A stretch of 64,000 nt of DNA from Candidatus Levybacteria bacterium CG2_30_37_29 (GTDB taxonomy: Bacteria; Patescibacteriota; Microgenomatia; Levybacterales; GWA1-39-11). The stretch spans positions 67,654 through 131,653 of the forward strand of contig MNYS01000009.1 of assembly GCA_001873215.1 (NCBI GenBank), written 5' to 3'. The notes under the pieces were generated by a model. The model saw only the letters and a program-made list of their open reading frames with translations, had not been told where the DNA came from and did no database searches. A program made the position numbers and the translations under genes. Below are positions 1 to 64,000 of the stretch, piece by piece (within the stretch, counting starts at the first letter, position 1; each line of letters begins with the position of its first letter).

Positions 1-5
1 GGGCA

Positions 6-350
6 TTGGTCTCTCCTTCTGGTAATTATTTAGTGGTACAGACTGTTGAGAAAGAGCCTACGACAACGATGAAGATCGGCTACCTAGATATTGCCAATAA
101 GGCTTTTTATCCAACGCAAATAAGTGGGGATGTTAAAAAATCAGCGTGGGGAAAGAAGGAACAAGCGCTGTTTTTGTTTAACGAAAATACTATTACGAAG
201 ATTTCTTTCCCTGGCTTAAAAACTCAAGTCTTTTCCCTACCTAAAGAAATTTCTCTTTCTTCTATTGACGATGGTTCTTTGATGGTTGGAGACGACAACA
301 AAAGCTTCTTTTTTACCAACAACAACTCTCTTTATAGTATTTCTTTTTAA
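6..350 (+). CDS. hypothetical protein, possibly the C-terminal part of a gene that starts upstream of the window
   Basis: ORF track 114 aa. No recognisable motifs. The reading frame is open from the window edge. Confidence 0.25.
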   Translation: MVSPSGNYLVVQTVEKEPTTTMKIGYLDIANKAFYPTQISGDVKKSAWGKKEQALFLFNENTITKISFPGLKTQVFSLPKEISLSSIDDGSLMVGDDNKSFFFTNNNSLYSISF

Positions 351-352
351 TT

Positions 353-1453
353 TTATTCCTGAATCCTGACGGGCATTATGACATGAAGAAACCCTGCGTC
401 CTTTTCTGTTTTAAAAAGCGCCGGTTCAAGAGGGCTGTTGAGCTCCATAATTACGGTTTCTGCTTCAACGCTTCTTAATAAGTCTAATAAAAATTTTATA
501 TTAAACGCTATTTCGTTATCTTCGCCTTCCTGTGTAACCTCCATTTCTGCGCTTCCCTCTCCCAGCCCGTTGCTTTTTGAAAAAAGGAACATTGTCCCGT
601 TTTTTATTGAAATTTTTGTGATATTTGCGCTTTCCCTTGCAAAAACCGAGGAAAGTTTTAATTTTTGTAAAAAGTCTTCTTTGTCAACAATAGCCTTTGT
701 TTTGTAAGAAGTAGGTATGACTTTTTTATAATTAGGGAACTCTCCTCCTAAAAGCCTTCCCACAAGAGAAATGTTTTGGGTCTCAAAAAGAACTTGATTT
801 GCTTTTTTATGAACGTACATCTCTATTTCTTGATCTTCTTCTTTTATAGATAAAAGTTCCTGTATTAGCTTTGAGGAAAGAATAATTCCTTCTTCTCCGT
901 CAATACTTCCTTGTTTTGTTTGAAAAGAAAGGCGAAACCCGTCTGTTGCTACAAAATGTATCTCCCCCTCTTTTTCTACAAGAAGAATTCCTGTTAACTC
1001 CGGGCGTGATTCGTCGACTGCTACAGCAAACGTTAATTTTGAAAAAAGTCTTTTTACTTCTTTGCCTGTTAAAGAGAGTGTTTTTTTTCCTTTTTCTTCA
1101 AAAAGGTTGGGGAATTCATCTTTTCCTATTGTTTGGAAAATAAGCTTATTTCCTTGGGTTGTCAATATAATAGATTCTCCTTCTTGGATAATTTTTACCT
1201 TTCCTTTTCTAACAGTTGCAAGAGCTTCTAAAAATTGTTTTCCCGGAACAGCGACAGATCCCTCTTTTTCTATTTTTGCAGGAATAGAAACTCTTGTACC
1301 AAGTTCTAAATCTGTTGCAGAAAGAAAAAATCCTTTTGTATCGGCTTGTATTAATATACTTGAAAGAACAGGAACGGGAGAATGTATAGGTAAGGTTTTT
1401 ATAAGAAGAGGAATAAGATTCTCAATGTTCTCTGCCAAAAACTCCACGTCCAT
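353..1453 (-). CDS. dnaN: DNA polymerase III beta sliding clamp
   Basis: 366 aa. Three-domain clamp-like sequence (MDVEFLAENIENL..., ...GFRLS...). Sits directly downstream of dnaA on the same strand. Confidence 0.9.
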   Translation of the reverse strand: MDVEFLAENIENLIPLLIKTLPIHSPVPVLSSILIQADTKGFFLSATDLELGTRVSIPAKIEKEGSVAVPGKQFLEALATVRKGKVKIIQEGESIILTTQGNKLIFQTIGKDEFPNLFEEKGKKTLSLTGKEVKRLFSKLTFAVAVDESRPELTGILLVEKEGEIHFVATDGFRLSFQTKQGSIDGEEGIILSSKLIQELLSIKEEDQEIEMYVHKKANQVLFETQNISLVGRLLGGEFPNYKKVIPTSYKTKAIVDKEDFLQKLKLSSVFARESANITKISIKNGTMFLFSKSNGLGEGSAEMEVTQEGEDNEIAFNIKFLLDLLRSVEAETVIMELNSPLEPALFKTEKDAGFLHVIMPVRIQE

Positions 1454-1648
1454 ATATGTTTACTAATAGTAGTACTAGTAGTATATCTGGAAAAGTGTAA
1501 AAAAGCAAGAACACACGCGTGTTTTTTTGTGGAAAACTCATGGAAAACTTTGTGTAAACCTTGTGAATTAAGTTTATTTATATAAAAAACGGGGAGAAAA
1601 AAGGAAAAAAGAAAACCTATCCACAAAAATAACAATATTTATCCACAA
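1454..1648. promoter_or_regulatory. dnaA-dnaN intergenic oriC-like region with DnaA boxes
   Basis: AT-rich spacer. Perfect DnaA box TTATCCACA at 1639-1647. Variant CTATCCACA at 1617-1625. Weaker TGTGGAAAA-type match near 1528-1536. Confidence 0.6.
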
Positions 1649-3037
1649 CTACCCAACCTGCTTAATTTTTTCCTTCAACACAGAAAGCTCCCCTTTTATT
1701 TTTTCTGAATTTTGTAAAAGAACCCTTACTTTTTCAACGCCATGCATAACCGTTGTATGGTCGCGCCCGCCAAGCAAATTTCCTATTTCAGAAAGAGTAA
1801 CTTGAGCCTCTTCTTTTAAAAGAAACATACATAAATGTCTTGCCCGGACAAGAAAAGCATCTCTTTTTGCCCCTTTTAGTTGGGTGGGCTTAAGGTTGTA
1901 AAAACGGCATATTTCATCAATCACCATATCAGGGTGAAGAAAAGGGCTTGTTGGTTTTGTCTTGCCAAGAAGAGGGAGAACATCTTGCGGTAAAACCTCT
2001 TGGTTGCCGCGCCCATCCATGCTTGTTGCAAGCCTTAATAAAAAACCTTCAAGAGCGCGGGTATCGACAATTTTTTCAGCAACAAGCTTTGCAACATCAA
2101 TTGAAAAAACAAACCCGTATTTTCTACTTTTAATTAATAATATTGCCGTTCTTAATTCAAAGTCTGGGGGAGCGATATCAACAGAAAGACCTCCTTCAAA
2201 TCGGGATGCAAGCCTGGCCTCAATCTTTTTAATTTCAGAAGGGGGTCTGTCAGAAGAAAAAACAATTTGGCGCTGTTTATCAAGAAGGGTGTTAAAGGTA
2301 TGAAAAAGTTCTTCCTGAACCTTTTCTTTCCCGCTTAAAAACTGAATATCATCAAGAAGTAATAGGTCTACATTTCTAAACTTACGTCGAAGCTGAGTTG
2401 TTGTTTTATCTCTTATTGCCTCAACAACCTCGTTGGTAAATTCTTCGGTTGTCATATATAAAACCGCAACATTTTCGTTGTCCTCAAACGCTTTATTTGC
2501 AATAGAGTGCATAAGGTGTGTTTTTCCAACCCCAACAGTTCCGTACAAAAACAAAGGACTATATTTGGTGCCCGGACTTTGAGCAACCGCTAAAGCCGCT
2601 GTGTATGCAAGTTGGTTGCTGTCAGACACCGCAAGAGATTCAAAGGTAAAATCTTGTCGGATCCGGCCCGGACGCAACTTTTTATTTGAAGGTTGCTCGT
2701 GAGATGCAAAAAGAGGACCATGGCTTTGGTTTTTTGCCTTTGCTTTTTCACCACCTGAAACAAAAACAAGACTTGTATTCTCTCCGCTTTTTTTATCCAA
2801 AGTTTTTTTTATCAAAGCGTAATACCTTTTTTCCAAATACTCGGCTGTCATAAAAGCAGGAGTGGAAATTGTAGCAACGGAGCTTGAAAACGAAACCAAG
2901 CGGCAACTTTTAAAAAAAGTAATAAAAACAGGTTTTGAAACCTCTATTTCTATCTCGGCCAGAACAGCCTTCCACAGTTGGTCCATAATTTTTTTATTTA
3001 AGTATTTCTTTTGCGCAGAACCCTTGAGCAGGAGCAC
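1649..3037 (-). CDS. dnaA: chromosomal replication initiator DnaA
   Basis: 462 aa. Walker A GVGKTHL. AAA+ LLLDDIQFL motif. C-terminal DnaA-box binding domain (HTTVMHGVEKV). Confidence 0.92.
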   Translation of the reverse strand: MLLLKGSAQKKYLNKKIMDQLWKAVLAEIEIEVSKPVFITFFKSCRLVSFSSSVATISTPAFMTAEYLEKRYYALIKKTLDKKSGENTSLVFVSGGEKAKAKNQSHGPLFASHEQPSNKKLRPGRIRQDFTFESLAVSDSNQLAYTAALAVAQSPGTKYSPLFLYGTVGVGKTHLMHSIANKAFEDNENVAVLYMTTEEFTNEVVEAIRDKTTTQLRRKFRNVDLLLLDDIQFLSGKEKVQEELFHTFNTLLDKQRQIVFSSDRPPSEIKKIEARLASRFEGGLSVDIAPPDFELRTAILLIKSRKYGFVFSIDVAKLVAEKIVDTRALEGFLLRLATSMDGRGNQEVLPQDVLPLLGKTKPTSPFLHPDMVIDEICRFYNLKPTQLKGAKRDAFLVRARHLCMFLLKEEAQVTLSEIGNLLGGRDHTTVMHGVEKVRVLLQNSEKIKGELSVLKEKIKQVG

Positions 3038-3083
3038 CTTTTTTCATTTTAAGACACCTAAATTTGTAAAAGAAGTATATGTA

Positions 3084-3092
3084 TGTGGATAA
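3084..3092. promoter_or_regulatory. DnaA box (TGTGGATAA, reverse complement of TTATCCACA) upstream of dnaA
   Basis: Exact 9-mer consensus in the dnaA upstream region. Confidence 0.55.
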
Positions 3093-3137
3093 CTTCTTGT
3101 CAAGAGGTCAAATCGCATTCTTTGCTATAATAAAAAT

Positions 3138-5618
3138 ATGAAAATAGGATTTTTTACAGACGGATTTCTTCCCCAGCCAAATGGAGTCGCAACATCTGTT
3201 TTTTCAACCGCCAGAGAGCTTGAAAAAAAAGGCCACGAAGTTTTTGTTGTTGCGCCGAAATACCCCGGCTATAAAGACGAGTTGAATGTTTTTCGCCTGA
3301 CCTCAATAAAGGTTATGAAAAGACCGGAGTTCCGTCTGGCCCTCCATCTACCGGACAAGCCCTTTAGAAAGCTATTGCGCCTTGATTTTGATATAATCCA
3401 TGCCCATTCGCCCGGCCCTGTTGCTTTACTGGGATGGGAAATTGCAAAAGCCAAAGATGTTCCTTTTATTTCCACATATCATACTCTTTGGAACAAATAC
3501 ACGCACTATGTTTTAAAAGGGAAAGTTATTCGCCCTAAAATGGTAGAACAGGCAACCCGCCTTTTTGGAAATAGGTGTGATTATCTTATTGCGCCCACAG
3601 AAAAAGTTAAAAATGAGCTCGTAAGATATGGTATTAAGAGACCAGTAGAAATTGTTCCAACGGGCGTTGATGTGCAAAAATTTGGAGTGTCAAAAAAAGG
3701 GTATTTTTATGAAAAGTTTAAAACCTCCAAAAACGAAAGAATAGCGCTGTGTGTGGTAAGACTCGGAAAAGAAAAATCTGTTGATTTTGTTCTGCGCGCT
3801 TTTAAAAAAATTTTAAAAAAATCTCCAAACACCACGCTTTTTTTAGTTGGAGAAGGGGTTGAGAAAAAAAATCTTTTAAAGCTTGCAAAAAAAATAGGGA
3901 TAGGAAATAAAACGATTTTTACAGGGTTTATTGAGCATGATATTCTGCCTAGGGCTTATGCGGACGCAGATGTTTTTTTGTTTGCTTCGCAAACCGAGAC
4001 TCAAGGAATGGTTATCCTTGAAGCATTTGCATCAGGACTTCCTGTTGTTGCGGTAGATGATGATGCTCTACGCGGCGTGGTTCTGGATGGGGAAAACGGA
4101 TTTTTGGTTGCAAAAGACGAAGAACTTTTTGCGCAAAAGGCTCTTGACGTTTTAGAAAACCCCATGCTTCGCAAAAAACTATCTTTGTGCGCAAAACAAA
4201 CAGCAAAAGAACACTCTGTTTTTCATACAACAGGGATTCTCGAAGCTCTATATAAAGACGTTCTAACAGAAAGAAGCAGAAAAAGCATACAAAAACTTAT
4301 GAATACAAATACCGCCCGAGAGCAACTATATGTTGTGTTGCTTTCTTTTTGGGTTACGATATTTATTGTTAGAATTGCAACATTTTTATTGTATGCGCCA
4401 AAAGGCCCCTACCCCCTTATAGGACTTTTTAATAATTTTTTTACGCATGCCACAATTGGTTTTGTTCTTGTTGCTTTATCTCTTGTTACGTCTTTTAAAA
4501 AAAAGGAATTGCCTCTTTTTGCCCTTCTTTTATTTGGCGTAGGAATAGCCCTTATTTTTGACGAACTTTGGGTATTGGCAACGGGAGGAGCAGCTACGAT
4601 AGTAGATTATTGGGCCAGAGGAAACATGTTGGTAATTGTTTTGGCGGGAGCATTGCCTGCTCTTTTTGTAAAATATATCAAAAAAAACAGGCCCCAGTTT
4701 TTCTTTGGACATCAAAGCCTTGAGCACAGAAACCCCCAAGCCCCAAAAATATCGGTTGTTGTCCCCGCATATAATGAAGAGGAATTTATAGTAAGAACCA
4801 TAAAAAGTCTTGTAAACCAGACACGCAAAGATTTTGAACTAATTGTTGTTGATAACGCATCAACCGACAACACGGGGCTGGTCGCTGCGCAATATGGGGC
4901 AAGAGTTATAAGAGAAGAAAAAAAGGGGGTTGCAAACGCCAGACAGACTGGTTTTATGGCGGCAAAAGGAGAAATTATATTAACAACAGATGCGGACACT
5001 GTTGTTCCGCAGGATTGGATTGAAAAAATTATACCCCATTTTAAAGACGAAAATGTCGCGGCCTTCGGAGGAATTAATAGGCTTTATTCAGGCCCCGTTA
5101 CGGCCCGCGCCGGCTCACGCTATCTTTCAACCCTTTTTTGGGTGGTAGATAAATTTTTATCAGGAGGATGGAATCTTTTAGGGTCAAACCTTTCAGTAAG
5201 AAAATCCTCCTTTTTGGCAATTGGCGGATTTAATACTGCGCTGACCCTGGGTGAAGACGTAGACCTCTCCCAGCGTATTAAAAAAGTCGGAAAAGTTATT
5301 TTGGACCCAAATTTTCTTGTTTTTTCATCCGGAAGAAGATTTAGAAGCGGTCTTATTGTTGGGGTTTTAACATATGCTCCAAGCTGGTTTGCCAGGGTAG
5401 TTTTTAAAAAGGATAAGTTTTTAACTTTTCCCACAATTAGAGACGAGCATTCACTTATTGGAAGATTTACTTTTGTTCCTCTCCTTTTTTGTGTAGTTTT
5501 TCTTGCCACCCTTTTTTATGTGTCTAATCCTAGTGTTTTTCGCGCGCGGGAAATAAGATTTTTGCAAAAAAGCGCTGCTACTTTACAAGAATTTTTTGAT
5601 AAAACACAAAGCAAATAG
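3138..5618 (+). CDS. fusion glycosyltransferase: N-terminal GT1/GT4 domain, central multi-TM segment, C-terminal GT2 GtrB/Ppm-like polyprenyl-phosphate sugar synthase domain with C-terminal TM
   Basis: 826 aa. N-terminus MKIGFFTDGFLPQPNGVATS... (GT4 fold) with the EX7E-like region. Middle hydrophobic block around 4300-4720. C-terminus KISVVVPAYNEEEFI...VVDNASTDNTG is a GT2 DXD-type domain followed by TM helices as in GtrB/Dpm1. Confidence 0.65.
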   Translation: MKIGFFTDGFLPQPNGVATSVFSTARELEKKGHEVFVVAPKYPGYKDELNVFRLTSIKVMKRPEFRLALHLPDKPFRKLLRLDFDIIHAHSPGPVALLGWEIAKAKDVPFISTYHTLWNKYTHYVLKGKVIRPKMVEQATRLFGNRCDYLIAPTEKVKNELVRYGIKRPVEIVPTGVDVQKFGVSKKGYFYEKFKTSKNERIALCVVRLGKEKSVDFVLRAFKKILKKSPNTTLFLVGEGVEKKNLLKLAKKIGIGNKTIFTGFIEHDILPRAYADADVFLFASQTETQGMVILEAFASGLPVVAVDDDALRGVVLDGENGFLVAKDEELFAQKALDVLENPMLRKKLSLCAKQTAKEHSVFHTTGILEALYKDVLTERSRKSIQKLMNTNTAREQLYVVLLSFWVTIFIVRIATFLLYAPKGPYPLIGLFNNFFTHATIGFVLVALSLVTSFKKKELPLFALLLFGVGIALIFDELWVLATGGAATIVDYWARGNMLVIVLAGALPALFVKYIKKNRPQFFFGHQSLEHRNPQAPKISVVVPAYNEEEFIVRTIKSLVNQTRKDFELIVVDNASTDNTGLVAAQYGARVIREEKKGVANARQTGFMAAKGEIILTTDADTVVPQDWIEKIIPHFKDENVAAFGGINRLYSGPVTARAGSRYLSTLFWVVDKFLSGGWNLLGSNLSVRKSSFLAIGGFNTALTLGEDVDLSQRIKKVGKVILDPNFLVFSSGRRFRSGLIVGVLTYAPSWFARVVFKKDKFLTFPTIRDEHSLIGRFTFVPLLFCVVFLATLFYVSNPSVFRAREIRFLQKSAATLQEFFDKTQSK

Positions 5619-5623
5619 CGTTC

Positions 5624-5962
5624 CTAAAGTCCTATTTGGTCTAGAAATGTTAACCAAAGTTTTTTTGCAAAAGATGCATTTTGCATTTGGTAATACCTTT
5701 TTTTTTGTCTGAAATCGCGCGTCCCTGGATTCGGAGGATTGCACCATGCGGAAACAACAACACCCTCTCCTTTTTCGTTTTTTTTAACTACTGCTACAAT
5801 TGTTTGATTTTTTACAATCTTGTGGTATTCAGTTGACCCTTTTTTATTAACCAGTGTTTTGTCGGGCGCAAGAACAGCTTCTTCAACGATTTGCCGGGAA
5901 AGCTTTCTTGCGCGCAATCGTAAAAGAGCATGATTTGTCCAAACAATACTAGAAGACACCAT
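5624..5962 (-). CDS. DUF4258-family toxin-like small protein
   Basis: 112 aa. Pattern HALLRLRARKLS..VEEAV...G.TEYHKIV.N..IVAVVKK...VVVSAW matches the DUF4258 toxin-domain signature. No obvious partner antitoxin gene adjacent. Confidence 0.45.
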   Translation of the reverse strand: MVSSSIVWTNHALLRLRARKLSRQIVEEAVLAPDKTLVNKKGSTEYHKIVKNQTIVAVVKKNEKGEGVVVSAWCNPPNPGTRDFRQKKRYYQMQNASFAKKLWLTFLDQIGL

Positions 5963-5974
5963 AAGACAATTATA

Positions 5975-7486
5975 TCAGTTGGGAAGTGCTGTTTTTTTAA
6001 CCCTATACAAACTTAAATAATTATCGCTTGCTCCGCGTTTAAATCTTAAGACCGGTTCTACGGGCCAATCTCCAACATCCTGTGTTTGATTAAAGATAAT
6101 ATAGACTGGTTTTGTCTGGTTTTTCTCCAATAAGTAGTCGGGTAATTGTTTTGGCAGAATGTCAAAAGAGTGTTGTTTGACATTTGCGTTATTTACAAAA
6201 TAAATTTCAATAACTGTTGCGGGAAGACCACCATAGGTTCCTTCAGACGCTATAATTATTTGTTCTTTTATTGCCTGCTCTTTTAAATAGGCAACTATTT
6301 CACGAAGTCCTTCACCCATGGAAAAACCATTAGAATATTGTTCTATGTCTTCTTTGGGGATTGGAGCACGGGGCATATCGGCTAAAATTTTATAATCGCT
6401 AAAAATTAAAAAAGAAGCACAAGCAATAATAATAAAAAAGTATTTTAATTTACTTTTTAAAAAATAATATAATTCCCAAAACCCTACGGCGGCAAGAGGC
6501 AATAAAAAAATAGACAGCGGGAATATGTAGCGCGCAGTGAGAAGCCGGCCAAACAAGCCAATTCCAACAACCGGAATAATAAACCAAAAAAGCAAAAGAA
6601 GTTTTTCTTTCCTTTGGCCCTTTCCTATAAAAGAGAAAAAAACAACAAGAGCCAAAGGATAGGTAAGATAGATGGTTGTCCAATAAAGAAGTTTTAAAAT
6701 ATTTGGTGTCCAAGTCTGAAAAGCATGATATGGAATAAGCTCATAAAGACGATAGGTAAAAACAGAATCTTTTTCAGAAATCATGTGGTAGTTGTCGGAA
6801 AGAAGCAGAACAGAATAATACAATAAAGAGAGTCCGACAGCCACAGCTGTAAAAAAAACCCATTTAATAAGTTGTTTTGTGCGTTTTTCTTTTAAAGTCG
6901 ACAATATCAGCGTAGTCGGCAACATATAAATGGTAATAAATCCGCTTGATTTTGTAAGAATTCCTGCGCCTAATAAAAGCCCGAGCAAAAAAGAAGTTGC
7001 AAAATTGGCTTTTTTCACAAGAAGAATCGCCAGATACAAAATAAAAACACAAAACATTCCAACAAGGCTTTCGTAAATCGCCATCCTGTTTAAAAGAAGA
7101 GCCGCCGGATACAACACATATAGCAAAACAGAAATAATACTTATCCACCTATTTTTGAACAACTCAAAGCTTAACAAAAATAGTCCGACCATTGTTCCAA
7201 AACCCGCTGCAACAGAAACAAGCCTTCCGGCAATAGGAGGATTATAAACGTATTGCATTAAAAGACTAACAAGCCAAACATAAAGAGGTTGTTTGCCGTC
7301 CTCCAGAGACATCAGCCTAAGAGAAGGGTTATATTTTCCAAACTGCGCCCAGCGTGAATAAATTGCTTCGTCGACAAAAATTGGAAGAAGTTTTAAATGA
7401 TATAGGCGCAGAAAAAAGAACAAAAAAAAAGCAAAAAGGAGAATAAGTATTTCAAACCTATAACGGAGGAGCGTTTTTTTAATCAT
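5975..7486 (-). CDS. GT-C family membrane glycosyltransferase (ArnT/PMT-like, COG1807 type)
   Basis: 503 aa polytopic membrane protein. Conserved DE motif in first loop (FVDEAIYSRWAQ). Large C-terminal soluble domain. Confidence 0.6.
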   Translation of the reverse strand: MIKKTLLRYRFEILILLFAFFLFFFLRLYHLKLLPIFVDEAIYSRWAQFGKYNPSLRLMSLEDGKQPLYVWLVSLLMQYVYNPPIAGRLVSVAAGFGTMVGLFLLSFELFKNRWISIISVLLYVLYPAALLLNRMAIYESLVGMFCVFILYLAILLVKKANFATSFLLGLLLGAGILTKSSGFITIYMLPTTLILSTLKEKRTKQLIKWVFFTAVAVGLSLLYYSVLLLSDNYHMISEKDSVFTYRLYELIPYHAFQTWTPNILKLLYWTTIYLTYPLALVVFFSFIGKGQRKEKLLLLFWFIIPVVGIGLFGRLLTARYIFPLSIFLLPLAAVGFWELYYFLKSKLKYFFIIIACASFLIFSDYKILADMPRAPIPKEDIEQYSNGFSMGEGLREIVAYLKEQAIKEQIIIASEGTYGGLPATVIEIYFVNNANVKQHSFDILPKQLPDYLLEKNQTKPVYIIFNQTQDVGDWPVEPVLRFKRGASDNYLSLYRVKKTALPN

Positions 7487-7590
7487 ATCAAAGCGTATCT
7501 TATCATTTTATCAGATTTAAAGATTTTTGATTTCAAAAGCGCAAAGAAGTTTACGGCCTTAAAACCAAATAATCCCAAAACATCCTTGCT

Positions 7591-7619
7591 CTTGACATTA
7601 ATTTATAAATAAGTTAATC
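7591..7619 (+). promoter_or_regulatory. sigma70-like promoter for the metK leader
   Basis: TTGACA at 7591-7596. 17-nt spacer. TAATCT at 7614-7619. Confidence 0.4.
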
Positions 7620-7624
7620 TATCT

Positions 7625-7748
7625 TTTGCATCAAGAGCGCCCCGCTTTTAGCGGGACCGGCAACCGAAAACTACGGTGCCAGCTCCGGGAAGGAAGATGT
7701 GATCTGCAGAAATGCGGATAAAGTTATGGCTCCCGGATGGGAGTTTTT
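7625..7748 (+). promoter_or_regulatory. SAM-binding riboswitch (SAM-I clan, possibly the I/IV variant) with intrinsic terminator expression platform
   Basis: Leader contains AUCAAGAG, GGCAACC and GGUGCCAGCUCC, which match the conserved SAM-I core strings. P2 hairpin GCCCCGC-UUUUA-GCGGG. A terminator hairpin GCUCCCGGAUGGGAG followed by UUUUU sits at 7729-7748, just before the metK ATG. Confidence 0.55.
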
Positions 7749-7749
7749 A

Positions 7750-8856
7750 ATGGCAAAAAATCATACTTTTACTTCAGAATCAGTTTGTGCGGGTCACCCT
7801 GACAAAATATGCGACTCGGTAAGCGACGCTATTCTTGATGAGGTTTTAAAACAGGACAGGTTTGGCCGTGTGGCCGTTGAGACAATGGCAACCTTTAATA
7901 AATTAGTAATCGCGGGAGAAATTTCATCACACGCTAAAATAGATTTTAAAAAAATAGCACGAAAGAGAATAAAAGATTTAGGATATACAAATCCCCTGTT
8001 TAATTTTTCAGACAAGTCTACTATTCAGGTTTTAGTGCACAAACAATCGCCTGAAATCGCAAAAGGTGTAAAAGTAAAAGGGGCGGGAGATCAGGGAATG
8101 ATGTTTGGATTTGCTTGTCGGGAAACCGAAAGCCTTATGCCTCTTCCTATTTCTATTGCCCACGCTCTTGCCCGAAAAATAGACATGGTACGAGAAAAAA
8201 ACATTCTTTCATATCTTAGGCCTGATGGTAAAACACAAGCAACGGTGGAATATAAAAACGGCAAACCGTATAAAATTGCACAAATTGTTCTAGCTGTTCC
8301 ACATGAAGAAAAAGTAAAAATCGGTGAAGTGAAAAAAGGGCTTTATCGCGAAGTAGTTAAAAAAGTTCTTTCTGAATTCGGATTTAAAATTTCAGAAAAG
8401 GACGTGGTAGTTAATGGAACAGGTGTTTGGCATATGCCCGGACCGGCGTCAGATACAGGGCTCACGGGACGGAAAATAATAGTTGATACATACGGAGGAT
8501 TTGCAAAGGTCGGGGGTGGCGCTTTTTCCGGAAAAGACGCGACAAAAGTTGACCGTTCCGGGGCATACGCGGCAAGATTTATTGCAAAAAATATTGTTGC
8601 CGCCGGCTTGGCTGACAAAGCCGAAGTAAGACTTGCATATTTTATAGGAGCAAAAAAACCGGTTATGCAGGAAGTTGAAACATTTGGAACCCAGAAAAAA
8701 AGTCTGCGGGTAATAGAAAGTTTTATGTCAAAAATTTTGGACACTTCTGTTGAAGGAATTATTGAAGGTTTGAATTTGAGAAAACCGGTTTATTTACAAG
8801 CTTCAGCATACGGACATTTTGGAAGAGAAGAATTTTCCTGGGAACAAATCGCCTAA
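7750..8856 (+). CDS. metK: S-adenosylmethionine synthetase
   Basis: MAKNHTFTSESVCAGHPDKICDSVSDAILDEV... aligns to the bacterial MetK N-terminus. The start was moved to the internal ATG after the riboswitch terminator. Confidence 0.9.
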   Translation: MAKNHTFTSESVCAGHPDKICDSVSDAILDEVLKQDRFGRVAVETMATFNKLVIAGEISSHAKIDFKKIARKRIKDLGYTNPLFNFSDKSTIQVLVHKQSPEIAKGVKVKGAGDQGMMFGFACRETESLMPLPISIAHALARKIDMVREKNILSYLRPDGKTQATVEYKNGKPYKIAQIVLAVPHEEKVKIGEVKKGLYREVVKKVLSEFGFKISEKDVVVNGTGVWHMPGPASDTGLTGRKIIVDTYGGFAKVGGGAFSGKDATKVDRSGAYAARFIAKNIVAAGLADKAEVRLAYFIGAKKPVMQEVETFGTQKKSLRVIESFMSKILDTSVEGIIEGLNLRKPVYLQASAYGHFGREEFSWEQIA

Positions 8857-9193
8857 TCGTTTATATTTTTTTATTAACCTGATTATTCCCCTCCTAGACT
8901 TCTTGCCATAATTGTTATTTTTTTCTCCCCCCCATTTGTTTTATGAGCCTTTTTGATATGTTGTCCAAAAACCGAAGTTGTTTCAGCTCCTTGCGCAAAC
9001 AGCCTGCGAAAAATTCGTCATTAATTTAATCATGATTAAAGCCCTTAAGGCCTAGAGTGTGATTGTATAAATCGATAATTTATTTTTCATAAATTAAATG
9101 CCAAACATAACTATAGAGCCTTGATTTTGCTTATAAAAATTCCTACACTTATAGTAGCGCCTATAATAAGTTACTAAAATGTAACACTTTTTA

Positions 9194-11059
9194 ATGAGAA
9201 GAAAAACATTTCAGAAAATAAGAATAATTGCCGGCAATAAAAAGAAAACTAGATCTTTAGGTGCTTTTTCTTGTAATAAAAAAATCTATCTGTTTTTTCA
9301 GTTGTCTTCCGATTCACATTTTCAATTTCACGTTGCAACTAGTGTAGATGGCTTTTCTTTCGAGCTTGAAGAACATGATTGTTGCATAGAAAAAGGCGAA
9401 GTAACAAAAGAAGATATTACATTATGTTCCGACTTTAGCATTTTGGAACATGCAGGGCATTTTTTGCTGATGTATGTTCGAAAAGAAAATAAAAAATCGG
9501 TTATTGAAAAAGCTTGGTCCAAAGACTTATTTTCCTGGTCGTATGAAGGAAACATGATTTCTCTTAATCAGAAAGGGATTATTGTGCCAAGCTATGAATA
9601 TAAAAGAAAAAGCGTTCTGTATTCTTCAAATGTATCAATTTTTGCTTACTTTTCAAAGGATTTGATTCATTGGGAAAAAGAAGAAAAAAAACTATTGACC
9701 CCAAGAGATAATTTTTTTGATTCCGGAGAACTTATTGTAGAGCGTGTATTAAATTCCGAGAAAGGAATTTTACTTATATATAATTCAAAAGTTAAAGAAA
9801 CAGCCTTTACGGGGATGGCATTATTTGATAACGATGACCCTACTCGTCTTCTTTGGCAAAGCGCAGAGCCTATCTGGAGTCAGCCGCAAGAATGGAAAGG
9901 AAAAGAAGTACTCCTTGTTGGCTCAATCTTACATAATGGAAGCATTATCTCTTATTGGCAGGTGGAAAACGAAGGAATATATGCAGCAGCTTACGCGGTG
10001 TATAAAGTTTCTGACGGTCATACATCAAAAGATATTTCTTTGAGGCTTAAACGCGTAGGCAATAATCCGTTAATTTCTCCAAACAGTAAAAATGTATGGG
10101 AGTCCTTCAATACATTTAATCCTGCCGCAACATATGACGGCGATAAAGTACATATTTTATATAGGGCGCAAGGTTATGATTATGTTTCGGCGCTTGGATA
10201 TGCAATGAGCCGGGACGGAATTCATATAGATGAGCGTTTGGAGCAGCCTGTTTATATTCCTTCGCAGTCATTTGAGAACATTAACACCACAAAAGTATTT
10301 CAGGTTTCCGCCCAGTATGTTTCTGGAGGTGGATATGGGGGATGTGAAGATCCCCGAATTACACGTATTGATAACCGGTATTATTTGACATACGTTGCGT
10401 TTGATGGAATAAATCCTCCAAGAATTGCGCTTACCTCAATCTCAGCTTACGATTTTTTAAACAGGCGATGGTTATGGGAGCGGCCGGTTTTAATTTCTCC
10501 TCCGGGCATTGTAGATAAGAGTGCCGTTATTTTTCCTGAAAAAATAAACGGAAAATATGTAATTATGCATAGAATTTATCCCGATATTTTAATAGATTTT
10601 GTTGACAACCTAAATTTTGACGGAACGTTTTGGCTCAAAGGTGAATATAAAATCTCTCCTAGGCCCGACAAATGGGACAGTCGTAAAATCGGCGCCGGCG
10701 CCCCTCCTCTTAAAACAAAATATGGCTGGTTGCTTATTTATCAGTCGGTTGGAGAGCAAGATCCAGGGAGATACAAAATCGGAGCAATGTTATTAGACCT
10801 TTTAGATCCGACAAAAGTTCTTTATCGCAGTCAATCTCCTATTCTAGAACCAGAAGAGACTTATGAAAACGACGGTTTTAAATCCGGCGTTATTTATCCT
10901 TGTGGCGCGGTTATTATTGATGATACGCTCTATGTATATTATGGTGGAGCGGATTCATATGTGTGTGTTGCAACTGCAAAGCTTGAAGACTTTTTGACTG
11001 AACTTCGATACTCAGAAGTAGCAAGGCTTACAAAGCCTATTGTGGAAAAAATACTTTAA
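9194..11059 (+). CDS. tandem-domain GH130-family (DUF377) glycoside hydrolase/phosphorylase-like protein, with a divergent N-terminal domain
   Basis: 621 aa. The C-terminal domain has GCEDPRITRIDNRYYLTYVAFDG and FPEKINGKYVIMHRI motifs typical of GH130. The N-terminal domain is GH130-like but lacks the CEDPRI motif. Confidence 0.5.
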   Translation: MRRKTFQKIRIIAGNKKKTRSLGAFSCNKKIYLFFQLSSDSHFQFHVATSVDGFSFELEEHDCCIEKGEVTKEDITLCSDFSILEHAGHFLLMYVRKENKKSVIEKAWSKDLFSWSYEGNMISLNQKGIIVPSYEYKRKSVLYSSNVSIFAYFSKDLIHWEKEEKKLLTPRDNFFDSGELIVERVLNSEKGILLIYNSKVKETAFTGMALFDNDDPTRLLWQSAEPIWSQPQEWKGKEVLLVGSILHNGSIISYWQVENEGIYAAAYAVYKVSDGHTSKDISLRLKRVGNNPLISPNSKNVWESFNTFNPAATYDGDKVHILYRAQGYDYVSALGYAMSRDGIHIDERLEQPVYIPSQSFENINTTKVFQVSAQYVSGGGYGGCEDPRITRIDNRYYLTYVAFDGINPPRIALTSISAYDFLNRRWLWERPVLISPPGIVDKSAVIFPEKINGKYVIMHRIYPDILIDFVDNLNFDGTFWLKGEYKISPRPDKWDSRKIGAGAPPLKTKYGWLLIYQSVGEQDPGRYKIGAMLLDLLDPTKVLYRSQSPILEPEETYENDGFKSGVIYPCGAVIIDDTLYVYYGGADSYVCVATAKLEDFLTELRYSEVARLTKPIVEKIL

Positions 11060-11061
11060 CA

Positions 11062-13005
11062 ATGATTAATATTAAAAGAGATAGTCATAACCCAATTCTA
11101 AAACCTGATTCAAAAAGCCCCTGGGAGTCACAAGCAGTATTTAATGGAAGCGTTATAAAAGAAGACTTATACCATATGGTTTATAGAGCTCTCTCCGACA
11201 CGCAAAATTATGAAGGTAGGCAATTACAGCTTTCAACAATTGGATATGCCAAAAGCGCAGACGGTGTGATTTTTGACAACCGAAAGCAATTTATAAAACC
11301 GGAAATGGATTGGGAAAAATTCGGATGCGAAGATCCGCGAATCACAAAAATAGATGGAGAATATTTTGTTTTTTATACGGCATTATCCGATTATCCGTTT
11401 TATCCTGCGGCAATTAAAATCGGATTAGCGGTATTTTCTGATTTTACCAAACCTGTTGAAAAACATTTAGTGACACCATTTAACTCGAAGGCAATGACTC
11501 TTTTCCCTGAAAAAATAAACGGAAAGTACGCGGCTCTTATTACGGTTAATACTGATATTCCGCCCGCCCGTATATGCCTTGCTCTTTTTGACAAAAAAGA
11601 GGATATATGGTCTCAATCATATTGGAATAGATGGTATCAAAATCTGGCGGATCACATAATTCATTTACGGCGTATGAATTCCGATCAATTAGAGGTTGGC
11701 GCGACTCCTCTTCTTACGCAATATGGATGGCTTTTTATATATGCTCATATTCAACATTATAATAATTCTCAACATAAGATATTTGGAATAGAGGCGGTAT
11801 TGCTTGATTATGATAATCCGCAAAAAATTCTTGAAAGGATTGATTTTCCGATCATGATTCCTGAAAAGGAATATGAGGTAAAAGGTAACGTTCCAAATAT
11901 TGTTTTTCCTTCAGGGGCAACATTAGAAAATGATACCGTTTCACTCTATTACGGAGCTTCAGATTCGGTTTGTTGTCTTGCAACATTTTCGTTAAAAGAA
12001 CTTTTAAAAGAAATGCGGACAGATTCTTCTGTTGCAGTGAAAGCACAAAAACCTTTAGACACTCCGCTTTTTTTGCCTCTTCAATCTCATGAATGGGAAT
12101 CTAAAGCGGTATTAAATCCGGCAGCTTTCTACAATAAAGATACGATTTATTTGGTATATCGAGCTGTATCTTCAGACAACACCTCTGTTTTTGGATATGC
12201 TAGAAGCTTGGATGGAGTTTCGGTAGTTGGGCGGCGCGAAATGCCAATCTATGTTCCGCGAGCAGAATTTGAAATTAAAAAAAATCCCGGTGGAAATTCA
12301 GGGTGTGAAGATCCGCGAATTACGCAAATAGAAGACAGGCTTTATATGTGTTATACGGCCTATGACGGAGTCAATCCTCCCCGTGTAGCATTAACATCAA
12401 TTGCTGTTACGGATTTTCTCAACACTAATTTTAATTGGGTAGATCCTATTCTTATATCTCCACCCGGAATTGACGATAAAGACGCCGCTATTTTCCCCGA
12501 AAAAATAAAAGGGAAATATGTAATTATTCATAGAATACAAAATTCAATAGTGCTGGATTATGTTGAAAACCTAAATTTTACAGGGAAAAATTGGCTCAGA
12601 AGTATTTCGTATATTCCGCCACGCGGAGATTCATGGGACAGTGAAAAAATAGGCCTTTGTACTCCTCCTTTGAAAACAGCGGAAGGCTGGATACTTCTTT
12701 ACCACGGAGTTAGCAAGATAAGCCACGAATATCGTGTAGGAGCAATGCTTCTTGATTTAGAAGATCCGAGCAATGTTATTTCAAGAGCTCCATGGCCGAT
12801 TCTTGAGCCGGAATTACCGTTTGAGCGGGAAGGTATTGTTAAAAACGTTGTGTTTCCGTGCGGTGCGGTAGTAAAAGATGATACGCTTTTTATTTATTAC
12901 GGAGGGGCGGATAAGGTTGTATGTGTGGCAACAATTAAGCTTTCTTTATTATTAAATTATTTGCTTAGAGTGAAAAACAATAAGTTTTTATTGAGTTTAA
13001 AATAA
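11062..13005 (+). CDS. tandem-domain GH130-family glycoside hydrolase/phosphorylase-like protein (two GH130 domains)
   Basis: 647 aa. Two repeats each carry GCEDPRIT(K/Q)I... and FPEKI(N/K)GKY motifs. Paralog of the preceding gene. Confidence 0.55.
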   Translation: MINIKRDSHNPILKPDSKSPWESQAVFNGSVIKEDLYHMVYRALSDTQNYEGRQLQLSTIGYAKSADGVIFDNRKQFIKPEMDWEKFGCEDPRITKIDGEYFVFYTALSDYPFYPAAIKIGLAVFSDFTKPVEKHLVTPFNSKAMTLFPEKINGKYAALITVNTDIPPARICLALFDKKEDIWSQSYWNRWYQNLADHIIHLRRMNSDQLEVGATPLLTQYGWLFIYAHIQHYNNSQHKIFGIEAVLLDYDNPQKILERIDFPIMIPEKEYEVKGNVPNIVFPSGATLENDTVSLYYGASDSVCCLATFSLKELLKEMRTDSSVAVKAQKPLDTPLFLPLQSHEWESKAVLNPAAFYNKDTIYLVYRAVSSDNTSVFGYARSLDGVSVVGRREMPIYVPRAEFEIKKNPGGNSGCEDPRITQIEDRLYMCYTAYDGVNPPRVALTSIAVTDFLNTNFNWVDPILISPPGIDDKDAAIFPEKIKGKYVIIHRIQNSIVLDYVENLNFTGKNWLRSISYIPPRGDSWDSEKIGLCTPPLKTAEGWILLYHGVSKISHEYRVGAMLLDLEDPSNVISRAPWPILEPELPFEREGIVKNVVFPCGAVVKDDTLFIYYGGADKVVCVATIKLSLLLNYLLRVKNNKFLLSLK

Positions 13006-13170
13006 AAATTAAATCCCCAAAACAATCAAATATTGGCGCGGTTTGAGTAAATTCAGAAAAAGTGATATAGTTCCCCCGTAAAACACAAATGAAACAGAAA
13101 GGATTCATAAGAACGGGAAATTAATAGATGTTTCCTTTACAATTTCCTCTATTAAAACAAAGCGCGGTAA

Positions 13171-13436
13171 GCTTTTGGGTTTTCAACAATAACACGGGAT
13201 ATCACAAAGAAAAAAATAGTTGAAGTTTATTTTAGGGACGAAGGGGAAAGAATCCCAAAAGAAAAAAGGAAATCTATATTCAAAAGATTTTATCAGCTAA
13301 TAACCCATTCAGAGAAGGGTTTTGGGCTTGGGCTTTATATCTCAGAGGAAATAATTAAAAGCCATAAAGGAAAGATTTGGGTTGATTCTACGGTGGGCAA
13401 AGGGAGCACCTTTTATTTTACCCTCCATACTTGTTA
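13171..13436 (+). pseudogene. C-terminal fragment of a sensor histidine kinase (HATPase_c), no start codon
   Basis: Translates to ...IVEVYFRDEGERIPKEKRKSIFKRFYQL...GFGLGLYISEEIIKSHKGKIWVDSTVGKGSTFYFTL*, the G1/G2 boxes of a histidine kinase ATPase. The frame opens right after a stop and there is no Met or H-box. Confidence 0.5.
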
Positions 13437-13464
13437 AAAAATTTTTATTGCCGTAATAATGTTG

Positions 13465-13662
13465 TTAGGCAAGTTTTACATTTTTTGCGCTTGGGCCTTT
13501 TTCTCCATCCACAACGTCAAATGTAACTGCTGCTCCAACCTGAAGCTCATCAAAAGTCACGCCGACCAAATCTGTAGAGTGAAAGAAAAGATCTTTTGTT
13601 TCTCCGTCACGAGAAATAAATCCAAATCCTCTATCTGTTTTTGTCTTAATTGTTCCGTTCAT
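13465..13662 (-). CDS. csp: cold-shock protein (CspA family)
   Basis: 65 aa. MNGTIKTKTDRGFGFISRDGETKDLFFHSTD... includes the RNP1 motif GFGFI. Confidence 0.85.
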   Translation of the reverse strand: MNGTIKTKTDRGFGFISRDGETKDLFFHSTDLVGVTFDELQVGAAVTFDVVDGEKGPSAKNVKLA

Positions 13663-13777
13663 GTAAATCCACCTCCTTTCACTATTTATACTATAACATT
13701 TTATAGGAAAATTATCGAATTACGATAGAGTGTGTCGATATATTATTATGTTTGCGAGTTAAACACGAGGAATAGTT

Positions 13778-13900
13778 TTATTTGCGGTGTTTTTTTGCTT
13801 TTTTTGCGGCAAGCATTGCGTGTTTTATCGCAAGACGTTTTTTGGTCTTATGTGAATGAGTTCTCTGTTTTTTTCCAACTCCCGTAGCTCTTTTTGCCAT
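13778..13900 (-). CDS. small highly basic protein (40 aa), possibly a ribosomal or nucleic-acid-binding protein
   Basis: Hand translation MAKRATGVGKKQRTHSHKTKKRLAIKHAMLAAKKAKKHRK*. Absent from the ORF track because it is under 60 aa. Family not recognised. Confidence 0.3.
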   Translation of the reverse strand: MAKRATGVGKKQRTHSHKTKKRLAIKHAMLAAKKAKKHRK

Positions 13901-14052
13901 AAGCTTATTATATTCCTCTCGTGAAAGGAATACCAGAGTCTATTATGAAAATGTGATACATTTTAAGTAATGAAGAAAATCTAGATTATTAGTTTTGCCT
14001 CTACTTCGCAGAGATAAGAGACCAGCCCCACCAGTAACTAAGATTTTAATTG

Positions 14053-14298
14053 TTATTTTTTGATTTTTTTGAAGATTAGCATTATTAAATAAAATATTCC
14101 GTACCAAATGATTAAATCTAAAATTATTATTACGATTGGCTCTAACGGAGAAATACTATAATCCGAGGTTGTAAACCATATAGGAAATCCAGAATAATGT
14201 TCGCACCACATAGGATCTACGCAACTACTTCTCCTAAATAAAAATGTCAAAAACGTGACAACGACAGCTGGAATAATTAGATAAAGTTTTTGCTTCAT
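14053..14298 (-). CDS. small membrane protein, hypothetical
   Basis: 81 aa with two hydrophobic helices. Confidence 0.3.
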   Translation of the reverse strand: MKQKLYLIIPAVVVTFLTFLFRRSSCVDPMWCEHYSGFPIWFTTSDYSISPLEPIVIIILDLIIWYGIFYLIMLIFKKIKK

Positions 14299-14393
14299 AT
14301 TGTGATTATACCAAATGAGCTACTGTTTTATTTTTTTCCACCCTACAACTAAAGGAAGCGCGAAGGTCAAAGCAAGATGGCTTACAAAAGAAG

Positions 14394-14645
14394 ATGGGAA
14401 AGCTTCAGATTGCCGATGAGGAATACTATATAAGCTCAGAATACTTACTAAACCTTGCTAAAAGAGCGTCAGAATTATTTGAATGTTCTGAACCGATTGA
14501 AAAAAGGCAACTTTTGAAGTTTACACTTCAGAACTTACGGGTTGATGGCAGTTTAGTGCGATATGACGAGCTAAAACCATTTGACACTATCCGTCTTTAT
14601 GCTTCTCGTCAAGCTTGGCTCCCCCGTGAGGATTTCCGCCAGTAG
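14394..14645 (+). pseudogene. orphan 83-aa ORF, possibly a C-terminal remnant of a recombinase/integrase-like gene next to a tRNA
   Basis: MGKLQIADEEYYISSEYLLNLAKRASELFE... has no N-terminal catalytic region. It lies immediately upstream of tRNA-Asn, a typical integration locus. The domain assignment is weak. Confidence 0.2.
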
Positions 14646-14685
14646 GCGGATAAACTCCCCTAAAGTTTGCGCTTTAAAGACTAAG

Positions 14686-14757
14686 CTCCGCGGGTAGGAT
14701 TCGAACCTACGACCAGTCGCTTAACAGGCGAACGCTCTACCACTGAGCTACCGCGGA
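14686..14757 (-). tRNA. tRNA-Asn (GTT)
   Basis: Manual fold of the reverse complement: acceptor TCCGCGG/CCGCGGA, D arm GCTCAGTGGTAGAGC, anticodon loop CTGTTAA, T arm GGTTCGAATCC. Confidence 0.8.
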
Positions 14758-14869
14758 GTTTAGCCCTCAATAATATGTTTTCTTACAAACGCTATTCCCA
14801 ATTTGGAATTCAGAACTAGTGAGATATTTTAACTTTTTTGAGGCAAGTTTACAAGATGGGGCTGAAAAT

Positions 14870-15883
14870 TTAAGCTGTCAAAATCGTTCCCAAAGCATCT
14901 GATAGCTTTTGAGGATCATGCCTTACTATTTTATATCCGTTTTCTGCCTCAACAACTTTTGTAGCGCGATGTGTAATGATTCTAATTCCCTTATCTTGTG
15001 CTTTGTATAATTCTTGTGAATTCCAGCCTAAAAAATGAGAATGTTCTTGGTTGTACAATGCGGATACATCAGGATACTTTGACTCAAAACTTTCCCTGCT
15101 TATTTCCGGAACAATTAATCCGTCAGGTTTTTTTCCGGAATATTTTTCAACAATCTCAGCAAATTGTACTGGAGTTAAATTGTGGGTTTCATTTCTTGCA
15201 CTAACAAGATTTGTAACCAAAAAAAGTTTTGTTTTTGACCGCGCAAGCGCTTCTTTCATGCCGTTGGGTAAAAAATTAGAAAGCACGGATCCATGAAGAC
15301 TTCCACAGGAGAGAATAGTAACTTGAGCGTTTGCGATTGCGTCAGCAGCAGGAGTATAAGCGTCAACTGACGGATCAAGATACATATTAATTACAATGTC
15401 CTCTGACATCCTGTGCTCATCCAGTAAATGTTCTCCTAAAAAATTTCTTCCTGACGTCGTAGTAAAGGCGATGTTGGTTGGTTTTGTCGAGGAGGGAAAA
15501 ACATGTCCCTGAAGATCTATTCCAAGATTTTCAATTATTTCTTCAATTTGAGAAAAGCCTTTAATCGGATCAAAAAACCTGCTAAAAATATCTTGTCCCA
15601 AAACTCTATCTCGTGAGTCACGATGATTGAATAGCTCCAAAAGGGCTTGGTAATTTTTTGCAGCTCTCTTATCAGGCGAAACAAGAGAAAATAAATTGCG
15701 CATCGCATCGCTATAGGCAATTTCTCTTCCGAAAGAATCAAGTCTTCGTCTGCCCGTTGCTCCTCCGGAATCAAATACCGCCGCTACAGCATTAATTTTG
15801 TCAACTTTTTGTGTTAGCAGAAGTGCTTCGTTAATAACCGGGGACCCGTTTCCCCCACCGACAGTTACAATTTCTTTTGACAT
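14870..15883 (-). CDS. YvcK/CofD-family (UPF0052) gluconeogenesis-factor-like protein
   Basis: 337 aa. N-terminal GGGNG and FDSGGATGRRRLD motifs match the YvcK/CofD family. Confidence 0.55.
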   Translation of the reverse strand: MSKEIVTVGGGNGSPVINEALLLTQKVDKINAVAAVFDSGGATGRRRLDSFGREIAYSDAMRNLFSLVSPDKRAAKNYQALLELFNHRDSRDRVLGQDIFSRFFDPIKGFSQIEEIIENLGIDLQGHVFPSSTKPTNIAFTTTSGRNFLGEHLLDEHRMSEDIVINMYLDPSVDAYTPAADAIANAQVTILSCGSLHGSVLSNFLPNGMKEALARSKTKLFLVTNLVSARNETHNLTPVQFAEIVEKYSGKKPDGLIVPEISRESFESKYPDVSALYNQEHSHFLGWNSQELYKAQDKGIRIITHRATKVVEAENGYKIVRHDPQKLSDALGTILTA

Positions 15884-15937
15884 ATAAAGATAGGAAAGAA
15901 TTATAGCACTTAGAAGGATTAAACAACAGCGATTTTT

Positions 15938-17035
15938 CTATTCAAGATAATCCCTCAGCTTATTCCCGCGAGATGGGTGGCGGAGTTTTCTTAGAGCCTT
16001 TGCTTCGATTTGCCTTATTCGCTCACGGGTAACTGCGAACATTCTTCCAACCTCTTCAAGAGTCTTTGGTTTTCCATCTCTTAATCCAAATCTTTCTTCA
16101 AGCACTCTTCTTTCTCTATCAGATAAAGTTCCAAGTACTTGTCCCAGCTGTTCTTTGAGAAGTCCGCGGGACGCGGTATCAAAAAGAGTTGGCGCCGTAA
16201 TGTCATAAACAAAATCCCCAAGATAACTATCCTCTTCATCTCCAACGGGCGTATCAAGGCTTGCAGGCTGTTGTGAAATTTTTATAATTTCCCGCGCTTT
16301 ATCAGGGTCAATTTCTAAAATTTCCGCAATTTCTTCAGGTGTTGGTTGGCGTCCAAGTTCTTGCATAAGCTTTCTTTGAACTCTCATAAAGCGGTTAATA
16401 TTCTCAACCATATGTACGGGAATTCTAATTGTTCTTGCTTGGTCTGCGATTGCGCGTGTTATGGCTTGTCTTATCCACCAAGTTGCATAAGTTGAAAATT
16501 TAAACCCTTTTTTCCAGTCATACTTCTCAACTGCGCGGATCAAGCCCTGGTTTCCTTCCTGAATTAAATCAAGCAAAGTCATTCCTCTCCCGACATATTT
16601 TTTTGCAATTGAGACAACAAGACGGAGATTTGATTCAACAAGTTTTTTTCGTGCCGCAAGATCTCCTTTTTCTATTGCTTTTGCAAGGTTTACTTCTTCT
16701 TCAAAAGTTAAAAGAGGGATTCGTCCAATCTCCTTTAAATACATGCGAACAGGGTCAGTTACTGCTCCACCCTGAATAATATTTAACGCCTCAAGTTCTT
16801 TTTCAAGATCCTCAATTGATTTTTGGGAGTCTTTTTCTTCTTCAACTGTTTCGAAAATATCTATGTTTTTTTTAAGAAGCTGTGCGTAAAGAAAATCAAG
16901 TTCTGCTATATGTTCTTCGGGTTTTAAGAAAGTGTTGAGGATTTCTTCTTGGGAAATATATCCCCTTTTTTTTGCAATTGAGAGTAGTTCTTCAACCCTG
17001 TGTGTTTTGAGGTTTGCGTTTGCGCCGGCCTTCAT
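15938..17035 (-). CDS. rpoD: RNA polymerase sigma-70 factor RpoD/SigA
   Basis: 365 aa. Region 2.4/3/4 motifs ([29 protein letters not shown]). Sits in the dnaG-rpoD arrangement. Confidence 0.9.
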
Positions 17036-17095
17036 ACTTGTATATTGTACCGTATTTGAGGCTTGCTGGCAAGCCTATATAATAATTGCTAATAT

Positions 17096-18853
17096 TTATG
17101 ACGAAGATAATTTTTCAGCAAGCGACTTAAATTCCTCCCGAAGGCGTGATACGTTTTCCTCCTGACCGTTTTTTTCCTCGTTTTTTACTTCCTCTGTAAG
17201 GTTTTTCAGACGCGACTTAATAGCAAGACTTCGTACCTCAGAAAGCGTTTTATCAAACTCTATGCTTATTCCTGCATCTTCTGAAAATGACGGAATAGGC
17301 GCAAGAAAACATGTATCACTTGCAGGAACAAGTTCTGCAGGAAGAGTTTTTGTAAAAGCTTCAATGGAAAATTCGCTTGAGGAATCAGAACAGGAAACAA
17401 GATGGGAAAATAATTGTGAATAAGAAAGGGTTGTAAGAGGAATGTCCAAAAGCGCGATTTCTGCTTTTTTTATCAAATCTCGTGGATTTTTTGATTGAAG
17501 AATAATTGAAATAAGGTATCCTTCCAGTACTTCCTGCCGGGGTAATTTTTTTGCGGTTTCGTCTGCATCCTCTTTTTCTTGCGGTTTTTTGATCTTTTCA
17601 ACTTCTCTTAAAATTGCGTCAAGGGAAGCGTCAAGTACTCCTGCAAGCTTTTTAAGATAATGCTCTTTTAACACCTCATTTTCTATGCCCCACAAAAAAG
17701 GAAGTGTTTTTTCAAGAATTTTTTTCTTTCCCTCCGCGCTTTTTGAATCGAATTGCCCAAATGCCGAGTCAATAATAAAATCATAAATGTTAGTGTCATT
17801 CTTAACCGCCTTTTTAAAAGCAATAGGATTTTCCCGCAAAATTTCATCCGGGTCTTTTCCTTCAGGCGGAACAACAACCGTTGCCCCAACACCTTCTTTT
17901 TCAATTAATTCAATTGACCTTCTTTGCGCTTCTGTTCCGGCCGGGTCGGTGTCAAAACAAAATACGAGCTTTTGCGTAAATCTTTTTAAAAGTTTTATTT
18001 GGTTTTCGGTAAGGGATGTTCCTTTGACCGCAACGATATTTGAAATTCCCTCTTTGTGTGCGGTAATTACATCAAACTCTCCTTCAACAACAATAACTTT
18101 CCCCTCTTTTTTTATTGCATCACGCGCTTGTGGAAGACCAAACACAGTGTCGCCTTTTATGTAAACAAGTGTTTCGCGGGTATTAACGTATTTTGGGAGG
18201 GCGGCGTCAAGTACTCGTCCTGAAAACGCAATTATATTTGAGCGGGCATCTTGGATTGGAAAAATAATCCTCTCGTAAAAAAAATCAATAAGCCTCCCGC
18301 CTCTTCTGAAAGCAAGTCCTGCCTTTTCAATATCTTCTTCTTTGTATTTTTTCTTTTTTACCAAATATTCTGAAAGCGAACTTTTTGAAGGCGCGTACCC
18401 AATCATAAAAGTATTTATAAGGGCAAGGGGAATTTTTCTCTCTTGCGTAAGATATAAAAGAGCTTTTTTTCCGACAGGGTGTTTTGTGAGTAAAAAGTTA
18501 TAAAATTGGGCGGCAAGATTATTTGCCGAGTAAATAGTTTCTTTTACATTTTCGCGTTCTGTTCTGAATGCGCTTTGGGTAAGTTCTATTCCTGCTTTTT
18601 GGGCAAGAAGTTTTAGTGTCTGCCCAAACTCAAGGTGTTCATATTCTTGAACAAAAGTAAAAATATCCCCGCCCTTTGCGCATCCAAAACAATGCCAAAT
18701 TTGGCGCTCCGGTGAAACAGTGAAAGAAGGGGATTTTTCAGAATGGAAAGGACAAACTGCCTTGAAATTTCGTCCGCCCTTTTTTAGAGGAATAAATTCC
18801 CCGATAACATCAACAATATCAAGTTTTTGTTTGACTTTTTCAACATCATCCAT
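17096..18853 (-). CDS. dnaG: DNA primase
   Basis: 585 aa. Zinc ribbon CPFHSEKSPSFTV...CFGC. Toprim domain EGEFDVITAHKEG. Confidence 0.9.
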   Translation of the reverse strand: MDDVEKVKQKLDIVDVIGEFIPLKKGGRNFKAVCPFHSEKSPSFTVSPERQIWHCFGCAKGGDIFTFVQEYEHLEFGQTLKLLAQKAGIELTQSAFRTERENVKETIYSANNLAAQFYNFLLTKHPVGKKALLYLTQERKIPLALINTFMIGYAPSKSSLSEYLVKKKKYKEEDIEKAGLAFRRGGRLIDFFYERIIFPIQDARSNIIAFSGRVLDAALPKYVNTRETLVYIKGDTVFGLPQARDAIKKEGKVIVVEGEFDVITAHKEGISNIVAVKGTSLTENQIKLLKRFTQKLVFCFDTDPAGTEAQRRSIELIEKEGVGATVVVPPEGKDPDEILRENPIAFKKAVKNDTNIYDFIIDSAFGQFDSKSAEGKKKILEKTLPFLWGIENEVLKEHYLKKLAGVLDASLDAILREVEKIKKPQEKEDADETAKKLPRQEVLEGYLISIILQSKNPRDLIKKAEIALLDIPLTTLSYSQLFSHLVSCSDSSSEFSIEAFTKTLPAELVPASDTCFLAPIPSFSEDAGISIEFDKTLSEVRSLAIKSRLKNLTEEVKNEEKNGQEENVSRLREEFKSLAEKLSSS

Positions 18854-18968
18854 AAGTTAGGTAATAGGTATTAGTTAATAGGTAATAGTTTGATTCTTGA
18901 AGTATTATACATCACCCCACAAAACCTGAATACTTGATACTTTCTACATAATACTTAATACTAGAATA

Positions 18969-20489
18969 ATGTTTGCAAAAGTTTTATCTTGCGCGGTTGT
19001 GGGGCTTGAAGGAATACAGGTTGAAGTAGAAACAGATATTCTAAATGGTCTTCCGGCATTTACGGTTGTCGGGCTTCCTGACAAAGCGGTCGAGGAATCA
19101 AAAGAGCGTGTCAGATCAGCTCTTAAAAATATAGGCGCAGACATTCCTGCAAAAAGAATTACGGTAAATCTTGCGCCGGGAGATCTTCCAAAAGAAGGTC
19201 CTTCTTTTGACCTTCCGATTGCAGTTTCAATTCTTGTTGCAAGCGGACAACTTCCGGCGGTTACAAACACCGCACTTTTTTTAGGAGAACTTTCTCTTGA
19301 CGGATCTCTTCGTCATACAAAAGGTGTTCTTCCTATGGTTTTGCTTGCAAAAGAAAAAGGCATTGAAAACGTTTTTGTCCCCGAAGAAAATTCCATGGAA
19401 GCGCAAATTGTTGAGGGCGTTAGCGTATTTGCCGCAAAAAGCTTGAAAGACGTTTTTTTGCACATTGCAGGACAAAAGCAAATGGAAAAACTTCCACATA
19501 TTAATTATGAAGAGCTTGAAGAAGACGAGGAATATGAATTTGACATGAAAGACGTTAGGGGGCAGGAATTTGTAAAACGCGCGCTTGAAGTTGCTGTTGC
19601 CGGAGGCCACAACATTTTATTTAAAGGTCCGCCGGGCGCCGGAAAAACCTTACTTGCCAAAACCATTCCTTCAATTTTACCTCCTCTTACTTTTGAGGAG
19701 GCGCTTGAGGTAACAAAAATTTATTCAATTTCAGGCCTTTTAGGAAAAAAACCTCTTATAAAAAAACGCCCTTTTAGAAGCCCTCACCACACAACGTCCC
19801 ACATAGGATTAATAGGTGGGTCTGCTCTTCCTCGCCCCGGTGAGATTTCTCTTGCGCACAGAGGTGTTCTTTTTTTGGACGAATTTCCCGAATTTCCCAG
19901 ACAAGTTCTTGAAGCTTTGCGTCAGCCAATTGAAGACGGATTTGTTGTCGTGTCCCGCGCGCGCGAGCGGGTGACTTTTCCAAGCAGATTTATGCTGGTT
20001 GCAGCAGCCAATCCGTGTCCTTGCGGATTTTTCGGCGAAAAAAATAAGACTTGTTCTTGCATTCCTTCCCAGATTCTCCGATACCAAAAGCGCCTATCTG
20101 GCCCTATTTTGGACAGGATTGATATTCATGTTGAAGTGCCTTCTGTTGAAATTTCAAAAATTACAACTGATGGAAAAGACGCGGAAGATTCCAAAACTGT
20201 TAGAAAAAGAATTGATAAAGCGCGCCTTGCCCAATACAAAAGGCTTATTGGAAAAAAGGCCGTGGCAAATGCTGATATGGGAGCAAAAGACATAAAAGAA
20301 ATGGTAAATATTACAGATGCTGCAAAAGAAATTTTAAAACAAGCCGTCGCGCGCCTTTCTCTTTCTGCAAGATCGTATCACAAAACAATAAAAGTCGCCC
20401 AAACAATCGCGGACTTAGAAGGTTCAAAGACCGTAGAACGCGAGCACGTTTTGGAAGCGCTTCAATACAGAGTAAAAACTACGATATGA
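18969..20489 (+). CDS. comM: Mg-chelatase-like AAA+ ATPase YifB/ComM
   Basis: 506 aa. The N-terminus MFAKVLSCAVVGLEGIQVEVE... is typical of ComM. Walker A GPPGAGKT. Confidence 0.85.
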   Translation: MFAKVLSCAVVGLEGIQVEVETDILNGLPAFTVVGLPDKAVEESKERVRSALKNIGADIPAKRITVNLAPGDLPKEGPSFDLPIAVSILVASGQLPAVTNTALFLGELSLDGSLRHTKGVLPMVLLAKEKGIENVFVPEENSMEAQIVEGVSVFAAKSLKDVFLHIAGQKQMEKLPHINYEELEEDEEYEFDMKDVRGQEFVKRALEVAVAGGHNILFKGPPGAGKTLLAKTIPSILPPLTFEEALEVTKIYSISGLLGKKPLIKKRPFRSPHHTTSHIGLIGGSALPRPGEISLAHRGVLFLDEFPEFPRQVLEALRQPIEDGFVVVSRARERVTFPSRFMLVAAANPCPCGFFGEKNKTCSCIPSQILRYQKRLSGPILDRIDIHVEVPSVEISKITTDGKDAEDSKTVRKRIDKARLAQYKRLIGKKAVANADMGAKDIKEMVNITDAAKEILKQAVARLSLSARSYHKTIKVAQTIADLEGSKTVEREHVLEALQYRVKTTI

Positions 20490-22816
20490 TGAATGAAAAA
20501 AATAATCTATCAGGCTTAACAGAAAAAGAAGCAAAAGAATTATTAGAAAAGTATGGTGAAAACTCAATTAAGTATTCTAGAAAAACATCATTTCTTCAGC
20601 TTCTTTTTTCGCAATACAAAAACATAATAACCTTAGTTCTGGTTTTTGCTTCGCTTTTTTCATTTGCATCAGGCGAGTTAATAGACGGATTTTTTATACT
20701 TCTTGTTCTTTTAGTAAACGGGCTTTTTGGTTTTTTTCAGGAATTCAGGGCAGAAAAAACTATTGAAAAGCTTCAGGAATTTCTTTTGCCCAAAGCCATA
20801 GCTATCAGGGACGCAAAAGAAGTTGAAATTTGGGCACATGAAATTGTTCCCGGAGATATTATTGTTTTGAGGGAAGGAGATAGAATTCCTGCTGACGGAA
20901 AACTGCTGAGTAACGTAATGCTTGAAGTCGACGAAGCAGTCTTAACAGGAGAATCCCTCCCATCGGAGAAAATGAAAAACAGCTCTCTTTATTCAGGAAC
21001 TTTTGTTGTAAGAGGAAGAGGTTATTTTAAGGTTGAAGAAACAGGAATTTCTAGTAAAATTGGAAAAATTGCCGAAGAACTTGAAAAAATAAAAAAACCC
21101 AAAATTCCTTTGTCGGAAAACCTCTCAAATTTAGGAAAGAAAATAACACTTCTTGCAGTTAGTTTTGCGTTGATTCTTCTTGTTGTCGGAATAATTCAGG
21201 GAAGAGAGATCAAAGAAATTATTCTAACCGTAATAAGCCTTTCTGTTGCGCTAATTCCCGAAGGTCTTCCTCTTGTTGTCACAATAGCTCTTGCAGTTGG
21301 GGCTCACAGAATGGCAAGGAGAAAGGCAATAGTTAGAAAAATGGCAGCAATTGAAACTTTGGGTGCGACAACCGTTATTTTATCGGACAAAACAGGCACA
21401 ATTACCCAAAATAAAATGAAAGTTAAGAGGCACTGGATATACGACGAAAAGCTACCTCTTTTTTTAAGAGGGTGCGTTCTTGGAAATACAGCATCTCTTA
21501 TATTAAAAGAAGACAATGGAGAGCTTGAAATTGTTGGTGATAAAACAGACGGAGCTCTTCTTGTGTTTGCCAAAAATCAAGTTAATGACATCGAAGAATA
21601 TAGGAATGAAGGAAGAATAATTAATGAAAAACCTTTTAATCCCGAAACTAAAACGATCGAAGTTACGTGGGAAGCAAAAAACCAAAAACACGTTTTTGTG
21701 AGAGGTGCCCCTGAGAGTATTTTAAAAATTATCACGAACAAAAAAGAAAAAGAAGAGCTTGAAAAAGAAATTAATAGATTTGCAGAAGAAGGACTACGGG
21801 TCATCGGTTTTGCTCAAAAGAAAGACAGTTCCGAATTCTCCCTCCTTGGAATACTTGGGATTTATGATCCTCCAAGAAATGAAGCGAAAGAAGCAATTGA
21901 AAAGGCGCGGACAGCAGGAATAAGAGTTGTAATGGTGACAGGAGATAATCCGCTAACCGCAAAGAAAATTTCTGAAGAAATCGGCTTAATCTCAGAAGGT
22001 GAGTTGGTGGTTACATCTGATGAAATATCAAAGATGACAGACGAGGAATTTTTAAAAATTCTTCCAAGAGTTAGGGTTTTTGCAAGAATGCTTCCCGAAG
22101 ACAAGCTCCGTCTTTTAAGGATTTATAAAAGAAGCGGTGAAGTGGTTGCCGTTACCGGAGATGGAGTAAATGATGCGCTTGCGTTGTCGGAAGCACATAT
22201 CGGTGTTGCAATGGGCGAAACAGGCACCGATGTTGCAAAAGAAGCGGCGGATGTTGTGATTACGGACGATAACCTTTATACAATTGTTCATGCGGTCGAA
22301 GAAGGAAGAGGAATTTATGACAACCTTATTAAAGTTGTAGTTTTTCTTATTTCTTCAAATTTTACGGAATTTCTTATTGTTTTTGTGGGAATAATGATTG
22401 GGCTTCCAATCCCCCTTACGCCCACCCAAATCCTTTGGGTGAATTTAGTAGGTGACGGGCTTCCTGCTATGGTTCTTGCAATAGATACGAAAAGAAAAAA
22501 TCTTCTATTTAATAAACCAAGAGATATTAAAGAACAAATACTGAATAAACAAAGAGTTATTCGGGTTTTTCAAATTATAATACCCTTCTTATTGTTTTTA
22601 ATAATTCTATATATATTTGCACTTTCAAAATTTGACCATTCAACTTCAAGAATGATTCTTTTTAACGCACTTGTTTTTGGAGAAATGATAATTGTCTTTT
22701 TGATAAGAGGAGGGATAAGACCTCTAAATAAATTTCTTATTCTTGCTGTTTTTGCTTCACTTTTCCTTCAGGTCTTAATTAACGTGGTTCCCTTTTTAAG
22801 AGCCGTTTTTTCCTAA
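20486..22816 (+). CDS. cation-transporting P-type ATPase (type II, Ca2+/Mg2+-like)
   Basis: 776 aa. DKTGTIT phosphorylation motif. TGDN and GDGVNDA motifs. Confidence 0.85.
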   Translation: MMNEKNNLSGLTEKEAKELLEKYGENSIKYSRKTSFLQLLFSQYKNIITLVLVFASLFSFASGELIDGFFILLVLLVNGLFGFFQEFRAEKTIEKLQEFLLPKAIAIRDAKEVEIWAHEIVPGDIIVLREGDRIPADGKLLSNVMLEVDEAVLTGESLPSEKMKNSSLYSGTFVVRGRGYFKVEETGISSKIGKIAEELEKIKKPKIPLSENLSNLGKKITLLAVSFALILLVVGIIQGREIKEIILTVISLSVALIPEGLPLVVTIALAVGAHRMARRKAIVRKMAAIETLGATTVILSDKTGTITQNKMKVKRHWIYDEKLPLFLRGCVLGNTASLILKEDNGELEIVGDKTDGALLVFAKNQVNDIEEYRNEGRIINEKPFNPETKTIEVTWEAKNQKHVFVRGAPESILKIITNKKEKEELEKEINRFAEEGLRVIGFAQKKDSSEFSLLGILGIYDPPRNEAKEAIEKARTAGIRVVMVTGDNPLTAKKISEEIGLISEGELVVTSDEISKMTDEEFLKILPRVRVFARMLPEDKLRLLRIYKRSGEVVAVTGDGVNDALALSEAHIGVAMGETGTDVAKEAADVVITDDNLYTIVHAVEEGRGIYDNLIKVVVFLISSNFTEFLIVFVGIMIGLPIPLTPTQILWVNLVGDGLPAMVLAIDTKRKNLLFNKPRDIKEQILNKQRVIRVFQIIIPFLLFLIILYIFALSKFDHSTSRMILFNALVFGEMIIVFLIRGGIRPLNKFLILAVFASLFLQVLINVVPFLRAVFS

Positions 22817-23440
22817 AAGCCGGTTTAATTTTATAAAGTTTTCATAAGGATTTTCTGCGTTTAGGACATAGCTTGTCGCTACAAATCGCGTTGCTCCCGC
22901 ATCAAATGCGGGTTTTATAGTTTTATCATTAATTCCTCCGTCCACTTCGATTGGAATGTCTGATTTATTTCGCAGTTCTTTTATTTTTTCAAGCCTCTGA
23001 GGGTTTAGTTTTGGTCCGGAAAATCCTACGCGGTCTGAAGTATAAATAAGTACCGCATCCAAATTTTCAAGCTTTACCTTAATTTCTTCAATTCGTGTTG
23101 GTCCATCGATTGCAAGACTGGCATCACCAAATTGTTTCGCAGTTTGTATAAACTCTTCTTGGTTAGACATTTTTTCGATGTGCCCCAAAAAACGCTTAAA
23201 ACCTGCTTCGCCCCAAGGTTTTAAATAATTTATTGGTTCAGCAACCATCATATGAAGCTCAAAAAAGAAATCGTTTGAATATTTTTTAAAAGGTTGCGGA
23301 TCAAGAAATGTTTTGTTGTTTGCAAAAACCCCGTCAATTATATCAATGTGAACGGTTTTAGCAAAAGGTTTTATGAGCTCAAGTTTTCGCTCAATCTCTG
23401 GCCAAGTCTGTTCTAGGATTCCGGGAATAACTTCGTTCAT
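22796..23440 (-). CDS. rpe: ribulose-phosphate 3-epimerase-like (Rpe/AlsE family)
   Basis: 214 aa. HIDIIDGVF and VDGGIN motifs match a TIM-barrel epimerase. Confidence 0.55.
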   Translation of the reverse strand: MNEVIPGILEQTWPEIERKLELIKPFAKTVHIDIIDGVFANNKTFLDPQPFKKYSNDFFFELHMMVAEPINYLKPWGEAGFKRFLGHIEKMSNQEEFIQTAKQFGDASLAIDGPTRIEEIKVKLENLDAVLIYTSDRVGFSGPKLNPQRLEKIKELRNKSDIPIEVDGGINDKTIKPAFDAGATRFVATSYVLNAENPYENFIKLNRLLGKNGS

Positions 23441-23445
23441 ATTTA

Positions 23446-23655
23446 TTATTTCCTTTTTATAACTAATCCGATAATTCCGGCTGCTAAAAACATCAGTCCG
23501 CCAGCCAGATAAAGTATTCCAATACTTTCTTTATTAATAAAATAATCTCCATAACCAAAAATTATTAATGATATTCCAAGCATAAGATTTATCACAGAGA
23601 TAATTATTTGCGTGTTTGTTTTTTTCATAAATCTACCTCCTTTCTGTTTGTGCAT
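23446..23655 (-). CDS. small 2-TM membrane protein, hypothetical
   Basis: 69 aa, hydrophobic. Confidence 0.25.
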   Translation of the reverse strand: MHKQKGGRFMKKTNTQIIISVINLMLGISLIIFGYGDYFINKESIGILYLAGGLMFLAAGIIGLVIKRK

Positions 23656-23689
23656 TATCTCAAATATATACTCAATTATTAGTATGAGT

Positions 23690-23899
23690 TTATGAGTCCT
23701 GAATTTTTAAATACGACTCTAAGTACCCGCACGAACTACATGCATAAGTAAATGTGGGCCGGCTTTTGACCGTTAAGAAAATATCTCTTAAACCACTTGG
23801 AAGTTTTTGGGTCCAGGCTTGTTGTGTGGGAACCTTCATTGCTATTAAATCAATTAGTACTCCTTTTTCCATTTCTCCACTACATTTCGGACACTTCAT
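23690..23899 (-). CDS. small zinc-ribbon protein, hypothetical
   Basis: 69 aa with CPKC...CSSCG pairs. Confidence 0.3.
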   Translation of the reverse strand: MKCPKCSGEMEKGVLIDLIAMKVPTQQAWTQKLPSGLRDIFLTVKSRPTFTYACSSCGYLESYLKIQDS

Positions 23900-24348
23900 A
23901 AGCTCACCTCCTCTATTTCTTTTATCTTCTCAATTCTTCTGACATGTCTTTCTTCGCCTGAAAATGGAGTCTCTAAAAACAACTGAACTAGTTTAAAGAT
24001 ATCTCCCTCTGCTATTAATTCAGAACCGATAGACATAACATTTGCGTCATTATGTTGTCGAGCCAGTACAACATTTTTCTCATTTATTGCCAAAAATGCC
24101 CGTATGCCTTTAATCTTGTTTGCAGCCATTGCCTCTCCGGCGCCGGATTTTCCAAAGACGATACCAAACGAATCTAGGTTTTGGGCTACTTTTATAGCTG
24201 CAACTTTTATAAAATCTGGATAATCATCGTTTGGATTAAATTCGAATGCCCCGCAATCCTCAACTTCATGGCCTTGATCTTCAAGCATTTTTTTTACTTT
24301 TTCTTTTACTTCAAATCCTGCGTGATCTGATGCTAAAAATTCTTTCAT
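23896..24348 (-). CDS. rpiB: ribose-5-phosphate isomerase B / LacAB-family sugar-phosphate isomerase
   Basis: 150 aa. MKEFLASDHAGFEVKEKV... typical RpiB. Confidence 0.8.
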   Translation of the reverse strand: MKEFLASDHAGFEVKEKVKKMLEDQGHEVEDCGAFEFNPNDDYPDFIKVAAIKVAQNLDSFGIVFGKSGAGEAMAANKIKGIRAFLAINEKNVVLARQHNDANVMSIGSELIAEGDIFKLVQLFLETPFSGEERHVRRIEKIKEIEEVSL

Positions 24349-25295
24349 GTTTTTTTTGCTTCCATAAATATTTTATAAAATCTTTGATAATTATAGCTTA
24401 TTTTCTCAACTGCTTCCTCTTTTTTTATCTGTCCGCTGGTAAAATAAACCAATGGATCCCAAAAAACTGTTCTTCCAACTGCAAATCCTACAATTCCGTC
24501 AACGGAAGCTCCTGTTTTTAGCCAATGTAAGACTTGGGGTTCTTCTGCTCCACGTCCAAGAATAATAATTCCTACATTGTTTCTGTCGTTTTTTCGCGCT
24601 TGGTTAACAGCATTTTCATAATCTTTTTTTGTTTCCATTCCTTCAAGTTTCCAGATGTCCGGCTCTACCCCTCCGTTTTGAAGCTCCTCCATCATTTTTA
24701 AAGTAAGGCCGGGTCTTAAATTTTTATCAAACTCTTCCTGGCTTGAGTTTTTTAGTTCTTCTTCTGTCGGGATTACCAAGGGTTCAATTAAAAATTTAAA
24801 TCCATTTCCATGGCAAAAATCACTCAAAGCCCTAAGTTTTTCTATTTGTCTTATGTTTAAATTCTTATCTCCTTCAGGATTGTACCGGATTAAAGCCTTA
24901 GCAAATTCAGGATTGTATTTTTTAATGTGGTCAAATTCAGCCTCCCCATACTCAAAATCAAATTCGCTTTTTCCGCTTTTTTCTGTTGTTAAAATTGTTG
25001 TGAAACCTTCTTTCTTTGCGTCAAGCAAAATTTGGCTTCCGAATTCTTCATCAACTAAAATTGCAGCTTCTTCTTTTGGTACGCTTTCCATAACTGCTTT
25101 TTTAAAAGCTTCATAAATTATTTCCTTTTCTTCTTTAATCTTTTCTGTTTCTTGTGGAGTTGGAAGTCTATCGTGAATTCCAAGCATGTTTTTGGTAAAA
25201 GATGACCTGTGGTCAAAGGGAAGTATAAAAAGTAAATTTTTATAACCTAAATTATTCATGTAAAACTTCTGCTGTAATTTTAGGGTTTTCCTCAA
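24345..25295 (-). CDS. LacD/DUF2090-like class I aldolase family protein (tagatose/fructose-bisphosphate aldolase-like)
   Basis: 316 aa. LFILPFDHRSSF resembles the LacD ALAFDQRG region. Overlaps the adjacent PfkB kinase gene by 44 nt, which suggests an IolC/DUF2090-like pairing. Confidence 0.4.
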   Translation of the reverse strand: MRKTLKLQQKFYMNNLGYKNLLFILPFDHRSSFTKNMLGIHDRLPTPQETEKIKEEKEIIYEAFKKAVMESVPKEEAAILVDEEFGSQILLDAKKEGFTTILTTEKSGKSEFDFEYGEAEFDHIKKYNPEFAKALIRYNPEGDKNLNIRQIEKLRALSDFCHGNGFKFLIEPLVIPTEEELKNSSQEEFDKNLRPGLTLKMMEELQNGGVEPDIWKLEGMETKKDYENAVNQARKNDRNNVGIIILGRGAEEPQVLHWLKTGASVDGIVGFAVGRTVFWDPLVYFTSGQIKKEEAVEKISYNYQRFYKIFMEAKKT

Positions 25296-26235
25296 GATAT
25301 TTTAAAATTTCGCTGCCGGTAAAAAGACCGTCCTGCGCCCCGACTTTTTGCATAACAGAGTACGCGTTTGATGCCCCCCACGCCATTGCTTGGTCAATTT
25401 CCTTTTCTTGTAAAATTGCCGCCAAAAAACCTGTTGCATATGCGTCTCCTGCGCCTGTTCTATTGATTTCAGAGGAAGTGGGAATTGCAGAGATTCTATA
25501 GATTTGACCATTTGCTGCCACCGAATACGCGCCGTTTGCACCGTCAGTTATCGAAATAATTTTTGGTCCAAGAGAAGAAAGGTTTGAAAAAATATTTTTT
25601 ATGTTTCCTCCTGAAAGACCTGTTTGTTTTAAGATTACTTCCGCTTCTTGGCGGTTTACAAATAAATAGTTTGTTTTTTTCAGAGCAGAACTTACAATAT
25701 CTCCAAACTCTTCAATCTGTTTTGTCCCTGGTGAAAAAGCAAGGATTGAACCTTTTTCCAGGCAAAAGTCCAATACTTTTTTGTATGTTTCTTCCCAGCG
25801 GTCTCCGATAGACGTGAGGTAGACAACGTCAGGTTTTGTTTCTTCTTTATGGTCAAAATTATGGTCGCCGACTTCGTGATGGGACAAAATAATTCTATCT
25901 TTTCCAAAATTAAGAATAACAGAAAGTCCTGTTGTTTTCCCTCGCGCGCTATCTGTTAATAGTTTTACGTTTTCAGAAAGAATTGTATTTTCTATTTCTT
26001 TTGAAAGAGCGTCATCTCCAAGCCATGTAAAAAAAGAAGTATTTATTCCAAGTCTTGCTAGTCCTACCGAAACGTTTGCCCCGTTCCCCCCAAGGGTTAG
26101 TTTGTCAATTTGTGTCGGAATTTTGTCTCCAAGCTGAAGCTCTATGCTTTGTCCGGAAGTTTTTACGTGGCTTTCTTCAAGACGTAAAAAAAGATCAATA
26201 AGGCTTGCTCCTACAACTAGTATATTCATATCCAA
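25252..26235 (-). CDS. PfkB-family sugar kinase (ribokinase/tagatose-6-P kinase-like)
   Basis: 327 aa. PfkB signature TGAGDAYATGFLAAIL and N-terminal GG motif. Confidence 0.8.
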   Translation of the reverse strand: MDMNILVVGASLIDLFLRLEESHVKTSGQSIELQLGDKIPTQIDKLTLGGNGANVSVGLARLGINTSFFTWLGDDALSKEIENTILSENVKLLTDSARGKTTGLSVILNFGKDRIILSHHEVGDHNFDHKEETKPDVVYLTSIGDRWEETYKKVLDFCLEKGSILAFSPGTKQIEEFGDIVSSALKKTNYLFVNRQEAEVILKQTGLSGGNIKNIFSNLSSLGPKIISITDGANGAYSVAANGQIYRISAIPTSSEINRTGAGDAYATGFLAAILQEKEIDQAMAWGASNAYSVMQKVGAQDGLFTGSEILKYLEENPKITAEVLHE

Positions 26236-26362
26236 TTGGTATTATTGTAATATGATTTTTTGTGTATTAAAAGAGGAAGATTCAAGGTAGTAATACTTGC
26301 CTCTTTTCCTCACCGTTTTGTTTTGATATAATTCAACACTAAATCCCTGCCCTATAGTCTAT

Positions 26363-28762
26363 ATGATAGTTTTGCGATTTGTTCTATTTTTTTTTGTTTT
26401 TATACTTGTAAAAATTGGTGATGGAGTAATCCTTTTATTAAACATTGCCAAGAATACAGTCCTGTATTTTATTAAAAAAATATTTTCTTTAAGAAAATTT
26501 TTAAGAATTAAAAGCAAATCCGGAACTTTTGATTTAAGAAAAAAAGAAACCAGCAAGAAAATTATTTCACCTAAGATATTTTTAGAAAGCAGAATTTATA
26601 CTCTGAAAAGAGCTTTTCTTGGATTTTCAAATTCAACTTCTTCCATTATTTCCAAGATAGTTATTTCTATTATTTCTTTTATTGTAATTTGTTTCAGGCA
26701 AATTTTAGCTTTTTTTAAACGAATTGGAAAAATAACTTGGAAGATAATACCGCACAAAAAAGAAAAAAAAGAAGAGGATATCAAATCCAAAAAAAAATAT
26801 GCCCGCCCGTCATTTTCTTACAACATTAAGCTTATTTTTCTAGGATTTATTTTTTCAACTGTTTTTATTTTTCTCCCGCTTCTAACTCTTATTTTTCTTT
26901 CAGACCTTCCAAGTCCATCAAATTTGTCCGTAAATTTTATACCCAAAACTACAAAAATTTATGATAAGAACGGAAACCTTTTATATGAAATATACGCAAA
27001 TCAAAACAGAACAATTGTCGCACTTTCTGAAATTCCAAAGAACTTAAAAAACGCGACAATTGCAATTGAGGATAAAGATTTTTATACACATCCCGGATTT
27101 GACGTAAAGGGAATTGCCCGTGCTTTTATCTCAAACACGCGTAATAAAAATATTCAGGGAGGTTCGACGATTACCCAGCAGTTAATAAAATCTGCGTTTT
27201 TCTCATCAGAGCCAAGCATTGCTCGCAAAGTGAAAGAAATAGTTTTGGCTTTTTGGGCAGAGAGGCTTTACTCAAAAGATAAAATATTAGAATTGTATTT
27301 TAATTACGTCCCTTATGGAGGGACGGCATGGGGAATTGAATCTGCAAGCGAAATATATTTTGGAAAAAACGTAACAGATCTAAGTCTTGGAGAATCGGCA
27401 TTTCTTGCCGGTCTTCCCCGTGCCCCCAGCGCGTACTCTCCGTATTTTGGCAACGGAAAGTTGTGGAAAAAGAGGCAAAAGGAAGTTCTGGATGCAATGG
27501 TCCACCTTTCTTATATAAAGCCAGACGATGGAAAAAAAGCTCTTGAAGAAGACCTTCAATTTAAAACCCCAAATACACGAATAAAGGCTCCACACTTTGT
27601 CATGTATGTTCGCGACTGGCTTATCCAAAAGTATGGATTGTCTGAAGTTGAAAGAGGAGGTTTACAAGTAAAAACTACTCTCGATCTTCCTTTGCAGGAA
27701 AAAATAGAACAAATTGTCGCATCTGAAATTGACCAAGATGCTTATCTTAATATACATAATGGCGCGGCTTTAATAACCAATCCTTCAACAGGGGATATTC
27801 TATCTATGGTTGGAAGTAAAAATTATTTTGATACGGAAGCGGAAGGGAATGTAAATATTGTTACTGCAAGCCGTCAGCCGGGATCAACAATAAAACTTGT
27901 AACTTATGCGCTTGCACTTTCAACAGGTTTTACAGAAGCAACAATATTGGATGATACCCCTCTTACCATATATAGTCAGGGTGGGCCTTCTTATACGCCT
28001 GTTAATTACGACGGAGCTTTTCATGGACGAATTCCTCTTAGAACAGCTTTTGCAAACTCTTTTAATATACCGGCAGTTAGAACTGCGCAAAAAATGGGGG
28101 TTGATAATATAGTCAATTTCGGCAGAGATATGGGAATTTCTTCTTGGAAGGATTCTTCAAAGTATGGAATTTCAATAACGCTTGGTGGCGCGGAAGTGAC
28201 AATGAAAGAATTAGCAACAGCATACGGAACAATTGCAAATGAAGGAAAACGCGTAGATATTAATCCTATTCTTGAGGTGAAAGATGCTCTTGGTAAGATT
28301 CTTTATCAAAAATCTATTGTTGAAAAACAGGTTGTTGATCCGGGAGTTGCATTTATTATTTCAGACATACTTGCTGACAATAATGCGCGAAGCATTGAAT
28401 TCGGCTCAAATTCTCCGCTTTCTATTCCGGGAAAAAGAGTGTCCGTTAAAACAGGAACAACAGATTACAAGCGCGATAACTGGACAATTGGGTATACTAA
28501 AAATGTTTTGGTTGCAACATGGGTTGGGAATAATGACAACTCGCCGATGAGCCAAAGTCTTGTGTCGGGAATTACAGGTGCAGCTCCAATGTGGAATAAA
28601 ATAATATCTTCGCTTATGCCCGAAAACAATGAAAGCAATACTCCTCCGCCAAATATTGTAAAAAAGTATTGTCTTGGGCAAGACAGGTTTTTTATTAAGG
28701 GTTCTGAAAATACGGTTTTGTGTGTGATGCCAACGCCTATACCAAGCCCAACTCCGCAGTAA
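26363..28762 (+). CDS. mrcA: class A penicillin-binding protein (PBP1A; glycosyltransferase GT51 + transpeptidase)
   Basis: 799 aa. EDKDFYTHPGFD and GGSTITQQL (GT51). Transpeptidase SxxK-like region. C-terminal tail CVMPTPIPSPTPQ. The N-terminal 150 aa are low complexity, so the start is uncertain. Confidence 0.8.
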   Translation: MIVLRFVLFFFVFILVKIGDGVILLLNIAKNTVLYFIKKIFSLRKFLRIKSKSGTFDLRKKETSKKIISPKIFLESRIYTLKRAFLGFSNSTSSIISKIVISIISFIVICFRQILAFFKRIGKITWKIIPHKKEKKEEDIKSKKKYARPSFSYNIKLIFLGFIFSTVFIFLPLLTLIFLSDLPSPSNLSVNFIPKTTKIYDKNGNLLYEIYANQNRTIVALSEIPKNLKNATIAIEDKDFYTHPGFDVKGIARAFISNTRNKNIQGGSTITQQLIKSAFFSSEPSIARKVKEIVLAFWAERLYSKDKILELYFNYVPYGGTAWGIESASEIYFGKNVTDLSLGESAFLAGLPRAPSAYSPYFGNGKLWKKRQKEVLDAMVHLSYIKPDDGKKALEEDLQFKTPNTRIKAPHFVMYVRDWLIQKYGLSEVERGGLQVKTTLDLPLQEKIEQIVASEIDQDAYLNIHNGAALITNPSTGDILSMVGSKNYFDTEAEGNVNIVTASRQPGSTIKLVTYALALSTGFTEATILDDTPLTIYSQGGPSYTPVNYDGAFHGRIPLRTAFANSFNIPAVRTAQKMGVDNIVNFGRDMGISSWKDSSKYGISITLGGAEVTMKELATAYGTIANEGKRVDINPILEVKDALGKILYQKSIVEKQVVDPGVAFIISDILADNNARSIEFGSNSPLSIPGKRVSVKTGTTDYKRDNWTIGYTKNVLVATWVGNNDNSPMSQSLVSGITGAAPMWNKIISSLMPENNESNTPPPNIVKKYCLGQDRFFIKGSENTVLCVMPTPIPSPTPQ

Positions 28763-28815
28763 CTACATCATTCACTAAATTTGTAACAATCTTCTTTTTA
28801 TGCATAAATAGATGT

Positions 28816-29907
28816 ATGGGTAATAATTTACGCGGTGTTTTGCGAGCACATTCTGTGAAAAAAGGGAAAACTGTTCTTCTTAGAATTGATACAGACGTTG
28901 ATTTTGTAGGCGGAAAAATTCTTGATGATACAAGACTAACTGCTTGTGACAAAACACTCTCTTATCTTTTGAAAAAAGGTGCGGATGTTATTCTTTTGGG
29001 GCATCTTGGAAGACCAACTGAAAGTCAAAAATCAAAAATCAAAAGTCAAAAGTACGCAGAAGAGTTTAGTTTGGAGCCGGTTGCCAAGTGGTTTGCAAAA
29101 CACTACAAGGGAATTGTTGAAAAAAGAATGATAGGTGAATTTGAAGGATGGGAAATAACTCCGCATCTCCATTTGCTCGAAAATCTCCGTTTTTTTTCAG
29201 GCGAGGAAGCAAACGATAAAGAATTTAGCCGGTCGCTTTCCATTTTGGGAGACTTTTATGTAAATGATGCGTTCGCCGTTTCTCACAGATCCCACGCAAG
29301 CATAGTGGGAATTGCAGAGCTTCTTCCGTCTTATGCCGGATTTCATTTAGAAAAAGAAATTGAAACATTAGGGAACATTTTAAAAGACCCAAAAAGACCG
29401 CTTACGGTACTTATTGGAGGTGCAAAAATTGAAACAAAATTGCCTCTTGTTGAGAAGATGCATAGAATAGCAGACTATGTGTTGGTTGGTGGAGAAATAG
29501 CCGAGCAGGACGCAATGCTTATAAAAGTACAGCACGAAAAAATAAATCCGCCTGCCGGCGGAAAAAAATCTGCGGTTCTGGTTGCCGATAATATATCAAG
29601 CGGCTTGGATATTACCGATAAAGACGCAGAAAATTTTATTCAAATTCTGGACATTTCAAAAACAATTGTTTGGAATGGGCCGGTTGGGAAAATGGGAGTA
29701 ACTGAAACTGAAAGAAATACTTTAAGAATTGCAAAGGCGGTTGCAAGCTCAAAAGCATACACAGTGGTAGGAGGCGGTGATACTCTTGCGCTACTAAAAG
29801 AGCATAATCTTCTTAATAAATTTTCATTTGTTTCAACAGGCGGCGGAGCAATGCTTGAATTTTTATCAGGTAAAGAACTCCCCGGAATCGAAGCGCTGAA
29901 AAAGTAG
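28816..29907 (+). CDS. pgk: phosphoglycerate kinase
   Basis: VLLRIDTDV...LLGHLGRP N-terminal motifs. The start was set at the internal Met to avoid overlap with the PBP gene. Ends ...ELPGIEALKK*. Confidence 0.88.
   Translation: MGNNLRGVLRAHSVKKGKTVLLRIDTDVDFVGGKILDDTRLTACDKTLSYLLKKGADVILLGHLGRPTESQKSKIKSQKYAEEFSLEPVAKWFAKHYKGIVEKRMIGEFEGWEITPHLHLLENLRFFSGEEANDKEFSRSLSILGDFYVNDAFAVSHRSHASIVGIAELLPSYAGFHLEKEIETLGNILKDPKRPLTVLIGGAKIETKLPLVEKMHRIADYVLVGGEIAEQDAMLIKVQHEKINPPAGGKKSAVLVADNISSGLDITDKDAENFIQILDISKTIVWNGPVGKMGVTETERNTLRIAKAVASSKAYTVVGGGDTLALLKEHNLLNKFSFVSTGGGAMLEFLSGKELPGIEALKK
29877..29902. repeat. direct repeat copy A (pgk 3' end, CTCCCCGGAATCGAAGCGCTGAAAA)
   Basis: Same 25-mer recurs at 30984-31008. 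A degenerate copy sits at 31161-31186. Confidence 0.8.
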
Positions 29908-29946
29908 TTTACAATCGTCTAAAAATCGTCTATAATACGGCTATCT

Positions 29947-30981
29947 ATGTTCCTTCCGCAATACAAAATAACTGACAAACTTTTAGCCAATATTAAACGC
30001 ATTAACACGTTAGTTTCCGAGCTTAATAATAAAAGGTTTCCTAGTGTTGTACTTTTAGATCTTGAAAGAACAGCCTGCGAAGTGTCTTCGTATGCTTCAA
30101 CCAGTATAGAAGGTAATCCACTACCACTAACCGAAGTCAAAAAGATTTTAAAGACGACGCCAATAAGCATTCGGGATAGTGAAAAAGAGGTGTTAAATTA
30201 CAACAAAGCTTTAGAAGATTTAAACACAAAGCTTAAGAAAGGCAATGTAAAGCTTTCGCTTGAGCTTATTTTACAAATTCAAAAACATGTTACCAGAGGG
30301 CTTCTTCCCTTTTTTGAAGTTGGCAGTTTTAGAGAAAAGCCAGTAGTTGTAAACGACCCCAAAACACGAAAGGTTGTATATTTGCCTCCTGATGTAAAAG
30401 ACGTAAAATCGCTTATGGAAAATCTTATAACGTTTGTCAAAAACAATAAGGAAAATATCGACCCGCTTATACTTGCCGGGGTATTCCATAAACAAATGGT
30501 AATTATTCATCCTTTCATGGATGGAAACGGTAGGACGACAAGGCTTGCTACAAAGGTGTTACTTTTTGAAATGGGGCTTGATACATTTAATCTTTTTAGT
30601 TTTGAAAATTACTACAACAATAATGTTGCTAATTATTTTCAGACAGTTGGGGAATTTGGAAACTATTATGATTTAGTTGATAAAATTGATTTTACTGTTT
30701 TTCTTGAATATTTTACGGATGGCATAATAGATGAACTTTTAAGGGTTAAAAAAATGCTTCCCGAAGTTTTGGCAACTCCGCAAAGCACCTTAAAACCGTA
30801 TCACGAGAAAGCAATGGAGTTTATCCGAGAGAATGGATTTATTACCGACCGTGATTATTCAAAAATTGTTGACAGGGCAAAAGCAACAAGAGCTCTTGAT
30901 TTTCAAAAGTTAATATCTTTAGGTTTAATTGAGAGAAAAGGGAAAGGAAGAGCAACGTATTACATACTAAAAACAAAGTAA
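29947..30981 (+). CDS. Fic-family protein (AMPylase/Doc-like) with C-terminal winged HTH
   Basis: 344 aa. Canonical Fic motif HPFMDGNGRTTRL. C-terminal KGKGRATYYILK wHTH-like. Confidence 0.85.
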   Translation: MFLPQYKITDKLLANIKRINTLVSELNNKRFPSVVLLDLERTACEVSSYASTSIEGNPLPLTEVKKILKTTPISIRDSEKEVLNYNKALEDLNTKLKKGNVKLSLELILQIQKHVTRGLLPFFEVGSFREKPVVVNDPKTRKVVYLPPDVKDVKSLMENLITFVKNNKENIDPLILAGVFHKQMVIIHPFMDGNGRTTRLATKVLLFEMGLDTFNLFSFENYYNNNVANYFQTVGEFGNYYDLVDKIDFTVFLEYFTDGIIDELLRVKKMLPEVLATPQSTLKPYHEKAMEFIRENGFITDRDYSKIVDRAKATRALDFQKLISLGLIERKGKGRATYYILKTK

Positions 30982-30982
30982 T

Positions 30983-31050
30983 CCTCCCCGGAATCGAAGC
31001 GCTGAAAAGATAATCACTTTATTTTTAGTTTTTCAAGCATGATTTCAAGG
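30983..31050. repeat. direct repeat copy B: degenerate duplicate of the pgk-3'-end/cmk-3'-end convergent junction
   Basis: Carries the pgk-end 25-mer plus ATAATCACTTTATTTTTAGTTTTTCAAG, a degenerate copy of the cmk-like gene 3' end. That part reads in reverse as ...LEKLKIK*, against the genuine ...LEKLKVK*. Confidence 0.75.
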
Positions 31051-31160
31051 GTTTCGCGCGCGAAAACTTTTTGAGAACACTTTTAAAATCCATGCGTAAT
31101 TGAGGTGGCACCTCAAATAGATTCGATTTTCTCCAGCTGCATTGATTTGCCGAAGTGACT

Positions 31161-31214
31161 CTTCTCAGAATCGAAGCGCTGAAAAAATAATCACTTTACT
31201 TTTAGCTTCTCAAG
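31161..31214. repeat. direct repeat copy C: junction copy attached to the genuine cmk 3' end
   Basis: CTTCTCAGAATCGAAGCGCTGAAAAAATAATCACTTTACTTTTAGCTTCTCAAGG. The pgk-end part is degenerate and the cmk-end part is genuine. Confidence 0.75.
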
Positions 31215-31775
31215 GGCGATTTGGAGAGAGTCTTCTTTGTTGTGGTCAAAGGAGTTAATTACCAAATCGTAGTATTTTTTATCAAAATAAACCCAATTAG
31301 GATCGTTACTTGCATAAAGCTTTCTCCATTTTTCCAAATCATTTTTTTCCCGTGTCAGAACCTCTTCTTTTGCATCTGCAACGCTTAACCCCTCACGGTT
31401 TATAAGTCTGTCAATTCTTATATCGACATGATCTTCTCCGTTCTCTTCACATACAACAAGAATTTTAAAAATATTATCAATTCCTTGTGCGTTGAATCCC
31501 GCAAGTTTTGTTTCAAGCACGATTTGTTTGTCTTCTCTAAGCATCTTTTCAAGTTGCTTATCAAACAAAACATCTTCCTCATCCGGTCTTAGATTTGTAT
31601 CTTTTGGGTCAAGTCCAAGTTTTCCCCGAACCGCTTCCCAAAAAATTTCCCCGCCCTCTACGTGTTTCCAATTAAGTTTTTGGGCAAGTAATTTTGCCAG
31701 AGTTGTTGAGCCGGATGCAATGCGACCGGAAATGGTAATAATACGAATATTATCAATCTTTTGAGGAATATCCAT
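31191..31775 (-). CDS. cmk: archaeal-type cytidylate kinase-like P-loop kinase
   Basis: 194 aa. ITISGRIASGSTTLAKLLAQKL...GEIF and YDLVINS match the CMP kinase 2 family. Confidence 0.55.
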   Translation of the reverse strand: MDIPQKIDNIRIITISGRIASGSTTLAKLLAQKLNWKHVEGGEIFWEAVRGKLGLDPKDTNLRPDEEDVLFDKQLEKMLREDKQIVLETKLAGFNAQGIDNIFKILVVCEENGEDHVDIRIDRLINREGLSVADAKEEVLTREKNDLEKWRKLYASNDPNWVYFDKKYYDLVINSFDHNKEDSLQIALEKLKVK

Positions 31776-32854
31776 TACGCGGCAGGACTTAGCTGTTTTC
31801 CAAGAACTATTGTTTCTTCAACGAGTCTGTTTGCATATCCAAATTCATTGTCATACCAAGCAATTACTTTTACCATATCTCCTCCTACAACCTGCGTAAG
31901 AGAAAGGTCAGCAATTGATGAGTGAGGATTTCCGATAACATCTGAACTGACAAGCGGCTCTGTTGTTGTTTCAAGAATTCCTTTTAAATATGTTTGGGAA
32001 GCATCCGTAAGCGCTTTATTCACTTCGTCAACAGTTGTTTGCCGTTTTACAAGAAAAGTAAAATCTGAAAGAGACCCTACGGGAACAGGAACGCGAATTG
32101 CAAGACCGTTAAAAATACCTTTAAGAGATGGAATCGCTTGTGCCGCGGCTTTTGTTGCACCCGTTGATGTTGGGATAATATTCAAGCTTGCGGCGCGGGC
32201 TCTCCTATAATCTTTGTGTCCTCCGTCTTGAAGTCTTTGGTCTGATGTAAACCCGTGAATTGTTGTCATCATAGCTTTTGTTATGCCAAAAGTTTTTTCC
32301 ATGACGTGGGCAACCGGTGCAATACAATTTGTTGTACACGATGCGTTACTGATAATATTCGGAAGTCCTGTTTGATCATTTGTTAAATTTACCCCAAGAA
32401 CAAAAGTTCCCGATGCCGCCTCGTCCTTAAAAGGTGCAGACAAAACAACGGATTTTGCACCGGTTGTAATATGCGGCTGCATTTTTTCTTGGGTTGTAAA
32501 TGCGCCTGTTGATTCAATAACAACATCAACTGCTAAATCGCGCCATGGTAAATTCAGTGGGTCGCGGTCTGAAAAAATAGGAATATCTTTTTGGTCAACG
32601 GAGAGCATTCCTAAAAACTGGGCTTTTGTTTGAAAAGAAAGAGGAGAACTTTCAGGAGCTTTTATTGCTACTGTATGATTTTCCAGCGCGCCATAGACAG
32701 TGTCGTATTTTAAAAGATACATCCATCCTGCAAGGTCAGTGCTTAATCCCGCGTTAATCGCAACAACATCTACTTCGTTTGCAAATTTTTCAAGTATTAC
32801 GCGGTGCGCTACTCTTCCGATCCTGCCATATCCATTTATCGCAACTTTGATCAT
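31775..32854 (-). CDS. gap: glyceraldehyde-3-phosphate dehydrogenase
   Basis: 359 aa. NGYGRIGR Rossmann motif. Active-site ASCTTNC. Confidence 0.9.
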   Translation of the reverse strand: MIKVAINGYGRIGRVAHRVILEKFANEVDVVAINAGLSTDLAGWMYLLKYDTVYGALENHTVAIKAPESSPLSFQTKAQFLGMLSVDQKDIPIFSDRDPLNLPWRDLAVDVVIESTGAFTTQEKMQPHITTGAKSVVLSAPFKDEAASGTFVLGVNLTNDQTGLPNIISNASCTTNCIAPVAHVMEKTFGITKAMMTTIHGFTSDQRLQDGGHKDYRRARAASLNIIPTSTGATKAAAQAIPSLKGIFNGLAIRVPVPVGSLSDFTFLVKRQTTVDEVNKALTDASQTYLKGILETTTEPLVSSDVIGNPHSSIADLSLTQVVGGDMVKVIAWYDNEFGYANRLVEETIVLGKQLSPAA

Positions 32855-32945
32855 TAAGTATTAGGATACGTAAATTTTTGTAAAAATTCAAGAGGATAGA
32901 AATTTTGAGTTTGTCATTTGAATGTTTAATCCACAACCTTGAAGG

Positions 32946-32974
32946 TTGTCAAGATATCGCCAGTTTGGTACAAT
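32946..32974 (+). promoter_or_regulatory. sigma70-like promoter of the rpmH-rnpA-yidC-jag operon
   Basis: TTGTCA at 32946-32951. 17-nt spacer. TACAAT at 32969-32974. The predicted TSS is about 7 nt downstream at the rpmH ATG, so the mRNA may be leaderless. Confidence 0.45.
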
Positions 32975-32981
32975 ACTACCT

Positions 32982-33113
32982 ATGCCGGAAATATTAACCA
33001 AACATAAAAAATTAAAAGGAAAGAGAAAACACGGGTTTTTAGGCAGAAATAAAACCCATTCAGGAAGAAAAGTTATTGCAAGGCGCAGGCTTAAAGGCCG
33101 AGCGAAAATTTAG
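32982..33113 (+). CDS. rpmH: 50S ribosomal protein L34
   Basis: Hand translation MPEILTKHKKLKGKRKHGFLGRNKTHSGRKVIARRRLKGRAKI*, a clear L34. Under 60 aa, so not in the ORF track. Immediately precedes rnpA. Confidence 0.8.
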   Translation: MPEILTKHKKLKGKRKHGFLGRNKTHSGRKVIARRRLKGRAKI

Positions 33114-33425
33114 ATGTTTGAGAAAAAGGCAAGATACTCTTTTAAAAAAGGGTTGCCGAAGAATATAATTGGAAGCCCTTTTTTTGTTTTGCGCTATCAA
33201 GAAAACGGTCTTGCGCATTTTAGGTATGCGGTTGTCGTAAGCAAAAAAGTAGATGCGCGTGCGGTTGGACGAAATAGATTAAGAAGAAGAGTTACGGCTC
33301 TTCTTGAAAAAGAAAATCCTAAAAACCCACCACGGGATTTGGTTTTTTTCTTGAAAAAAGCAATAATTGAACTTAACAATAACCAGATAAAAACAGAAAT
33401 ACAAAAAATATTCTTAAAAATATAA
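33114..33425 (+). CDS. rnpA: ribonuclease P protein component
   Basis: 103 aa. AVGRNRLRRRV basic motif. Position after rpmH. Confidence 0.8.
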   Translation: MFEKKARYSFKKGLPKNIIGSPFFVLRYQENGLAHFRYAVVVSKKVDARAVGRNRLRRRVTALLEKENPKNPPRDLVFFLKKAIIELNNNQIKTEIQKIFLKI

Positions 33426-33427
33426 AT

Positions 33428-34237
33428 ATGGGAGAAATTTTTTCTTTATTGTTCACAAATCCGATAACCAATGTTTTGGTAGCCTTTTATAAATTGTTAA
33501 GCCTTATTGGTGTACCATATGCGCTTGGATTTTCAATAATTCTTTTAACCACTGTCATAAAATTGGTCCTTTGGCCTCTTGTTTCCCTACAAATTAAATC
33601 TGCTGCAAAAATGCAAAAAATGACTCCTCACATGAATGAAATAAAAGAAAAACACAAGGATGATAAGAAAAAACAACAGGAAGCTATAATGATGCTATAC
33701 AAAGAGCATGGCGTAAATCCTGCTGCAGGATGTCTGCCTCTTATTATTCAAATTCCTGTTATTTGGTCTTTATACGGAGTTCTGACAACTGTTGTTGCGG
33801 TAACTTCAATTTCCGCAATTAATAAAATAAATGCAGTGCTTTATTTTCCGTTTTTGCGTTTAACAAGCGTTTGGGATCCGACTTTTCTTGGTTTTTCTCT
33901 TGCTGCTTCACCTGCAACACTTTTATCAGTTGCGCCTATTGCATTATCTGTTCCTCTTATAACAGGGGTTCTTCAGTTTATCCTTTCAAAAATGATGCTT
34001 CCTGAAGAAATGCCAAAAACACAGAAAGACGATTTTCAATCAGCATTCCAAAAACAATCTCTTTTTATCTTCCCCATAATGATTGGATTTTTCTCTTATT
34101 CGCTGCCTATCGGTCTCTCGCTATACTGGAATACTTTTACGGTATTTGGTATACTCCAGCAATATTTGCTTATAGGTCCGGGAGGAACGAAAAATTGGAT
34201 TACAAAAGCAAAAACAATATATGGACGAAATAAATAA
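33428..34237 (+). CDS. yidC: membrane protein insertase YidC (short form)
   Basis: 269 aa. 5-TM 60 kDa-IMP core with conserved WPL...IQIPV...SLYW regions. Confidence 0.85.
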   Translation: MGEIFSLLFTNPITNVLVAFYKLLSLIGVPYALGFSIILLTTVIKLVLWPLVSLQIKSAAKMQKMTPHMNEIKEKHKDDKKKQQEAIMMLYKEHGVNPAAGCLPLIIQIPVIWSLYGVLTTVVAVTSISAINKINAVLYFPFLRLTSVWDPTFLGFSLAASPATLLSVAPIALSVPLITGVLQFILSKMMLPEEMPKTQKDDFQSAFQKQSLFIFPIMIGFFSYSLPIGLSLYWNTFTVFGILQQYLLIGPGGTKNWITKAKTIYGRNK

Positions 34238-34670
34238 AACAATACAAAAAGAAGCAGAGATTCTTTTGGAAAAAGCCGGAATTGAAGGAACAGTTAGAGT
34301 TGAGTCTGCAGAAGAAGGTTTTCAGCTTTTTGTTGATAGCCAGGAAAACGCTCTTCTTATAGGAAAACACGGAAATACTCTTTCTTCATTTGAATACGTT
34401 TTGGCGATGATAGTTACAAAAAAAACAGGTGAATACAAACGTCTTACTATTGAAGTTGGTGGATATAGAAAAGAAAGAGAAGAATACTTGCAGGATTTAG
34501 CAGGAAGGCTAAGAGATGAAGTGCTTGATACTGGAATTGAAAAAACAATAAGAGGTCTTAAGCCGTGGGAGCGAAGACTGGTTCATATGTATCTTTCGGA
34601 AGAACCTGAAATTACAACAGAGTCAACAGGTGAAGACCGCGATAGGGTTTTGGTAATTAAAAAGAAGTGA
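34221..34670 (+). CDS. jag: Jag/KhpB RNA-binding protein (KH + R3H)
   Basis: 149 aa. C-terminal R3H motif (KPWERRLVHMYL). Position after yidC. Confidence 0.75.
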   Translation: MDEINKTIQKEAEILLEKAGIEGTVRVESAEEGFQLFVDSQENALLIGKHGNTLSSFEYVLAMIVTKKTGEYKRLTIEVGGYRKEREEYLQDLAGRLRDEVLDTGIEKTIRGLKPWERRLVHMYLSEEPEITTESTGEDRDRVLVIKKK

Positions 34671-35986
34671 CCAAGAGACTTGAGAAGTTTTTATTCATTC
34701 TGCTTCTTATTTTTGTTCCGGTGCAGACCGGCAAACATTTCTGGCCCTATTTTTCATATATTTCCGGAATAAGAGTTGACTACCTTTCTCCCACTTTTTA
34801 TATAATAGACGGAATTGTTTTATTGCTTTTTTTAACCTTTATTTTCGGTCGTAAGTTTAAAGCAAAGAAAAATACTAATAGCGTCTTCCATTCTCTTAAA
34901 TTATTGCTTTCTCTTGTTTTTATTCTTGTTATTGTTTTGCAGATTTTTATTGCAAGACAAGTTTCAGCTCACGTCCTTTTTGCTCTTCGTATCTGCGAGT
35001 TTTTATTTTTAGGGTATTTTGCTTCAGTTTTTTTAACTCGAAAAAAGCTATCTTTATTGATTTACAGTCTTTCTTTTGGCGGAATTTTTTCGTCTCTTCT
35101 TGCCGTATGGCAATTTTTGAATCAGTCGTCAATTGGTGGAATATTTTATTTTTTTGGAGAAAGAACATTTTCGCAAACAACAATTGGAATAGCAAAAATT
35201 AATATTGGAACAGCGCAATTTTTGCGTCCTTATGCTACTTTTCCTCATCCCAATGTTCTTGCGCTTTTTTTACTCGTTGTGGCAATACTTATTTTGGTAA
35301 GGATTGAATTTGAAAAAAATGTTTTAAGAAAAACTTTTCTTATTGTTTCGGCAATTGCTTCTTCAGCAGGACTTTTTCTGACATTTAGCAGAAGTATAAT
35401 TATTTGCTTTCTTATAATTATTTGTGTGCTATTTTTTCAAAGATTTCATGGAAAAATACAACGCATGCTTTTTGCGTTAGCAATATTACCGGTTACTGTT
35501 CTCTACTTTTTTCTTTCTTTTCCCAGATTTTCAATAACACCATTTTTATTAAAAGATTTGAGTTTACGAAATGACCTTTTAAATATTGGTGTAAATATTT
35601 TTTCCAAGTACCCGGTTTTTGGAGTAGGCCTAAATAACTTTTTTTACTACGAGAACGCGTACCAAAAAATCATTTCTCCGGTTTTTCTTCAACCGATACA
35701 CAATATATATTTTTTGGCTCTTGTGCAGCTTGGCGTTGTAGGATTTATTCCTATTCTAGCCTTTCTTTTTTTCTCGGTTAAAATACTTTTCAAAAAAACT
35801 TTCAGGCAAAAAAACCGCGAAATACGTCAATTTTATTTAGGAGTTTTTTTGCTTTTAATCGCAAGTCTTGTAATCGGATTTTCTGATCATTTTCTTATTA
35901 CTCTTGAACAAGGCATGCTTCTTTTTGCGCTTCTTTTCGGCCTTGTATGGAGCAATATTGGTGGTACATCAAAAGAAAGTAATTAA
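34667..35986 (+). CDS. polytopic membrane protein, O-antigen ligase/polymerase (Wzy_C-like) family
   Basis: 439 aa, more than 10 TM helices with a periplasmic loop. Assigned by architecture rather than by strong motifs. Confidence 0.4.
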   Translation: MTKRLEKFLFILLLIFVPVQTGKHFWPYFSYISGIRVDYLSPTFYIIDGIVLLLFLTFIFGRKFKAKKNTNSVFHSLKLLLSLVFILVIVLQIFIARQVSAHVLFALRICEFLFLGYFASVFLTRKKLSLLIYSLSFGGIFSSLLAVWQFLNQSSIGGIFYFFGERTFSQTTIGIAKINIGTAQFLRPYATFPHPNVLALFLLVVAILILVRIEFEKNVLRKTFLIVSAIASSAGLFLTFSRSIIICFLIIICVLFFQRFHGKIQRMLFALAILPVTVLYFFLSFPRFSITPFLLKDLSLRNDLLNIGVNIFSKYPVFGVGLNNFFYYENAYQKIISPVFLQPIHNIYFLALVQLGVVGFIPILAFLFFSVKILFKKTFRQKNREIRQFYLGVFLLLIASLVIGFSDHFLITLEQGMLLFALLFGLVWSNIGGTSKESN

Positions 35987-35988
35987 TT

Positions 35989-38157
35989 TTAAGGTTTTGG
36001 GGTTGGGCTTGGATGCGGACAAGTAAAACAATACCTGTCTCCTGTCGGGTCTGTCACGATAACCTCACTTCTCTCTTCAAGATTGTCAGTTTTTCCTTTT
36101 GCAGGAAGATCATTTGTAGCTTTGTCTATGAAGACCTTTTGTCTTCCCGGGTCGATTTGTTTTGGCTCAGTACCTTTAATAAAATATTCATATCGGGTTG
36201 GGCAACGGTCTGCAGTTCCGTCAGGAGGAGGAAGAAGTCCTGAAGTCGCACATACAATTTTTCCTATCACGCTGTCAGGTTTTAAGGTTGATTCTGCAGG
36301 CGTTCCAATAATAAGGTGACTCATAATATCGTTCCAAATTGGTGCTGCTCCTGTAATTCCCGAAACAATCCCGCTCATTTGTGAGTTGTCATTATTTCCC
36401 ACCCAAACCGCAACAACGTAAGAGTGTGTATATCCTATTGTCCAATTATCACGAAAATCATTTGTCGTTCCTGTTTTGACAGATACTGGATAGTTTTTAA
36501 TTCTAAGAGGAGAATTTGTTCCAAATTCAAGGCTTCTTGCGTTGTTGTCAGAAAGAATATTGGAAATAATATAAGAAACTCCGTCAGGCAATACTTTTTT
36601 CCCAAAAATTGGACTTTCCGGAGGTTTGTATTCTGAAATAACTACTCCTTTGCTGTCTGTAACTTTAAGAATAGCAGTAAGAGGAATTCTATACCCGTTA
36701 TTTGCAAAGACACCGAAAGCCTCGGCCATTCCAAGCATTGTTACTTCTCCCCCTCCTAAAGTCAAAGAAAGACCATATCTGTCCGGAGTATCAAAGGTGT
36801 CAATTCCCATAGCAGAAGCCGTTGCAATCATATCCTCAACAGTATTGACCTTTAACATTTTTACTGCAGGGATGTTAAAAGAGTTTCCGAGTGAGTCTCT
36901 CATTTGCGGCGCCCCATGGAATTTTCCATCATAATTTACGGGACAATAGGCAGCCTGGTCGGCATTTGGAAAACAAGTCGGCTGGTCAACAAATGGAGTT
37001 GCCGCGGTGTATCCTTTAATAAGACCGACAGCATAATTAATCGGTTTTATTGAAGACCCCGGTTGTCTTTTTGCCAAAGTTACATTTACATTTCCGTCGT
37101 TCTCTTGGTCAAAATAGTCATGACTTCCAACCATAGCCAATATTTCTCCGGTTTTTGGGTTTGTGACTAGGGTTGCTCCGTTTGAAACATTTGATTCTTT
37201 TAAGTTATCAACCTCTGCCGAAACGCTTGCCTGCGCATAATTTTGTATATCAAGGTCAAGAGTAGTTGTTACGTTCAGTCCTCCTTGGTCTACCATTCTT
37301 TGACCATATTTTTTAACAAGCAAATCTTTTACGTAAAAGACAAAATGTGGTGCCAGAATTTTATTTTGGAATTTTGAGAATGTCAGTTGTTCTGCCAAAG
37401 CTTTTTCTTCTTGGCTTTTTGTAATATACTTTTGTTCACGCATTCTATGAAGAACTTCTATCTGACGTTTTTTTCCGAGTTCCGGATGGGAGCCAAAAGG
37501 AGAATAGATGCTCGGCGCCTCAGGAAGACCCGCTAGAAACGCGCTTTGCGCAAGACTTATTTTATCAACCGGTTTATCAAAATATGCGTAGCTTGCGGCC
37601 TGAACTCCCCACGTGGTTCCTCCGTATGAGACTTGATTAAGATACATTTCAAGTATTCCATTTTTTGAATGTGTTGCTTCAACAACAAAAGAGAGAATTA
37701 TTTCTTTTACCTTTCTTGTAATTGTCCTCTCAGGCGTCAAAAGAGAATTTTTTACTAACTGTTGCGTAATTGTCGAGCCACCTTGTACTTGACGTTTTAT
37801 TACTGTTGAAAAAATAGCCCGGGTAATTCCTCGGATGTCTATTGCTCCATGCTTGTAAAAATCTTTATCCTCAATTGCAATTGTTGCGTTTTTTAAATCT
37901 GTTCCTATTTTATTTATTGGTACAAAAGTTTGGTTTTTTGACGTGAAGACTGTGTATAGAAGTTTGCCTGTTCTGTCATAAATTTTTGTTGATTGAGGAT
38001 AAGAAGTTCGTCCAATCGTTGCGGTTGACGGTACGTCTTTTAATACAAAAAAATATGCCGGTATTAAAAAAAGAAAAATAAAAGAAAGAGTAAAAATGAC
38101 ACTCTTTTTTTTCAAAATGCCAAAAGATTTAAAAATAATAAATGTGGGATTAGGCAT
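35989..38157 (-). CDS. class A penicillin-binding protein (second PBP1A-type paralog)
   Basis: 722 aa. EDKDFYKHGAIDIRGITRA and GGSTITQQL (GT51) plus a transpeptidase domain. C-terminal tail CFTCPHPSPTPKP. Confidence 0.85.
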   Translation of the reverse strand: MPNPTFIIFKSFGILKKKSVIFTLSFIFLFLIPAYFFVLKDVPSTATIGRTSYPQSTKIYDRTGKLLYTVFTSKNQTFVPINKIGTDLKNATIAIEDKDFYKHGAIDIRGITRAIFSTVIKRQVQGGSTITQQLVKNSLLTPERTITRKVKEIILSFVVEATHSKNGILEMYLNQVSYGGTTWGVQAASYAYFDKPVDKISLAQSAFLAGLPEAPSIYSPFGSHPELGKKRQIEVLHRMREQKYITKSQEEKALAEQLTFSKFQNKILAPHFVFYVKDLLVKKYGQRMVDQGGLNVTTTLDLDIQNYAQASVSAEVDNLKESNVSNGATLVTNPKTGEILAMVGSHDYFDQENDGNVNVTLAKRQPGSSIKPINYAVGLIKGYTAATPFVDQPTCFPNADQAAYCPVNYDGKFHGAPQMRDSLGNSFNIPAVKMLKVNTVEDMIATASAMGIDTFDTPDRYGLSLTLGGGEVTMLGMAEAFGVFANNGYRIPLTAILKVTDSKGVVISEYKPPESPIFGKKVLPDGVSYIISNILSDNNARSLEFGTNSPLRIKNYPVSVKTGTTNDFRDNWTIGYTHSYVVAVWVGNNDNSQMSGIVSGITGAAPIWNDIMSHLIIGTPAESTLKPDSVIGKIVCATSGLLPPPDGTADRCPTRYEYFIKGTEPKQIDPGRQKVFIDKATNDLPAKGKTDNLEERSEVIVTDPTGDRYCFTCPHPSPTPKP

Positions 38158-38171
38158 AAATCTTAGAAGTA

Positions 38172-39221
38172 ATGCTTACATCGGAAGCAAAAATATTATA
38201 TCATATTGATATTATAATTTCTGAATATTTATCATTTCTAGCAAACATATTAAGTGCAATACCTTTGAGGATTGTTGATTATGTAGTGATTTTTACAGGA
38301 ATATTCTTTATTTTTGAAGAAGCTTCTCTTGGTTTTGTTTCATCTTTTTCTCAGCTTATTGCAACAATAGGAGCATTTTTTATTAGCCTTTTTGCTTATT
38401 CTTTTGTGTCCGGGATATTAATATCTAAATTATCTTTACCAAAGGGTTTTTCTGATGCTATAGCTTTCCTTTCCCTTGCTGTATTAATCTATGTGATTAT
38501 TACGACTTTAGCATTTGTTATCAACAAAAAAATCGGCAAAATACATCTCTTACCAAAAGTAAATATTATTGGTGGAATAATTTGTGGAAGCCTTTCTTAC
38601 TTTTTTATATCCGCATGCATTATTGCTATTCTTTTATCTTTCCCCGTAAGTCAAGTTGTAAAAGATTCTATCAGCAATTCATTAATCGGAGGATTTCTTG
38701 TTTCTCGTACGCAAACAATTGAAAGAAGTATAAAAGTTGTTTTTGGTGGCGCAATTGATGAGACAATTAACTTTTTAACAATAAAGCCCGGTTCAAGTGA
38801 TACGGTCAGCCTTAACTTTAAAACAAAAAATTTTAAAATAGACGTTTTTTCAGAAAACAAAATGCTTGAGATGTTAAATGAATTTAGAACAAAAAATGGC
38901 CTTGAATCGTTGAGTAAAGACGATACACTTACTAATGCGGCAACAGTTCATGCAAAAGACATGTTGATAAATGGGTATTTTTCTCACTACTCTCTTGAGG
39001 GATATTCACCTTTTGATAGGCTTGAAGCGCTTCGCATACAGTATTCTTCGGCAGGAGAAAATTTAGCATTTGCGCCGGACGTACAAATTGCAATGGATGG
39101 GCTTGAAAAAAGTCCGGGGCACCGCGAAAATATGCTTTCTTCCAAGTTTAAAAAAATAGGCATAGCAGTTTTGGATGCCGGGATGTTCGGAAAGATATTT
39201 GTCCAAGAATTTACCGATTAG
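38172..39221 (+). CDS. CvpA-family membrane domain fused to a CAP (SCP/PR-1/YkwD-like) domain
   Basis: 349 aa. N-terminal 4-TM CvpA-like block. C-terminal LNEFRTKNGL...GHYSH-like...AGENLAF...GHRENML CAP motifs. Confidence 0.55.
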   Translation: MLTSEAKILYHIDIIISEYLSFLANILSAIPLRIVDYVVIFTGIFFIFEEASLGFVSSFSQLIATIGAFFISLFAYSFVSGILISKLSLPKGFSDAIAFLSLAVLIYVIITTLAFVINKKIGKIHLLPKVNIIGGIICGSLSYFFISACIIAILLSFPVSQVVKDSISNSLIGGFLVSRTQTIERSIKVVFGGAIDETINFLTIKPGSSDTVSLNFKTKNFKIDVFSENKMLEMLNEFRTKNGLESLSKDDTLTNAATVHAKDMLINGYFSHYSLEGYSPFDRLEALRIQYSSAGENLAFAPDVQIAMDGLEKSPGHRENMLSSKFKKIGIAVLDAGMFGKIFVQEFTD

Positions 39222-41017
39222 TATCTGCTTGCGCGAAGAGCATTTATTATAACCGCTACATCAATTGTCTCTTGAAAAAAAGCGCCAAAAACCGGAGGAA
39301 TCATGCCGATTGATGCAAAAATCATTCCGCCAATACTTAAACCAATACCCCACCCTATGCTTTGAAGAGCAATGTGAATCGTTCGCTTGGAGATGTTAAT
39401 AGAATCAAGGACTAAAGAGAAATCGTTTCCCAGAAATACGATATCTGATGCTTCAGAGGCAGCTGTTTGTTCTTCGTTGCTAAAAACAATTCCAACATCA
39501 GACAAAGCCAAGGCCGGCGCATCGTTTATTCCGTCCCCCACCATTACAGTTATTTTGCCCTGTTTTCTTAATTCTTTTATTCCTTCCTGTTTGTCTTTTG
39601 GAGTACATTCTGCTTGAACAGTTACCTCTCCTCCCAAAACATCAGCTACTTTTTGTGCTGCCGCAATTTTGTCTCCTGTAAAAATATGGATACTTATTCC
39701 GAGCTTTTTTAGCTTATCAATTATTGTTTTTGATTCTTGTTTTATTTCATCCTCAAATTTAAATACCGCCAATTTATTTTTTCCTTCAGACAAGGCAATA
39801 GACATTCCTTCATCGCTATGTTCCTTTGCAAGCGTATATGTCTTGCCTTTTATTTTTCCGCTAATTCCTGATCCAACAACTTCTTTAATATTTGATGCCA
39901 TAAGAACATTCCCGTGTTTTTCTTTTGCAAAAATAACAATCGCTTTTGCAAGAGGATGAAGAGAATTTCTTTCTATTGCTTCTGAGATTCCAAGAATTTC
40001 TTTTTGGTCGTAGTCACTTGAATATGAAATATATTTTGTTAACTTAGGCTTACCAAGTGTAATTGTTCCTGTTTTATCAAAAATAAAAGTGTTTGCCCGC
40101 GATAAAATTTCAATACTCGCAAGTTTTTTTACAATAATTCTTCTTTTTGCTGCCGCGCTAACTCCTCCAAGAAGTGCTATGGGCGTTGCAAGAATAAGAG
40201 GACAAGGGGTTGCGATAACAAGAACTGCTAAAACATACTGCATGCTGTGTGAATTAAAATAAGCGAATACTGCAATAATAGCCGTAATCAGGGTAAAAAT
40301 CGTACTATACTTATCCGCAAGGCGCACAAGCGGGGCTTTTTCCTCCTGTGCCGACTTCACCAAATTTATAATTTTGTTATAAGTAGAGTTTTGTTGGGTT
40401 TTTGTAACTTTTATTACGATAGGATCTCCTATATTAATTGTTCCGCTTCTTATTTGGTCACCTTTTATTTTTTCCATCAAATAAGGTTCTCCTGTAAGTG
40501 AGGATTCGTCAGTTAATGCTGTTTCAGAAATCAATATTCCGTCAAGTCCAATTACTTCTCCTTTTCGGATAAATATTTCCTGTCCTATTTTTATATTTCC
40601 AATTTTCTCCTTTTTGTTGGCAATTCCTCCTTCCCATAAAACTATGTCGTTTGGAATTCTGTCAACAAGTTTTGTAAGACTTTTTTTTGCTTGTGCTACT
40701 CCATACTCTTCAAGGGTCCTTCCACTTGCAATCATTAATGCAATAATTGAAGCTACAAAATATTCATTGGTTACAACAGAGATAACTATCGCAAGAATAG
40801 CTATATAATCAAGGGCAAAGTGTTTTTTAAGAATTGAAATTGCTGTTTCTTGAAAAAGACGGTAACTTCCGAGAAATATTATAAATATAATTAATATATT
40901 TGAAATTATCTTCTCGCCTGCAAAATTTAGAACTAAAAAAACAATAATTCCAATAAAAACCAAAATTGGAATCCGGAAACTTTTAAAAAGATTATTGATA
41001 TTGTCGTTATTTTTCAT
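39218..41017 (-). CDS. P1B-type heavy-metal-translocating P-type ATPase (no N-terminal HMA domain)
   Basis: 599 aa. CPL (CPx) motif in a TM helix. DKTGTIT. GDGINDAPAL. Confidence 0.8.
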   Translation of the reverse strand: MKNNDNINNLFKSFRIPILVFIGIIVFLVLNFAGEKIISNILIIFIIFLGSYRLFQETAISILKKHFALDYIAILAIVISVVTNEYFVASIIALMIASGRTLEEYGVAQAKKSLTKLVDRIPNDIVLWEGGIANKKEKIGNIKIGQEIFIRKGEVIGLDGILISETALTDESSLTGEPYLMEKIKGDQIRSGTINIGDPIVIKVTKTQQNSTYNKIINLVKSAQEEKAPLVRLADKYSTIFTLITAIIAVFAYFNSHSMQYVLAVLVIATPCPLILATPIALLGGVSAAAKRRIIVKKLASIEILSRANTFIFDKTGTITLGKPKLTKYISYSSDYDQKEILGISEAIERNSLHPLAKAIVIFAKEKHGNVLMASNIKEVVGSGISGKIKGKTYTLAKEHSDEGMSIALSEGKNKLAVFKFEDEIKQESKTIIDKLKKLGISIHIFTGDKIAAAQKVADVLGGEVTVQAECTPKDKQEGIKELRKQGKITVMVGDGINDAPALALSDVGIVFSNEEQTAASEASDIVFLGNDFSLVLDSINISKRTIHIALQSIGWGIGLSIGGMIFASIGMIPPVFGAFFQETIDVAVIINALRASRY

Positions 41018-41022
41018 GATAA

Positions 41023-43734
41023 TTAACGTTTTATTAATTTTATTTTATATTCCTTATCTTGTATAAGAGTATCCTCTATGATAATCATATTTTCCGCAAG
41101 AGTTGCGTTTTCTACTTCTTGAGGAGCATATCCTTGAGGGTAATGAAACCTTAAAACGAATGGATAGTCTTCTGTGCCTGGCTGTTTCACAACAAGCAAG
41201 GAATATGTAAAAAGAGAAAGGTTTTTTGGCATTTCCGCACCATTTTTATAAGTTACATCTATCTTTTGGTCTGTTTGCTTTTTTGTTGTTGTAACAAAGC
41301 CAAATTTTTGCAGTCCGTCTCCTTCGCGATCTACCTCAAGTCCATCCGGAGGCTTGAAATTTTTTGATTCATAGATACGGAAATCCGTAATAGCTGGTGT
41401 AATCGTTTGTTTTTTTCCATCAAGAAAAATATCTTGTAGCCCGCTTTGCGGTGGAGAAATAAAACGTGCGTAAAAAAGATAATCTTTGGATGAAGGTTTT
41501 GAATTTAAAATTAAAAGCGTTGCTTTTGAATTTATTTTGTTGTCTGAAAAATAAACATCGTATTCTACTTTTCTACTTAAAGAAATGTTTGCTTTGTTAA
41601 CGCCGATATTTGCCTCGTTAACAGAAAATGTGTCATAAACAGTGTTATCATTTTTAATCCGTGGATCATAAAATCCTCCAGAAAAAGAATTTACTTGAAA
41701 TACTTTTTGTATAGAAGTTGTGTTAAATGCAAAAAGAATATGTTTTGTCGGAAGAAGTTCGGTAACCAGCTGACCTGTTTTATATATGTTATTTGGGTTT
41801 TCTTCAAGCCTCAAAGACAATTTATTAAATAAAGAAGTTAATAATTCTTTTTTCTTGCTTGTGCCAGGAAAAAAATCTTTATCAATTGTATCTTGAAGAA
41901 ATTCAAAAGTATTATTTTCATCAAGTTTTTTTTGGTAACCCGCGATGTCTATCGGTCCCAAAATTTTTATAAGTCTTCTGACTGCTTCAAAATCAATTGC
42001 TATAACTCCATCGACTTTTTTTCCTGTTTCAAGATTATATAAAAGTGCTGCGGTGCTCGCGCTATTCTCAAAGTCCAATGAAAAGTTACTATCGCGCAAA
42101 TACAAATGTTTTTGTAAATATCGTCTAACTATATATGGTGGTTCAACATGAGCTTTAAGTTGCCCATCACCCGTATATACATCTTCGATAGAAAACTTTG
42201 AAAGCTTGCCCTTGGAAAATGTAGCTTCTCCAATTGATCCGATAAATCCACCGTTAGGTCTTAGCTCTCCATTGTTTTGAAAAAGAAGAAGGTATGTTTT
42301 GTCACGGTCATATCCTAGGATTTGCAAAGCCTGTTCCCCAATGCTTATAAGGCGGGAATATTTTTCGTTAATATAATTATCAAATATTTTTGTGTTGATG
42401 ACTGTTCTTAATTTCTCAACTTCAAAATATAAAAAAGATATATTTGCTATGGTTTGTGAAAAGGTTTTGGCGTCAAGTCCTGAGCCAACCTTTTGAATTG
42501 TATTAAGATTATCAGATGCAAGAATAAGGAGGTCGGATGCATCAGTAATATTTTTAAACTTTGAATATTCTGCATCAATTATTGGAATAGTTCCTAATTT
42601 TCCGAGAAGCAAAATACCCGGTTTTATAATTGAAAGGAGTGTTCTTGCTGATGAAATTGATTTTTTTGCCGCAGAAAAATCATTTTTTTCAAAAGCGCTT
42701 GATGCATTTTTAAATTCAAATATTACAGCCGCCATTGCAATAATATGAATAATTATAAAAACAAAAAAAGAAAATATAAAAATGAAAAGCAATTTCTTTT
42801 TGGAGAAAATAGGAGTTTTGCGTGATGAATGTATTTTTTCATTTTTTGGTATGTCTGCATCGCTTGTTTCAAGAGGAATTGTTGTTTGACCTGCCTGCCG
42901 GTAGGCAAGGTTTTGATCTTTGGTGTTAATACTTTTTTCAAAACCCAAAAAATATTTATCAAGAAATTGAGGCTTTACAACAAGCTTTGAGCTTATCTCC
43001 TCATCTATTTCTGAAAATGATTTAGACGTATCTTTTTCTCCATTTCCTTCTTGAAAATCAATGGACAGATCACTTTCCACTCTTTTTAATAGGTGTGCGG
43101 CAGAAATAACTGTTTGTGGATGACTGTAGAAAAGATAGAAAAAGTTATTATTTTTTCGTGAACCGAATAATATATGATGAATTCCGGTTATTGCATCCGC
43201 AACGCTAATTGGGAAAACGGGAGTTAAGTCGTTTCCTGAGAAAATTATTTTTTTGTTTTTGGTTGCATTTCGAATAATTTTGGCAATATTGGAAGTGGAA
43301 AAAGAAGGACCTTCCCCAAATACATCTCCCAAAAACCCAAAAAACAAATTATGTTCTTTTTTCCATTCCAAAAGAATGTCATAAAATAATTCCCGCAAAC
43401 CGATATCAATAAGAATTAATATTTTAGCATTGTCCTTTTTTAGTTTTGAAAGTACATGTGCAATATATTTTCTATCTTTTTGGTCTTCCAGAAAAATCAA
43501 ACCGTATTCAATTTCATCTTCAAGATTATTTAAAAGATATGAGGAATCAGGAAGTATGCGGTAATAATTTTCCGAAGACGACGCGGCTTCTTGGGAACTC
43601 TCACATACATGGGCTATTTTGAAATCATCTCGTAGCCTTTCAAGCAACACTGGAATAAGAGGATTGGAATTACCGCAAAGTAGAAGAATCGGTTTTTTTT
43701 TAGTATGTTCTTCAATATTGAATGTTTCGGGCAT
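41023..43734 (-). CDS. large bitopic membrane protein: cytoplasmic Rossmann-like N-domain, single TM, large extracytoplasmic domain (possibly DUF4012-like)
   Basis: 903 aa. Single hydrophobic helix near residues 300-330. Extracytoplasmic region contains NGGFIGSIGEATF. No catalytic motifs recognised. Confidence 0.35.
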   Translation of the reverse strand: MPETFNIEEHTKKKPILLLCGNSNPLIPVLLERLRDDFKIAHVCESSQEAASSSENYYRILPDSSYLLNNLEDEIEYGLIFLEDQKDRKYIAHVLSKLKKDNAKILILIDIGLRELFYDILLEWKKEHNLFFGFLGDVFGEGPSFSTSNIAKIIRNATKNKKIIFSGNDLTPVFPISVADAITGIHHILFGSRKNNNFFYLFYSHPQTVISAAHLLKRVESDLSIDFQEGNGEKDTSKSFSEIDEEISSKLVVKPQFLDKYFLGFEKSINTKDQNLAYRQAGQTTIPLETSDADIPKNEKIHSSRKTPIFSKKKLLFIFIFSFFVFIIIHIIAMAAVIFEFKNASSAFEKNDFSAAKKSISSARTLLSIIKPGILLLGKLGTIPIIDAEYSKFKNITDASDLLILASDNLNTIQKVGSGLDAKTFSQTIANISFLYFEVEKLRTVINTKIFDNYINEKYSRLISIGEQALQILGYDRDKTYLLLFQNNGELRPNGGFIGSIGEATFSKGKLSKFSIEDVYTGDGQLKAHVEPPYIVRRYLQKHLYLRDSNFSLDFENSASTAALLYNLETGKKVDGVIAIDFEAVRRLIKILGPIDIAGYQKKLDENNTFEFLQDTIDKDFFPGTSKKKELLTSLFNKLSLRLEENPNNIYKTGQLVTELLPTKHILFAFNTTSIQKVFQVNSFSGGFYDPRIKNDNTVYDTFSVNEANIGVNKANISLSRKVEYDVYFSDNKINSKATLLILNSKPSSKDYLFYARFISPPQSGLQDIFLDGKKQTITPAITDFRIYESKNFKPPDGLEVDREGDGLQKFGFVTTTKKQTDQKIDVTYKNGAEMPKNLSLFTYSLLVVKQPGTEDYPFVLRFHYPQGYAPQEVENATLAENMIIIEDTLIQDKEYKIKLIKR

Positions 43735-43792
43735 GGTAATTTAATTCTAGTGAAAAGTGGACTAATTGTCTATATTAATTGAGGAAAGTGTG

Positions 43793-44224
43793 TTAAATTT
43801 TGTGGTCAAGAGCCAAGTTTACCATTCTGTCTGCTGCAAAATTTTTCTCTCGCGGAATGGCGTGATAAAAAATTTTTCCTTCTAATTTTTCCTCAAGACT
43901 TTTTATGGTAAAAAACAGACTTCTCAAATTCTCATTTTTTATTTTCCAAAGTCCACCCAATTGGGATGCGACAAGTTGTGAATCAAGAAAAAACTGTACG
44001 GTAATATTGTCTTTATCAACATTTTTTACAAGCCATTGGAGCGCAGCAACAACACCTGAATATTCCGCGACATTATTGGTATTTATTCCAATTCTTTTTC
44101 CTTCTTGGTAAATAATTTCGTTTTCCCCGTCTTGCACAACAAATCCATACGCCGCTTCTCCTGGGTTTCCCCGCGACCCGCCATCGGTAAATATAATAAA
44201 ATCCGGTTTGTTAGTTGAATTCAT
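43793..44224 (-). CDS. rnhA: ribonuclease HI
   Basis: 143 aa. FTDGGSRGNPGEAAYGFVV catalytic DxxG...E pattern. Confidence 0.85.
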   Translation of the reverse strand: MNSTNKPDFIIFTDGGSRGNPGEAAYGFVVQDGENEIIYQEGKRIGINTNNVAEYSGVVAALQWLVKNVDKDNITVQFFLDSQLVASQLGGLWKIKNENLRSLFFTIKSLEEKLEGKIFYHAIPREKNFAADRMVNLALDHKI

Positions 44225-45468
44225 ATATTTTTCGTCCTTTGTAATGCTAAATATACCACCATTCCGCTAAAAACAATTCCCTCACAAATAACTGTTATAA
44301 CAGATGCGGCAATATAAGAATAGTGGGGGATATAAAAAATGTTTAAGACAATATTTAAAAACAGTGAAAAAAGATAAAGAAAAATTAAAAACATTTTTTT
44401 GTTTTCTATAACAAGAACCCATTGTAAAATACTTGTTAAGAAAAAAAACGGAAGTGATAATGAAAGTATTCTAATTGGAAGAATTACATAAGAAAGCTCG
44501 GGTTTTAATACGGGTAGTAAGGGTGATAGAAAAAAAACAAAAAATATAAAAACAATCGAGATAAGAGTTAGTAGAAAAGAATAACGCTTAATATCCCGAT
44601 AGAAAAATGATGTAGATTTTTTTTCAAGAAGAAGAGGGTAAATGCTGTTTGCAAAAAAAGCAGGAATAGCAATAAGGAATTCAAAGATGCGATAGGAAAA
44701 TCCATAGATACCAATATCTCCTGTTGGTCTTAAAAATGACAAAATAACAGTGTCGGCTTTTGCATAAATCAAATTAAAAAGAAGAATTAATCCAAGAGGA
44801 GCAGAGGAAAAAAGAAGAGGTTTTGAAAATTTGAAAAAATTGTGTACCTTTTTTTTCACAGGAAATTTTTTCAAAACCGAAAAGAAAAGTAAAACACCGA
44901 ATAAAATTCCGGACATAACATAAGATAAAAGAATAATATAAATATTTTGTAAAAAGGTTCCGGCGAGGACAAAAGAAAGCAATGTTACAGATGTAATAAA
45001 TGAAGGAATAATTGATGTTTTGTAATTTTTTGTTTTCTGCTGAATTGCAGCAAATGAAATTGCAAGCCCTTGAGTAAAAAGAGTAAAAGAATAAATAAGT
45101 ATTCCAATTTTTTCAAACGGTGAAAATCCGATAGAAGATGCTGCGTTATAGGGAAGAACAATCGTTATAAGTCCTATGCAAATATATAAAATTAAAGAAA
45201 GCAAAAACCGTAACAAAATAAGATTTATAAAATTTTTTTCAATCTCCTCGCGTGTTTTTTGGATAAAAATTCCGTTAATTCCAAAATCAACCGCCAAGTA
45301 AAATAGTGATACAAAAGTTACAATTTTTGTAAAACTTCCAAAAAGTGAAATTCCAAGAAAATAGGAAATAAGAAGGGTTACGATTAAAGTTGAAAAACTT
45401 GATAAAAATCTCACGGTTAATTGAGAAATGGTGTTGGTAAAAATATTTCTTAGCCCGAGATTTTCCAT
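44221..45468 (-). CDS. Wzx-like (MOP superfamily) polysaccharide/oligosaccharide flippase
   Basis: 415 aa, about 12 TM helices. N-terminus MENLGLRNIFTNTISQ... typical of polysaccharide biosynthesis proteins. Confidence 0.5.
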   Translation of the reverse strand: MENLGLRNIFTNTISQLTVRFLSSFSTLIVTLLISYFLGISLFGSFTKIVTFVSLFYLAVDFGINGIFIQKTREEIEKNFINLILLRFLLSLILYICIGLITIVLPYNAASSIGFSPFEKIGILIYSFTLFTQGLAISFAAIQQKTKNYKTSIIPSFITSVTLLSFVLAGTFLQNIYIILLSYVMSGILFGVLLFFSVLKKFPVKKKVHNFFKFSKPLLFSSAPLGLILLFNLIYAKADTVILSFLRPTGDIGIYGFSYRIFEFLIAIPAFFANSIYPLLLEKKSTSFFYRDIKRYSFLLTLISIVFIFFVFFLSPLLPVLKPELSYVILPIRILSLSLPFFFLTSILQWVLVIENKKMFLIFLYLFSLFLNIVLNIFYIPHYSYIAASVITVICEGIVFSGMVVYLALQRTKNI

Positions 45469-45470
45469 AA
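45436..45470. repeat. direct repeat (flippase gene 5' end), copy 1
   Basis: GGTAAAAATATTTCTTAGCCCGAGATTTTCCATA. A near-identical copy (one mismatch) sits at 46234-46268. Confidence 0.8.
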
Positions 45471-45503
45471 TTTAGATAGTTATATAGATAAATTGGTGCA
45501 TAG

Positions 45504-45881
45504 TTATTTTCTGGTTTTTGTTATTTTATCATTAGAGATTAAAATCACTGAGTTTGCAATAACGCTTCTTTTAATTTTTGGAAGCTGTTTTTTACAAATG
45601 CTATTAATATGTTTAGGTGCGTTTGATCCTACCGTAATAACAACTATCCCTTTAGTTCCCTCTGCTCGCGCCGTAGTATAACCCAAAAAATCACGATCGA
45701 GAGTTATTAGTGTTTTGCCAAGTTTCTTTGCATGCTTTAAATGAGAAATGTCAGGTTTGTTTAAAAAATTATATTCCAAAGCATGTCTTATTGAATAGCC
45801 TAAAGATCGAAGATATAAAACGGTTGTAAAAGGGAAGCACTCATCAGCGTATATTTGTAGATCCGATTTCTTAGAGGGCAT
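45504..45881 (-). CDS. DUF5615-family PIN-like putative toxin
   Basis: 125 aa. LQIYADECFP...LITLDRDFLGY...GIVVI pattern of DUF5615. Overlaps the upstream DUF433 gene by 11 nt. Confidence 0.55.
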   Translation of the reverse strand: MPSKKSDLQIYADECFPFTTVLYLRSLGYSIRHALEYNFLNKPDISHLKHAKKLGKTLITLDRDFLGYTTARAEGTKGIVVITVGSNAPKHINSICKKQLPKIKRSVIANSVILISNDKITKTRK

Positions 45882-46062
45882 ACTGACCAGTGAATTCTCT
45901 GTTCTTTATTTCATCAAGTGCTTTTTTGATATTTTTTTCCTTGATCCAAGGATAAGAAGTAACAAAATCGGAAACGTTATATCCTTCTTTTAGATAATCA
46001 AGCAAGAAAGCTATTGGAATTTTACTTCCCGGAACCAGATTCTTTTTATTTACTGTTTTCAT
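45871..46062 (-). CDS. DUF433-family putative antitoxin
   Basis: 63 aa. VPGSKIPIAFLLDYLKEGYNVSDFVTSYPWI...KALDEI matches the DUF433 signature. Confidence 0.55.
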   Translation of the reverse strand: MKTVNKKNLVPGSKIPIAFLLDYLKEGYNVSDFVTSYPWIKEKNIKKALDEIKNREFTGQYAL

Positions 46063-46233
46063 ATGAAAATTATATCATATCTTGGATTATATTTCCTGTT
46101 TTGGCCGTGAATTGGGTAAAATTATCCCCTTGTAAGCTAGGTGAGTTGCCTCACGCAAGGCATGGAGCCTGCTTTCACTTATAAGGAGCCCATGTAATTA
46201 TATAATAAGCAATATAAAAAAACAAAGTCAAGG

Positions 46234-46268
46234 GGGTAAAAATATTTCTTAGCCCGAGATTCTCCATA
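46234..46268. repeat. direct repeat (flippase gene 5' end), copy 2 (relic)
   Basis: GGTAAAAATATTTCTTAGCCCGAGATTCTCCATA. Includes a relic ATGGAGAATCTCGGGCTAAG start identical to the flippase N-terminus. Confidence 0.8.
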
Positions 46269-46329
46269 TTGACGTAAATTGAATTATATCAGGAATTAGT
46301 TTGCGCGTTAAAGTTTTTTTCAACCAAAA

Positions 46330-46347
46330 TAGTATTTAAATCCCAGC
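46330..46347. repeat. 18-nt direct repeat flanking the GIY-YIG gene (left)
   Basis: TAGTATTTAAATCCCAGC. The right copy TAGTATTTAAATCCTAGC is at 46672-46689. Confidence 0.6.
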
Positions 46348-46357
46348 TGCAAAAAAA

Positions 46358-46633
46358 TTAATAGATTGCTCTGCAGTTTACAAGATCATCCTTTTGTTCA
46401 TGTGTCAATTTTTTCAATTCTTTTTCCCTAAGCATTGCAAAACTTCTTGTTTGGTATGGTTCAATATGGACAAATTTTACAGGTCTGCGAGTTTCAGTAT
46501 AGTTAGCACCGCGAAATTTACCAATACCGTTGTGTTCTTTTTCTCTCTCAACTATATTATCAGTTTGCCCGGTATAATAACTGCCATCTGAGCATTGGGC
46601 GAGATATACATAAAAGACAGGAGGACGAAGCAT
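46358..46633 (-). CDS. GIY-YIG nuclease family small protein (UPF0213/SLX1-like)
   Basis: 91 aa. VFYVYLAQCSDGSYYTGQTDNIVEREKEHN is a GIY-YIG motif with catalytic R/E/N. Confidence 0.75.
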   Translation of the reverse strand: MLRPPVFYVYLAQCSDGSYYTGQTDNIVEREKEHNGIGKFRGANYTETRRPVKFVHIEPYQTRSFAMLREKELKKLTHEQKDDLVNCRAIY

Positions 46634-46671
46634 AATAAAAGAGTAGCACAGAAAGTAGAGAAATGAAAATT

Positions 46672-46689
46672 AGTATTTAAATCCTAGCA
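46672..46689. repeat. 18-nt direct repeat flanking the GIY-YIG gene (right)
   Basis: 17/18 identical to 46330-46347. Confidence 0.6.
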
Positions 46690-46915
46690 GTGGTAAAATA
46701 ACACCAAATTTATATATGAAAATTCAGGATGATATTTTAAGTTATCGCGAGATGTGCGACGCGGAAAACGTACAGACGCTCCAGCGCGGTATGAATTATC
46801 GTTTAAACCCTCAGTATTCTGTGATTCTTATGTCTCAGAGATCAAATGCGCCCTGTTTTTTAATTTGACTTCTTGGCAACCTGTTTTCCCTAATTAGTAG
46901 TGATATACTGGAGCT

Positions 46916-47644
46916 ATGGAGAATATATTTTTTGAAAAGATTAACAATAAAAAGATTTTTTGTTATTTATCAGAACCCGAGCCATCTCTCAAAAAGATAG
47001 TAATCATGAGTCATGGATTTAGAGGAACCTCCGCTGGTCCTGCAAGGCAGTTTGTAGATTTCCAAAGAATTTTAAACAAAGAAGGTTTTTCTGTTTTACG
47101 TTTTGATCAACCTAATAGCGGCAATTCAGACGGAGACTTTTTGGATGTTTCTTATGCTGAGTGGGTAGATACAACCGTATATTTTGCCAAAAAATATTTA
47201 GATTCTGGCTATAAAGTTGCTTTGATGGGTCAGAGTATGGGAGCCGCTGTAAGCATAGTTGCGACTGAAAGACCAGAACTTAAAAACAAAATTCCTTGTA
47301 TTCTTCTTTGGGTACCGGGTGTAAATGATGGGGATTTTAAAGGAGAGGATGATGAAGTTTTTGAAGAGGCCGCTCAGAAATATAAGGGAATATTTTGGAA
47401 AGAAGCAAGGCAATTAGATACTTTTAAATGTTTGAAGGAATATACAGGTGGAATACATCTTGTTTACGGAGAGAAGGATGTATTTGTAAGTGCTGAGCTA
47501 CGTGCACGCGTGATAGAAATAGTTAAAGGGAAAAATCAACCCTATATGATTTTAAAAGGGCAAGATCATAGTCCTTGGGAATACGATTTAGTACAAGAAG
47601 TTTACAAACAAGAACTCGCAAAGTTAAAAGAATATCTACCCTAA
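46916..47644 (+). CDS. alpha/beta-fold hydrolase (serine hydrolase)
   Basis: 242 aa. Nucleophile elbow GQSMG. HG oxyanion motif (SHGFRG). Confidence 0.6.
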   Translation: MENIFFEKINNKKIFCYLSEPEPSLKKIVIMSHGFRGTSAGPARQFVDFQRILNKEGFSVLRFDQPNSGNSDGDFLDVSYAEWVDTTVYFAKKYLDSGYKVALMGQSMGAAVSIVATERPELKNKIPCILLWVPGVNDGDFKGEDDEVFEEAAQKYKGIFWKEARQLDTFKCLKEYTGGIHLVYGEKDVFVSAELRARVIEIVKGKNQPYMILKGQDHSPWEYDLVQEVYKQELAKLKEYLP

Positions 47645-49207
47645 ATCTTCTCTTTTTGAATGAAGGAAGAAAAACCACTGGTCAAAAAAGGACACAATTC
47701 CTTTGAATGGCGTTTCGATAACAAAATCAAGAATAAAAAGAAATATATTAATTTGAGAAATGCCTTCCGTAAGATATCTTCCGACACGGGCAATTGGCAT
47801 AAAGAAAAAATCGATGATTGGGGATAAAATGTTTTGTTTGTCTTCAACAGTATATAATTTTGCAGTTTGATTAATTCTGTATGCAAGAAAAGAAACAATT
47901 GCCAAAAAGAAAACAAAAATTATTTGAGAAACAAAAGTAAAATTAAGACGCGTCAGTACATAAATTACCAGACCAAAACTTAAAATAAATGTTGCAAACC
48001 AAGAAAAATTAAAAACGCTTGTCAGGAAAGGTTGATTGTTTTGGGGAGTTTTGCGAAGAATTATATTCCGCCCTATTTTTGGATTTGGGTCAAAAAGCAA
48101 TGTTTGAATACGCGAAAAAATTCTTTCCGAATTTTCCTTCCCCGGAGTCCGAATGAATAAACCAACAGCAACCATAAGAAAAGAAGGAATTATAATATTC
48201 AGAGATATACTGCCCCACATTATCCGTCCGTAAAAAAGATTTTCATATGTTCCTTCAATGGCAAATGCGACAAATACTTTTGAAAGCAGGACAAAAATAA
48301 AACTTCTTATTACTGCTCTTCTTACTTTTGCGGAAATACCGTTGTAGTGTTTTTGGCAAGTTTTAAAAATACTATTTTTAAATTCTTCATCATTTTTCAG
48401 GAGATCATAGATGTTTTCTTTTTGTATCCGAAGGATATCTTCAAAAATCAAAAAAGGTGGAATTTGCCTTTTGACATAAGTAAAAATTTTATGCCGCAAG
48501 GGGTAATTAAGTTGTGTTTCAATTTCCGTGTATCCTTGCCAAAAATTTTGGGTAACAGTTGGAAGTGACTCATCAGTCAGTTTTCCAAAATACTGTACAA
48601 AAAGTGAATACCTTAATAATGCAATATCGTTTTTTGCATAAGCCTTTTTTATTGAAATATATACTTGGGCGTCGCGGACAACTTGTGTGTCATCGGTAAT
48701 TGTAATATTATTTTTTATCAAATGGTATATATAATTTACCATTGTTTCTTTTCCCTGATTTAAATTAAGAATGTCTTCAAGATGGGAAGACATAAGCTGA
48801 AACATCCAGGTGGTCATAACAGCCTCTTTAATTTTATGTTGTTTTACAACTTGGTTTTTAAGACTAAGGTAAAGATTTATTGTTTTTGCAACATCAGTTA
48901 TTGTCTTTTCCTCAATTGATCCATCAGGGAAATACCTTGCCCATATTAGTTCTCGGATAAGGGGTGTGGCAACTTTCTCCCCATTCCCGCTTGAGATAAG
49001 TCTCCGTTTTAATATCCGCTCAATTGCGGCGCGCAAAATTACTTCTTCATCCCTATACTCTATTGCATTTCGAAGCTTTTCATACCACGCAGCAATTTCT
49101 GAAACAATTGTATTTACCGTCATTCCTTTTTCAGAATTAAAGACAGTTTTTTTGCAAAATTCCTTTACCAAAAATTCAGAATAATGATTTAATTTTTTCT
49201 CTTCCAT
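47636..49207 (-). CDS. hypothetical protein with C-terminal multi-TM region
   Basis: 523 aa. N-terminal soluble domain of about 300 aa, then 4-5 TM helices. No recognised motifs. Confidence 0.3.
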   Translation of the reverse strand: MEEKKLNHYSEFLVKEFCKKTVFNSEKGMTVNTIVSEIAAWYEKLRNAIEYRDEEVILRAAIERILKRRLISSGNGEKVATPLIRELIWARYFPDGSIEEKTITDVAKTINLYLSLKNQVVKQHKIKEAVMTTWMFQLMSSHLEDILNLNQGKETMVNYIYHLIKNNITITDDTQVVRDAQVYISIKKAYAKNDIALLRYSLFVQYFGKLTDESLPTVTQNFWQGYTEIETQLNYPLRHKIFTYVKRQIPPFLIFEDILRIQKENIYDLLKNDEEFKNSIFKTCQKHYNGISAKVRRAVIRSFIFVLLSKVFVAFAIEGTYENLFYGRIMWGSISLNIIIPSFLMVAVGLFIRTPGKENSERIFSRIQTLLFDPNPKIGRNIILRKTPQNNQPFLTSVFNFSWFATFILSFGLVIYVLTRLNFTFVSQIIFVFFLAIVSFLAYRINQTAKLYTVEDKQNILSPIIDFFFMPIARVGRYLTEGISQINIFLFILDFVIETPFKGIVSFFDQWFFFLHSKREDLG

Positions 49208-49292
49208 AATCTTGTATTATACCAGTTTGAACAAAGTTTGCTGGCAAGAGTATGTTTATAAATTGAATACATAAGCTTTGCTGTGTTAGAAT

Positions 49293-51419
49293 TTGCATGT
49301 GGACAAAGTTTACGAACATAAAAATGTTGAGGAGAAGATTTATAAAGATTGGGAAGAAAAAGGCTATTTTGCACCCGAAGTAAACCCGGGTGGTATTCCT
49401 TATTGCATAATTTTACCTCCGCCAAACGCCAATGCGCCGCTTCATTTCGGCCACGCAATGTATGTAGTTGAAGATATTTTGATTCGCTATCACAGGATGC
49501 AGGGTGACGCGGCACTTTGGCTTCCCGGAGCAGATCATGCTGGATTTGAAACGCAATTTGTTTTTGAAAAGCATCTGCAAAAAGACGGAAAATCAAGATT
49601 TGATTACGACCGAGAAACTCTCTATAAAATGATTTGGGATTTTGTACAGAGTAATCGCGGAGGAATGGAAGGACAGCTTAGAAAACTCGGTTTTTCTCTT
49701 GACTGGTCCCGCAAAAAATTTACACTGGATCCGGATATCGTTGCAATTGTTTATAAAACTTTTAAAAAACTTTATGACGATGGCCTTATTTATAGAGCCA
49801 ATAGACTTGTAAATTATTGTACGTTTGATGGAACCTCATTTTCAGATCTTGAAGTAGTTCACCAAGAAAGAAAAAGCCCTCTTTACTACATAAAATATGG
49901 TCCTTTGGTTTTAGCAACAACGCGCCCTGAAACAAAATTTGGAGATACGGCTGTTGCGGTCAATCCAAAAGATAGCCGTTACAAAGAATATGTCGGAAAA
50001 GATCTTGACATAGAAACTGTTTTGGGAAGCGCAAAAATAAAAGTAGTTGCTGACGAAATGGTGGATATGGAATTTGGAACAGGAGTTGTAAAAATTACTC
50101 CTGCTCATGATTTCAATGATTTTGAAGTAGCGGAGAGACATAATTTGTCCTTAAAACAAGTCATTGGTTTTGACGGGAAGATGAATGAGTATGCGGGGAA
50201 GTTTGCCGGACTTTATATAAAACAAGCAAGAGCAGCAGTTGTAGAAGAAATGCAAAAAAAAGGTTTGATTGAAAAAATTGACGAGAGTTACGTGAATAGA
50301 ATTGGGCTTTGTTATAAATGCAAAAATGTTTTGGAGCCGTTACCTTTAGAGCAATGGTTTGTAAAAGTGAAACCTTTGGCAGAGAATGCAATTAAAGTTG
50401 TTAAAAATAAGAAAATAAAAATTACCCCAAAGAATTTTGAAACAATTTATTTTCAATGGCTTGAAAATTTGCGGGATTGGAATATTTCCCGCCAGACTGT
50501 TTGGGGGATTCGCATTCCGGCTTTCAAGTGTGAAAAATGTACGAAATGGATAGTGACTGATGGAAAAGTCCCTGAAAAATGTGCGAATTGTAACTCAAAC
50601 AAACTTATCCAAGATACTGACACTTTTGATACTTGGTTTTCTTCCGGGCAGTGGCCTTTCGCTGCGCTCAGGGCAAGCCGTGTTTCGACAGATTTAAAAA
50701 CTTTTTATCCTACATCTGTTATGGAAACAGGGAGGGACATTTTATTTTTTTGGGTGGCAAGAATGGTTATGCTTGGATTTTATATTACTGATGAGGCGCC
50801 ATTCAAGGAAGTTTTATTTCATGGTTTGGTAAATGATCCGTATGGTAGAAAAATGAGCAAATCAAAAGGTAATGTTGTAAATCCTTTGGAGTTGGTTGAC
50901 CAATACGGAGCAGATGCTGTACGCTTTGCCTTAATTTACGGAAACGCTACGGGAAATGATCAAGCGCTTTCGTATACCAAGCTTGACGGCGCAAGAAAAT
51001 TTGCAAACAAGCTATGGAATATGGCGCGCTTCATTGAGATGAAGCGAGTTCAAAGTTCAAAGTTAAAAGTTAAAAGTTATGAGTTTGAAGAATTGCTGAA
51101 AGAAGCAAAGAATGAAACTGATAAAGAGTGGGTTAAGAAAACACAAGGCTTAGTTTCTGAAGTTTCAAAATATATTGATAATTACCAATTTAATCTTGCT
51201 GCAGAACGCCTTTATGAATTTATCTGGCATGAATTTGCAGACAAATACATTGAAGATGTAAAAAACCGAATTGATGAAAACTCATACCTAATACTTGCTG
51301 CTTTATACTTAATACTTCTCAAGCTTCTCCACCCCTTCATGCCGTTTATAACTGAAGAAATAAATAAACAATTAGGTTTTAGTCAAGATTTAATTATTTC
51401 TGCTTGGCCCCATGATTAA
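49293..51419 (+). CDS. valS: valyl-tRNA synthetase (short form lacking the C-terminal coiled-coil)
   Basis: 708 aa. HIGH region PLHFGHA. KMSKS. ValRS-specific ATTRPETKFGDTAVAVNP and LHPFMPFITEE. Confidence 0.85.
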   Translation: MHVDKVYEHKNVEEKIYKDWEEKGYFAPEVNPGGIPYCIILPPPNANAPLHFGHAMYVVEDILIRYHRMQGDAALWLPGADHAGFETQFVFEKHLQKDGKSRFDYDRETLYKMIWDFVQSNRGGMEGQLRKLGFSLDWSRKKFTLDPDIVAIVYKTFKKLYDDGLIYRANRLVNYCTFDGTSFSDLEVVHQERKSPLYYIKYGPLVLATTRPETKFGDTAVAVNPKDSRYKEYVGKDLDIETVLGSAKIKVVADEMVDMEFGTGVVKITPAHDFNDFEVAERHNLSLKQVIGFDGKMNEYAGKFAGLYIKQARAAVVEEMQKKGLIEKIDESYVNRIGLCYKCKNVLEPLPLEQWFVKVKPLAENAIKVVKNKKIKITPKNFETIYFQWLENLRDWNISRQTVWGIRIPAFKCEKCTKWIVTDGKVPEKCANCNSNKLIQDTDTFDTWFSSGQWPFAALRASRVSTDLKTFYPTSVMETGRDILFFWVARMVMLGFYITDEAPFKEVLFHGLVNDPYGRKMSKSKGNVVNPLELVDQYGADAVRFALIYGNATGNDQALSYTKLDGARKFANKLWNMARFIEMKRVQSSKLKVKSYEFEELLKEAKNETDKEWVKKTQGLVSEVSKYIDNYQFNLAAERLYEFIWHEFADKYIEDVKNRIDENSYLILAALYLILLKLLHPFMPFITEEINKQLGFSQDLIISAWPHD

Positions 51420-51783
51420 TAAAGAATATTACCGCAAGATTACCGAGGTATTTCCGCGCCTTTTGTCTTCTGTCAAAACGCCTCTTTTAGAACTTCTTTG
51501 TTTGTTTCTTTTTCTGTTGGTGTTGTTTTTTGTTTGGGAGATAAATTATCTTTGGAATATATATCAGTCTGTAAAAAGCCAGCGGGCATACGTTGTACAA
51601 AAAGAGAAATATTGGGAAGGTGTAATCACACAACATCCTAATTTTCCTGACGCTTATTATCAAGCGGCGAGTTATGTCCTGAAACTTTCAGACAGTAAAA
51701 AAGCAGAAAAATTTCTTAACAAAGCGCTAATGCTTGATCCGAATTTTAAAGAGGCAATTGAATTAAAAAAAAGCTTGAATTAG
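51412..51783 (+). CDS. small TPR-like protein with N-terminal TM, hypothetical
   Basis: 123 aa. One hydrophobic helix and a TPR-like C-terminus. Confidence 0.3.
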   Translation: MINKEYYRKITEVFPRLLSSVKTPLLELLCLFLFLLVLFFVWEINYLWNIYQSVKSQRAYVVQKEKYWEGVITQHPNFPDAYYQAASYVLKLSDSKKAEKFLNKALMLDPNFKEAIELKKSLN

Positions 51784-51895
51784 AAGAGTTACACGACGCT
51801 TCAAGAAAACCGTGGACTTTAGTTCGCGGATGAATTGAAGGAAGTGAACATCTTTCCTTAGGGACGAAGCCCTGGCGTTCATGCCAGGGAAGATG

Positions 51896-52630
51896 TTATT
51901 CTCCTTTAGACGGTTCTTCCTTTGGTTTTTCAGAAGTCTCTTCAGTTTTCTCACCCTCGTCTGGTTTTTCTTCTCCCTCTTTTGCTTCCCCGCCTTCGGC
52001 GCCTTCGCCTGCTGTTTCTGCTGCTGCGACTTCTGCTGCTGCTTCTTCTGCCGCCGCTTCTGCTTCTGCTTCTTTTGTGACAAGCTCACCAATTTTGAAC
52101 ACTGTTTGGTCACCGTCTGTAATCATGGTAACACCGGTAGGCAAAGAAATATTTGAAACAAGAATACTTTGGTCGACCTCAGAAAGACTTTCTACATTTA
52201 CTTCAATTTTTTCAGGAAGGTCTGTTGGAAGAGCTTCAATTTCAAGCTCGTTTATTAAGTGAAGAAGTAGCCCAATTTTATTGGTAACTGCTTGCGGTTC
52301 GCCAACTGCGACAACTGGAATTTTTGCCACAATTTTTTCTTTAAGATTTACTTTGAAGAAATCTGCATGAAGTGTGTCGCGGCTTTTTGGCTCAATTTGT
52401 ACATTGTGGATAAGAACAGGAATTGTTTGTCCGTCGAAAGCAAGATCAACAAGTCCTGTTTCGTGAACCTCGTTAAAAACTTTTTTAAATTCTTTTACAG
52501 GAAGTTGAACCATTTGGGATTTGATGTCTTTTCCATAGATATTTCCCGGTAGTATTCCATCTCTGCGCAGCTTGCGTACTTGTTTTCCGCTGATTGTCCT
52601 TTTTTCAACTTTTAGATTTTCCCGCTTCAT
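51896..52630 (-). CDS. rplY: 50S ribosomal protein L25 / general stress protein Ctc form with acidic low-complexity C-terminal tail
   Basis: 244 aa. MKRENLKVEKRTISGKQVRKLRRDGILPGNIYGK is a classic L25 N-terminus. The tail is E/A/K-rich. Confidence 0.85.
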   Translation of the reverse strand: MKRENLKVEKRTISGKQVRKLRRDGILPGNIYGKDIKSQMVQLPVKEFKKVFNEVHETGLVDLAFDGQTIPVLIHNVQIEPKSRDTLHADFFKVNLKEKIVAKIPVVAVGEPQAVTNKIGLLLHLINELEIEALPTDLPEKIEVNVESLSEVDQSILVSNISLPTGVTMITDGDQTVFKIGELVTKEAEAEAAAEEAAAEVAAAETAGEGAEGGEAKEGEEKPDEGEKTEETSEKPKEEPSKGE

Positions 52631-52672
52631 ACGTAAGAAGTTATTATACTAAAGATACCAGAAAAAAACAAA

Positions 52673-53488
52673 CTAAACAACATATTCACAGTTTGATTTT
52701 AATCCTTCTATACAGCCTTTCATAGTTAATAATCTACTTAAACTTTCCTTGACGTGTATTCTCAAAACGCCCTTGTAAGTGTTTTTATTAACATACTGTT
52801 TTTTTAATTGCGATTTTTGATAAAAAGTCTTTGTAAATTGAGCAAGGGGAATATTTGTGGTTTTTGACCAAAACTTTTTGATTAATGGCTCGCGCCCGAT
52901 ATGAGAAATATTCAAACTTAAACGTGGAGTTAGGTCTGATGTTTTAACTCCCAACATATAAAGCCAAGAAATATAAAATTTAACCATTTGCGGATCAGAA
53001 TTGCAAAATCCTAAGCGGTGTTCGTGCTTATTTTTAAAACCTTCTGCCCAATAAAGCGCTACGCCCGCAATGAATAGTTCCCTTTTAGTCAGTTTTCCAA
53101 TCTCGCTTTTTCCATGTTTTAGTAATTTTTGTTCTTTATGTGCTCTATTTTTCTTCTCTTTTGCCTGAGCGAACTTTCTTCCTTTTTGTAAAGCAAGCGC
53201 TGAACGCTTTTTCAGTTTATTTATGTTTTCTTCCGAAAGGGAAATATCTGTGATCCAACCTCTTAGCGTGGTTTTGGGAACAGTAAGCGCAACGACGATG
53301 TCATTAAGGGAAGCCCCGTTTATTCTTAACCTTCTTGCCTCATCCTTAATATGTGAATTATACTTCACAATTTTTAGTATAAATTTCTCTCCGCACCAAG
53401 TCAAGAAGATTTTATAGGTATCGCTGTGCGGTTGATAATTACATTTATTTTTGCTAATATAGGTATGCGGGGTAGTGTAAAGCTGCAC
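52673..53488 (-). CDS. putative homing-endonuclease-like protein (N-terminal HTH + LAGLIDADG-like motif), antisense to and overlapping an intron-containing tRNA gene
   Basis: 271 aa (GTG start in the ORF track; the true start may be an internal GTG/TTG). HTH region INGASLNDIVVALTVPKTTLRGWI. LAGLIDADG-like ELFIAGVALYWAEGF motif. The family assignment is tentative. Confidence 0.35.
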   Translation of the reverse strand: MQLYTTPHTYISKNKCNYQPHSDTYKIFLTWCGEKFILKIVKYNSHIKDEARRLRINGASLNDIVVALTVPKTTLRGWITDISLSEENINKLKKRSALALQKGRKFAQAKEKKNRAHKEQKLLKHGKSEIGKLTKRELFIAGVALYWAEGFKNKHEHRLGFCNSDPQMVKFYISWLYMLGVKTSDLTPRLSLNISHIGREPLIKKFWSKTTNIPLAQFTKTFYQKSQLKKQYVNKNTYKGVLRIHVKESLSRLLTMKGCIEGLKSNCEYVV

Positions 53489-53723
53489 ACGAGGCTCAAA
53501 ATGGGCTCCCTGATTTTATTTCAGGGTTAATTCAGCTATATCGGTGGAATCCTGCTAAGGGCTATACCGAGGTAACCACGTTTAGTTTATATAAATATGG
53601 ACACCGTAGAGACTATACGCTGAAGTCCGATAAAAATCGGGCAAGATATAGTCCGACACTCCAAGTAATTGGAGCAACAGTATGCATAATCTTGTAGACA
53701 AGGTGCGATTCCTTGCCCCGCAA
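53466..53723 (+). tRNA. tRNA(CAU) (Met or Ile2-type) interrupted by a group I intron; exons 53466-53496 and 53685-53723
   Basis: Joining the exons rebuilds the anticodon loop CUCAUAA (anticodon CAU). Acceptor 5' TGCGGGG pairs with 3' CCCCGCA plus discriminator A. T arm CAAGG-TGCGATT-CCTTG. Caveats: the D loop lacks GG and T-loop position 55 is G, so it may be atypical or partly degenerate. Confidence 0.45.
53497..53684 (+). mobile_element. group I intron (small, Azoarcus-like IC3-type core) in the anticodon loop of tRNA(CAU)
   Basis: P1 pairs exon GGCU|CA with IGS UGGGCU, including the conserved exon-U.G wobble at the 5' splice site. P2 CCCTGA-TTTTATT-TCAGGG. P3 TTCAGC/GCTGAA. The R element GUAGAGACUAUACGC and the S element AAGAUAUAGUCCGAC form P7 (GACUAU/AUAGUC). 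P8 UCCGAUAAAAAUCGGG. P9 CUCCAA-GUAA-UUGGAG with a GNRA loop. Terminal omega-G at 53684. A P10 CAU/AUG pairing is possible. Confidence 0.6.
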
Positions 53724-53821
53724 CACAGTAGGAATAGATACATATAACTTCCTACAGCTTCACTAGTCAGTTATACATTCTTCATTATTTTAAACATAAC
53801 TTTTTCTGGTATTATAAGGAT

Positions 53822-55216
53822 GTGGAAAAAATAAAACCTTTACTTCTCTCTATTGTTGCAAACACACGTATTATTCGAATTGGAATCATTGTTTGGGTTT
53901 TTGCTCTGATTATTTTGGCGCTTTTTGTCTTTACCAGAACTAAAGAGACAAAACCAACTTCTTTTGCTCCAAAGCCTACTCAGACAAAAACAAATTTTCA
54001 AACTATTCCGCCTATAACATATTCTCAGCCGGAGACAATTTCCCAAGCAAAAAAACAACAAATATTTACGCTTTCAGGGGCAGCTGATGATATCCCAACA
54101 CTTGATTCCGAAGAGCAAGCATTTCTTCCCCTAATCAACGCTTTTAGGGCTGAAATTGGAGCTCCCGCATTAAAAGTTTCGGTTAATCTTACAAAGGCTT
54201 CGCAATGGATGGCACGCGATCTTGCGCAAAGAGGTATCCTTTCACACACGGATTCTTTAGGACGCACTCCGCAAGAAAGGGTTGCTTTTTTTGGATACTC
54301 ATATGTGCCTCTAGGTGAAAATGCAGCATGGGCAGGAGGAAGCGCGCAGGCTGTTTTTGACGGATGGAAAACCGGGTGTGATGATTTTGGAAGCGGATGT
54401 ACATACACTCACCGAGAGCAAATGAAAAGTCCAGGAATGAGCGCCATAGGGATTGGCAGAGCTCAAGGTTCTACCGGCAACTGGTTTTGGGTGACTGATT
54501 TTGGCGCTGTTCTTGACCAAGAACTTCCGCAAGTCACCGCAACACCAACAACTACCCCTACAAGCCCTACTGCTACCCCGACTCCTACATCAGAACCAAC
54601 CCAAATGCCAACGCCTACAGTAACTCCCGGCGGTCCAACAGAGACTCCAACCCCGACCGGAAATCCGACAGCAACTCCCACTCTAACGCCTGGCGGAACA
54701 GGAATAAAGATTACAATAAGTCTTCCTGGAATTGGCGGTACTGGTCAAGGAATAAATTCTAATCCTGTTCATAAAACAAGAGATGCAAATCTAAAACTTA
54801 TAGATGTACAAAATAACGAAGTAAAAAGTGTGAGCGGAAAAGTTGATTGGGATTCTGTAAATTATAATTATTCAGGCGTAATGGATTTGGGCACTGGAGT
54901 TACAAGCGGAAAGTACATAGTTAAAATAAGAGTAGCAAATATGCTTTGGAAACAAATACCGGGAATTGCTACGGTAACTTCCGGAAGTACAGCAAATACA
55001 ACGCTACCTGTAGAGCTTGTCGGTGGAGATACTGATAATGATAATCAGCTTACGTTGCAAGATTACAATACATTTATATACGATATTTTAAATTGCTATC
55101 TTACCGGTGGTAAAATTTGCGACGTTTTAGCAGTTGACTTAAATGATGACGGAAAGCTTGACGAAATAGATCTAAGTCTTCTCTATTCAGGATTTGCAAA
55201 AAGAAAAGGAGATTAA
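53822..55216 (+). CDS. secreted/anchored CAP (SCP/PR-1) domain protein with Pro/Thr-rich linker, beta-sandwich module and C-terminal dockerin-like Ca-binding repeat
   Basis: 464 aa. N-terminal signal anchor. CAP motifs (GENAAW, CTYTHREQM). PT linker TPTTTPTSPTATPTPTSEPTQMPTPTVTPG. C-terminus DLNDDGKLDEIDLSLLYSGFAKRKGD. Confidence 0.55.
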   Translation: MEKIKPLLLSIVANTRIIRIGIIVWVFALIILALFVFTRTKETKPTSFAPKPTQTKTNFQTIPPITYSQPETISQAKKQQIFTLSGAADDIPTLDSEEQAFLPLINAFRAEIGAPALKVSVNLTKASQWMARDLAQRGILSHTDSLGRTPQERVAFFGYSYVPLGENAAWAGGSAQAVFDGWKTGCDDFGSGCTYTHREQMKSPGMSAIGIGRAQGSTGNWFWVTDFGAVLDQELPQVTATPTTTPTSPTATPTPTSEPTQMPTPTVTPGGPTETPTPTGNPTATPTLTPGGTGIKITISLPGIGGTGQGINSNPVHKTRDANLKLIDVQNNEVKSVSGKVDWDSVNYNYSGVMDLGTGVTSGKYIVKIRVANMLWKQIPGIATVTSGSTANTTLPVELVGGDTDNDNQLTLQDYNTFIYDILNCYLTGGKICDVLAVDLNDDGKLDEIDLSLLYSGFAKRKGD

Positions 55217-55263
55217 GGGTAAAGATTGTTGCAATAAATAATTTAGTCTAGAATAATAGTAAA

Positions 55264-57333
55264 GTGAATTTTAATAATAGTGTAAAAAATTTTCTACTAT
55301 CTTCTTCCAAAAAAAGGCTTGCAAGTATTTTTTTGGGACTTGTTTTGGTTCTTTCAATTCCAATCACTATTTTACTTCTTGGACAGCAACAGGATTTAAG
55401 GCAACGAGCAAGTTCAGGTGAAGGGGGTTTGGATAATAAGAATATTCCAAAAGCAACCGGTTGGAAGACATATTCAGATTTATATCAAGCCAAACAAATA
55501 AAACACTTCACGGATATTTTGGAGTTAAGTATAAATTACGACGATAAATTGACTCCACCGCTTTCTGTCGAAAAGATAATAAAAAAGAATGGTTATATAC
55601 CTACTACTTCTTTAGAAGATAAGGATTATAGTCTAGAGATAATTGATAAGAATAAAAATATTTTATATAAACTTCCTTTTTCGGTGCAAAAAGAAATACC
55701 GGCGGGTGAGCCTCTTCCAGGGCAAGAACATAATAATGCAGTACCGGTTTTATTTCATTCTGTAAAATTTATTATTGTCGTGCCATGGATAGATAAAGCT
55801 ACAGAAATAAAAATTACTGATTCTGCCGGAGCAGTAATTTTAGTAAATACTTTAAAAAACATAGAATCAGTCAATAATCAACCATCTTTTCATTCTTTGG
55901 ATTCGAATGAAAAAATACAAACTAATAAAAATAATCTCTTGAATTATTTCTACTTAGTAACACAGACTTCTTTTGCTCAGACACAAACAAAAAAATTAGA
56001 CATTGTATTTATCGGTGATAAATACGCCGATCTTTCAATTTTTCACTCTGATGTGAACCGTCTTTCAGCAAATCTTCTAACGTTTGAACCATATAAAAGT
56101 CGTTCTTCCAATGTGCAGTTTTCATATGTAGACAATACGACTGATTTGGGGTGTGCGTTTCAAAATAATGATCCGGCAACAAGATTAATTTTATGTGATA
56201 CAAGTAAAGCTACACAAATAGTAAATAACGCGGTAGTACCGTGGGATAAGATTTTTATCATTGTTAATACTCCCGTTTATGGAGGAAGCGGAGGAGATAT
56301 AGGTGTAGGATTTAATGGAGCAGGTGGAGATTATTATTCTTATGCCCCCAATCTTTTTGTGCATGAATTCGCACATTCATTCGCAATTCTTGCTGACGAG
56401 TATGTTAACAATTACAATTTTTCTGATCAAACAAATTGTTATTCCGGTATTCCTCCAAATCCCAATTGGCAAGGAGTTGTCGATGCCTCAAGCTACTTTA
56501 TAGGATGTGACATGTCCACCTGGTATAGATCAAGCGAGACAAGCATTATGAAAGATATCGGTATTTCTTATTTCAATCCCATTTCTCAAAAATATATCAA
56601 CGAAAAGATTGATTTTTATACGACGATTCCGCCTACTCCAACACCTACAAATACCCCTACGCCCACGAATACGCCTACATCTACTCCTCCTGCTACAACA
56701 GCTACGCCGACCGTTACCAGTACTCCAACACCGAGTTCTACGCCTGTGCCAACGGGTCAAACAACCCCGACTACTACACCTGTTCCATCTTCTACTGCTA
56801 CGCCCACTGTAAAACCTATAGAAACCGGAATTAAATTCACCGTCAGCCTTCCTGGAATTGTAGGTACGGGCAATGGAGGAAATCCTAATCCTGTTCATGC
56901 TTTCAGAAGTGCTGAAGTAAAAGTATTTAATGACCAAAATAATGAAGTAAAAACAGCAACAGGAATTTTAGATTTTGATTCCACAACATTTACTTTCAAG
57001 GGTGCAATTCTTATCGAGGGTCTTATAGCCGATTCATATATTGTAAAAATACGGGTTGAGAATTCATTGTGGAAAAGAATTCCGGGAATTGTAAATATTA
57101 CAAGCGGTGTTGTTGCCAATACTCCTGCTGTAGAATTGGTAACAGGAGATATTCCTGATCGCGATAATGAGCTCAATTTGGCAGACTACAATATCATCAT
57201 TGACTGTATTAACAGCCGTGGCAACTGCAATGAGAGCTTAAAGCGCTATGCTGATCTAAATGATGATGGAAAAGTTGACGAAGTTGATCTAAGCATTCTT
57301 TATGCAGGATTTTCGAATAGAAAAGGAGACTAG
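55264..57333 (+). CDS. secreted peptidase M64 (IgA-peptidase-like zinc metalloprotease) with Pro/Thr-rich linker, beta-sandwich module and C-terminal dockerin-like repeat
   Basis: 689 aa. Signal anchor. M64 signature HEFAHSFAILADEY (HExxH...DEY). PT linker PTPTPTNTPTPTNTPTSTPPATTATPTVTSTPTPSSTPVPTGQTTPTTTPVP. C-terminus DLNDDGKVDEVDLSILYAGFSNRKGD. Confidence 0.6.
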   Translation: MNFNNSVKNFLLSSSKKRLASIFLGLVLVLSIPITILLLGQQQDLRQRASSGEGGLDNKNIPKATGWKTYSDLYQAKQIKHFTDILELSINYDDKLTPPLSVEKIIKKNGYIPTTSLEDKDYSLEIIDKNKNILYKLPFSVQKEIPAGEPLPGQEHNNAVPVLFHSVKFIIVVPWIDKATEIKITDSAGAVILVNTLKNIESVNNQPSFHSLDSNEKIQTNKNNLLNYFYLVTQTSFAQTQTKKLDIVFIGDKYADLSIFHSDVNRLSANLLTFEPYKSRSSNVQFSYVDNTTDLGCAFQNNDPATRLILCDTSKATQIVNNAVVPWDKIFIIVNTPVYGGSGGDIGVGFNGAGGDYYSYAPNLFVHEFAHSFAILADEYVNNYNFSDQTNCYSGIPPNPNWQGVVDASSYFIGCDMSTWYRSSETSIMKDIGISYFNPISQKYINEKIDFYTTIPPTPTPTNTPTPTNTPTSTPPATTATPTVTSTPTPSSTPVPTGQTTPTTTPVPSSTATPTVKPIETGIKFTVSLPGIVGTGNGGNPNPVHAFRSAEVKVFNDQNNEVKTATGILDFDSTTFTFKGAILIEGLIADSYIVKIRVENSLWKRIPGIVNITSGVVANTPAVELVTGDIPDRDNELNLADYNIIIDCINSRGNCNESLKRYADLNDDGKVDEVDLSILYAGFSNRKGD

Positions 57334-57450
57334 CACTCGCTGTTTAAGAGGGATTCACTCTTTAATTATTGAGATATTTATTTGCCGGTCTATCGCATAA
57401 TTGGAGCGTGAAAATCTCTTTTCTTTAAGAATGCTTGGCCAGTTTTATTT

Positions 57451-59076
57451 TTATTCTGCGAAAACAATTGCTTCGCTTGCGTCAAAGTACCTGATTGTAT
57501 GAACTACTTTTCTGATTGGAGAGATTTTAGATTCATAAGGTCCAAGAATATACAGCGCATTTTTATTTTGCTTTTTTTTTGACCAGTCTATTTTTCCAAA
57601 CTCGAATTTATCAAATGCTTGTTTGTCTGAATTTTTTGTCCCACCAGCCGCAAGGTAAAGCTTTGGATCGTATCGTAGGTAAAAAAGAAAGAAGATATAT
57701 GGTTGTTCGAGTTGGTTTGAAACATAAACATTCTTATATTTTGATTTATTTTGCTCTACAAAATTTACGGCGTGTTCGTAACCAAACTGCCAGAATCGAG
57801 AAGATTCAAGATTCATATGGGTAAAATAAAGCTGATAGTATTGAATGAAAGAAAATATTACAACTGCAAGAAAAATTGTTATTACAACGACTTGTTTTAC
57901 CATGGAAAATCTTCTCAGAAAAACATAGGCTGTTTCTATTCCCAACGCAACCGCTATTTGTAATGATGGCAACCATATAAGAGTTCTTACTGCGTGGGGC
58001 ACTTCCGAGGTAAATGCTGCGGGAATAGGAGCAAGTAAAAACCAGAGGAAAAAAACTTGTCTTGCTTTTTTGCTTGAGAAGAAAATAGAAATAATACCAA
58101 GCAGCATAAATGATAATTCCCATATGTACAACAGTCCGGTTGAAGGGGCATGATGACGATCGTTATCTCCAGTTATAAACATCCATCTCAGAGAAAAGTG
58201 AGATAGGTATCCATGCGCTATTTCAATAAGCCCCGCTGGAATTGGGGAAGCAAAAAGAGAGTATTGCACGGAAGATTTTTTTATAATGCTTTCTTTTTGT
58301 GATTTTTCTTGTTGAATATTAAAAATATTGGTTGCAGAATATCGTGCCGTAATTTTTTGGCTTTGGCCCTGTGTAAAAAGGGCTAAAAATGGTATTAGAA
58401 AGAACATGCCAACAATAATTGAAATTAGAAGATATTTTTTCTGCTTAAACAAATTTTTATAAAAAACAATGCTTAATCCCAAAAGAAATAATGGTACAAA
58501 TAAACGGGGGCTATGGTATGCATTTATAGATAATCCATAAAATATAGCCGAGGCACTAAGAAAAATTGGCTTTCTTAGACCGAGCAAAAAGAAATAGAGA
58601 CCCCAAATGCAAAGAGTTAACGCAATATTTGCTTCGAATGCTACGCGGGAAAATTGAATATGCCACGGAGAAATTGCAAAAAGCCCTGTTGCCAACAAAC
58701 TTATATAGTTAATTCTCTTGGAAGTACTATTCTGTAAATTAAGCAATTGCCGGGTTAAAAAAAATGTTCCCATGACTGCCATTATTCCCATTAGGGCTGA
58801 GGGAAGACGCACCGAAAAAGCATTCAAGTCAAATATATAGATTGCTGGAATTGCAAGATATGCATACAGTGCGGGTTTATAATCGTCAAAAGACGTAAGT
58901 ATTACTGGTAAAAAATTTCCGTACTCATCCCGTTCTGTAAGTAATATAGAATATGCATTATACCCCAGTGCAGCTTCGTCCCAGTCGGGACTTATCGGCA
59001 CCCCGCCCAAATGATATAGACGAAGAAATGAGGCAATACCAACAATAATTACTAAAAGAAATATTATTCGTTTCAT
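57451..59076 (-). CDS. GT-C family membrane glycosyltransferase (PMT/ArnT-like)
   Basis: 541 aa. More than 10 TM helices. First-loop DE motif (ISPDWDEAALGYNAYS). C-terminal soluble domain. Confidence 0.55.
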   Translation of the reverse strand: MKRIIFLLVIIVGIASFLRLYHLGGVPISPDWDEAALGYNAYSILLTERDEYGNFLPVILTSFDDYKPALYAYLAIPAIYIFDLNAFSVRLPSALMGIMAVMGTFFLTRQLLNLQNSTSKRINYISLLATGLFAISPWHIQFSRVAFEANIALTLCIWGLYFFLLGLRKPIFLSASAIFYGLSINAYHSPRLFVPLFLLGLSIVFYKNLFKQKKYLLISIIVGMFFLIPFLALFTQGQSQKITARYSATNIFNIQQEKSQKESIIKKSSVQYSLFASPIPAGLIEIAHGYLSHFSLRWMFITGDNDRHHAPSTGLLYIWELSFMLLGIISIFFSSKKARQVFFLWFLLAPIPAAFTSEVPHAVRTLIWLPSLQIAVALGIETAYVFLRRFSMVKQVVVITIFLAVVIFSFIQYYQLYFTHMNLESSRFWQFGYEHAVNFVEQNKSKYKNVYVSNQLEQPYIFFLFYLRYDPKLYLAAGGTKNSDKQAFDKFEFGKIDWSKKKQNKNALYILGPYESKISPIRKVVHTIRYFDASEAIVFAE

Positions 59077-60698
59077 TCTTTAGGTGTCAGAAAAACGCTT
59101 ATTTGGAAATTTTTGTCAGGTGCGCTACTTAAAAATGCGGCAAGGAAATATTTAGGAACTGTTATAAGAGGTTGAATATAGACAGTTGAAAGTTTGTATT
59201 TTTTTGGAGGCTCATTTAAAAAAACATAACTGTCAAAAGTAGTTGTGTTGTTTTGGTCAATATACTTTTTAGCAAGATTTTCTCTTTTTGTGAGAAATAT
59301 CCAGTAAAGAGAAATGTCTTGGCCGTACGTTGCGTCTGTTACGATAATTTTTTGTTGCGGCTCCAATTTTTTATCAACAAACTCAAAAGCTTTTTGATAA
59401 TCGGTGTAATAATCTGGCACTGTGATCCCAGGATTAGTAAAAAAGAAGTAATTGAAACGCCCCATAAAATAAGCGGATACAATAATAACTCCTATTAAAA
59501 ATGCTTGTCTAAATCTATAGGGGAATCCTTCCCAGGCATAAAAAAATCCATAAGTTTCAATTGTTACAACTGGTACTAGTATCAATACTATGCGTATAGC
59601 ATCGGGTTGGCTATTTTGAATAGATTGAGGCACCACTATTGATGCGATAAAGATTATTAATAGACCTAAAATCTTTCTATTATTTTTAAATAAAAAAATA
59701 CTGCCTGCAATAAGAAATATCAATTCAAGCGGATTAAGGAGCCCAGCGTATTGAGAAATGTATCCAGTATTATAGCCCCATCTGATAAAAATGCTTTCAG
59801 GCTCAAGATAGTTGGTGATATTTTTAAGATAAAGTTTTGCATCTTCGATGGACGAATCGTTGAGTACTTTGGACTGTAGTGTATTACCGGCTTTTTCTAT
59901 CCTGTTACTTGCTTTTTGTATATTAAATGTGAAATTTTCAGAATTTACGCGATCGATTTGGATTTGATAAGTGTAAACGTGTGGAAGAATTGGAATGAGA
60001 AGAAAAGTTGATAAAAGCAGCGATGTTGTTAAACGTAAAGCGGAGTGTTTTAAGCGAGTAAAAAAAATAATTAATATGCAAATAACAACTGCTGTTGATG
60101 GAATGAAGAAAAGATAATCAGAGTAGATTGCCACTACAAATGGTAAGGGCCAGAAAAATACCAACCTTTTGTATTTTGTAATTTTTAGACTGATAAATAA
60201 CCCTAACAAAAAAAAGAAGAGTCCCAAATTTACACCTGTATCTATTCTTGATACCTGAATATACCAAGGAGAAAAAGCAAAAAAGAGTGTAGAGACAAGT
60301 GGAAAAAGATATCTTTTTTTTGAAGGTTTGGTATTTTTGTAGATTAGAGTATAAGCTTGCCTTACAACGAAATAAAACAATATGATCATTGCGGTTCCTG
60401 CAAGAACAGACGGAAACCTAACTCCAAAAGGAGTAAGACCAAATACTTTTATGAAGGGGGTGGTAAATAGTATTGACAGGGGGGCAATTAAGTGGGTATC
60501 TATAAAACCAAAGCTATGGGAAAAAAGTGAAAAAGTTTCATTTATTTTTGAGTCGTTAAGAACTTGTGATGCAAGTCCGATTTTTAACTCTTTTTGCAAC
60601 AATACTGGGGGTATTTGCGAAAGACTGGCGAGACGAAACCACAACGAAGAGAGGAGAACTAAAAGAAGTATCACAACACGCATTGTGGTAAAAAGCAT
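59073..60698 (-). CDS. GT-C family membrane glycosyltransferase paralog (divergent first-loop motif)
   Basis: 541 aa, the same length and architecture as the neighbour. The first loop has FGFIDTH instead of a canonical DE. Confidence 0.45.
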   Translation of the reverse strand: MLFTTMRVVILLLVLLSSLWFRLASLSQIPPVLLQKELKIGLASQVLNDSKINETFSLFSHSFGFIDTHLIAPLSILFTTPFIKVFGLTPFGVRFPSVLAGTAMIILFYFVVRQAYTLIYKNTKPSKKRYLFPLVSTLFFAFSPWYIQVSRIDTGVNLGLFFFLLGLFISLKITKYKRLVFFWPLPFVVAIYSDYLFFIPSTAVVICILIIFFTRLKHSALRLTTSLLLSTFLLIPILPHVYTYQIQIDRVNSENFTFNIQKASNRIEKAGNTLQSKVLNDSSIEDAKLYLKNITNYLEPESIFIRWGYNTGYISQYAGLLNPLELIFLIAGSIFLFKNNRKILGLLIIFIASIVVPQSIQNSQPDAIRIVLILVPVVTIETYGFFYAWEGFPYRFRQAFLIGVIIVSAYFMGRFNYFFFTNPGITVPDYYTDYQKAFEFVDKKLEPQQKIIVTDATYGQDISLYWIFLTKRENLAKKYIDQNNTTTFDSYVFLNEPPKKYKLSTVYIQPLITVPKYFLAAFLSSAPDKNFQISVFLTPKE

Positions 60699-60861
60699 AT
60701 TATAAATGGATTATAACATGTCACTAAGTAAGAACATGGAAAGTTTTTAGATCTTCTTTTGGATTCAAAATAACGCAAAAATTCTTAACACCATTAATAC
60801 TACGGATGGGTCTCCAGCTTTTAATGTCGTACAGCTTCAAAAAACTGAGTGAGCATGTTTA

Positions 60862-61239
60862 TTAGAAAAAAAGGTCCCACCATTTTTTCCAATTAGGACG
60901 CAAATCTTGTTTTATCACATGATTTGTAGTAGCAGGTTGTGAGGCAAAAATAATATGTTCTCCTGTTCTTACGAGTCCAAGCTTTCTGCGGGCTTGAGCC
61001 TCAATAAATTCATTTGTTTGGGCGTATTTAAGCTGTTCTTCAAGAAATATTTTTCTTTTTTGCTGTTCTTTTAATTGTGAGGTTAATTGTCCTGTAACGC
61101 TTTCTGTTGTTAGCTTTTTATATATTGAAAAAGTCAAGTTTTTTACAAAAATTAAAAGTATAAAAATTATAAGAATTAGTACCAGTTTTTTCATTAGTTG
61201 TTGACAAACCGCATCCAGCTTGATATTATAGGACGACAA
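60862..61239 (-). CDS. ftsB: septum formation initiator FtsB/DivIC-family protein
   Basis: 125 aa. N-terminal TM and coiled coil. EFIEAQARRKLGLVRTGEHII matches the DivIC/FtsB family. Confidence 0.55.
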   Translation of the reverse strand: MSSYNIKLDAVCQQLMKKLVLILIIFILLIFVKNLTFSIYKKLTTESVTGQLTSQLKEQQKRKIFLEEQLKYAQTNEFIEAQARRKLGLVRTGEHIIFASQPATTNHVIKQDLRPNWKKWWDLFF

Positions 61240-61241
61240 TT

Positions 61242-62108
61242 ATGCCAGACACATTACCCATTAAGGATGCCCACTTAAAATTTCAAGACTTTTTGAAATC
61301 AAAAAACAAAGCATCCGCTACAATTTTAGCATACGGAAAAGATATAAGCCAATTAATAACTTTTCTTGAGGAGCTTGAAAAAAAGCACGTCAGCGAAGTG
61401 ACAAGCGGAGATATACAGGCATTTATGGCTCAATTAAGCACAAAAGGGTATACTCCTAAATCTATTTCCAGAAAGCTTAATTCAACGCGTACTTTCTATC
61501 GTTATTTAAAGGTAAACGAGTATATTACTGATGACCCGTCGCTTGTTGTTCAGCACCCGAAGTATGAGCTTAATCCTCCGCGTATTCTTTCACCTCTTGA
61601 ATATAGAGCTCTTCGTGATTCAGCTTCGTCTGACCCGCGAATTTACGCTGTAATTGAAGTTTTGCTTCAAACAGGAATTAGAATCGGTGAGCTTGCAAAT
61701 TTAAGAATGGAAGAGGTAAAGGATAATTCTCTTTTTATTCGTGTTTATGAAGGACACGCAGCTCGGGAAGTGCCATTAAATAAAAGAGCAAAAGACGCGC
61801 TTAAGCGCTATTTTGATTCGCGTCCAAAAACAGAAAATGATCATGTATTTATTACAAAAACTGGAAAGCCTTTTCTTGTAAGAAACATAAGAGACGCAAT
61901 TGAACGTTACTTTAAAAAAGCAGGTGTTGAAAATGCAAAAATAAATGATCTCCGTCATACTTTTGTTGCCCATCATCTAAGGCAAGGAGTTTCAATTGTT
62001 TTTCTCTCAAAGATTCTGGGACACAAACGTCTTTCTTCAACAGAGCGATATCTACAGTACGTAAAAGACACCAAAAACGGCGAAAGCACAACTCTTCTGG
62101 AACTCTAA
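61242..62108 (+). CDS. xerC: tyrosine recombinase XerC/XerD family
   Basis: 288 aa. The catalytic R...H..R..Y tetrad context is present: GIRIGELANL, LRHTFVAHHLRQG, RLSSTERYL. Confidence 0.85.
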   Translation: MPDTLPIKDAHLKFQDFLKSKNKASATILAYGKDISQLITFLEELEKKHVSEVTSGDIQAFMAQLSTKGYTPKSISRKLNSTRTFYRYLKVNEYITDDPSLVVQHPKYELNPPRILSPLEYRALRDSASSDPRIYAVIEVLLQTGIRIGELANLRMEEVKDNSLFIRVYEGHAAREVPLNKRAKDALKRYFDSRPKTENDHVFITKTGKPFLVRNIRDAIERYFKKAGVENAKINDLRHTFVAHHLRQGVSIVFLSKILGHKRLSSTERYLQYVKDTKNGESTTLLEL

Positions 62109-62171
62109 ATATTCCCCTTGAAAAAAGGTATCCTTGATTTGTATGGTTATTCTGTGGCATGATAAAAATGT

Positions 62172-62705
62172 ATGGAAAAAGATGCGCAGAATTCCAACGT
62201 GGAAAACCAAACAAGAGACGTAAGAACTCTTCTTTCTTGGAGCGCTCCGGGAAGACCATATCGCGCGCGGGGAAAACAATTTTACCTTTCAATCCTTCTT
62301 ATTGTGCTTTTTGTTGAAGCAATACTTTTCCTTTTTTCAGAATACCAGCTTATGGTAGTTGTTTTGGCTCTTGCATTTCTTTCTGTAGTTTTATCTTCTG
62401 TCCCTCCAAAAAATTTCCACTATAAAATCACAACAGAAGGTGTAAAAGTGGAAGATTATTTTTATATTTGGTCAGAGCTTTATGATTTCTTTTTCAAAAG
62501 AATAGAGGGTACGGATGTTTTGATAATAAGAACAGAAGCATTTCTTCCTGGAGAATTAAAACTTTCACTCGGGGTTTTGACTCGCGACCACGTGCGCCAG
62601 ACTGTTGTAAATTATTTACCATATAGAGAATTTGTAAAACCGACTTTTATGGAAAATGCTGCTGATTGGCTTTCAAGAAATTTTCCTCTTGAAAATCTGC
62701 ATTAA
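62172..62705 (+). CDS. hypothetical membrane protein
   Basis: 177 aa with two TM helices. No recognised motifs. Confidence 0.3.
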   Translation: MEKDAQNSNVENQTRDVRTLLSWSAPGRPYRARGKQFYLSILLIVLFVEAILFLFSEYQLMVVVLALAFLSVVLSSVPPKNFHYKITTEGVKVEDYFYIWSELYDFFFKRIEGTDVLIIRTEAFLPGELKLSLGVLTRDHVRQTVVNYLPYREFVKPTFMENAADWLSRNFPLENLH

Positions 62706-62765
62706 ATTTGCTTAAGGCCCCTAAATCCTCTAAAATACGACTAGTTCGAAGAAAGTTCAAGTCTT

Positions 62766-62837
62766 GCTCTCGTAGTTCAACGGATAGAATGGGGGATTGC
62801 GGATCCCCTGATGCGGGTTCGATTCCCACCGGGAGCG
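62766..62837 (+). tRNA. tRNA-Arg (GCG)
   Basis: Manual fold: acceptor GCTCTCG/CGGGAGC (one G.U pair), anticodon loop TTGCGGA, T arm GCGGG-TTCGATT-CCCAC (one C.A mismatch). Paralog of the tRNA at 63258. Confidence 0.55.
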
Positions 62838-62895
62838 CAGCGTAAGAAATCAAAGATTTCAACGCTGCTGGAACGTAAAAATTTCAGAGGAAATT

Positions 62896-63162
62896 TTGTA
62901 CGTTCTGCCCATTATGTATTACGTATACATATTAAAAAGCGAAAAAGATAAAAGTTTATATACTGGTTATACAAAGGACTTAAAGAAAAGATACAAGGAG
63001 CATAATAACGGTTTGTCAAAAGCAACAAAATCAAGACGTCCATATCAATTAATATTTTATGAAGCATTTGTAAACATGAAAGATGCGAAGAAACGCGAAG
63101 AGTATTTAAAAAGCGGGTGGGGTTTAAGAAGTATTAAAAAGATGCTTGTTAATACCTTGTGA
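62896..63162 (+). CDS. GIY-YIG nuclease family small protein (second copy)
   Basis: 88 aa. YVYILKSEKDKSLYTGYTKDLKKRYKEHN GIY-YIG motif. Confidence 0.75.
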   Translation: MYVLPIMYYVYILKSEKDKSLYTGYTKDLKKRYKEHNNGLSKATKSRRPYQLIFYEAFVNMKDAKKREEYLKSGWGLRSIKKMLVNTL

Positions 63163-63167
63163 AATGT

Positions 63168-63252
63168 GGAGGGTTAGCCAAGTGGTTTACGGCGCAAGTT
63201 TCGAAAACTTGTTCCCTTTTGGGAAACACAGGTTCGAATCCTGTACCCTCCG
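63168..63252 (+). tRNA. tRNA-Ser (CGA)
   Basis: Acceptor GGAGGGT/ACCCTCC. Anticodon stem-loop CAAGT-TTCGAAA-ACTTG. Long variable arm TTCCCTTTTGGGAAAC. T arm ACAGG-TTCGAAT-CCTGT. Confidence 0.75.
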
Positions 63253-63257
63253 CAGAT

Positions 63258-63329
63258 GCCCTTGTAGTTCAATGGATAGAATGGGGGATTCCGGATCCCT
63301 TGATGTGGGTTCGATTCCCACCAAGGGCG
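63258..63329 (+). tRNA. tRNA-Arg (CCG)
   Basis: Acceptor GCCCTTG/CAAGGGC. Anticodon loop TTCCGGA. T arm GTGGG-TTCGATT-CCCAC. Confidence 0.75.
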
Positions 63330-63369
63330 CAGTATTGACACAGAGAATAAATCAACATAAAATGCTCCA

Positions 63370-63645
63370 ATGAAAATAGAATGCGGAGTAAGACATAGTC
63401 AAGCTGAAATAACAGACGACGGAGTGATGCCTGAAAGACTAATATACAAAAATTTCGGAGAAGATGTTTCAATAGGTCAAGTTTTTTCTACGGCAGAAGT
63501 TGTAATAGACTGCTCTAAGTGTCCTTTCTCAGAGACACTGAAAGCAACAGTTATCGGTATAAGCCCTGCTTTTCAAGCAATTAAAGCTGTTGAAAGTGAA
63601 GCAGAGCAAAAAGTTGAGACAATAAAAAAAGATTGCATGCTATGA
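63370..63645 (+). CDS. hypothetical protein
   Basis: 91 aa. No recognised motifs. Confidence 0.3.
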   Translation: MKIECGVRHSQAEITDDGVMPERLIYKNFGEDVSIGQVFSTAEVVIDCSKCPFSETLKATVIGISPAFQAIKAVESEAEQKVETIKKDCML

Positions 63646-64000
63646 AATTTGAATTTTCAGCAGGTGGAGTTGTTTACAGTAAGGATAATGGTGGCCTAAA
63701 AATTCTTGTCTGCCAACATTCTATGCATCATGGATGGGTTTTCCCGAAAGGAATAATTGGAGACAATGTAAAAGATGAGAAAAAAGAAGCAACAGCAGTA
63801 CGTGAAGTAGAAGAAGAAACAGGCGCAAAAGGAGAGATTGTGGTAGAGCTTGCACCGGTTATCTACTGGTATCAATTCAAAAACGAAAAAATAAAAAAGA
63901 CCGTTTATTATTTTGTTATGAAATATGCGGGAGGAGACATAACAAAGCACGACCATGAGATGGAAGCAGTAGAGTGGCTTCCAACAGATAAAGTCCTTGA
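63642..64000 (+). CDS. NUDIX hydrolase (partial; runs off the window end)
   Basis: Hand translation MKFEFSAGGVVYSKDNGGLKILV...GWVFPKGIIGDNVKDEKKEATAVREVEEETG contains the Nudix box. No stop before the window end. Confidence 0.7.
   Translation, partial: MKFEFSAGGVVYSKDNGGLKILVCQHSMHHGWVFPKGIIGDNVKDEKKEATAVREVEEETGAKGEIVVELAPVIYWYQFKNEKIKKTVYYFVMKYAGGDITKHDHEMEAVEWLPTDKVL

Follow-up and report, generated by a model that had tools for sequence, protein, structure and literature searches.

A Fic gene cassette between duplicated ends of the convergent pgk and cmk genes in a Candidatus Levybacteria genome

Introduction

How can a gene that brings no enzyme for its own transfer come to lie between the abutting ends of two essential genes, both of which remain intact? 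This question is raised by a stretch of 64,000 nt from Candidatus Levybacteria bacterium CG2_30_37_29 (contig MNYS01000009.1, positions 67,654 to 131,653; hereafter the window), in which an initial annotation had noticed a Fic gene surrounded by repeated copies of the pgk/cmk junction. Similar structures are known as "insertion with long target duplication" (Nobusato et al. 2000 Gene 259:99; Furuta, Abe and Kobayashi 2010, PMC2853133). [quoted passage not shown] In view of this precedent the insertion is less enigmatic than the initial annotation implied. Transposase-free insertion of such kind has, however, formerly been described only for restriction-modification genes, and a literature search revealed no report of such a Fic cassette in the candidate phyla radiation.

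Results

Anatomy of the junction

The junction comprises the following features:
28816-29907, plus strand: pgk, phosphoglycerate kinase (Pfam PGK, 8.6e-89), C-terminus LSGKELPGIEALKK followed by the stop codon
29878-29902, plus strand: copy A, 25-nt repeat, functional 3′ end of pgk and left direct repeat of the Fic cassette
29903-29946, plus strand: 5′ end of the cassette with promoter and putative operator
29947-30981, plus strand: Fic/Fido-domain protein, 344 aa (Pfam Fic PF02661, 3.8e-18)
30984-31008, plus strand: copy B, exact match to the pgk end, right direct repeat of the Fic cassette and left part of an older duplication
31009-31056, minus strand: c′, decayed copy of the cmk 3′ end (..ETLEIMLEKLKIK and stop)
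31057-31152, no strand: X, remnant of approximately 95 nt with the hairpin TTGAGGTGGCACCTCAA
31153-31160, plus strand: 8-mer AAGTGACT ahead of copy C, matching a Fic gene 3′ end
31161-31190, plus strand: copy C, degenerate pgk end (LLRIEALKK and stop), whose stop codon directly abuts that of cmk
31191-31775, minus strand: cmk-like gene, archaeal-type (d)CMP kinase family (Pfam Cytidylate_kin2, NCBIfam TIGR02173)

A repeat search with the 25-nt sequence CTCCCCGGAATCGAAGCGCTGAAAA returned copy A, the exact copy B behind the Fic gene and, at 31161-31185, copy C with 22 of 25 matching nucleotides; the 64-kb window contains no further copy. Both recurrences of the pgk end proposed initially, the degenerate one at 31161-31186, were thus recovered. 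An exact 25-nt repeat at a spacing of 1.1 kb is far beyond chance. Read on the plus strand, A encodes LPGIEALKK, B LPGIEALKR and C LLRIEALKK, each followed by a stop codon. The last eight codons of pgk reside inside copy A, while its final lysine codon and stop codon (AAG TAG) come from the left end of the insert. In other assemblies pgk was called as a gene of 363 aa.

Copies B and C belong to a longer repeat (30976-31045 versus 31153-31222, 57 of 70 nt identical), which is traceable to about 31056/31233 (62/81) and includes the 3′ end of cmk, so that the last 14 or so codons of the cmk-like gene lie within the C-side copy of this older duplication. The B/C duplication has a length of about 73-81 nt and the younger A/B duplication one of 25 nt; duplication as such had been correctly recognized, its length had been given as 30-60 bp. 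On the minus strand, copy B continues into the decayed cmk end already noticed before, reading ..ETLEIMLEKLKIK and stop compared to the genuine ..DSLQIALEKLKVK and stop. Together, B and c′ read as an intact pgk end directly against a cmk end and, to judge by their sequence, are the fossil of the uninterrupted pgk/cmk junction. The end of cmk in the relatives L165 and L166 (L166 DNA: ESLEITLEKLKIK and stop) is closer to c′ than is the window's own cmk. In one strain a SNP was found at position 30995 within copy B.

The segment X is presumed to be the leftover of an older insert. The initial annotation had placed a 100-bp remnant at 31061-31155; the remnant itself stands, but its bounds are now set at about 31057-31152, and positions 31153-31160 match a Fic-type 3′ end. 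This 8-mer is identical to the Fic 3′ end plus 2 nt of the relative L169 and shares 5 of 8 nucleotides with the window's own Fic end AAGTAATC. This match shows copy C to have once abutted a Fic 3′ end. X did not significantly resemble any of the fetched loci, nor pgk, cmk, the Fic cassette or other parts of the window, and it did not match Rfam. Its derivation from a decayed pgk/cmk interior by tandem duplication was rejected, as was that from a decayed Fic promoter or ORF, since the similarities did not exceed those of shuffled controls. An inverted repeat formed by the Fic 3′ end and the cmk-end copy (30966-30982/31013-31029, 88%) was within the chance background of the region.

Empty site and independent assemblies

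In the relatives L181-L184, pgk and cmk converge with only 3 nt between their ends (order PBP-pgk-cmk-gapdh), and copies A, B and C align to single-copy sequence at this junction. This empty site supports the initial view that Fic was inserted at the convergent junction between repeated copies of it. The same junction carries different cargo in other relatives. A triplication devoid of Fic was not seen in the relatives, and beside cmk in L165 and L166 no significant degenerate pgk end was detected. Within the species no empty Fic site was found among the contigs, the insertion being fixed in every one of them.

Assemblers can be misled by short repeats. Out of 20 loci from independent ENA and JGI assemblies, however, 18 were colinear with the window over 29700-31359 with 0-3 SNPs, and the remaining two over 29796-31400 with 11 and 15 differences. 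The layout is common to more than 20 independent metagenome assemblies made from various samples by various assemblers. This, along with the relatives that have an empty junction or other cargo in it, contradicts an assembly artefact as well as an old structural duplication that had nothing to do with the insertion of a gene. The probability of either is negligible, and as far as sequence data go they are already refuted.

Junctions of related Fic cassettes

A pgk-end core is common to the sub-lineage of the window, L164 and L169. L164, a sister species with 83% overall nucleotide identity, has the same left junction between pgk and Fic, even though its pgk sits in a different genomic place. 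The Fic cassette of L169 is 90% identical in DNA to that of the window and flanked on both sides by C-type pgk-end-like repeats in a non-cmk context, which suggests that the repeat can travel with the cassette. Positions 1202-1238 of L169 are 95% identical to 31153-31189 of the window, and the homology ends exactly at the pgk-like stop codon. L169 also harbors a MITE-like insert of roughly 90 nt with a duplicated CTAA.

A serious rival of insertion with target duplication is att-type or homology-driven (Campbell) integration, in which a circular Fic element with a mimic of the pgk 3′ end of its own would have recombined with the chromosomal pgk end inside a common core (GAATCGAAGCGCTGAAAAA). 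RecA or a recombinase acting in trans would have done this, and the terminal codons of pgk, including its stop, would have been replaced by those of the element. Copy A would then be attL (chromosomal left arm plus element right arm, GTAG/TTTACA) and copy C attR (element left arm AAGTGACT-CTTCTCA plus chromosomal right arm ATAA/TCAC.. into cmk). The element-type arms on both sides of the L169 cassette and the point at which its homology ends fit this explanation, as do the left junction of L164, the exact and sharply bounded identity of A and B, and the fact that the Fic-type right junctions before B and C lie at one nucleotide. On its own it leaves copy B with c′ unexplained, which has chromosomal arms on both sides and includes about 45 nt of the cmk end; moreover, just 17 nt are available past the left repeat of L169. 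We regard Campbell integration as possible, though doubtful.

A single Fic insertion might also have been followed by a local duplication, in which a stretch of about 90 nt (Fic 3′ end, pgk-end repeat and cmk end) was copied by replication slippage or upon entry of a small element X into the cmk end. The B/C repeat indeed starts 8 nt inside the Fic 3′ end, L169 resembles a pre-duplication state in which Fic is followed by one C-type repeat, and small MITE-like inserts as in L169 exist in such genomes. But then the supposedly older copies A and B are identical, whereas the supposedly younger B and C have diverged by 19%, and there is no cmk behind the repeat of L169. A simple tandem duplication is contradicted by X, which is not homologous to the interior of cmk or pgk. 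Altogether, a later local duplication appears quite unlikely.

The Fic cassette

The insert proved to be a 1.08-kb cassette, whose G+C content is slightly below that of its neighbours. A promoter (TTTACA-17-TATAAT, 29908-29936) matched at 11 of 12 positions and contains three CGTCTA/CGGCTA motifs, 11 nt apart, which form a putative operator. Only 10 nt separate the -10 element from the ATG of fic and no Shine-Dalgarno sequence is present; the transcript is predicted to be leaderless or nearly so. By analogy to toxin-antitoxin loci, the position of the operator-like repeats over the gene's own promoter suggests autoregulation.

The Fic protein is 100% identical to a Candidatus Levybacteria protein, its identity to characterised proteins amounts to 25-30%, and its best PDB relatives are FICD/HYPE and SoFic. 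The translation contains the active-site motif HPFMDGNGRTTR, which fits HxFx(D/E)GNGRxxR and was aligned to FICD. N-terminal to the Fic core of the same polypeptide, STSIEGN (at about residues 51-57) lies opposite the TVAIEGN region in an alignment with FICD; a Fic_N match was weak. The protein thus looks like a class II, auto-inhibited AMP-transferase. A weak match to HVO_A0114 (winged-helix) at residues 282-337 points to a C-terminus that is probably a winged-helix or DNA-binding domain. There is no ORF in the 39 nt between pgk and Fic and no conserved ORF downstream, that is, the small adjacent antitoxin gene typical of a FicTA-type two-gene module is missing. The former label "toxin" is only partly apt, given the protein's own inhibitory motif and the lack of a separate antitoxin gene.

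Transposase, integrase and terminal inverted repeats are absent from the cassette. In agreement with the initial annotation, no recombinase gene was found within about 6 kb of Fic, where Pfam annotation gave housekeeping genes only. Long variable direct repeats around a small element without mobility gene could also be produced by a non-autonomous, MITE-like transposon mobilised by a trans-acting transposase whose target duplications are long and variable, like those of the IS1634-/IS1630-type elements of mycoplasmas; IS1630 duplicates targets of variable length (PMC2853133). However, the inverted repeats of a DDE transposon or MITE are missing at the ends of the cassette, which are a promoter and a stop codon and otherwise unconserved, the length of the duplication varies from 14 to about 80 nt, and the neighbourhood contains no transposase. 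This explanation is very improbable.

The cassette family in Patescibacteria

Homologues of Fic at 60-78% identity are spread over Patescibacteria; more than 4,600 homologues are present in databases, and species-representative genomes contain 207 relatives. Identities reach 85.8% across phylum-level labels, and for five of nine Levybacteria copies the nearest relative belongs to a different lineage. Other hits labelled Levybacteria possess a PGK 55-64% identical to that of the window. All 81 loci examined differ in gene context (136 flanking ORFs fell into 131 clusters) and in none of 80 other genomes does Fic lie beside pgk or cmk. Between genomes, homology starts at the -35 element and stops at the stop codon, and at nearly all of 78 loci the promoter/operator block in front of Fic is conserved. 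Mobility of the cassette between genomes is thereby demonstrated. A check for carriage by phages or plasmids gave best matches of 33% identity or less (INPHARED) and 29% or less (PLSDB); IMG/VR contained no relatives. A scan of metagenome contigs for PGK yielded only PGKs of 33-43% identity and no close relative.

Long direct repeats of local sequence, counted if above the 99th percentile of the cross-locus null, flank Fic in 7 of 74 loci (0.7 expected, binomial P = 1e-5), and also in L170, which is not part of this count. The phenomenon is hence not confined to the pgk/cmk site. The repeats at the other loci range from 14 to about 66 nt. As a rule, one of the repeat copies overlies the terminus of a neighbouring gene, namely the 3′ end in the window, L076, L072, L059 and L170, and the 5′ end in L064. 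About 90% of the Fic loci are without detectable flanking repeat; here the repeats may have been erased by decay with age, or the cassette may have reached the locus by another route.

These data also bear on Campbell integration. The repeats of the window, L059, L064, L072, L076 and L170 are mutually unrelated in sequence and thus disclose no common att core, nothing outside promoter and ORF is conserved between cassettes as a common attP, and an integrase is lacking in the cassette and its surroundings; a serine recombinase is encoded about 4 kb from Fic in L170 only. On the other hand, Daviesbacteria-like loci contain Fic arrays punctuated by a 131-nt element beside tRNA-Lys with duplication of the tRNA-downstream sequence, a classic att-like layout. 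The 131-nt element, which comes after Fic in one subfamily, was rejected as attC-like or structured RNA because it revealed no conserved structure, covariation or Rfam hit. At P = 0.06 (11 of 80 cassettes beside tRNA genes, 6.9 expected) we do not claim an enrichment of tRNA genes.

A second cassette in the window

The window contains another insertion with flanking repeats:
45436-46268, minus strand: toxin-antitoxin cassette (DUF433 and DUF5615/PIN-like) with its flanking repeats
45504-45881: DUF5615/PIN-like gene
45871-46062: DUF433 gene

The repeats (45436-45469 and 46235-46268) are 34 nt long and identical at 33 positions. They correspond to the start codon and ten codons (MENLGLRNIFT) of a Polysacc_synt gene (44221-45468). 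As far as its sequence reveals, this cassette shares the anatomy of the Fic insertion with a different cargo. It is likewise fixed, as none of the same-species contigs has an empty site.

Discussion

The data are probably best explained by insertion, with target duplication, of a self-contained selfish cassette of one gene, equipped with a strong promoter, at the once-abutting convergent ends of pgk and cmk. The anatomy of the junction, its empty state, the recurrence at other loci and the mobility of the cassette are firmly established. Where the initial annotation had assumed one or two insertions, at least two must be postulated, each copying a stretch of the target. The older event would have duplicated about 75-80 nt over both gene ends (B+c′ and C+c), and its insert would have decayed to about 95 nt plus the 8-nt Fic-type 3′ end. 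Later, the present Fic cassette would have inserted into the left copy, inside its pgk end, and duplicated 25 nt (A/B). Since the duplication rebuilds the interrupted termini, pgk and cmk are both intact and such insertions can persist in a genome that has hardly any DNA between its genes.

As the cassette possesses neither recombinase nor terminal repeats, it would most likely have been captured by the host, as incoming or excised DNA, at a staggered break that was then filled in. The repeats and the genes beside them could afterwards provide homology arms for spread and replacement among relatives by homologous recombination, and Fic toxicity (addiction) would favour retention. Not all observations sit well with this explanation. 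The Fic-type right junctions before B and C share one pgk-end nucleotide, which would not be expected if two staggered breaks had arisen independently and at random. Furthermore, A and B are identical at all 25 positions although L164 already shares the left junction; this is puzzling because an old neutral copy should have drifted.

A bolder generalization, which we consider rather unlikely, is that promoter, operator and Fic constitute a minimal autonomous selfish element that, like unrelated toxin-antitoxin cassettes, spreads by a general mechanism free of transposase and integrase, with 14-80 nt copied at gene termini. Such a mechanism might be tied to DNA uptake and repair in naturally competent, ultra-compact genomes. 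The cargo's own activity might even promote insertion, for instance by Fic perturbing topoisomerases, much as restriction enzymes break DNA.

For 25 years, insertion with long target duplication has stood as a mode of gene mobility without explanation. It has been associated with restriction-modification systems, and cleavage of DNA by these cargo genes had been proposed as its cause. The same anatomy with a cargo that does not cut DNA, in a very different bacterial group, argues for a host-side or general mechanism. Selfish genes can apparently colonise genomes with almost no intergenic space when duplication rebuilds the interrupted gene ends. With its many independent insertions, the Fic family offers good material for working out how targets are chosen and what governs the length and decay of the repeats; it is also suited to a search of metagenomic reads for circular or empty-site intermediates.

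Comparison with known systems

The insertion most closely recalls those of restriction-modification units: a small selfish (addictive) unit without mobility gene lies between long, variable direct repeats, which align to single-copy sequence of the empty site and often overlap a neighbour's 3′ end. Judged by the definition of Furuta et al., repeats flank the insert and are single-copy in the insert-less relatives L181-L184, and the insert (1.08 kb) is shorter than 20 kb with no mobile element in or beside it; the B/C duplication is longer than their 30 bp, that of A/B shorter. Differences are the host, a candidate-phyla-radiation bacterium, the one duplication of just 25 nt, two nested events with a duplication over both convergent gene ends, and the cargo, Fic and at 45 kb DUF433/DUF5615. 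As these are not restriction-modification genes, DNA cleavage by the cargo as the proposed driver is absent.

CIMEs (integrase-less, att-flanked) and integrative elements that replace 3′ ends similarly have flanking direct repeats, no internal integrase and one repeat that is the functional 3′ end of a conserved gene, and the A and C arms resemble hybrids of donor and recipient. Unlike with CIMEs, no integrase-bearing partner element was seen, the repeats of other Fic loci are wholly different and copy B has chromosomal arms on both sides. Integron cassettes also move single promoter-proximal genes, with toxin-antitoxin cargo being common. By contrast, the Fic cassette has its own promoter, there is neither an IntI integrase nor an attC-like folded site after Fic (in most Fic loci nothing is conserved past the stop codon), and integron insertion does not duplicate the target.

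The protein resembles class II Fic proteins that end in a winged helix (SoFic/BtFic; FICD/HYPE for the catalytic core) in HxFx(D/E)GNGRxxR, an N-terminal (S/T)xxxE(G/N) and a size of about 340-370 aa; its enzymatic activity is predicted. With FicTA modules it shares operator-like repeats overlapping its own promoter, and presumably autoregulation, but not the separate antitoxin gene. The Fic cassette is a one-gene, self-expressing unit moving between bacteria of the candidate phyla radiation, which has landed between the ends of two essential genes.

Repeats at the pgk/Fic/cmk junction

The genes surrounding the Fic locus of the window are arranged in the order PBP1a, pgk, Fic, repeats, cmk-like (- strand), gapdh (- strand), rpmH, rnpA and yidC. 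A Candidatus Levybacteria genome (Microgenomates, candidate phyla radiation) encodes a protein with 100% identity to Fic of the window. Annotations to ~6 kb on either side of the locus include neither a transposase nor an integrase. According to the initial annotation, a Fic toxin gene was inserted at the convergent pgk/cmk junction and the junction sequence was triplicated. The positions claimed for the repeats were borne out by a repeat search:

Fic gene and copies of the pgk 3' end in the window
29878-29902, + strand: copy A, final 25 nt of pgk ahead of its last codon and stop
29947-30981, + strand: Fic gene (344 aa)
30984-31008, + strand: copy B, 25/25 match to A, begins 2 nt past the Fic stop codon
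31161-31185, + strand: copy C, 22/25 match to the 25-nt repeat

On the + strand, copies A, B and C are translated to LPGIEALKK*, LPGIEALKR* and LLRIEALKK*, respectively. On the - strand, copy B reads ..ETLEIMLEKLKIK* and the genuine cmk gene ..DSLQIALEKLKVK*. Copies B and C belong to a longer repeat (57/70 identical; it can be followed to 62/81), which starts 8 nt within the Fic 3' end and extends across a copy of the cmk 3' end. At copy C, a pgk-like stop (31188-31190) resides immediately next to the complement of the cmk stop (31191-31193). The decayed cmk end following copy B is termed c', the remnant between c' and copy C is termed X.

An assembly artefact was ruled out, since the same layout was found in 20 fetched loci from independent ENA and JGI assemblies. 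Eighteen of them were colinear over 29700-31359 with 0-3 SNPs, the remaining two over 29796-31400 with 11 and 15 differences.

Copy B is also surrounded by a 17-nt inverted repeat with 88% complementarity (30966-30982 / 31013-31029), whose arms are the Fic 3' end (..LKTK*) and the fossil cmk 3' end (..LKIK*, other strand). It could be a bidirectional terminator or a product of chance.

Empty site and rearranged junctions in relatives

Relatives were located by means of PGK and cmk homologues. In the loci L181-L184 (one NCBI genome and three ENA contigs; identity to the window 81% for cmk, 65% for PGK and 72% for GAPDH), the junction is empty and has the structure PBP-pgk->GTT<-cmk-gapdh, with the stop codons 3 nt apart. 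Thus, the unoccupied site, whose recovery from relatives had been proposed in the initial annotation, does exist, and because of it we regard B+c' of the window as the fossil of an uninterrupted pgk/cmk junction. The cmk end read from B+c' is nearer to that of the related loci L165 and L166 than to the current cmk of the window.

Other relatives carry different genes at this position. L166-L168 (PGK 73%) harbor an unrelated 227-aa gene without Pfam match (L166 6074-6995), and the junction of L165 (PGK 75%; 3609-5224) contains a GNAT acetyltransferase gene and a second divergent pgk with its own promoter, the product of which is 41% identical to the window PGK. In a sister species, represented by L164 (PGK 86%) and L185 (GAPDH 86.5%), both from sample SRR22387758, the PBP1a stop lies directly against the cmk stop with no pgk between them (L164 1-1776; L185 1560-2792). 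Here, a homologue of the window ORF 51763-52113 is followed by pgk, with ~40 nt of upstream sequence of its own, and by Fic. The left pgk-Fic junction (..CTGAAAAAGTAG/TTTACAATCG) is the same in the sister species and the window. It appears that in the sister species the pgk-Fic block was translocated as one unit, with cuts exactly at the gene boundaries. The varied cargo and gene order in L164-L168 and L181-L185 indicate that the pgk/cmk junction is a hotspot of gene gain and rearrangement; the synteny around it is conserved despite these changes.

The Fic cassette

The limits of the cassette were determined by comparison of 78 Fic loci, whose homology starts at the -35 hexamer and ends at the stop codon. 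Their 5' consensus is TTGACA-ATCGTCTAATAATCGTC-TATAAT-ACGTCTAT-ATG, and the window promoter (29908-29936) agrees at 11 of 12 consensus positions. Three CGTCTA-like motifs with 11-nt spacing are spread over the promoter. The distance from the -10 element to the ATG is only 8-10 nt, and a Shine-Dalgarno sequence is absent. Judging from the sequence, we infer that the Fic transcript is probably leaderless and autoregulated. In L164 (1197-1232), L025, L044, L041, L047 and L049, the -10 element is set apart from the ATG by an extra insert of ~36-45 nt (..GGAGTATTTCAAGCTTTGCTTCTAATACGACTAT), in which the ATACGNCTAT box recurs and which yields a real 5' leader.

The Fic domain carries HPFMDGNGRTTR, and near the N-terminus there is an inhibitory motif, STSIEGN, like that of FICD and SoFic (class II). 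Residues 282-337 gave a weak winged-helix match. The term toxin is only partly apt, because a separate antitoxin gene is absent. The G+C content of the cassette is a little lower than that of the adjacent genes. Neither the repeat search nor the locus comparison revealed terminal inverted repeats at its ends. L169, a locus whose cassette is 90% identical in DNA, has a ~90-nt MITE-like insertion (1093-1196) with duplicated CTAA on either side in the final Fic codons, which changes the C-terminus from ..ILKTK* to ..ILRVRPSITS*.

More than 4,600 Fic homologues were found, the best 120 being 73-100% identical. Out of 207 relatives in species-representative genomes, 80 loci were fetched, covering Levy-, Davies-, Roizman-, Gottesman-, Shapiro-, Curtiss-, Woyke- and Pacebacteria, CPR2 and Saccharibacteria. 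The flanking gene pair differs at 81/81 loci (136 flanking ORFs fell into 131 clusters), and in none of the 80 other genomes does Fic lie next to pgk or cmk. Fic similarity fits taxonomy only loosely: five of nine Levybacteria copies have their nearest neighbour, at ≤85.8% identity, in another phylum-level lineage. PGK of other Levybacteria-labelled matches is just 55-64% identical to that of the window. A search of catalogued phages and plasmids and of IMG/VR contigs gave no close Fic relative. There is good support for mobility of the cassette.

Clearly, the gene has more than one type of vehicle. The Fic genes of a Daviesbacteria-like subfamily belong to arrays of small accessory genes (NYN nucleases, an HTH_3 protein, Bro-N and unknowns), in which a conserved 131-nt element (CTATTGTACTTTGCTATGCATCTTTTAG..GGTACTAGCGGGnTCAC) recurs at intervals:

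Copies of the 131-nt element
L024: 2593-2751, 4619-4758, 8326-8388
L025: 4846-5002, 7036-7165
L033, L034, L035, L049: several copies each

The element showed neither a conserved fold nor an Rfam family, and no integrase was seen in the array loci. In L025 and L034, the ~40 nt immediately behind a tRNA-Lys gene recur deeper in the array; L024 has the same duplicated sequence. In a Moranbacteria contig (L099 8048-10373), an imperfect palindrome of 55-59 nt (TAAAGACATCCGGTGTCTTT..GAGACACCGGATGTCTAAAT) is present in four copies, 550-880 nt apart, at a distance of 1 kb downstream of Fic; it is either a REP-like repeat or part of an attC-like cassette array.

Flanking duplications at other loci

For each locus, 220 nt upstream of the promoter were aligned with 226 nt around and after the stop codon, using cross-locus pairs as the null; two contig-edge artefacts were removed. 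Seven of 74 loci exceeded the 99th percentile, compared to 0.7 expected (binomial P = 1e-5).

Repeats flanking Fic
Window: 25 nt, exact
L076: 44 nt, 86%
L072: 51 nt, 82%
L065: ~66 nt
L032: ~33 nt
L059: 20 nt
L029: ~50 nt
L064 (borderline): 14 nt exact plus degenerate extension
L170 (fetched separately): ~55 nt

The repeats are unrelated in sequence from locus to locus, and one copy usually contains the terminus of a neighbouring gene. This is a 3' end in the window, L076, L059 and L170; in L072 the repeat covers the neighbour's terminus at another convergent gene pair, and in L064 it takes in the 5' end of a ychF-like GTPase gene.

A second cassette was found in the window itself. At 45436-46268, a Polysacc_synt (flippase-like) gene is interrupted after its first 33 nt by a DUF433/DUF5615 (PIN-like) toxin-antitoxin pair, which looks as if it has its own promoter. 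A 34-nt direct repeat (33/34; the single difference is synonymous) lies on both sides of the pair and restores the initial 11 codons of the interrupted gene. The insertion is fixed in 24/24 contigs read for the species.

Beside it, a small GIY-YIG nuclease gene (46358-46633, - strand) is accompanied by a 33-nt direct repeat (79%, at 46326-46699) with the core TAGTATTTAAATCC. This gene may represent another such cassette, the third, or the repeat may be due to chance. Farther away (9194-13005), two large neighbouring genes (621 and 647 aa) with internal repeats of the families D1, D2 and D7, ~980 nt apart, appear to be tandem paralogues or to encode repeat-domain proteins.

Proposed reconstruction of the locus

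We propose that pgk originally abutted cmk. A first insertion would have duplicated ~75-80 nt over both gene ends, giving pgk..p c' - insert - p' c..cmk. This insert probably had a Fic-type 3' right end, because the 8 nt ahead of copy C (AAGTGACT) and copy C match the right flank of Fic in L169 at 35/37 positions. It may since have shrunk to X (~95 nt), for which comparison with pgk, cmk, the Fic cassette, the fetched loci and Rfam gave no identifiable origin. In a second event, the current cassette would have entered the pgk end of the left copy, generating the 25-nt duplication A/B, while its left end (AGTAG) would provide the final lysine codon and stop of pgk. The Fic-excised form of the site is predicted to be pgk - 25-mer - GATAATCAC...

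Both Fic-type right junctions lie at the identical nucleotide of the pgk end, and A and B are still identical, though the left junction already exists in the sister species at 83% overall nucleotide identity. Moreover, L169 has C-type pgk-end-like repeats at both sides and a non-cmk gene following. These data fit a rival explanation, in which a circular element with CTTCTCA-GAATCGAAGCGCTGAAAAA-GTAG would recombine with the chromosomal pgk end, A being attL and C attR. Another possibility is that homologous recombination, with pgk and the repeat as arms, spread and replaced one ancestral p-Fic-p unit among relatives. However, copy B+c' with chromosomal arms on both sides is left unexplained by this model, and neither a recombinase nor a common att site is visible. 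For these reasons we consider it the main rival, less likely than two insertions with target duplication. As a description, insertion with duplication, together with the empty site and the mobility of the cassette, is well supported and extends the initial reading of the junction; the enzymology, as we infer it, is uncertain.

Comparison with known systems

Published cases of insertion with long target duplication concern restriction-modification units of Helicobacter, Haemophilus, Neisseria and others (PMC2853133), mostly in naturally competent bacteria (PMC2853133; PMC3874152). As at the Fic locus, the repeats there extend over 3' ends of genes (PMC2853133; PMC3874152). DNA breakage by the cargo was proposed as a common cause (PMC2853133), a proposal unsupported here, as the cargo is Fic and PIN-like. 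A review ascribes long target duplication to restriction-modification units alone (PMC3874152). We did not find this Fic cassette family reported in the candidate phyla radiation, nor, in a limited literature search, any account of long target duplication that involved toxin-antitoxin or Fic genes. [quoted passage not shown]

Follow-up and report, generated by a model that had tools for sequence, protein, structure and literature searches.

Insertion with long target duplication has been described for restriction-modification gene complexes (Nobusato et al. 2000, Gene 259:99; Furuta, Abe and Kobayashi 2010, NAR 38:2428; PMC2853133), mostly in naturally competent bacteria and by a mechanism that is not known. 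One- to few-gene addictive or defence units without a mobility gene are there bracketed by direct repeats that are unique to each site, far longer than transposon duplications, variable in length (46-47 bp to ~400 bp) and that can extend from a few to 15 bp into the 3' end of the adjacent gene (PMC2853133). Integrative elements of tRNA and protein genes, considered here as both tyrosine-integrase islands and cis-mobilisable elements without an integrase, are likewise flanked by direct repeats of the gene's 3' end, the duplication restoring the gene, and their tandem accretion can yield serial copies of the site. Integron cassettes and the Xer-dependent dif modules of Acinetobacter plasmids also carry one or two genes, often toxin-antitoxin, between short recombination sites served by a recombinase in trans; attC and pdif are conserved, partly palindromic sequences recognised by that recombinase, and integron cassettes mostly lack a promoter. 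In T4-like phages, free-standing homing endonucleases of the GIY-YIG family (seg, mob) are well documented as small genes between conserved genes; flanking duplications are, to our knowledge, no part of that paradigm.

The sequence analysed here, the window, is a 64,000-nt stretch of the small groundwater bacterium Candidatus Levybacteria bacterium CG2_30_37_29 (contig MNYS01000009.1, positions 67,654-131,653), and all coordinates are positions within it. By analogy, the insertions that it appears to hold come closest to those of restriction-modification systems: they are small addictive or defence units without a mobility gene, between long repeats that are unique to each site and variable in length (20-99 nt). 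They differ in cargo (Fic, type II/IV toxin-antitoxin pairs and a bare GIY-YIG nuclease), in host (a CPR/Microgenomates lineage) and in their repeats, which are on average shorter (median ~45 nt), several falling below the 30-bp threshold of PMC2853133. Unlike integron cassettes and dif modules, they are bounded by copies of local host sequence that share no motif, and each has its own promoter.

Three such insertions had been proposed in a sequence-only reading, and their gene content was borne out by Pfam. The Fic gene (29947-30981, plus strand; 344 aa; Fic, 3.8e-18) lies between pgk, which encodes phosphoglycerate kinase (28816-29907, plus strand; PGK, 8.6e-89; called as a 363-aa product in same-species contigs), and the convergent cytidylate kinase-like gene cmk (31191-31775, minus strand; Cytidylate_kin2). 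The other two lie near a polysaccharide flippase gene (44221-45468, minus strand; Polysacc_synt): a gene pair, here TA (45504-46062, minus strand), encoding the antitoxin-like DUF433 (45871-46062; 2.3e-6) and the PIN-like, toxin-like DUF5615 (45504-45881; 1.4e-13), and a 91-aa GIY-YIG gene (46358-46633, minus strand; 5.3e-13). Thirty independently assembled same-species contigs (JGI, ENA, Logan; 99.1-100% identical to the window) contained every cassette within their span, and an assembly artefact was rejected on this agreement.

The last 25-30 nt of pgk are duplicated. The live 3' end (repeat A copy 1, 29878-29902, plus strand; LPGIEALK) recurs exactly, at 25/25 positions, just 3' of the Fic gene (copy 2, 30984-31008), where it reads LPGIEALKR followed by a stop. 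Copy 2 is part of a first junction repeat (30976-31058), which comprises the Fic stop, repeat A copy 2 and a relic cmk 3' end, B' (~31013-31058), ending on the minus strand in ETLEIMLEKLKIK and a stop, which matches the C-terminal end of cmk in relatives L112 and L113 (ESLEITLEKLKIK and a stop). Spacer x (31059-31152) separates it from a second junction repeat (31153-31222), in which a third, decayed pgk end, A' (31161-31185; 88%; LLRIEALKK and a stop), abuts the live cmk 3' end. No homologue of spacer x was found in ~2 Mb of loci, and its fold z-score was 0.05. In both 70-nt units (30976-31045 and 31153-31222) the pgk stop (TAA) abuts the cmk stop (TCA), and they read as two copies of the uninterrupted pgk/cmk junction. 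Since the two are only 81% identical, and B' is closer to the cmk ends of relatives than the live copy is, there are hints that one copy came with donor DNA rather than by duplication in situ.

The Fic promoter/operator (29908-29936, plus strand; TTTACA-17-TATAAT, 11/12 matches) begins at the first base past the pgk stop codon. In an alignment of 68 Fic loci, conservation upstream of the gene starts at the -35 box, and the promoter motif TTGnAAATCGTCTAAtAaTCGTCTATAAT is conserved at 80% or more at most positions. The best PDB matches of the Fic protein were FICD and SoFic; the motif HPFMDGNGRTTR was read in its sequence, and its TSIEGN segment aligns with the IEGN of FICD. The protein is predicted to be a class II, self-inhibited AMPylase of the FICD/SoFic type with its own, autoregulated promoter, and the label 'toxin' was dropped for a gene that is not one of a two-gene toxin-antitoxin pair.

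At the flippase gene, the duplicated sequence is the first 33 nt plus one upstream base. The live copy (45436-45469, minus strand) and a relic upstream of the TA pair (46235-46268, minus strand), consisting of the ATG and 10 codons severed from the gene, match at 33/34 positions, and the single mismatch is synonymous (GAA/GAG). The TA promoter (46202-46231, minus strand; TTGACT-18-TATTAT, 10/12 matches) lies immediately on the inner side of the relic; the promoters of the Fic and TA cassettes both abut the inner edge of a repeat. The presumed original flippase promoter (46283-46311, minus strand; TTAACG-17-TG-TATAAT, 10/12 matches) is now upstream of the relic. The repeats on the 3' (46326-46347) and 5' (46667-46688) sides of the GIY-YIG gene match at 20/22 positions, with a 14-nt exact core, and extend to 33 nt at 79%.

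Repeat significance was assessed by simulating the window 60 times under a third-order Markov model, with +1/-2 scoring. No local direct repeat scoring at least 25 arose in the simulations; scores of 25, 35 and 31 place the Fic and TA repeats far beyond chance. The GIY-YIG repeat scores 16, a level at which ~0.45 pairs per window would be expected within 1.5 kb, so that it is weak by this measure. When gene flanks were aligned, it scored 34 against a 99th percentile of 35 for 1241 ordinary ORFs and 23 for the reversed sequence of its own flanks, a significance of roughly p = 0.01 that leaves it moderately supported and borderline. The proposed bracketing by repeats was therefore firm for Fic and TA (25, 70 and 34 nt) and moderate for GIY-YIG. 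The sequences support reading all three cassettes as real insertions bracketed by copies of their targets.

Comparison with related lineages showed that the pgk/cmk junction carries different genes in five of them: Fic (L111), a second pgk with a GNAT gene (L112), a 227-aa ORF (L113-115), a 182-aa ORF (L022) and a UPF0102 nuclease (L024). In L022, a 523-aa gene adjoins the flippase gene directly, without TA, GIY-YIG or hydrolase. The cargo is thus not vertically inherited in all relatives, some of which lack it at the corresponding sites. The pgk of L111 is 86% identical to that of the window, and Fic and pgk are equally diverged there (~83-87% nt), so the Fic insertion is old and has been inherited vertically since. 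Fic homologues 72-78% identical to that of the window had 48 neighbour contexts among 55 loci, and their identity matrix carried no taxonomic signal; one Levybacteria Fic is 86% identical to a Daviesbacteria copy and 75% to another Levybacteria copy. For none of the three cassettes could an empty site be identified at the nucleotide level, as all same-species contigs are filled and the next relatives are too divergent. Target duplication is therefore argued here from internal evidence, whereas the restriction-modification cases were proven with empty-site genomes (PMC2853133).

Related cassettes bear the same architecture in many other Microgenomates genomes. Repeats of 24-60 nt were found in the flanks of 5 of 73 Fic loci (the window, L182, L136, L164 and L197) and of 8 of 1241 ordinary ORFs (0.6%; Fisher p = 4e-4, the two sets having slightly different flank windows and cut-offs, at least 48 against at least 40); ~90% of Fic loci had no detectable flanking repeat. 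At all five loci the left copy stops 46-74 nt short of the ATG, immediately outside the conserved promoter. A second DUF433/DUF5615 pair (L199) lies within a 49-nt repeat. A wider census of ~2 Mb yielded repeat-bracketed cargo mostly of toxin-antitoxin type (VapBC, Doc, BrnA-like, AbiEii, HigBA), including VapBC inside a 99-nt duplicated cmk 3' end (L098); a separate search of pgk/cmk ends found VapBC inside a 26-nt duplicated pgk 3' end (L030), where the relic retains the original terminus, LEALT and a stop. Three filled/empty indels with cargo of other types, called by eye as hydrolase-like and uracil-DNA-glycosylase-like, had no repeats. Convincing terminal inverted repeats were absent from the window's three cassettes.

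The favoured explanation for these observations, held at a probability of roughly 0.6, is that self-contained cassettes entered the chromosome by insertions, each duplicating 22-70 nt of target. Each cassette would comprise its own promoter and one or two selfish or defence-type genes; one repeat copy would preserve the neighbouring gene and the other would be left as a relic beyond the cargo. Separate events would have placed Fic into the last codons of pgk, TA into the first 33 nt of the flippase gene and GIY-YIG ~15 nt upstream of the flippase promoter, and a second event at the pgk/cmk junction would have duplicated 70 nt around spacer x. Imported DNA would have been inserted by the recombination or repair functions of the host and not by a cassette-encoded enzyme; candidate forms are a filled-in staggered break, a template switch, or homologous joining on one side combined with illegitimate joining, following DNA uptake. 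A shared integration route, as had been proposed, is a reasonable inference because the same architecture and cargo families recur at unrelated Microgenomates sites, though its mechanism is conjectural. That this route targets gene boundaries was an overstatement, as the duplicated target is often intergenic in other genomes (L164, L136, L182, L199). Genes abut in this compact genome, so a duplicated target is the end of a neighbouring gene; with zero spacing between pgk and cmk, any tolerated insertion overlaps a gene end and the duplication keeps the gene intact. Gene-end locations are more likely to be what selection leaves in such a genome, a simpler account than targeting.

The strongest alternative, though an unlikely one, is that the repeats are attachment sites for site-specific or short-homology recombination in trans. 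A circular cassette with one gene-end copy would integrate into the matching gene end through a tyrosine recombinase encoded elsewhere or through RecA acting on 25-60 nt of homology, near the minimal length for RecA-dependent recombination, and repeated events would stack cassettes between site copies as in tandem accretion. Three tandem pgk-end copies delimiting Fic and spacer x would fit such a process, as would an A' island found also directly 3' of the Fic end in L196, with different DNA on both sides, reuse of the pgk 3' end across several Levybacteria (L030, L092, L112) and of the cmk end (L098), and a 45-nt repeat that begins in a tRNA 3' end (L118). The earlier statement that no integrase or transposase is local held: none is carried by or adjoins the three cassettes, none was found around them within 26-50 kb in the window, and the nearest recombinase, a Xer-like tyrosine recombinase at 61242-62108, would be a candidate for action in trans. 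Among the repeat-flanked cassettes examined elsewhere, only L197 had a recombinase nearby, a large serine recombinase ~4 kb away; we know of no long repeats made by that class. Unlike integrative elements, moreover, cassettes of one Fic family lie between unrelated repeats at five sites, 17 repeats compared had no common motif, and no conserved attP-like segment was found outside the Fic promoter and coding sequence. Recombination in trans would also leave a cassette's first acquisition of a new target copy unexplained.

Nuclease-driven homing is less probable again. The cargo nuclease (GIY-YIG or PIN-like) would cut alleles lacking the cassette close to its insertion point, repair templated by a filled allele would copy the cassette in, and the duplicated, slightly altered gene end would shield the filled allele from recutting. 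As with seg and mob, the GIY-YIG gene is a small gene between conserved genes, and it is also tRNA-associated: these genomes hold many small GIY-YIG genes, which repeatedly lie immediately 5' of a tRNA gene, relics of a tRNA 5' end occur upstream of the gene in L154, L170 and L185, and the window has a second copy, flanked by tRNA-Arg and tRNA-Ser. The protein, however, is a bare UPF0213/YhbQ-like catalytic domain (PDB matches 1ywl and 1zg2) without a DNA-recognition domain, the same scar surrounds Fic, Doc and AbiEii cassettes, which are not DNA nucleases, and the filled and empty alleles that homing needs to coexist were not seen in the 30 contigs of the population. Local tandem duplication and later divergence, the cargo being inherited vertically (or, if the GIY-YIG repeat is taken by itself, a chance match at the expectation given above), is very improbable and for Fic and TA largely refuted: the equally diverged Fic of L111 and some census pairs that are plain tandem paralogues (L024, L066, PBP pairs) would suit it, but the DNA that the repeats enclose bears no relation to the flanks and has its own promoter and foreign-type genes, relatives with 73-75% pgk identity hold other cargo at the site, Fic lacks conserved context or taxonomic signal, and the repeats end sharply at 25-34 nt without grading into diverged paralogous sequence.

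The description of the integration route as uncharacterised for these cargo types was an overstatement, since papers of 2000 and 2010 describe the phenomenon itself in restriction-modification systems (PMC2853133); what is new here is the cargo types and the host lineage only. The scar left by these cassettes matches a little-studied mode of insertion so far described only for restriction-modification genes.

The Fic gene (29947-30981, + strand) lies between duplicated ends of its neighbor, pgk. The last 25 nt of pgk (29878-29902) recur as an exact copy at 30984-31008, 3 bases past the Fic stop codon, and a third, decayed copy (A') is found at 31161-31185. The two downstream copies sit within a 70-nt unit present at 30976-31045 and again at 31153-31222 with 81% identity, and the start of this repeat (AAGTAA/AAGTGA) overlaps the Fic stop codon. 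In both units the pgk C-terminus is read in frame to its stop (LPGIEALKR-TAA and LLRIEALKK-TAA), and that stop adjoins the stop and C-terminus of the reverse-strand cmk gene (…LEKLKIK and …LEKLKVK, each followed by its stop). As each copy is a pgk end abutting a cmk end, the window therefore contains two images of the uninterrupted pgk/cmk junction, with zero intergenic spacing. The Fic promoter, TTTACA-17-TATAAT, begins at the base after the pgk stop codon.

In L196, one of the related loci (mostly from Microgenomates) with which the window was compared, the Fic gene is 94% identical and the decayed A' copy directly adjoins its end. The second duplication, spaced by 177 nt around spacer x (31059-31152), is tentatively suggested to be later than the Fic insertion, the order of events being tentative because the window's right copy matches only 6/8 bases. 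The spacer was rejected as a repeated element or structured RNA, since no homologue was found and its fold z-score of 0.05 indicated no notable fold. The last codons of the Fic gene in L196 are themselves broken by an insert of ~87 nt (1113-1200) with CTAAG on both sides, which looks like a miniature transposable element that duplicated 5 nt of its target.

Assignment to class II was examined by seeking, together in one chain, the active site HxFx(D/E)GNGRxxR and an inhibitory motif (S/T)xxxE(G/N) near the N-terminus, and both are present: the active-site motif HPFMDGNGRTTR and the N-terminal STSIEGN were read from the sequence and aligned to FICD. FICD and SoFic gave the best alignments of the protein. 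By these motifs it is predicted to be a self-inhibited class II Fic of the FICD/SoFic AMPylase type and not a two-gene toxin-antitoxin module; the sequence-only reading had described toxin cassettes, a label that does not fit Fic.

On the flippase side, the first 34 nt of the flippase region (1 upstream base, the ATG and ten codons) have a 33/34 copy at 46235-46268, beyond a DUF433/DUF5615 pair (45504-46062, - strand). The two genes of the pair are small and co-directional with an 11-nt overlap, and their Pfam matches (DUF433 and DUF5615/PIN_10) are to an antitoxin and a toxin family, so that they qualify as a predicted type II toxin-antitoxin pair. Their promoter, TTGACT-18-TATTAT, lies directly inside the relic flippase start, and a further good promoter match, on the upstream side of the relic, presumably served the flippase originally. 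The order on the minus strand is repeat, GIY-YIG, repeat, old flippase promoter, relic 5' end, toxin-antitoxin promoter, DUF433, DUF5615, live 5' end, flippase. The GIY-YIG gene (46358-46633, - strand) is bracketed by 46326-46347 and 46667-46688, which match at 20/22 positions. The catalytic domain covers the whole 91-aa chain, the closest solved structures are those of the UPF0213 proteins 1ywl and 1zg2, and the protein is a bare catalytic domain of the UPF0213/YhbQ type. A 50-aa ORF (46716-46868) that matches no family, together with an alpha/beta hydrolase gene (46916-47644), fills the rest of the 2.2-kb stretch between a 523-aa gene and the flippase, and both may be further insertions or remnants. 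The entire stretch is absent in L022, where the flippase directly adjoins the 523-aa gene and the hydrolase, GIY-YIG and toxin-antitoxin genes are all missing between them.

A second small GIY-YIG gene is present in the window at 62896-63162, between tRNA-Arg(GCG) and tRNA-Ser(CGA). GIY-YIG ORFs of ~72-88 aa within 10 nt of a tRNA 5' end, or overlapping it, occur in four other Microgenomates loci (L154 121-378, L170 6756-7010, L185 7685-7930 and L173 1924-2142, beside tRNAs Glu, Glu, Asn and Lys, respectively); in the first three, a relic of the tRNA 5' end lies upstream, split by a hairpin-like insert of ~40-50 nt. The window also contains a group I intron at 53487-53675 (Rfam, 55 bits), within the region 53466-53725. 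Its flanks look like tRNA halves (5' side GCGGGGTAGTG…, 3' side …GGTGCGATTCCTTGCCCCGCA), and ARAGORN made no call for an intron-split tRNA at 53466-53725.

The cargo genes, their neighbors and the bracketing repeats were confirmed by Pfam and repeat matches to be as first described. Local repeat scores of 25 or more did not arise in 60 Markov simulations, and the Fic and toxin-antitoxin repeats score 25-35. The GIY-YIG repeat scores 16, with ~0.45 such pairs expected per window within 1.5 kb, and its flank-alignment score is 34, just under the 99th percentile (35) of 1241 ordinary ORFs. Two of the cases are solid and that of GIY-YIG is moderate. Each cassette has its own promoter, a strong match, which adjoins a repeat on its inner side. 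At the cassette ends in the window there are weak AT-rich inverted matches only, and none of them makes a convincing terminal inverted repeat.

From dnaN/dnaA (353-3037) onward, the window encodes glycolysis, cell-wall and polysaccharide functions in tightly packed genes. When species representatives were scanned, the genomes closest to it were Levybacteria and other Microgenomates of the Candidate Phyla Radiation. Thirty independently assembled contigs (JGI, ENA, Logan) are 99.1-100% identical to it, and exact-protein look-ups for Fic, pgk and the flippase returned only contigs in this identity range, with the cassettes present within each span; the same look-ups gave no record of a 395-aa reading of pgk. 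As many independent assemblies made by different assemblers agree, an assembly artefact was rejected as the source of the duplicated gene ends. A contig break at 46316 (L108/L109) was likewise rejected as a sign of a strain free of GIY-YIG, the contig ends being identical to the window with no variant junction. The absence of a local integrase or transposase, as first claimed, was upheld: Pfam searches of all ORFs at positions 26-50 kb found no transposase, integrase or other mobile-element gene there, and no intI was found in the window. The sole recombinase found, and the nearest, is a 288-aa Xer-type tyrosine recombinase (61242-62108; Phage_integrase and SAM-like N-terminal domains), whose gene adjoins a DivIC-like gene and a tRNA cluster. 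Rfam matches in the window are tRNAs and the one group I intron, with none at the cassettes. Most other local direct repeats in the window come from tandem GH130 (mannoside phosphorylase-like) paralogues at 9194-13005, which share segments such as 10523-10575 and 12484-12536 (47/53). A 112-aa protein of the DUF4258 family, a proposed toxin, is encoded at 5624-5962 by a single gene that separates a glycosyltransferase gene from a PMT_2 gene, and no flanking repeat was detected there.

The same scar was found in other loci. When the flank ending 45 nt before the Fic ATG was aligned to the flank starting at the stop codon in 73 Fic loci, highly significant direct repeats were obtained in five (scores 48-89 against a null maximum of 27), and two further loci were borderline. 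The repeats measure 24-25 nt in the window, 60 nt in L182 (where the cargo is Fic with a 73-aa ORF), 53 nt in L136, 45 nt in L164 and 48 nt in L197, in which the right copy is the 3' end of a convergent neighbor gene. These five insertions have five unrelated repeats, and the left copy of each stops 46-74 nt short of the ATG, immediately beyond the limit of the conserved promoter. Comparable flank repeats surround 8 of 1241 ordinary ORFs in PBP-anchored loci (0.64%; Fisher p = 4e-4 against 5/73 for Fic), a set for which the flank windows differed slightly and the cut-off was 40; no fewer than two of the eight are toxin-antitoxin genes. The Fic cassette of L197, with its diverged repeat, has Replic_Relax, TraG/VirD4-like and large serine recombinase genes as neighbors (1474-7036) and looks to be inside a conjugative or integrative element.

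Other small cargo bracketed by repeats was also recovered in a local direct-repeat census of ~2 Mb of Microgenomates DNA, from which tandem paralogues were set aside. The cargo was mainly toxin-antitoxin genes: PIN with a MazE-type antitoxin (VapBC) and a CopG/BrnA-type antitoxin unit in L098, Doc with its antitoxin in L056, AbiEii in L189 and L120, and a Gp49/HTH (HigBA-like) pair in L118. A relative of the window's toxin-antitoxin pair in L199 (toxin 70% identical) has a 49-nt repeat; the distance from the end of its left copy to the antitoxin start is 177 nt, against 172 nt in the window. In L098 the last 99 nt of cmk are present twice (94/99), one copy on either side of VapBC. In L030 an RHH/PIN pair follows pgk; the displaced relic, reading …GEKLPGLEALT and stop, keeps the original pgk terminus, and the live gene now extends as …LEALKARPTSPATLA and stop. 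These two loci are close parallels of the window's cases. In L092 a 51-nt relic of the pgk end lies beyond a Trp-repressor-like gene. Over 17 cases the repeats span 20-99 nt (median about 45; 22, 25, 34 and 70 nt in the window), several of those in other genomes are intergenic, and no att-like motif is common to the 17, shared k-mers not exceeding the shuffled expectation. Multi-copy intergenic elements distinct from these site-specific duplications were seen in L155, where a ~190-nt unit has three copies (161-349, 2600-2791 and 5897-6083), the second ~115 nt upstream of Fic, and in L021, where a 34-41 nt GTTTTGAGATTTGCG-type element occupies three intergenic sites (2809-2842, 5228-5268 and 8632-8672).

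The window's Fic protein is identical to NCBI COX79_02530 from a Candidatus Levybacteria genome, and more than 100 Fic protein clusters, all of ~344 aa and 73-78% identical to it, are distributed over Levy-, Davies-, Roizman- and Gottesmanbacteria. One Levybacteria Fic shares 86% identity with a Daviesbacteria copy and 85.5% with one from Gottesmanbacteria, against 75% with another Levybacteria copy; the housekeeping PBP is ~50-56% identical between these lineages. The Fic identities ignore taxonomy, as would be expected of a horizontally mobile unit. Among 80 loci from a metagenome scan, 55 had both neighbors available, and these displayed 48 distinct contexts. Conservation starts at the -35 box, with nothing conserved upstream, and the sharply bounded promoter/operator TTGnAAATCGTCTAAtAaTCGTCTATAATacGtCTAT travels with Fic. 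Three direct CGTCTA(T/A)A repeats lie between -35 and +1 (29908-29946 in the window; the same position in 68 Fic loci) and are probably an operator for autoregulation by the Fic C-terminal domain. A phage vehicle was rejected, as both the protein and the operator motif are absent from a viral contig collection. In a subset of loci (L118, L159, L162, L171, L116, L149 and others) a conserved element of ~105 nt, …TTGTACTTTGCTATGCATTTTTTAGTCCAAATGTATAAGCAAATTC.GAGTTTAG.CCGTCCTGAAGGAATA…GTCTGTTTAAGGTACTA, follows the Fic stop directly; it has no Rfam match, and in L118 it occurs twice (2850-2956 and 5040-5146), bracketing Fic and two ORFs.

The cargo at the pgk/cmk junction differs in each related lineage recovered, and is not inherited in all relatives. 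It is Fic in L111 (pgk 86% identical to the window's), a second full pgk and a GNAT acetyltransferase in L112 (75%), an unannotated 227-aa ORF in L113-L115 (73%), a 182-aa ORF in L022 (62%) and a UPF0102 nuclease-like gene in L024 (58%). The tandem pgk genes of L112 (2524-4733) are both complete (361 and 362 aa), with an 83-nt 3'-end repeat (72/83), and are followed by GNAT and then cmk. Fic and pgk of L111, whose contig ends inside Fic, are equally diverged from those of the window (~83-87% nt); the Fic insertion therefore predates that split and has been inherited vertically since. Among same-species contigs and relatives, no empty site with nucleotide-level similarity was found for the window's cassettes; the best pgk relatives (86%, 75% and 73%) mark the site as variable and are too diverged for base-level alignment of an empty site. 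Nor was a cassette-free counterpart of the loci with repeat-flanked cassettes elsewhere found among the compared sequences. Indirect support for repeats that were once a single copy comes from the two 70-nt units, each of which retains the abutting pgk and cmk stops, and from the original pgk terminus in the L030 relic. Three filled/empty indels between loci ~80% identical were looked at closely, and serve as a contrast only because their cargo is not toxin-antitoxin (a hydrolase-like and a uracil-DNA-glycosylase-like ORF, both by eye, and a pair of unannotated ORFs) and flanking repeats are absent.

The repeats are variable, unrelated between sites and copies of local sequence, with no mobility gene or terminal structure, and for these reasons target duplication at insertion is preferred over a shared attachment site. 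Each insertion would copy its target, one copy keeping the neighbor gene intact. From its sequence features, the scar in the window appears to match insertion with long target duplication, described for restriction-modification systems by Nobusato et al. (2000) and Furuta et al. (2010) (PMC2853133). In those cases the repeats are long, vary between 46-47 bp and about 400 bp, in some instances overlap the 3' end of a gene by 2-15 bp and are accompanied by no other mobile element; the cases are mostly from naturally competent species, and the mechanism is not known (PMC2853133). The present repeats likewise exceed transposon duplications and vary in length (several are below the 30-bp cut-off of Furuta et al.), are site-specific with no common recombination motif, and enclose cassettes with no mobility gene in or next to the insert. 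Restriction-modification systems are also addictive units, but the cargo differs, being Fic, DUF433/DUF5615 and GIY-YIG here and PIN/MazE, Doc and AbiEii elsewhere. The literature collection searched contained no report of long target duplication for Fic, toxin-antitoxin or GIY-YIG cargo, nor for CPR bacteria.

The first suggestion had been of a possible shared route, targeted to gene boundaries and uncharacterised for these cargo types. It is partly supported: the recurrent architecture is real and a shared route is plausible. The phenomenon has the precedent of restriction-modification cargo (PMC2853133), and is a known, mechanistically unexplained kind of gene mobility. The location at gene boundaries is, in our opinion, a selection effect and not targeting, because several repeats elsewhere are intergenic and because pgk and cmk touch here, so that a tolerated insertion must overlap a gene end and a duplication preserves that gene.

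One competing explanation is still considered live: a homology-anchored or site-specific process, in which a circle carrying one repeat copy re-integrates at a conserved gene end or, in a second form, imported DNA is joined by one-sided homologous and illegitimate events. It draws on features that sit less easily with simple duplication in place: the identity of only 81% between the two 70-nt junction copies, a relic cmk end (B') that is closer to the cmk termini of relatives than the live end is, A' as a conserved island with unrelated DNA around it both in the window and in L196, and reuse of the pgk end in several Levybacteria; the unrelated repeats at different sites are better accommodated by target duplication. 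An islet carried by its own integrase into a gene 3' end does not fit, as the cassettes have no integrase and the five Fic sites, in place of a common att core, have five unrelated repeats. Integron gene cassettes would be promoterless, lie near intI and end in a conserved attC-type site; here no motif is common to the boundaries, each cassette has its own promoter, and no intI was found in the window. Transposons, insertion sequences and MITEs are at odds with duplications that are long and variable instead of fixed and short, and with the lack of convincing terminal inverted repeats. A free-standing GIY-YIG homing endonuclease does not agree with a 91-aa protein that has no joined DNA-binding domain.

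A broader form of target duplication may be proposed for the Microgenomates, to which a probability of roughly one in four is given: a dedicated, transposase-free insertion pathway (host repair or a recombinase acting in trans) that leaves target duplications of 20-100 nt and carries toxin and defence cassettes with their own promoters (Fic, VapBC, Doc, AbiE, DUF433/DUF5615 and GIY-YIG) from one class-level lineage to another. Conserved ends of genes, the pgk 3' terminus among them, would be reusable landing pads where cassettes pile up between gene-end copies.

In practical terms, duplicated gene ends beside small cargo in metagenome-assembled genomes are real and not assembly errors. The related loci provide dozens of natural cases of differing ages, and the pgk/cmk ends in Levybacteria are one recurrent site at which alleles with and without the cassette could be set side by side, or the insertion retraced. 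CPR genomes are not known to carry many classical mobile elements. The scar bears on how small addictive or defence genes lacking any mobility function pass from one genome to another. Insertion with long target duplication, the one route described as leaving such a scar, has gone without a mechanism since 2000, and its documented cases were all restriction-modification systems. The scar is now seen around Fic, several toxin-antitoxin families and a GIY-YIG nuclease in the compact genomes of ultra-small CPR bacteria, which points to a wider phenomenon.

Follow-up and report, generated by a model that had tools for sequence, protein, structure and literature searches.

Next to a flippase gene of Candidatus Levybacteria bacterium CG2_30_37_29 lies an overlapping pair of DUF433 and DUF5615 genes, which is bracketed by two copies of the first codons of that flippase gene (Table 1). 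The stretch of DNA analyzed as a whole, hereafter the window, comprises 64,000 nt (GCA_001873215.1, contig MNYS01000009.1, positions 67,654-131,653 of the forward strand). A repeat search of the window unites the downstream copy (GGTAAAAATATTTCTTAGCCCGAGATTTTCCATA) and the upstream copy (GGTAAAAATATTTCTTAGCCCGAGATTCTCCATA) in a single family of direct repeats, with 33 of 34 positions identical, a start-to-start distance of 799 nt and an insert of 765 nt in between, made up of a 172-nt leader, the overlapping gene pair and a 34-nt trailer. Read on the minus strand, each copy is a T followed by ATG GAA/GAG AAT CTC GGG CTA AGA AAT ATT TTT ACC, that is, 1 nt plus flippase codons 1-11, and the sole mismatch is the synonymous GAA/GAG of codon 2. 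The original prediction, made from the letters of the DNA, that the first 34 nt of the flippase gene, ATG included, recur upstream with one mismatch is borne out, save that the upstream copy starts at 46235 and not at 46234; similarly, the non-coding sequence that it had placed between the copies is present, though its length is 172 nt rather than 170 nt.

Table 1. Features of the flippase locus, in coordinates of the window
Feature	Position	Strand	Content or basis
Polysaccharide/oligosaccharide flippase gene, Polysacc_synt, 415 aa, intact	44221..45468	-	PF01943
Functional repeat copy, the true flippase start	45436..45469	-	Repeat search and homologue comparison
Cassette trailer, 34 nt, from toxin stop codon to functional repeat copy	45470..45503	-	Sequence reading
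DUF5615 gene, 125 aa, PIN-like predicted nuclease toxin	45504..45881	-	PF18480
DUF433 (COG2442) gene, 63 aa, predicted DNA-binding antitoxin	45871..46062	-	PF04255
Cassette leader, 172 nt, non-coding	46063..46234	-	Promoter scan and sequence reading
Relic copy of flippase 5' end, MENLGLRNIFT	46235..46268	-	1 nt and codons 1-11; repeat search and tblastn
Native flippase promoter-like site	46283..46311	-	Promoter scan, 10/12 matches
GIY-YIG mini-cassette with 91-aa gene 46358-46633	46326..46699	-	Own direct repeat and PF01541

The 34-mer occurs just twice in the 64-kb window even when up to 3 mismatches are allowed, and 100 shuffles yielded 0 matches. The repeat-bracketed structure is no assembly artefact, since the identical arrangement is found in ten contigs of separate assemblies from JGI, ENA (MEGAHIT k141 and SPAdes) and NCBI (GCA_002790535.1). 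In one strain (L007), the repeat is perfect (34/34), as would follow from copies that were identical when formed or are homogenized. Base composition does not mark the insert, whose GC content of 0.32-0.35, against 0.27-0.29 in the flippase gene, falls within the normal range of the window.

Profile searches confirm the families originally assigned to the pair, both of which score above the curated Pfam thresholds: PF04255 for DUF433 (E = 2.3e-6; 27.8 bits against a cut-off of 23.6) and PF18480 for DUF5615 (E = 1.4e-13; 51.1 bits against 23.8). The other Pfam matches of the toxin gene lie under threshold (PIN_10, 20.4 against 26.2; PIN, 17.1 against 23.6). The DUF433 gene is upstream of the DUF5615 gene, both on the minus strand with an 11-nt overlap, and the same pairing is present at 8 other loci. 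The DUF433/COG2442 family has been predicted to supply the antitoxin of PIN toxins in type II pairs (Makarova, Wolf and Koonin, 2009, PMC2701414), and from these matches the two genes are predicted to constitute a toxin-antitoxin (TA) pair of a DUF433 antitoxin-like protein and a DUF5615 PIN-like toxin. With the PIN-COG2442 pairs of that survey and of the Synechocystis inventory (PMC4963859), they share the order of antitoxin then toxin on one strand with overlapping genes, the above-threshold matches to both Pfam families, and the patchy distribution of a mobile family; one Synechocystis pair likewise sits within a tricistronic unit with a neighboring gene (PMC4963859). The present pair differs from these in that its 125-aa toxin is of the DUF5615 branch within the PIN-like domains, and in that its host is a Patescibacteria (CPR) genome.

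Across 15 homologues spanning 61-100% identity, five residues of the DUF5615 protein never vary (D13, E14, D44, D62 and D64). An AF2 model (pLDDT 82) has an alternating beta/alpha fold, in which D13/E14 lie after strand 1 and D62/D64 after strand 3; conservation and model together suggest that the five are the acidic residues of a putative PIN-like active site with a catalytic role. A Foldseek search of the PDB gave no significant match to this model, and no solved relative was detected by sequence in the PDB either. Neither PADLOC nor NCBIfam has a model for the DUF433/DUF5615 pair, and the literature searched contains no toxicity test for any member of this subfamily.

The relic copy stands behind a native promoter-like site (TTAACG, 17 nt and TATAAT, with TG ahead of the -10) that lies 14 nt upstream of the relic ATG; this site is now about 800 nt from the flippase, the gene that it presumably served. 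A tblastn search with the flippase N-terminus aligns 11 of 11 residues at 46267-46235, and the relic is then severed at the insert junction, ACC|CCC. It opens a 30-codon ORF (46267-46175) that enters the insert and, past codon 11, is unrelated cassette sequence. The leader has promoter-like elements of its own. The promoter scan finds a -35/-10-like pair, TTGACT-18-TATTAT (46231..46202), which begins 3 nt inside the junction, and an extended -10, TGATATAAT (46077-46069), is kept in the sister lineage L030 as TGCTATAAT; only 6 nt separate the latter from the DUF433 ATG, so the mRNA may be leaderless or have a very short leader. The trailer yielded neither a promoter-like nor a terminator-like site; its counterpart in L030 is homologous, with diverged sequence. 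Other identities for the leader were rejected: an RNA gene or riboswitch, as Rfam matches are at chance level and all outside it, no tRNA or tmRNA was found in it and it has no significant fold (z of -1.4 and -0.8); and a conserved element terminus, as blastn against all the TA loci and the window returned chance matches only. Across eight leaders, pairwise local alignments rise above shuffles for a single combination (L019-L034).

The flippase itself, an exporter of sugars at the cell surface, matches PF01943 (E = 3e-18), overlaps with its stop the start of an RNase H gene, and has 96 homologues, the best non-self match being 54% identical. A motif that starts inside the 34-mer, L-x-x-I-x-x-N-T-x-S-Q, is conserved in these homologues, which identifies the 34-mer as the genuine start of the flippase coding sequence. 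The gene order of LeuRS, a 523-aa protein, a variable slot, flippase, RNase H and DUF4012 is retained in three syntenic relatives (L011, L012/13 and L014), where the slot is filled by trehalase, Pro_CA_2 or a TreT-type glycosyltransferase, and in none by the DUF433/DUF5615 pair. Homologous pairs are found in unrelated contexts, with the same TA subfamily adjoining NYN, BrnT, a DNA methylase, NucS or another PIN pair elsewhere. Both observations agree with the claim that a toxin-type module landed at the 5' end of the flippase gene; landing with duplication is one of several routes to such a structure, and we weigh the others below.

By exact-protein look-ups, all the near-identical strains and the sister lineage L030 (flippase 93% identical at the protein level, with the pair in the same position) carry the insert, and the closest lineage without the pair has a flippase at most 54% identical in protein sequence, too diverged for comparison at the nucleotide level. 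Among the genomes and contigs searched, we found no nucleotide-level empty site, that is, an uninterrupted promoter-flippase junction. Searches of genome contigs with the flippase and with the toxin alignment returned no relative, a search of viral contigs with the toxin alignment returned none, and a metagenome search with the same alignment returned 8 loci only. The insertion is accordingly read from synteny and the repeat. A conserved regulatory 34-mer in relatives without the TA pair had been foreseen as the counter-evidence, and none was encountered; the upstream copy reads as a truncated gene start, and it is not demonstrable as a shared regulatory element because of the divergence of the pair-less lineage.

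Variation among strains is concentrated at the two copies of the repeat. In L007, 12 of the 17 SNPs over 13 kb fall in 46262-46310 (11 of the 17 in 46269-46310), and at the other copy 45346-45463 holds 11 of 12 SNPs in L031 and 14 of 19 in L033. The third base of codon 2 in the repeat is where both patches begin, and from there they extend away from the insert; 10 of the 11 patch SNPs of L031 are synonymous, as the only protein change is R7K. Between L030 and the window, identity is 98% throughout DUF433 and the first half of DUF5615 and then 88% from about 45678, which points to a recombination breakpoint inside the toxin gene near that position. The SNP patches at both copies and this breakpoint suggest that the cassette is now both spread and maintained by homologous recombination, and indicate that the cassette and its borders are shuffled in the Levybacteria population by homologous recombination with diverged alleles. 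The borders of the insert are, in population data, recombination-tract boundaries. The insertion event itself is old, since the pair is already in L030 at the same place, and flanking genes give a dS of about 0.3-0.5 for the split of the lineages. A neutral 34-nt relic of that age should differ by several bases, though it shows 0-1 changes; hence, it has either been refreshed by recombination or is under constraint.

Flanking repeats recur around homologous pairs at other loci: four of the nine homologous-pair loci have unique repeats of their own (16-49 nt), whose sequence and length differ at each locus. The best direct-match score between upstream and downstream flanks is 31 in the window, 28 at L016, and 16 at both L015 and L026; at the remaining five loci it is 8-11, with no flanking repeat, and in 72 mismatched-locus controls 7-15. 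Among 249 sliding positions of the window, scores of at least 16 were reached only at a tandem paralogue array, the cassette of a Fic gene, and the DUF433/DUF5615 cassette. The layout in common is repeat, promoter/leader, ORF(s), stop and repeat, the stop lying 34 nt from the downstream repeat copy in the window, 4 nt at L016, 8 nt at L015, 2 nt at the Fic cassette and 0 nt at the GIY-YIG cassette. The L016 repeat is a palindromic element and may be of different origin. The parallel that had been drawn with the Fic (SoFic-like) cassette stands, the Fic gene being bracketed by 25 nt of the pgk 3' end repeated exactly; it is the only cassette in the window with a repeat comparable to the 34-mer. 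Besides the pgk 3' end, the junction at the Fic locus contains the 3' end of the convergent cytidylate-kinase-like gene in diverged form (30976-31045 against 31153-31222, 81%).

The Pfam families of the genes in the flanking 10 kb or so on each side include no integrase or transposase, the insert ends show no terminal inverted repeats (score 11; null median 10), and the eight cassette leaders compared share no conserved termini. The cassette is single-copy in the window. A transposon, IS or MITE was rejected, given the 34-nt duplication and the single copy in the window, with neither terminal inverted repeats nor transposase. As described in PMC2853133, the IS30-family element IS1630 of Mycoplasma (Calcutt et al., 1999, cited therein) resembles the present case in its unusually long, length-variable target duplications, and it duplicates target inverted repeats, just as the duplicated target at L016 is a palindrome; it differs in that our cassette has no transposase or terminal inverted repeats in or near it and that the target in the window is non-palindromic. 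An integron gene cassette was likewise rejected, as neither flank holds an integrase over about 10 kb and the trailer is free of inverted repeats or attC-like palindromes. The likeness to integron cassettes lies in the unit of about 0.8 kb with one short operon and tight boundaries, and in a slot that has accumulated several small cassettes, the GIY-YIG one adjoining; moreover, toxin-antitoxin cargo is typical of chromosomal integron arrays. The differences are that the flanking repeat here is host coding sequence and that the cassette has its own promoter.

On balance, we judge it probable, if by no means assured, that the DUF433/DUF5615 cassette was inserted in the flippase start by insertion with long target duplication and was then entrenched; the mechanism of this insertion, along with co-transcription, toxicity and addiction, we infer from the DNA. 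A self-contained 765-nt cassette, comprising a promoter region, the antitoxin-like gene and the translationally coupled toxin gene, would have entered 33 nt into the flippase coding sequence in a recombinase-independent event that left the same 34 nt of target (the nucleotide before the ATG plus codons 1-11) on each side of the insert. Of the two copies, the upstream one would have stayed on the native promoter as a dead stub, and the downstream one would have restored a complete flippase ORF. If only gene-end-duplicating insertions survive in a compact genome, both this insert and the Fic insert would be expected at gene termini, where they are. As no promoter or terminator was detected between the pair and the flippase, transcription from the native and cassette promoters most likely continues through the pair into the flippase; the selfish pair would separate a conserved cell-envelope operon from its promoter and would probably make the expression of host genes dependent on itself. 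The 34-nt repeat would permit precise excision through homologous recombination, and loss of a stable-toxin/labile-antitoxin pair is expected to be penalized, entrenching the cassette. The expected empty-site junction is the native promoter followed by one 34-mer and AACACCATTTCTC, and that of the excised circle is ...CTATCTAAAT followed by the 34-mer and CCCTTGACTTTG.

The locus is of an already-known kind and not a new system, a clean example of a rarely documented movement that lacks its own transposase or integrase. Patescibacteria are thought to take up DNA naturally, and PIN-like toxins are, to our knowledge, not known to cut DNA. Long, variable target duplications have been reported around addiction-type gene units without any other mobile element, for the most part in species with natural competence (Furuta, Abe and Kobayashi, 2010, PMC2853133), and long target duplication of restriction-modification units is credited there to Nobusato et al. 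(2000, Gene 259:99). The defining mark of such cases is a flanking direct repeat of >30 bp (PMC2853133), and the 34 nt here go with a small unit of addiction type. Further points in common with them are that the repeat is non-dispersed (here 2 occurrences in 64 kb at up to 3 mismatches), overlaps a host gene end and varies in length and sequence by locus, that no transposase, integrase or terminal inverted repeat is present, and that the hosts are organisms thought to take up DNA naturally. There are also differences. The published cases are defined by a genome with the empty site, whereas the present locus is known from synteny and the repeat, and 34 bp is short relative to the published lengths of about 46 to >400 bp (PMC2853133). 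The cargo, here a PIN-like/DUF433 pair (with a SoFic-like gene and a GIY-YIG gene nearby), is not a restriction-modification system, for which DNA breakage by the cargo was proposed to matter (PMC2853133). The double-strand-break activity proposed as a driver is then not obviously available, and the locus would work like the described process outside its original cargo class.

We regard as unlikely, though worth serious attention, the alternative of homology-facilitated illegitimate recombination, probably via transformation, with a donor DNA that already had the leader-TA-flippase order. One end would have recombined homologously inside the flippase operon and the other illegitimately after recipient flippase codon 11, such that the recipient contributed the relic, its own gene start, and the donor the 5' end of the functional flippase, with no staggered-cut duplication. 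The final structure would be identical, short diverged-allele tracts are frequent exactly at this locus, and the fossil junction at the Fic locus resembles an imprecise replacement by a diverged allele. However, such an exchange merely pushes back the origin of the pair upstream of the donor's flippase, calls for (nearly) identical donor and recipient 34-mers, and alone leaves unexplained the flanking repeats at independent TA loci in unrelated contexts.

Site-specific integration of a miniature integrative element appears improbable. It would make the 34-mer an attL/attR identity segment, with a tyrosine or serine recombinase acting in trans and a circular cassette that brought a replacement copy of the gene start; known integrative elements at gene ends with such a replacement copy do leave near-perfect direct repeats of exactly this kind (discussed in PMC2853133), and in the relative L012 a XerC-like integrase gene lies a few kb off. 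Against this, neither the cassette nor the roughly 10 kb on either side holds an integrase, the 799-nt unit is too small for an integrase gene, and the locus-specific repeats (16-49 nt), along with leaders that have no conserved sequence, argue against a common attP. Very improbable, too, is a tandem duplication that doubled a flippase segment round the pair, followed by deletion of all but the first 34 nt of the upstream flippase copy. In its favor are the strong deletion bias of reduced genomes and the tandem paralogue arrays in the window at 10.3-12.6 kb, but it takes at least three steps where one would do, tblastn with the N-terminal 60 residues of the flippase finds the 11-residue relic alone and no remnant of a second copy, and the leader has no similarity to the flippase or the rest of the window. 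Finally, we give scant credence to the upstream 34-mer having been kept for a function, as a promoter-proximal/translation-initiation region or a 30-codon leader peptide controlling pair and flippase: its conservation at 33-34 of 34 positions above neutral expectation and the ATG retained behind a strong promoter-like site speak for this, but recombination refresh can account for the conservation (the L007 patch spans the promoter into relic codon 2), the ORF runs into unrelated sequence, and such a role is compatible with insertion with long target duplication in any case since it explains maintenance and not origin.

The movement of small toxin-antitoxin and defense modules that have no recombinase is still poorly understood, and 'insertion with long target duplication' has since 2000 been a descriptive category for restriction-modification genes, without a mechanism. 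The present locus adds to the pattern both a cargo of toxin-antitoxin genes and a host from among the uncultivated Patescibacteria with a reduced genome, with a scope of one clean case and a few supporting loci. Only tentatively do we raise the possibility of a general recombinase-free route in Patescibacteria, by which addiction or defense genes, from promoter to stop codon, are inserted at gene ends with variable target duplications (16-49 nt or more); the DUF433/DUF5615 pairs, the SoFic-like gene and the GIY-YIG nuclease gene may be examples. If this were true, the process described for restriction-modification genes would need no DNA-cutting cargo, and insertion would stem from the way the host takes up and repairs DNA, or from a free-standing nuclease, the neighboring GIY-YIG protein being one example. 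In that case, the repeats would give homologous recombination a means to spread such genes within populations and to excise them reversibly.

Some further features of the window may be recorded here. A 76-nt repeat around a second GIY-YIG gene (62765 and 63257) was rejected as a target duplication, its copies being two tRNA-Arg isoacceptors (GCG and CCG), and a 50-aa ORF at 46716-46868 has no NCBIfam identification. The GIY-YIG gene of the mini-cassette matches PF01541 with E = 5.3e-13, and the repeat of this cassette (46326-46358 and 46667-46699) is 79% identical over 33 nt, with a core, TAGTATTTAAATCCYAGC, that agrees at 17 of 18 positions and occurs 2 times in the window against 0.01 expected by chance.

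The original prediction that the start of the flippase gene recurs upstream, with a DUF433/DUF5615 gene pair between the copies, is borne out by repeat and Pfam searches (see table). The two copies of the 34-mer lie 799 nt apart start to start, with 765 nt between them, and differ only in codon 2, by a synonymous GAA/GAG change. A search tolerating up to three mismatches places the 34-mer just twice in the 64 kb and in none of 100 shuffles. In addition to PF18480, the DUF5615 protein yields PIN_10 and PIN matches, both sub-threshold. The identical arrangement is seen in ten contigs from various samples, assemblers and archives (NCBI GCA_002790535.1 among them), and hence it is not a misassembly. 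By the source names of its proteins, the organism belongs to Candidatus Levybacteria, within the Patescibacteria/CPR.

Features of the flippase, Fic and GIY-YIG loci (window coordinates)
Feature	Position	Strand	Description
Flippase gene	44221-45468	-	Polysacc_synt, E 3e-18; 415-codon ORF
Functional 34-mer copy	45436-45469	-	base before ATG plus first 33 coding bases of flippase
Trailer	last insert element, before functional copy	-	34 nt
DUF5615 gene	after DUF433 gene, 11-nt overlap	-	125 codons; PF18480, 51.1 bits vs cut-off 23.8
DUF433 gene	after leader	-	63 codons; PF04255, 27.8 bits vs cut-off 23.6
Leader	between 34-mer copies, first element	-	172 nt, non-coding
Relic 34-mer copy	46235-46268	-	33/34 identical to functional copy
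Promoter-like site	46311-46283	-	TTAACG, 17 nt, TATAAT; TG before -10
GIY-YIG gene	46358-46633	-	stand-alone, 91 aa
50-codon ORF	46716-46868	+	MKIQDDILSYREMCDAENVQTLQRGMNYRLNPQYSVILMSQRSNAPCFLI; between GIY-YIG cassette and hydrolase gene
Fic gene	29947-30981	+	SoFic-like by PADLOC, E 7e-43
Second GIY-YIG paralogue	62896-63162	+	37% identical to first

The motif L-x-x-I-x-x-N-T-x-S-Q, conserved among flippase homologues, begins within the 34-mer, indicating that the repeat is a genuine coding 5' end. The downstream, functional copy runs on into the full flippase ORF, and the upstream relic is cut after codon 11 at ACC/CCC and followed by 19 further codons of unrelated sequence. A promoter scan places the best promoter-like site of the region 14 nt above the relic; the simplest reading of this site is that it is the native flippase promoter, now parted from its gene.

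The further proposal that a toxin-type module was inserted at the flippase 5' end is upheld by synteny and by the unrelated contexts of its relatives. Beyond the species cluster, the closest flippase homologues are at most 54% identical, and three of these lie in a conserved order of LeuRS, usually a 523-aa protein, a variable slot, flippase, RNase H and DUF4012. In these three relatives the slot holds a trehalase, a Pro_CA_2 protein or a TreT-like glycosyltransferase, and the DUF433/DUF5615 pair is absent from it in all of them. The nearest toxin relatives (61-80% identity) reside in unrelated neighborhoods, with neighbors including an NYN domain gene, a BrnT toxin, a DNA methylase, NucS and another PIN pair. 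No empty site was found among the near-identical strains and the sister-lineage contig L030, all of which carry the pair; nor was the 34-mer seen as an element conserved in relatives without the pair, whose flippases are at most 54% identical. The slot in the window also holds an alpha/beta hydrolase, the 91-aa GIY-YIG gene and the 50-codon ORF, which has no match in Pfam, PADLOC or NCBIfam and may be a gene fragment, perhaps a truncated gene start.

The predicted parallel with the Fic cassette likewise holds, in that the Fic gene lies between two exact 25-nt copies of the pgk 3' end (29878-29902 and 30984-31008). Both inserts have a -35-like box 3-5 nt inside their start (TA insert, CCC/TTGACT-18-TATTAT, 46202-46231; Fic insert, AGTAG/TTTACA-17-TATAAT, 29908-29936), and thus the inserted units span almost exactly promoter to stop codon. 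At the Fic locus a further junction copy, the third, has diverged (31153-31222, 81% to 30976-31045); in it a pgk-end-like stretch occurs together with the real 3' end of a convergent cytidylate-kinase-like gene. At about 31009-31045 there is a 35-nt fossil of another cytidylate-kinase-like gene end. These remnants suggest that two successive insertion or replacement events took place there. This double junction hints at imprecise allele replacement in this genome, by which a donor already possessing a TA-flippase arrangement could have recombined homologously on one side and been joined illegitimately after codon 11 on the other. Tandem duplication followed by deletion could also yield two copies, but a second flippase remnant was not found. 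The GIY-YIG gene, too, has its own direct repeat (span 46326-46699; 33 nt, 79%), whose downstream copy abuts the stop codon and whose core, TAGTATTTAAATCCYAGC, is found nowhere else in the window; this cassette directly adjoins the TA cassette and is situated in the same divergent promoter region. The second GIY-YIG paralogue is flanked by tRNA-Arg(GCG) and tRNA-Ser(CGA)/tRNA-Arg(CCG) (62766-63330), and the 76-nt, 88% repeat around it was rejected as a target duplication, being two tRNA-Arg isoacceptor genes.

Returning to the insertion at the flippase, L030 (flippase protein 93% identical; 88.8% to the window over 7.9 kb) has the pair at the equivalent place, followed by a trailer that is homologous but diverged, and the insertion is therefore older than the lineage split. 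The L030 contig stops 15 nt (at most 16) before the DUF433 ATG, so that any relic copy would fall outside it. Identity to the window is 98% across DUF433 and the 5' half of DUF5615 (L030 1-400, window 46077-45678) and falls abruptly to 88% from about 45678, which marks a recombination breakpoint within the toxin gene near that position. Synonymous divergence grows away from the cassette, with dS rising from 0.08 in DUF433 and 0.17 in DUF5615 to 0.34 in the flippase, 0.43 in RNase H and 0.50 in DUF4012. This unevenness along the locus shows that part of the cassette was recently exchanged by homologous recombination.

The few SNPs among near-identical strains (~99.9% elsewhere) cluster at the insert borders. 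In strain contig L007, 12 of 17 differences fall within 46262-46310 (49 nt), that is, the putative native promoter and relic codon 2. A second patch, 45346-45463 (118 nt), spans the functional 34-mer plus some 30 codons beyond it, and holds 11 of the 12 differences of L031 and 14 of the 19 of L033; ten of the 11 L031 SNPs in it are synonymous, since the protein differs only by R7K. Both patches start at the equivalent repeat position and extend outward from the insert, as expected from recombination with alleles lacking homology to the insert; they are short tracts that recombination brought in from diverged alleles. Had a 34-nt relic drifted neutrally since the lineages split, several changes would be expected; the relic has one, and none in L007. 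Overwriting with functional-copy sequence by recombination would keep the relic fresh, and offers an explanation for its state. Alternatively, it is possible that constraint has preserved it: the upstream copy could be a functional leader, which would account for its maintenance but not its origin. Apart from these patches, four consecutive bases at 40006-40009 differ in L004 and L009 from otherwise identical strains (CCAG, - strand, to GTCA), a small multi-nucleotide polymorphism.

As to the kind of insertion, the genes lying up to ~10 kb to the left and right include none with a recorded integrase or transposase family. The two ends of the insert are not inverted repeats, scoring 11 against a null median of 10, and no palindrome of the attC type occurs in the trailer. 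The leaders of eight homologous loci have no common sequence, except in one pair closely related anyway. We scored flanks by the best ungapped direct match (match +1, mismatch -2) of the 600 nt preceding the antitoxin gene to the 600 nt that follow the toxin gene. The window locus scores 31 (the 34-nt repeat), the homologous pair on L016 28 (49 nt, 86% identical), and those on L015 and L026 16 each, with five other TA loci at 8-11 and 72 mismatched-locus controls at 7-15. A dummy cassette slid over the whole window (249 positions) reaches at least 16 only at the TA cassette, the Fic cassette and a tandem paralogue array, where three paralogous units (10333-12603) recur at ~980 nt spacing with repeat families of up to 88 nt and 80% identity. 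The flanking repeats differ in sequence at every locus, and the downstream copy lies 0-34 nt from the stop codon in each case. On L016 the pair lies between two GC-rich imperfect palindromes of ~50-60 nt, copies of each other at 86% identity (4586-4634 and 5377-5425), which could represent either a hairpin target that was duplicated or a small repeat element; the unit length, 791 nt, is close to the 799 nt of the window. With neither a nearby integrase nor a common attachment sequence, a mini-element integrated by a trans-acting site-specific recombinase is disfavored.

The insertion instead resembles the mode described by Kobayashi's group for restriction-modification units (PMC2853133) in its locus-specific sequence, variable length, gene-end overlap and lack of mobility genes, whereas the cargo differs, being a TA pair here. 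It is thus a new example of a known, mechanistically unexplained mode, extending it to a further class of cargo and to another phylum. The case is neat and internally well supported, its insertion step resting on synteny and the repeat. Double-strand breakage by the restriction enzyme has been proposed as a possible common driver (PMC2853133); the PIN-like toxin has no obvious DNA-breaking equivalent, and therefore a host process is the more likely source. Candidates would be illegitimate joining of transformed DNA or staggered-break repair.

By its sequence, the pair adds a member to a predicted toxin-antitoxin family. On the pattern of the family in PMC2701414, DNA binding and autoregulation would fall to DUF433, and the role of nuclease toxin to DUF5615; in the latter, D13, E14, D44, D62 and D64 are invariant and, in a model with alternating beta and alpha elements, follow strands 1 and 3. 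Precise excision through the 34-nt repeat could occur, and toxin activity upon cassette loss would select against it. From the stop codon of the toxin gene to the flippase ATG, the promoter scan detected nothing resembling a promoter or a terminator, and thus the flippase operon is probably read through the pair. Three candidate starts precede the pair and flippase: the putative native promoter, the promoter-like site at the left junction of the cassette (TTGACT-18-TATTAT), and an extended -10 (TGATATAAT), also kept in L030, that lies 6 nt ahead of the DUF433 ATG.
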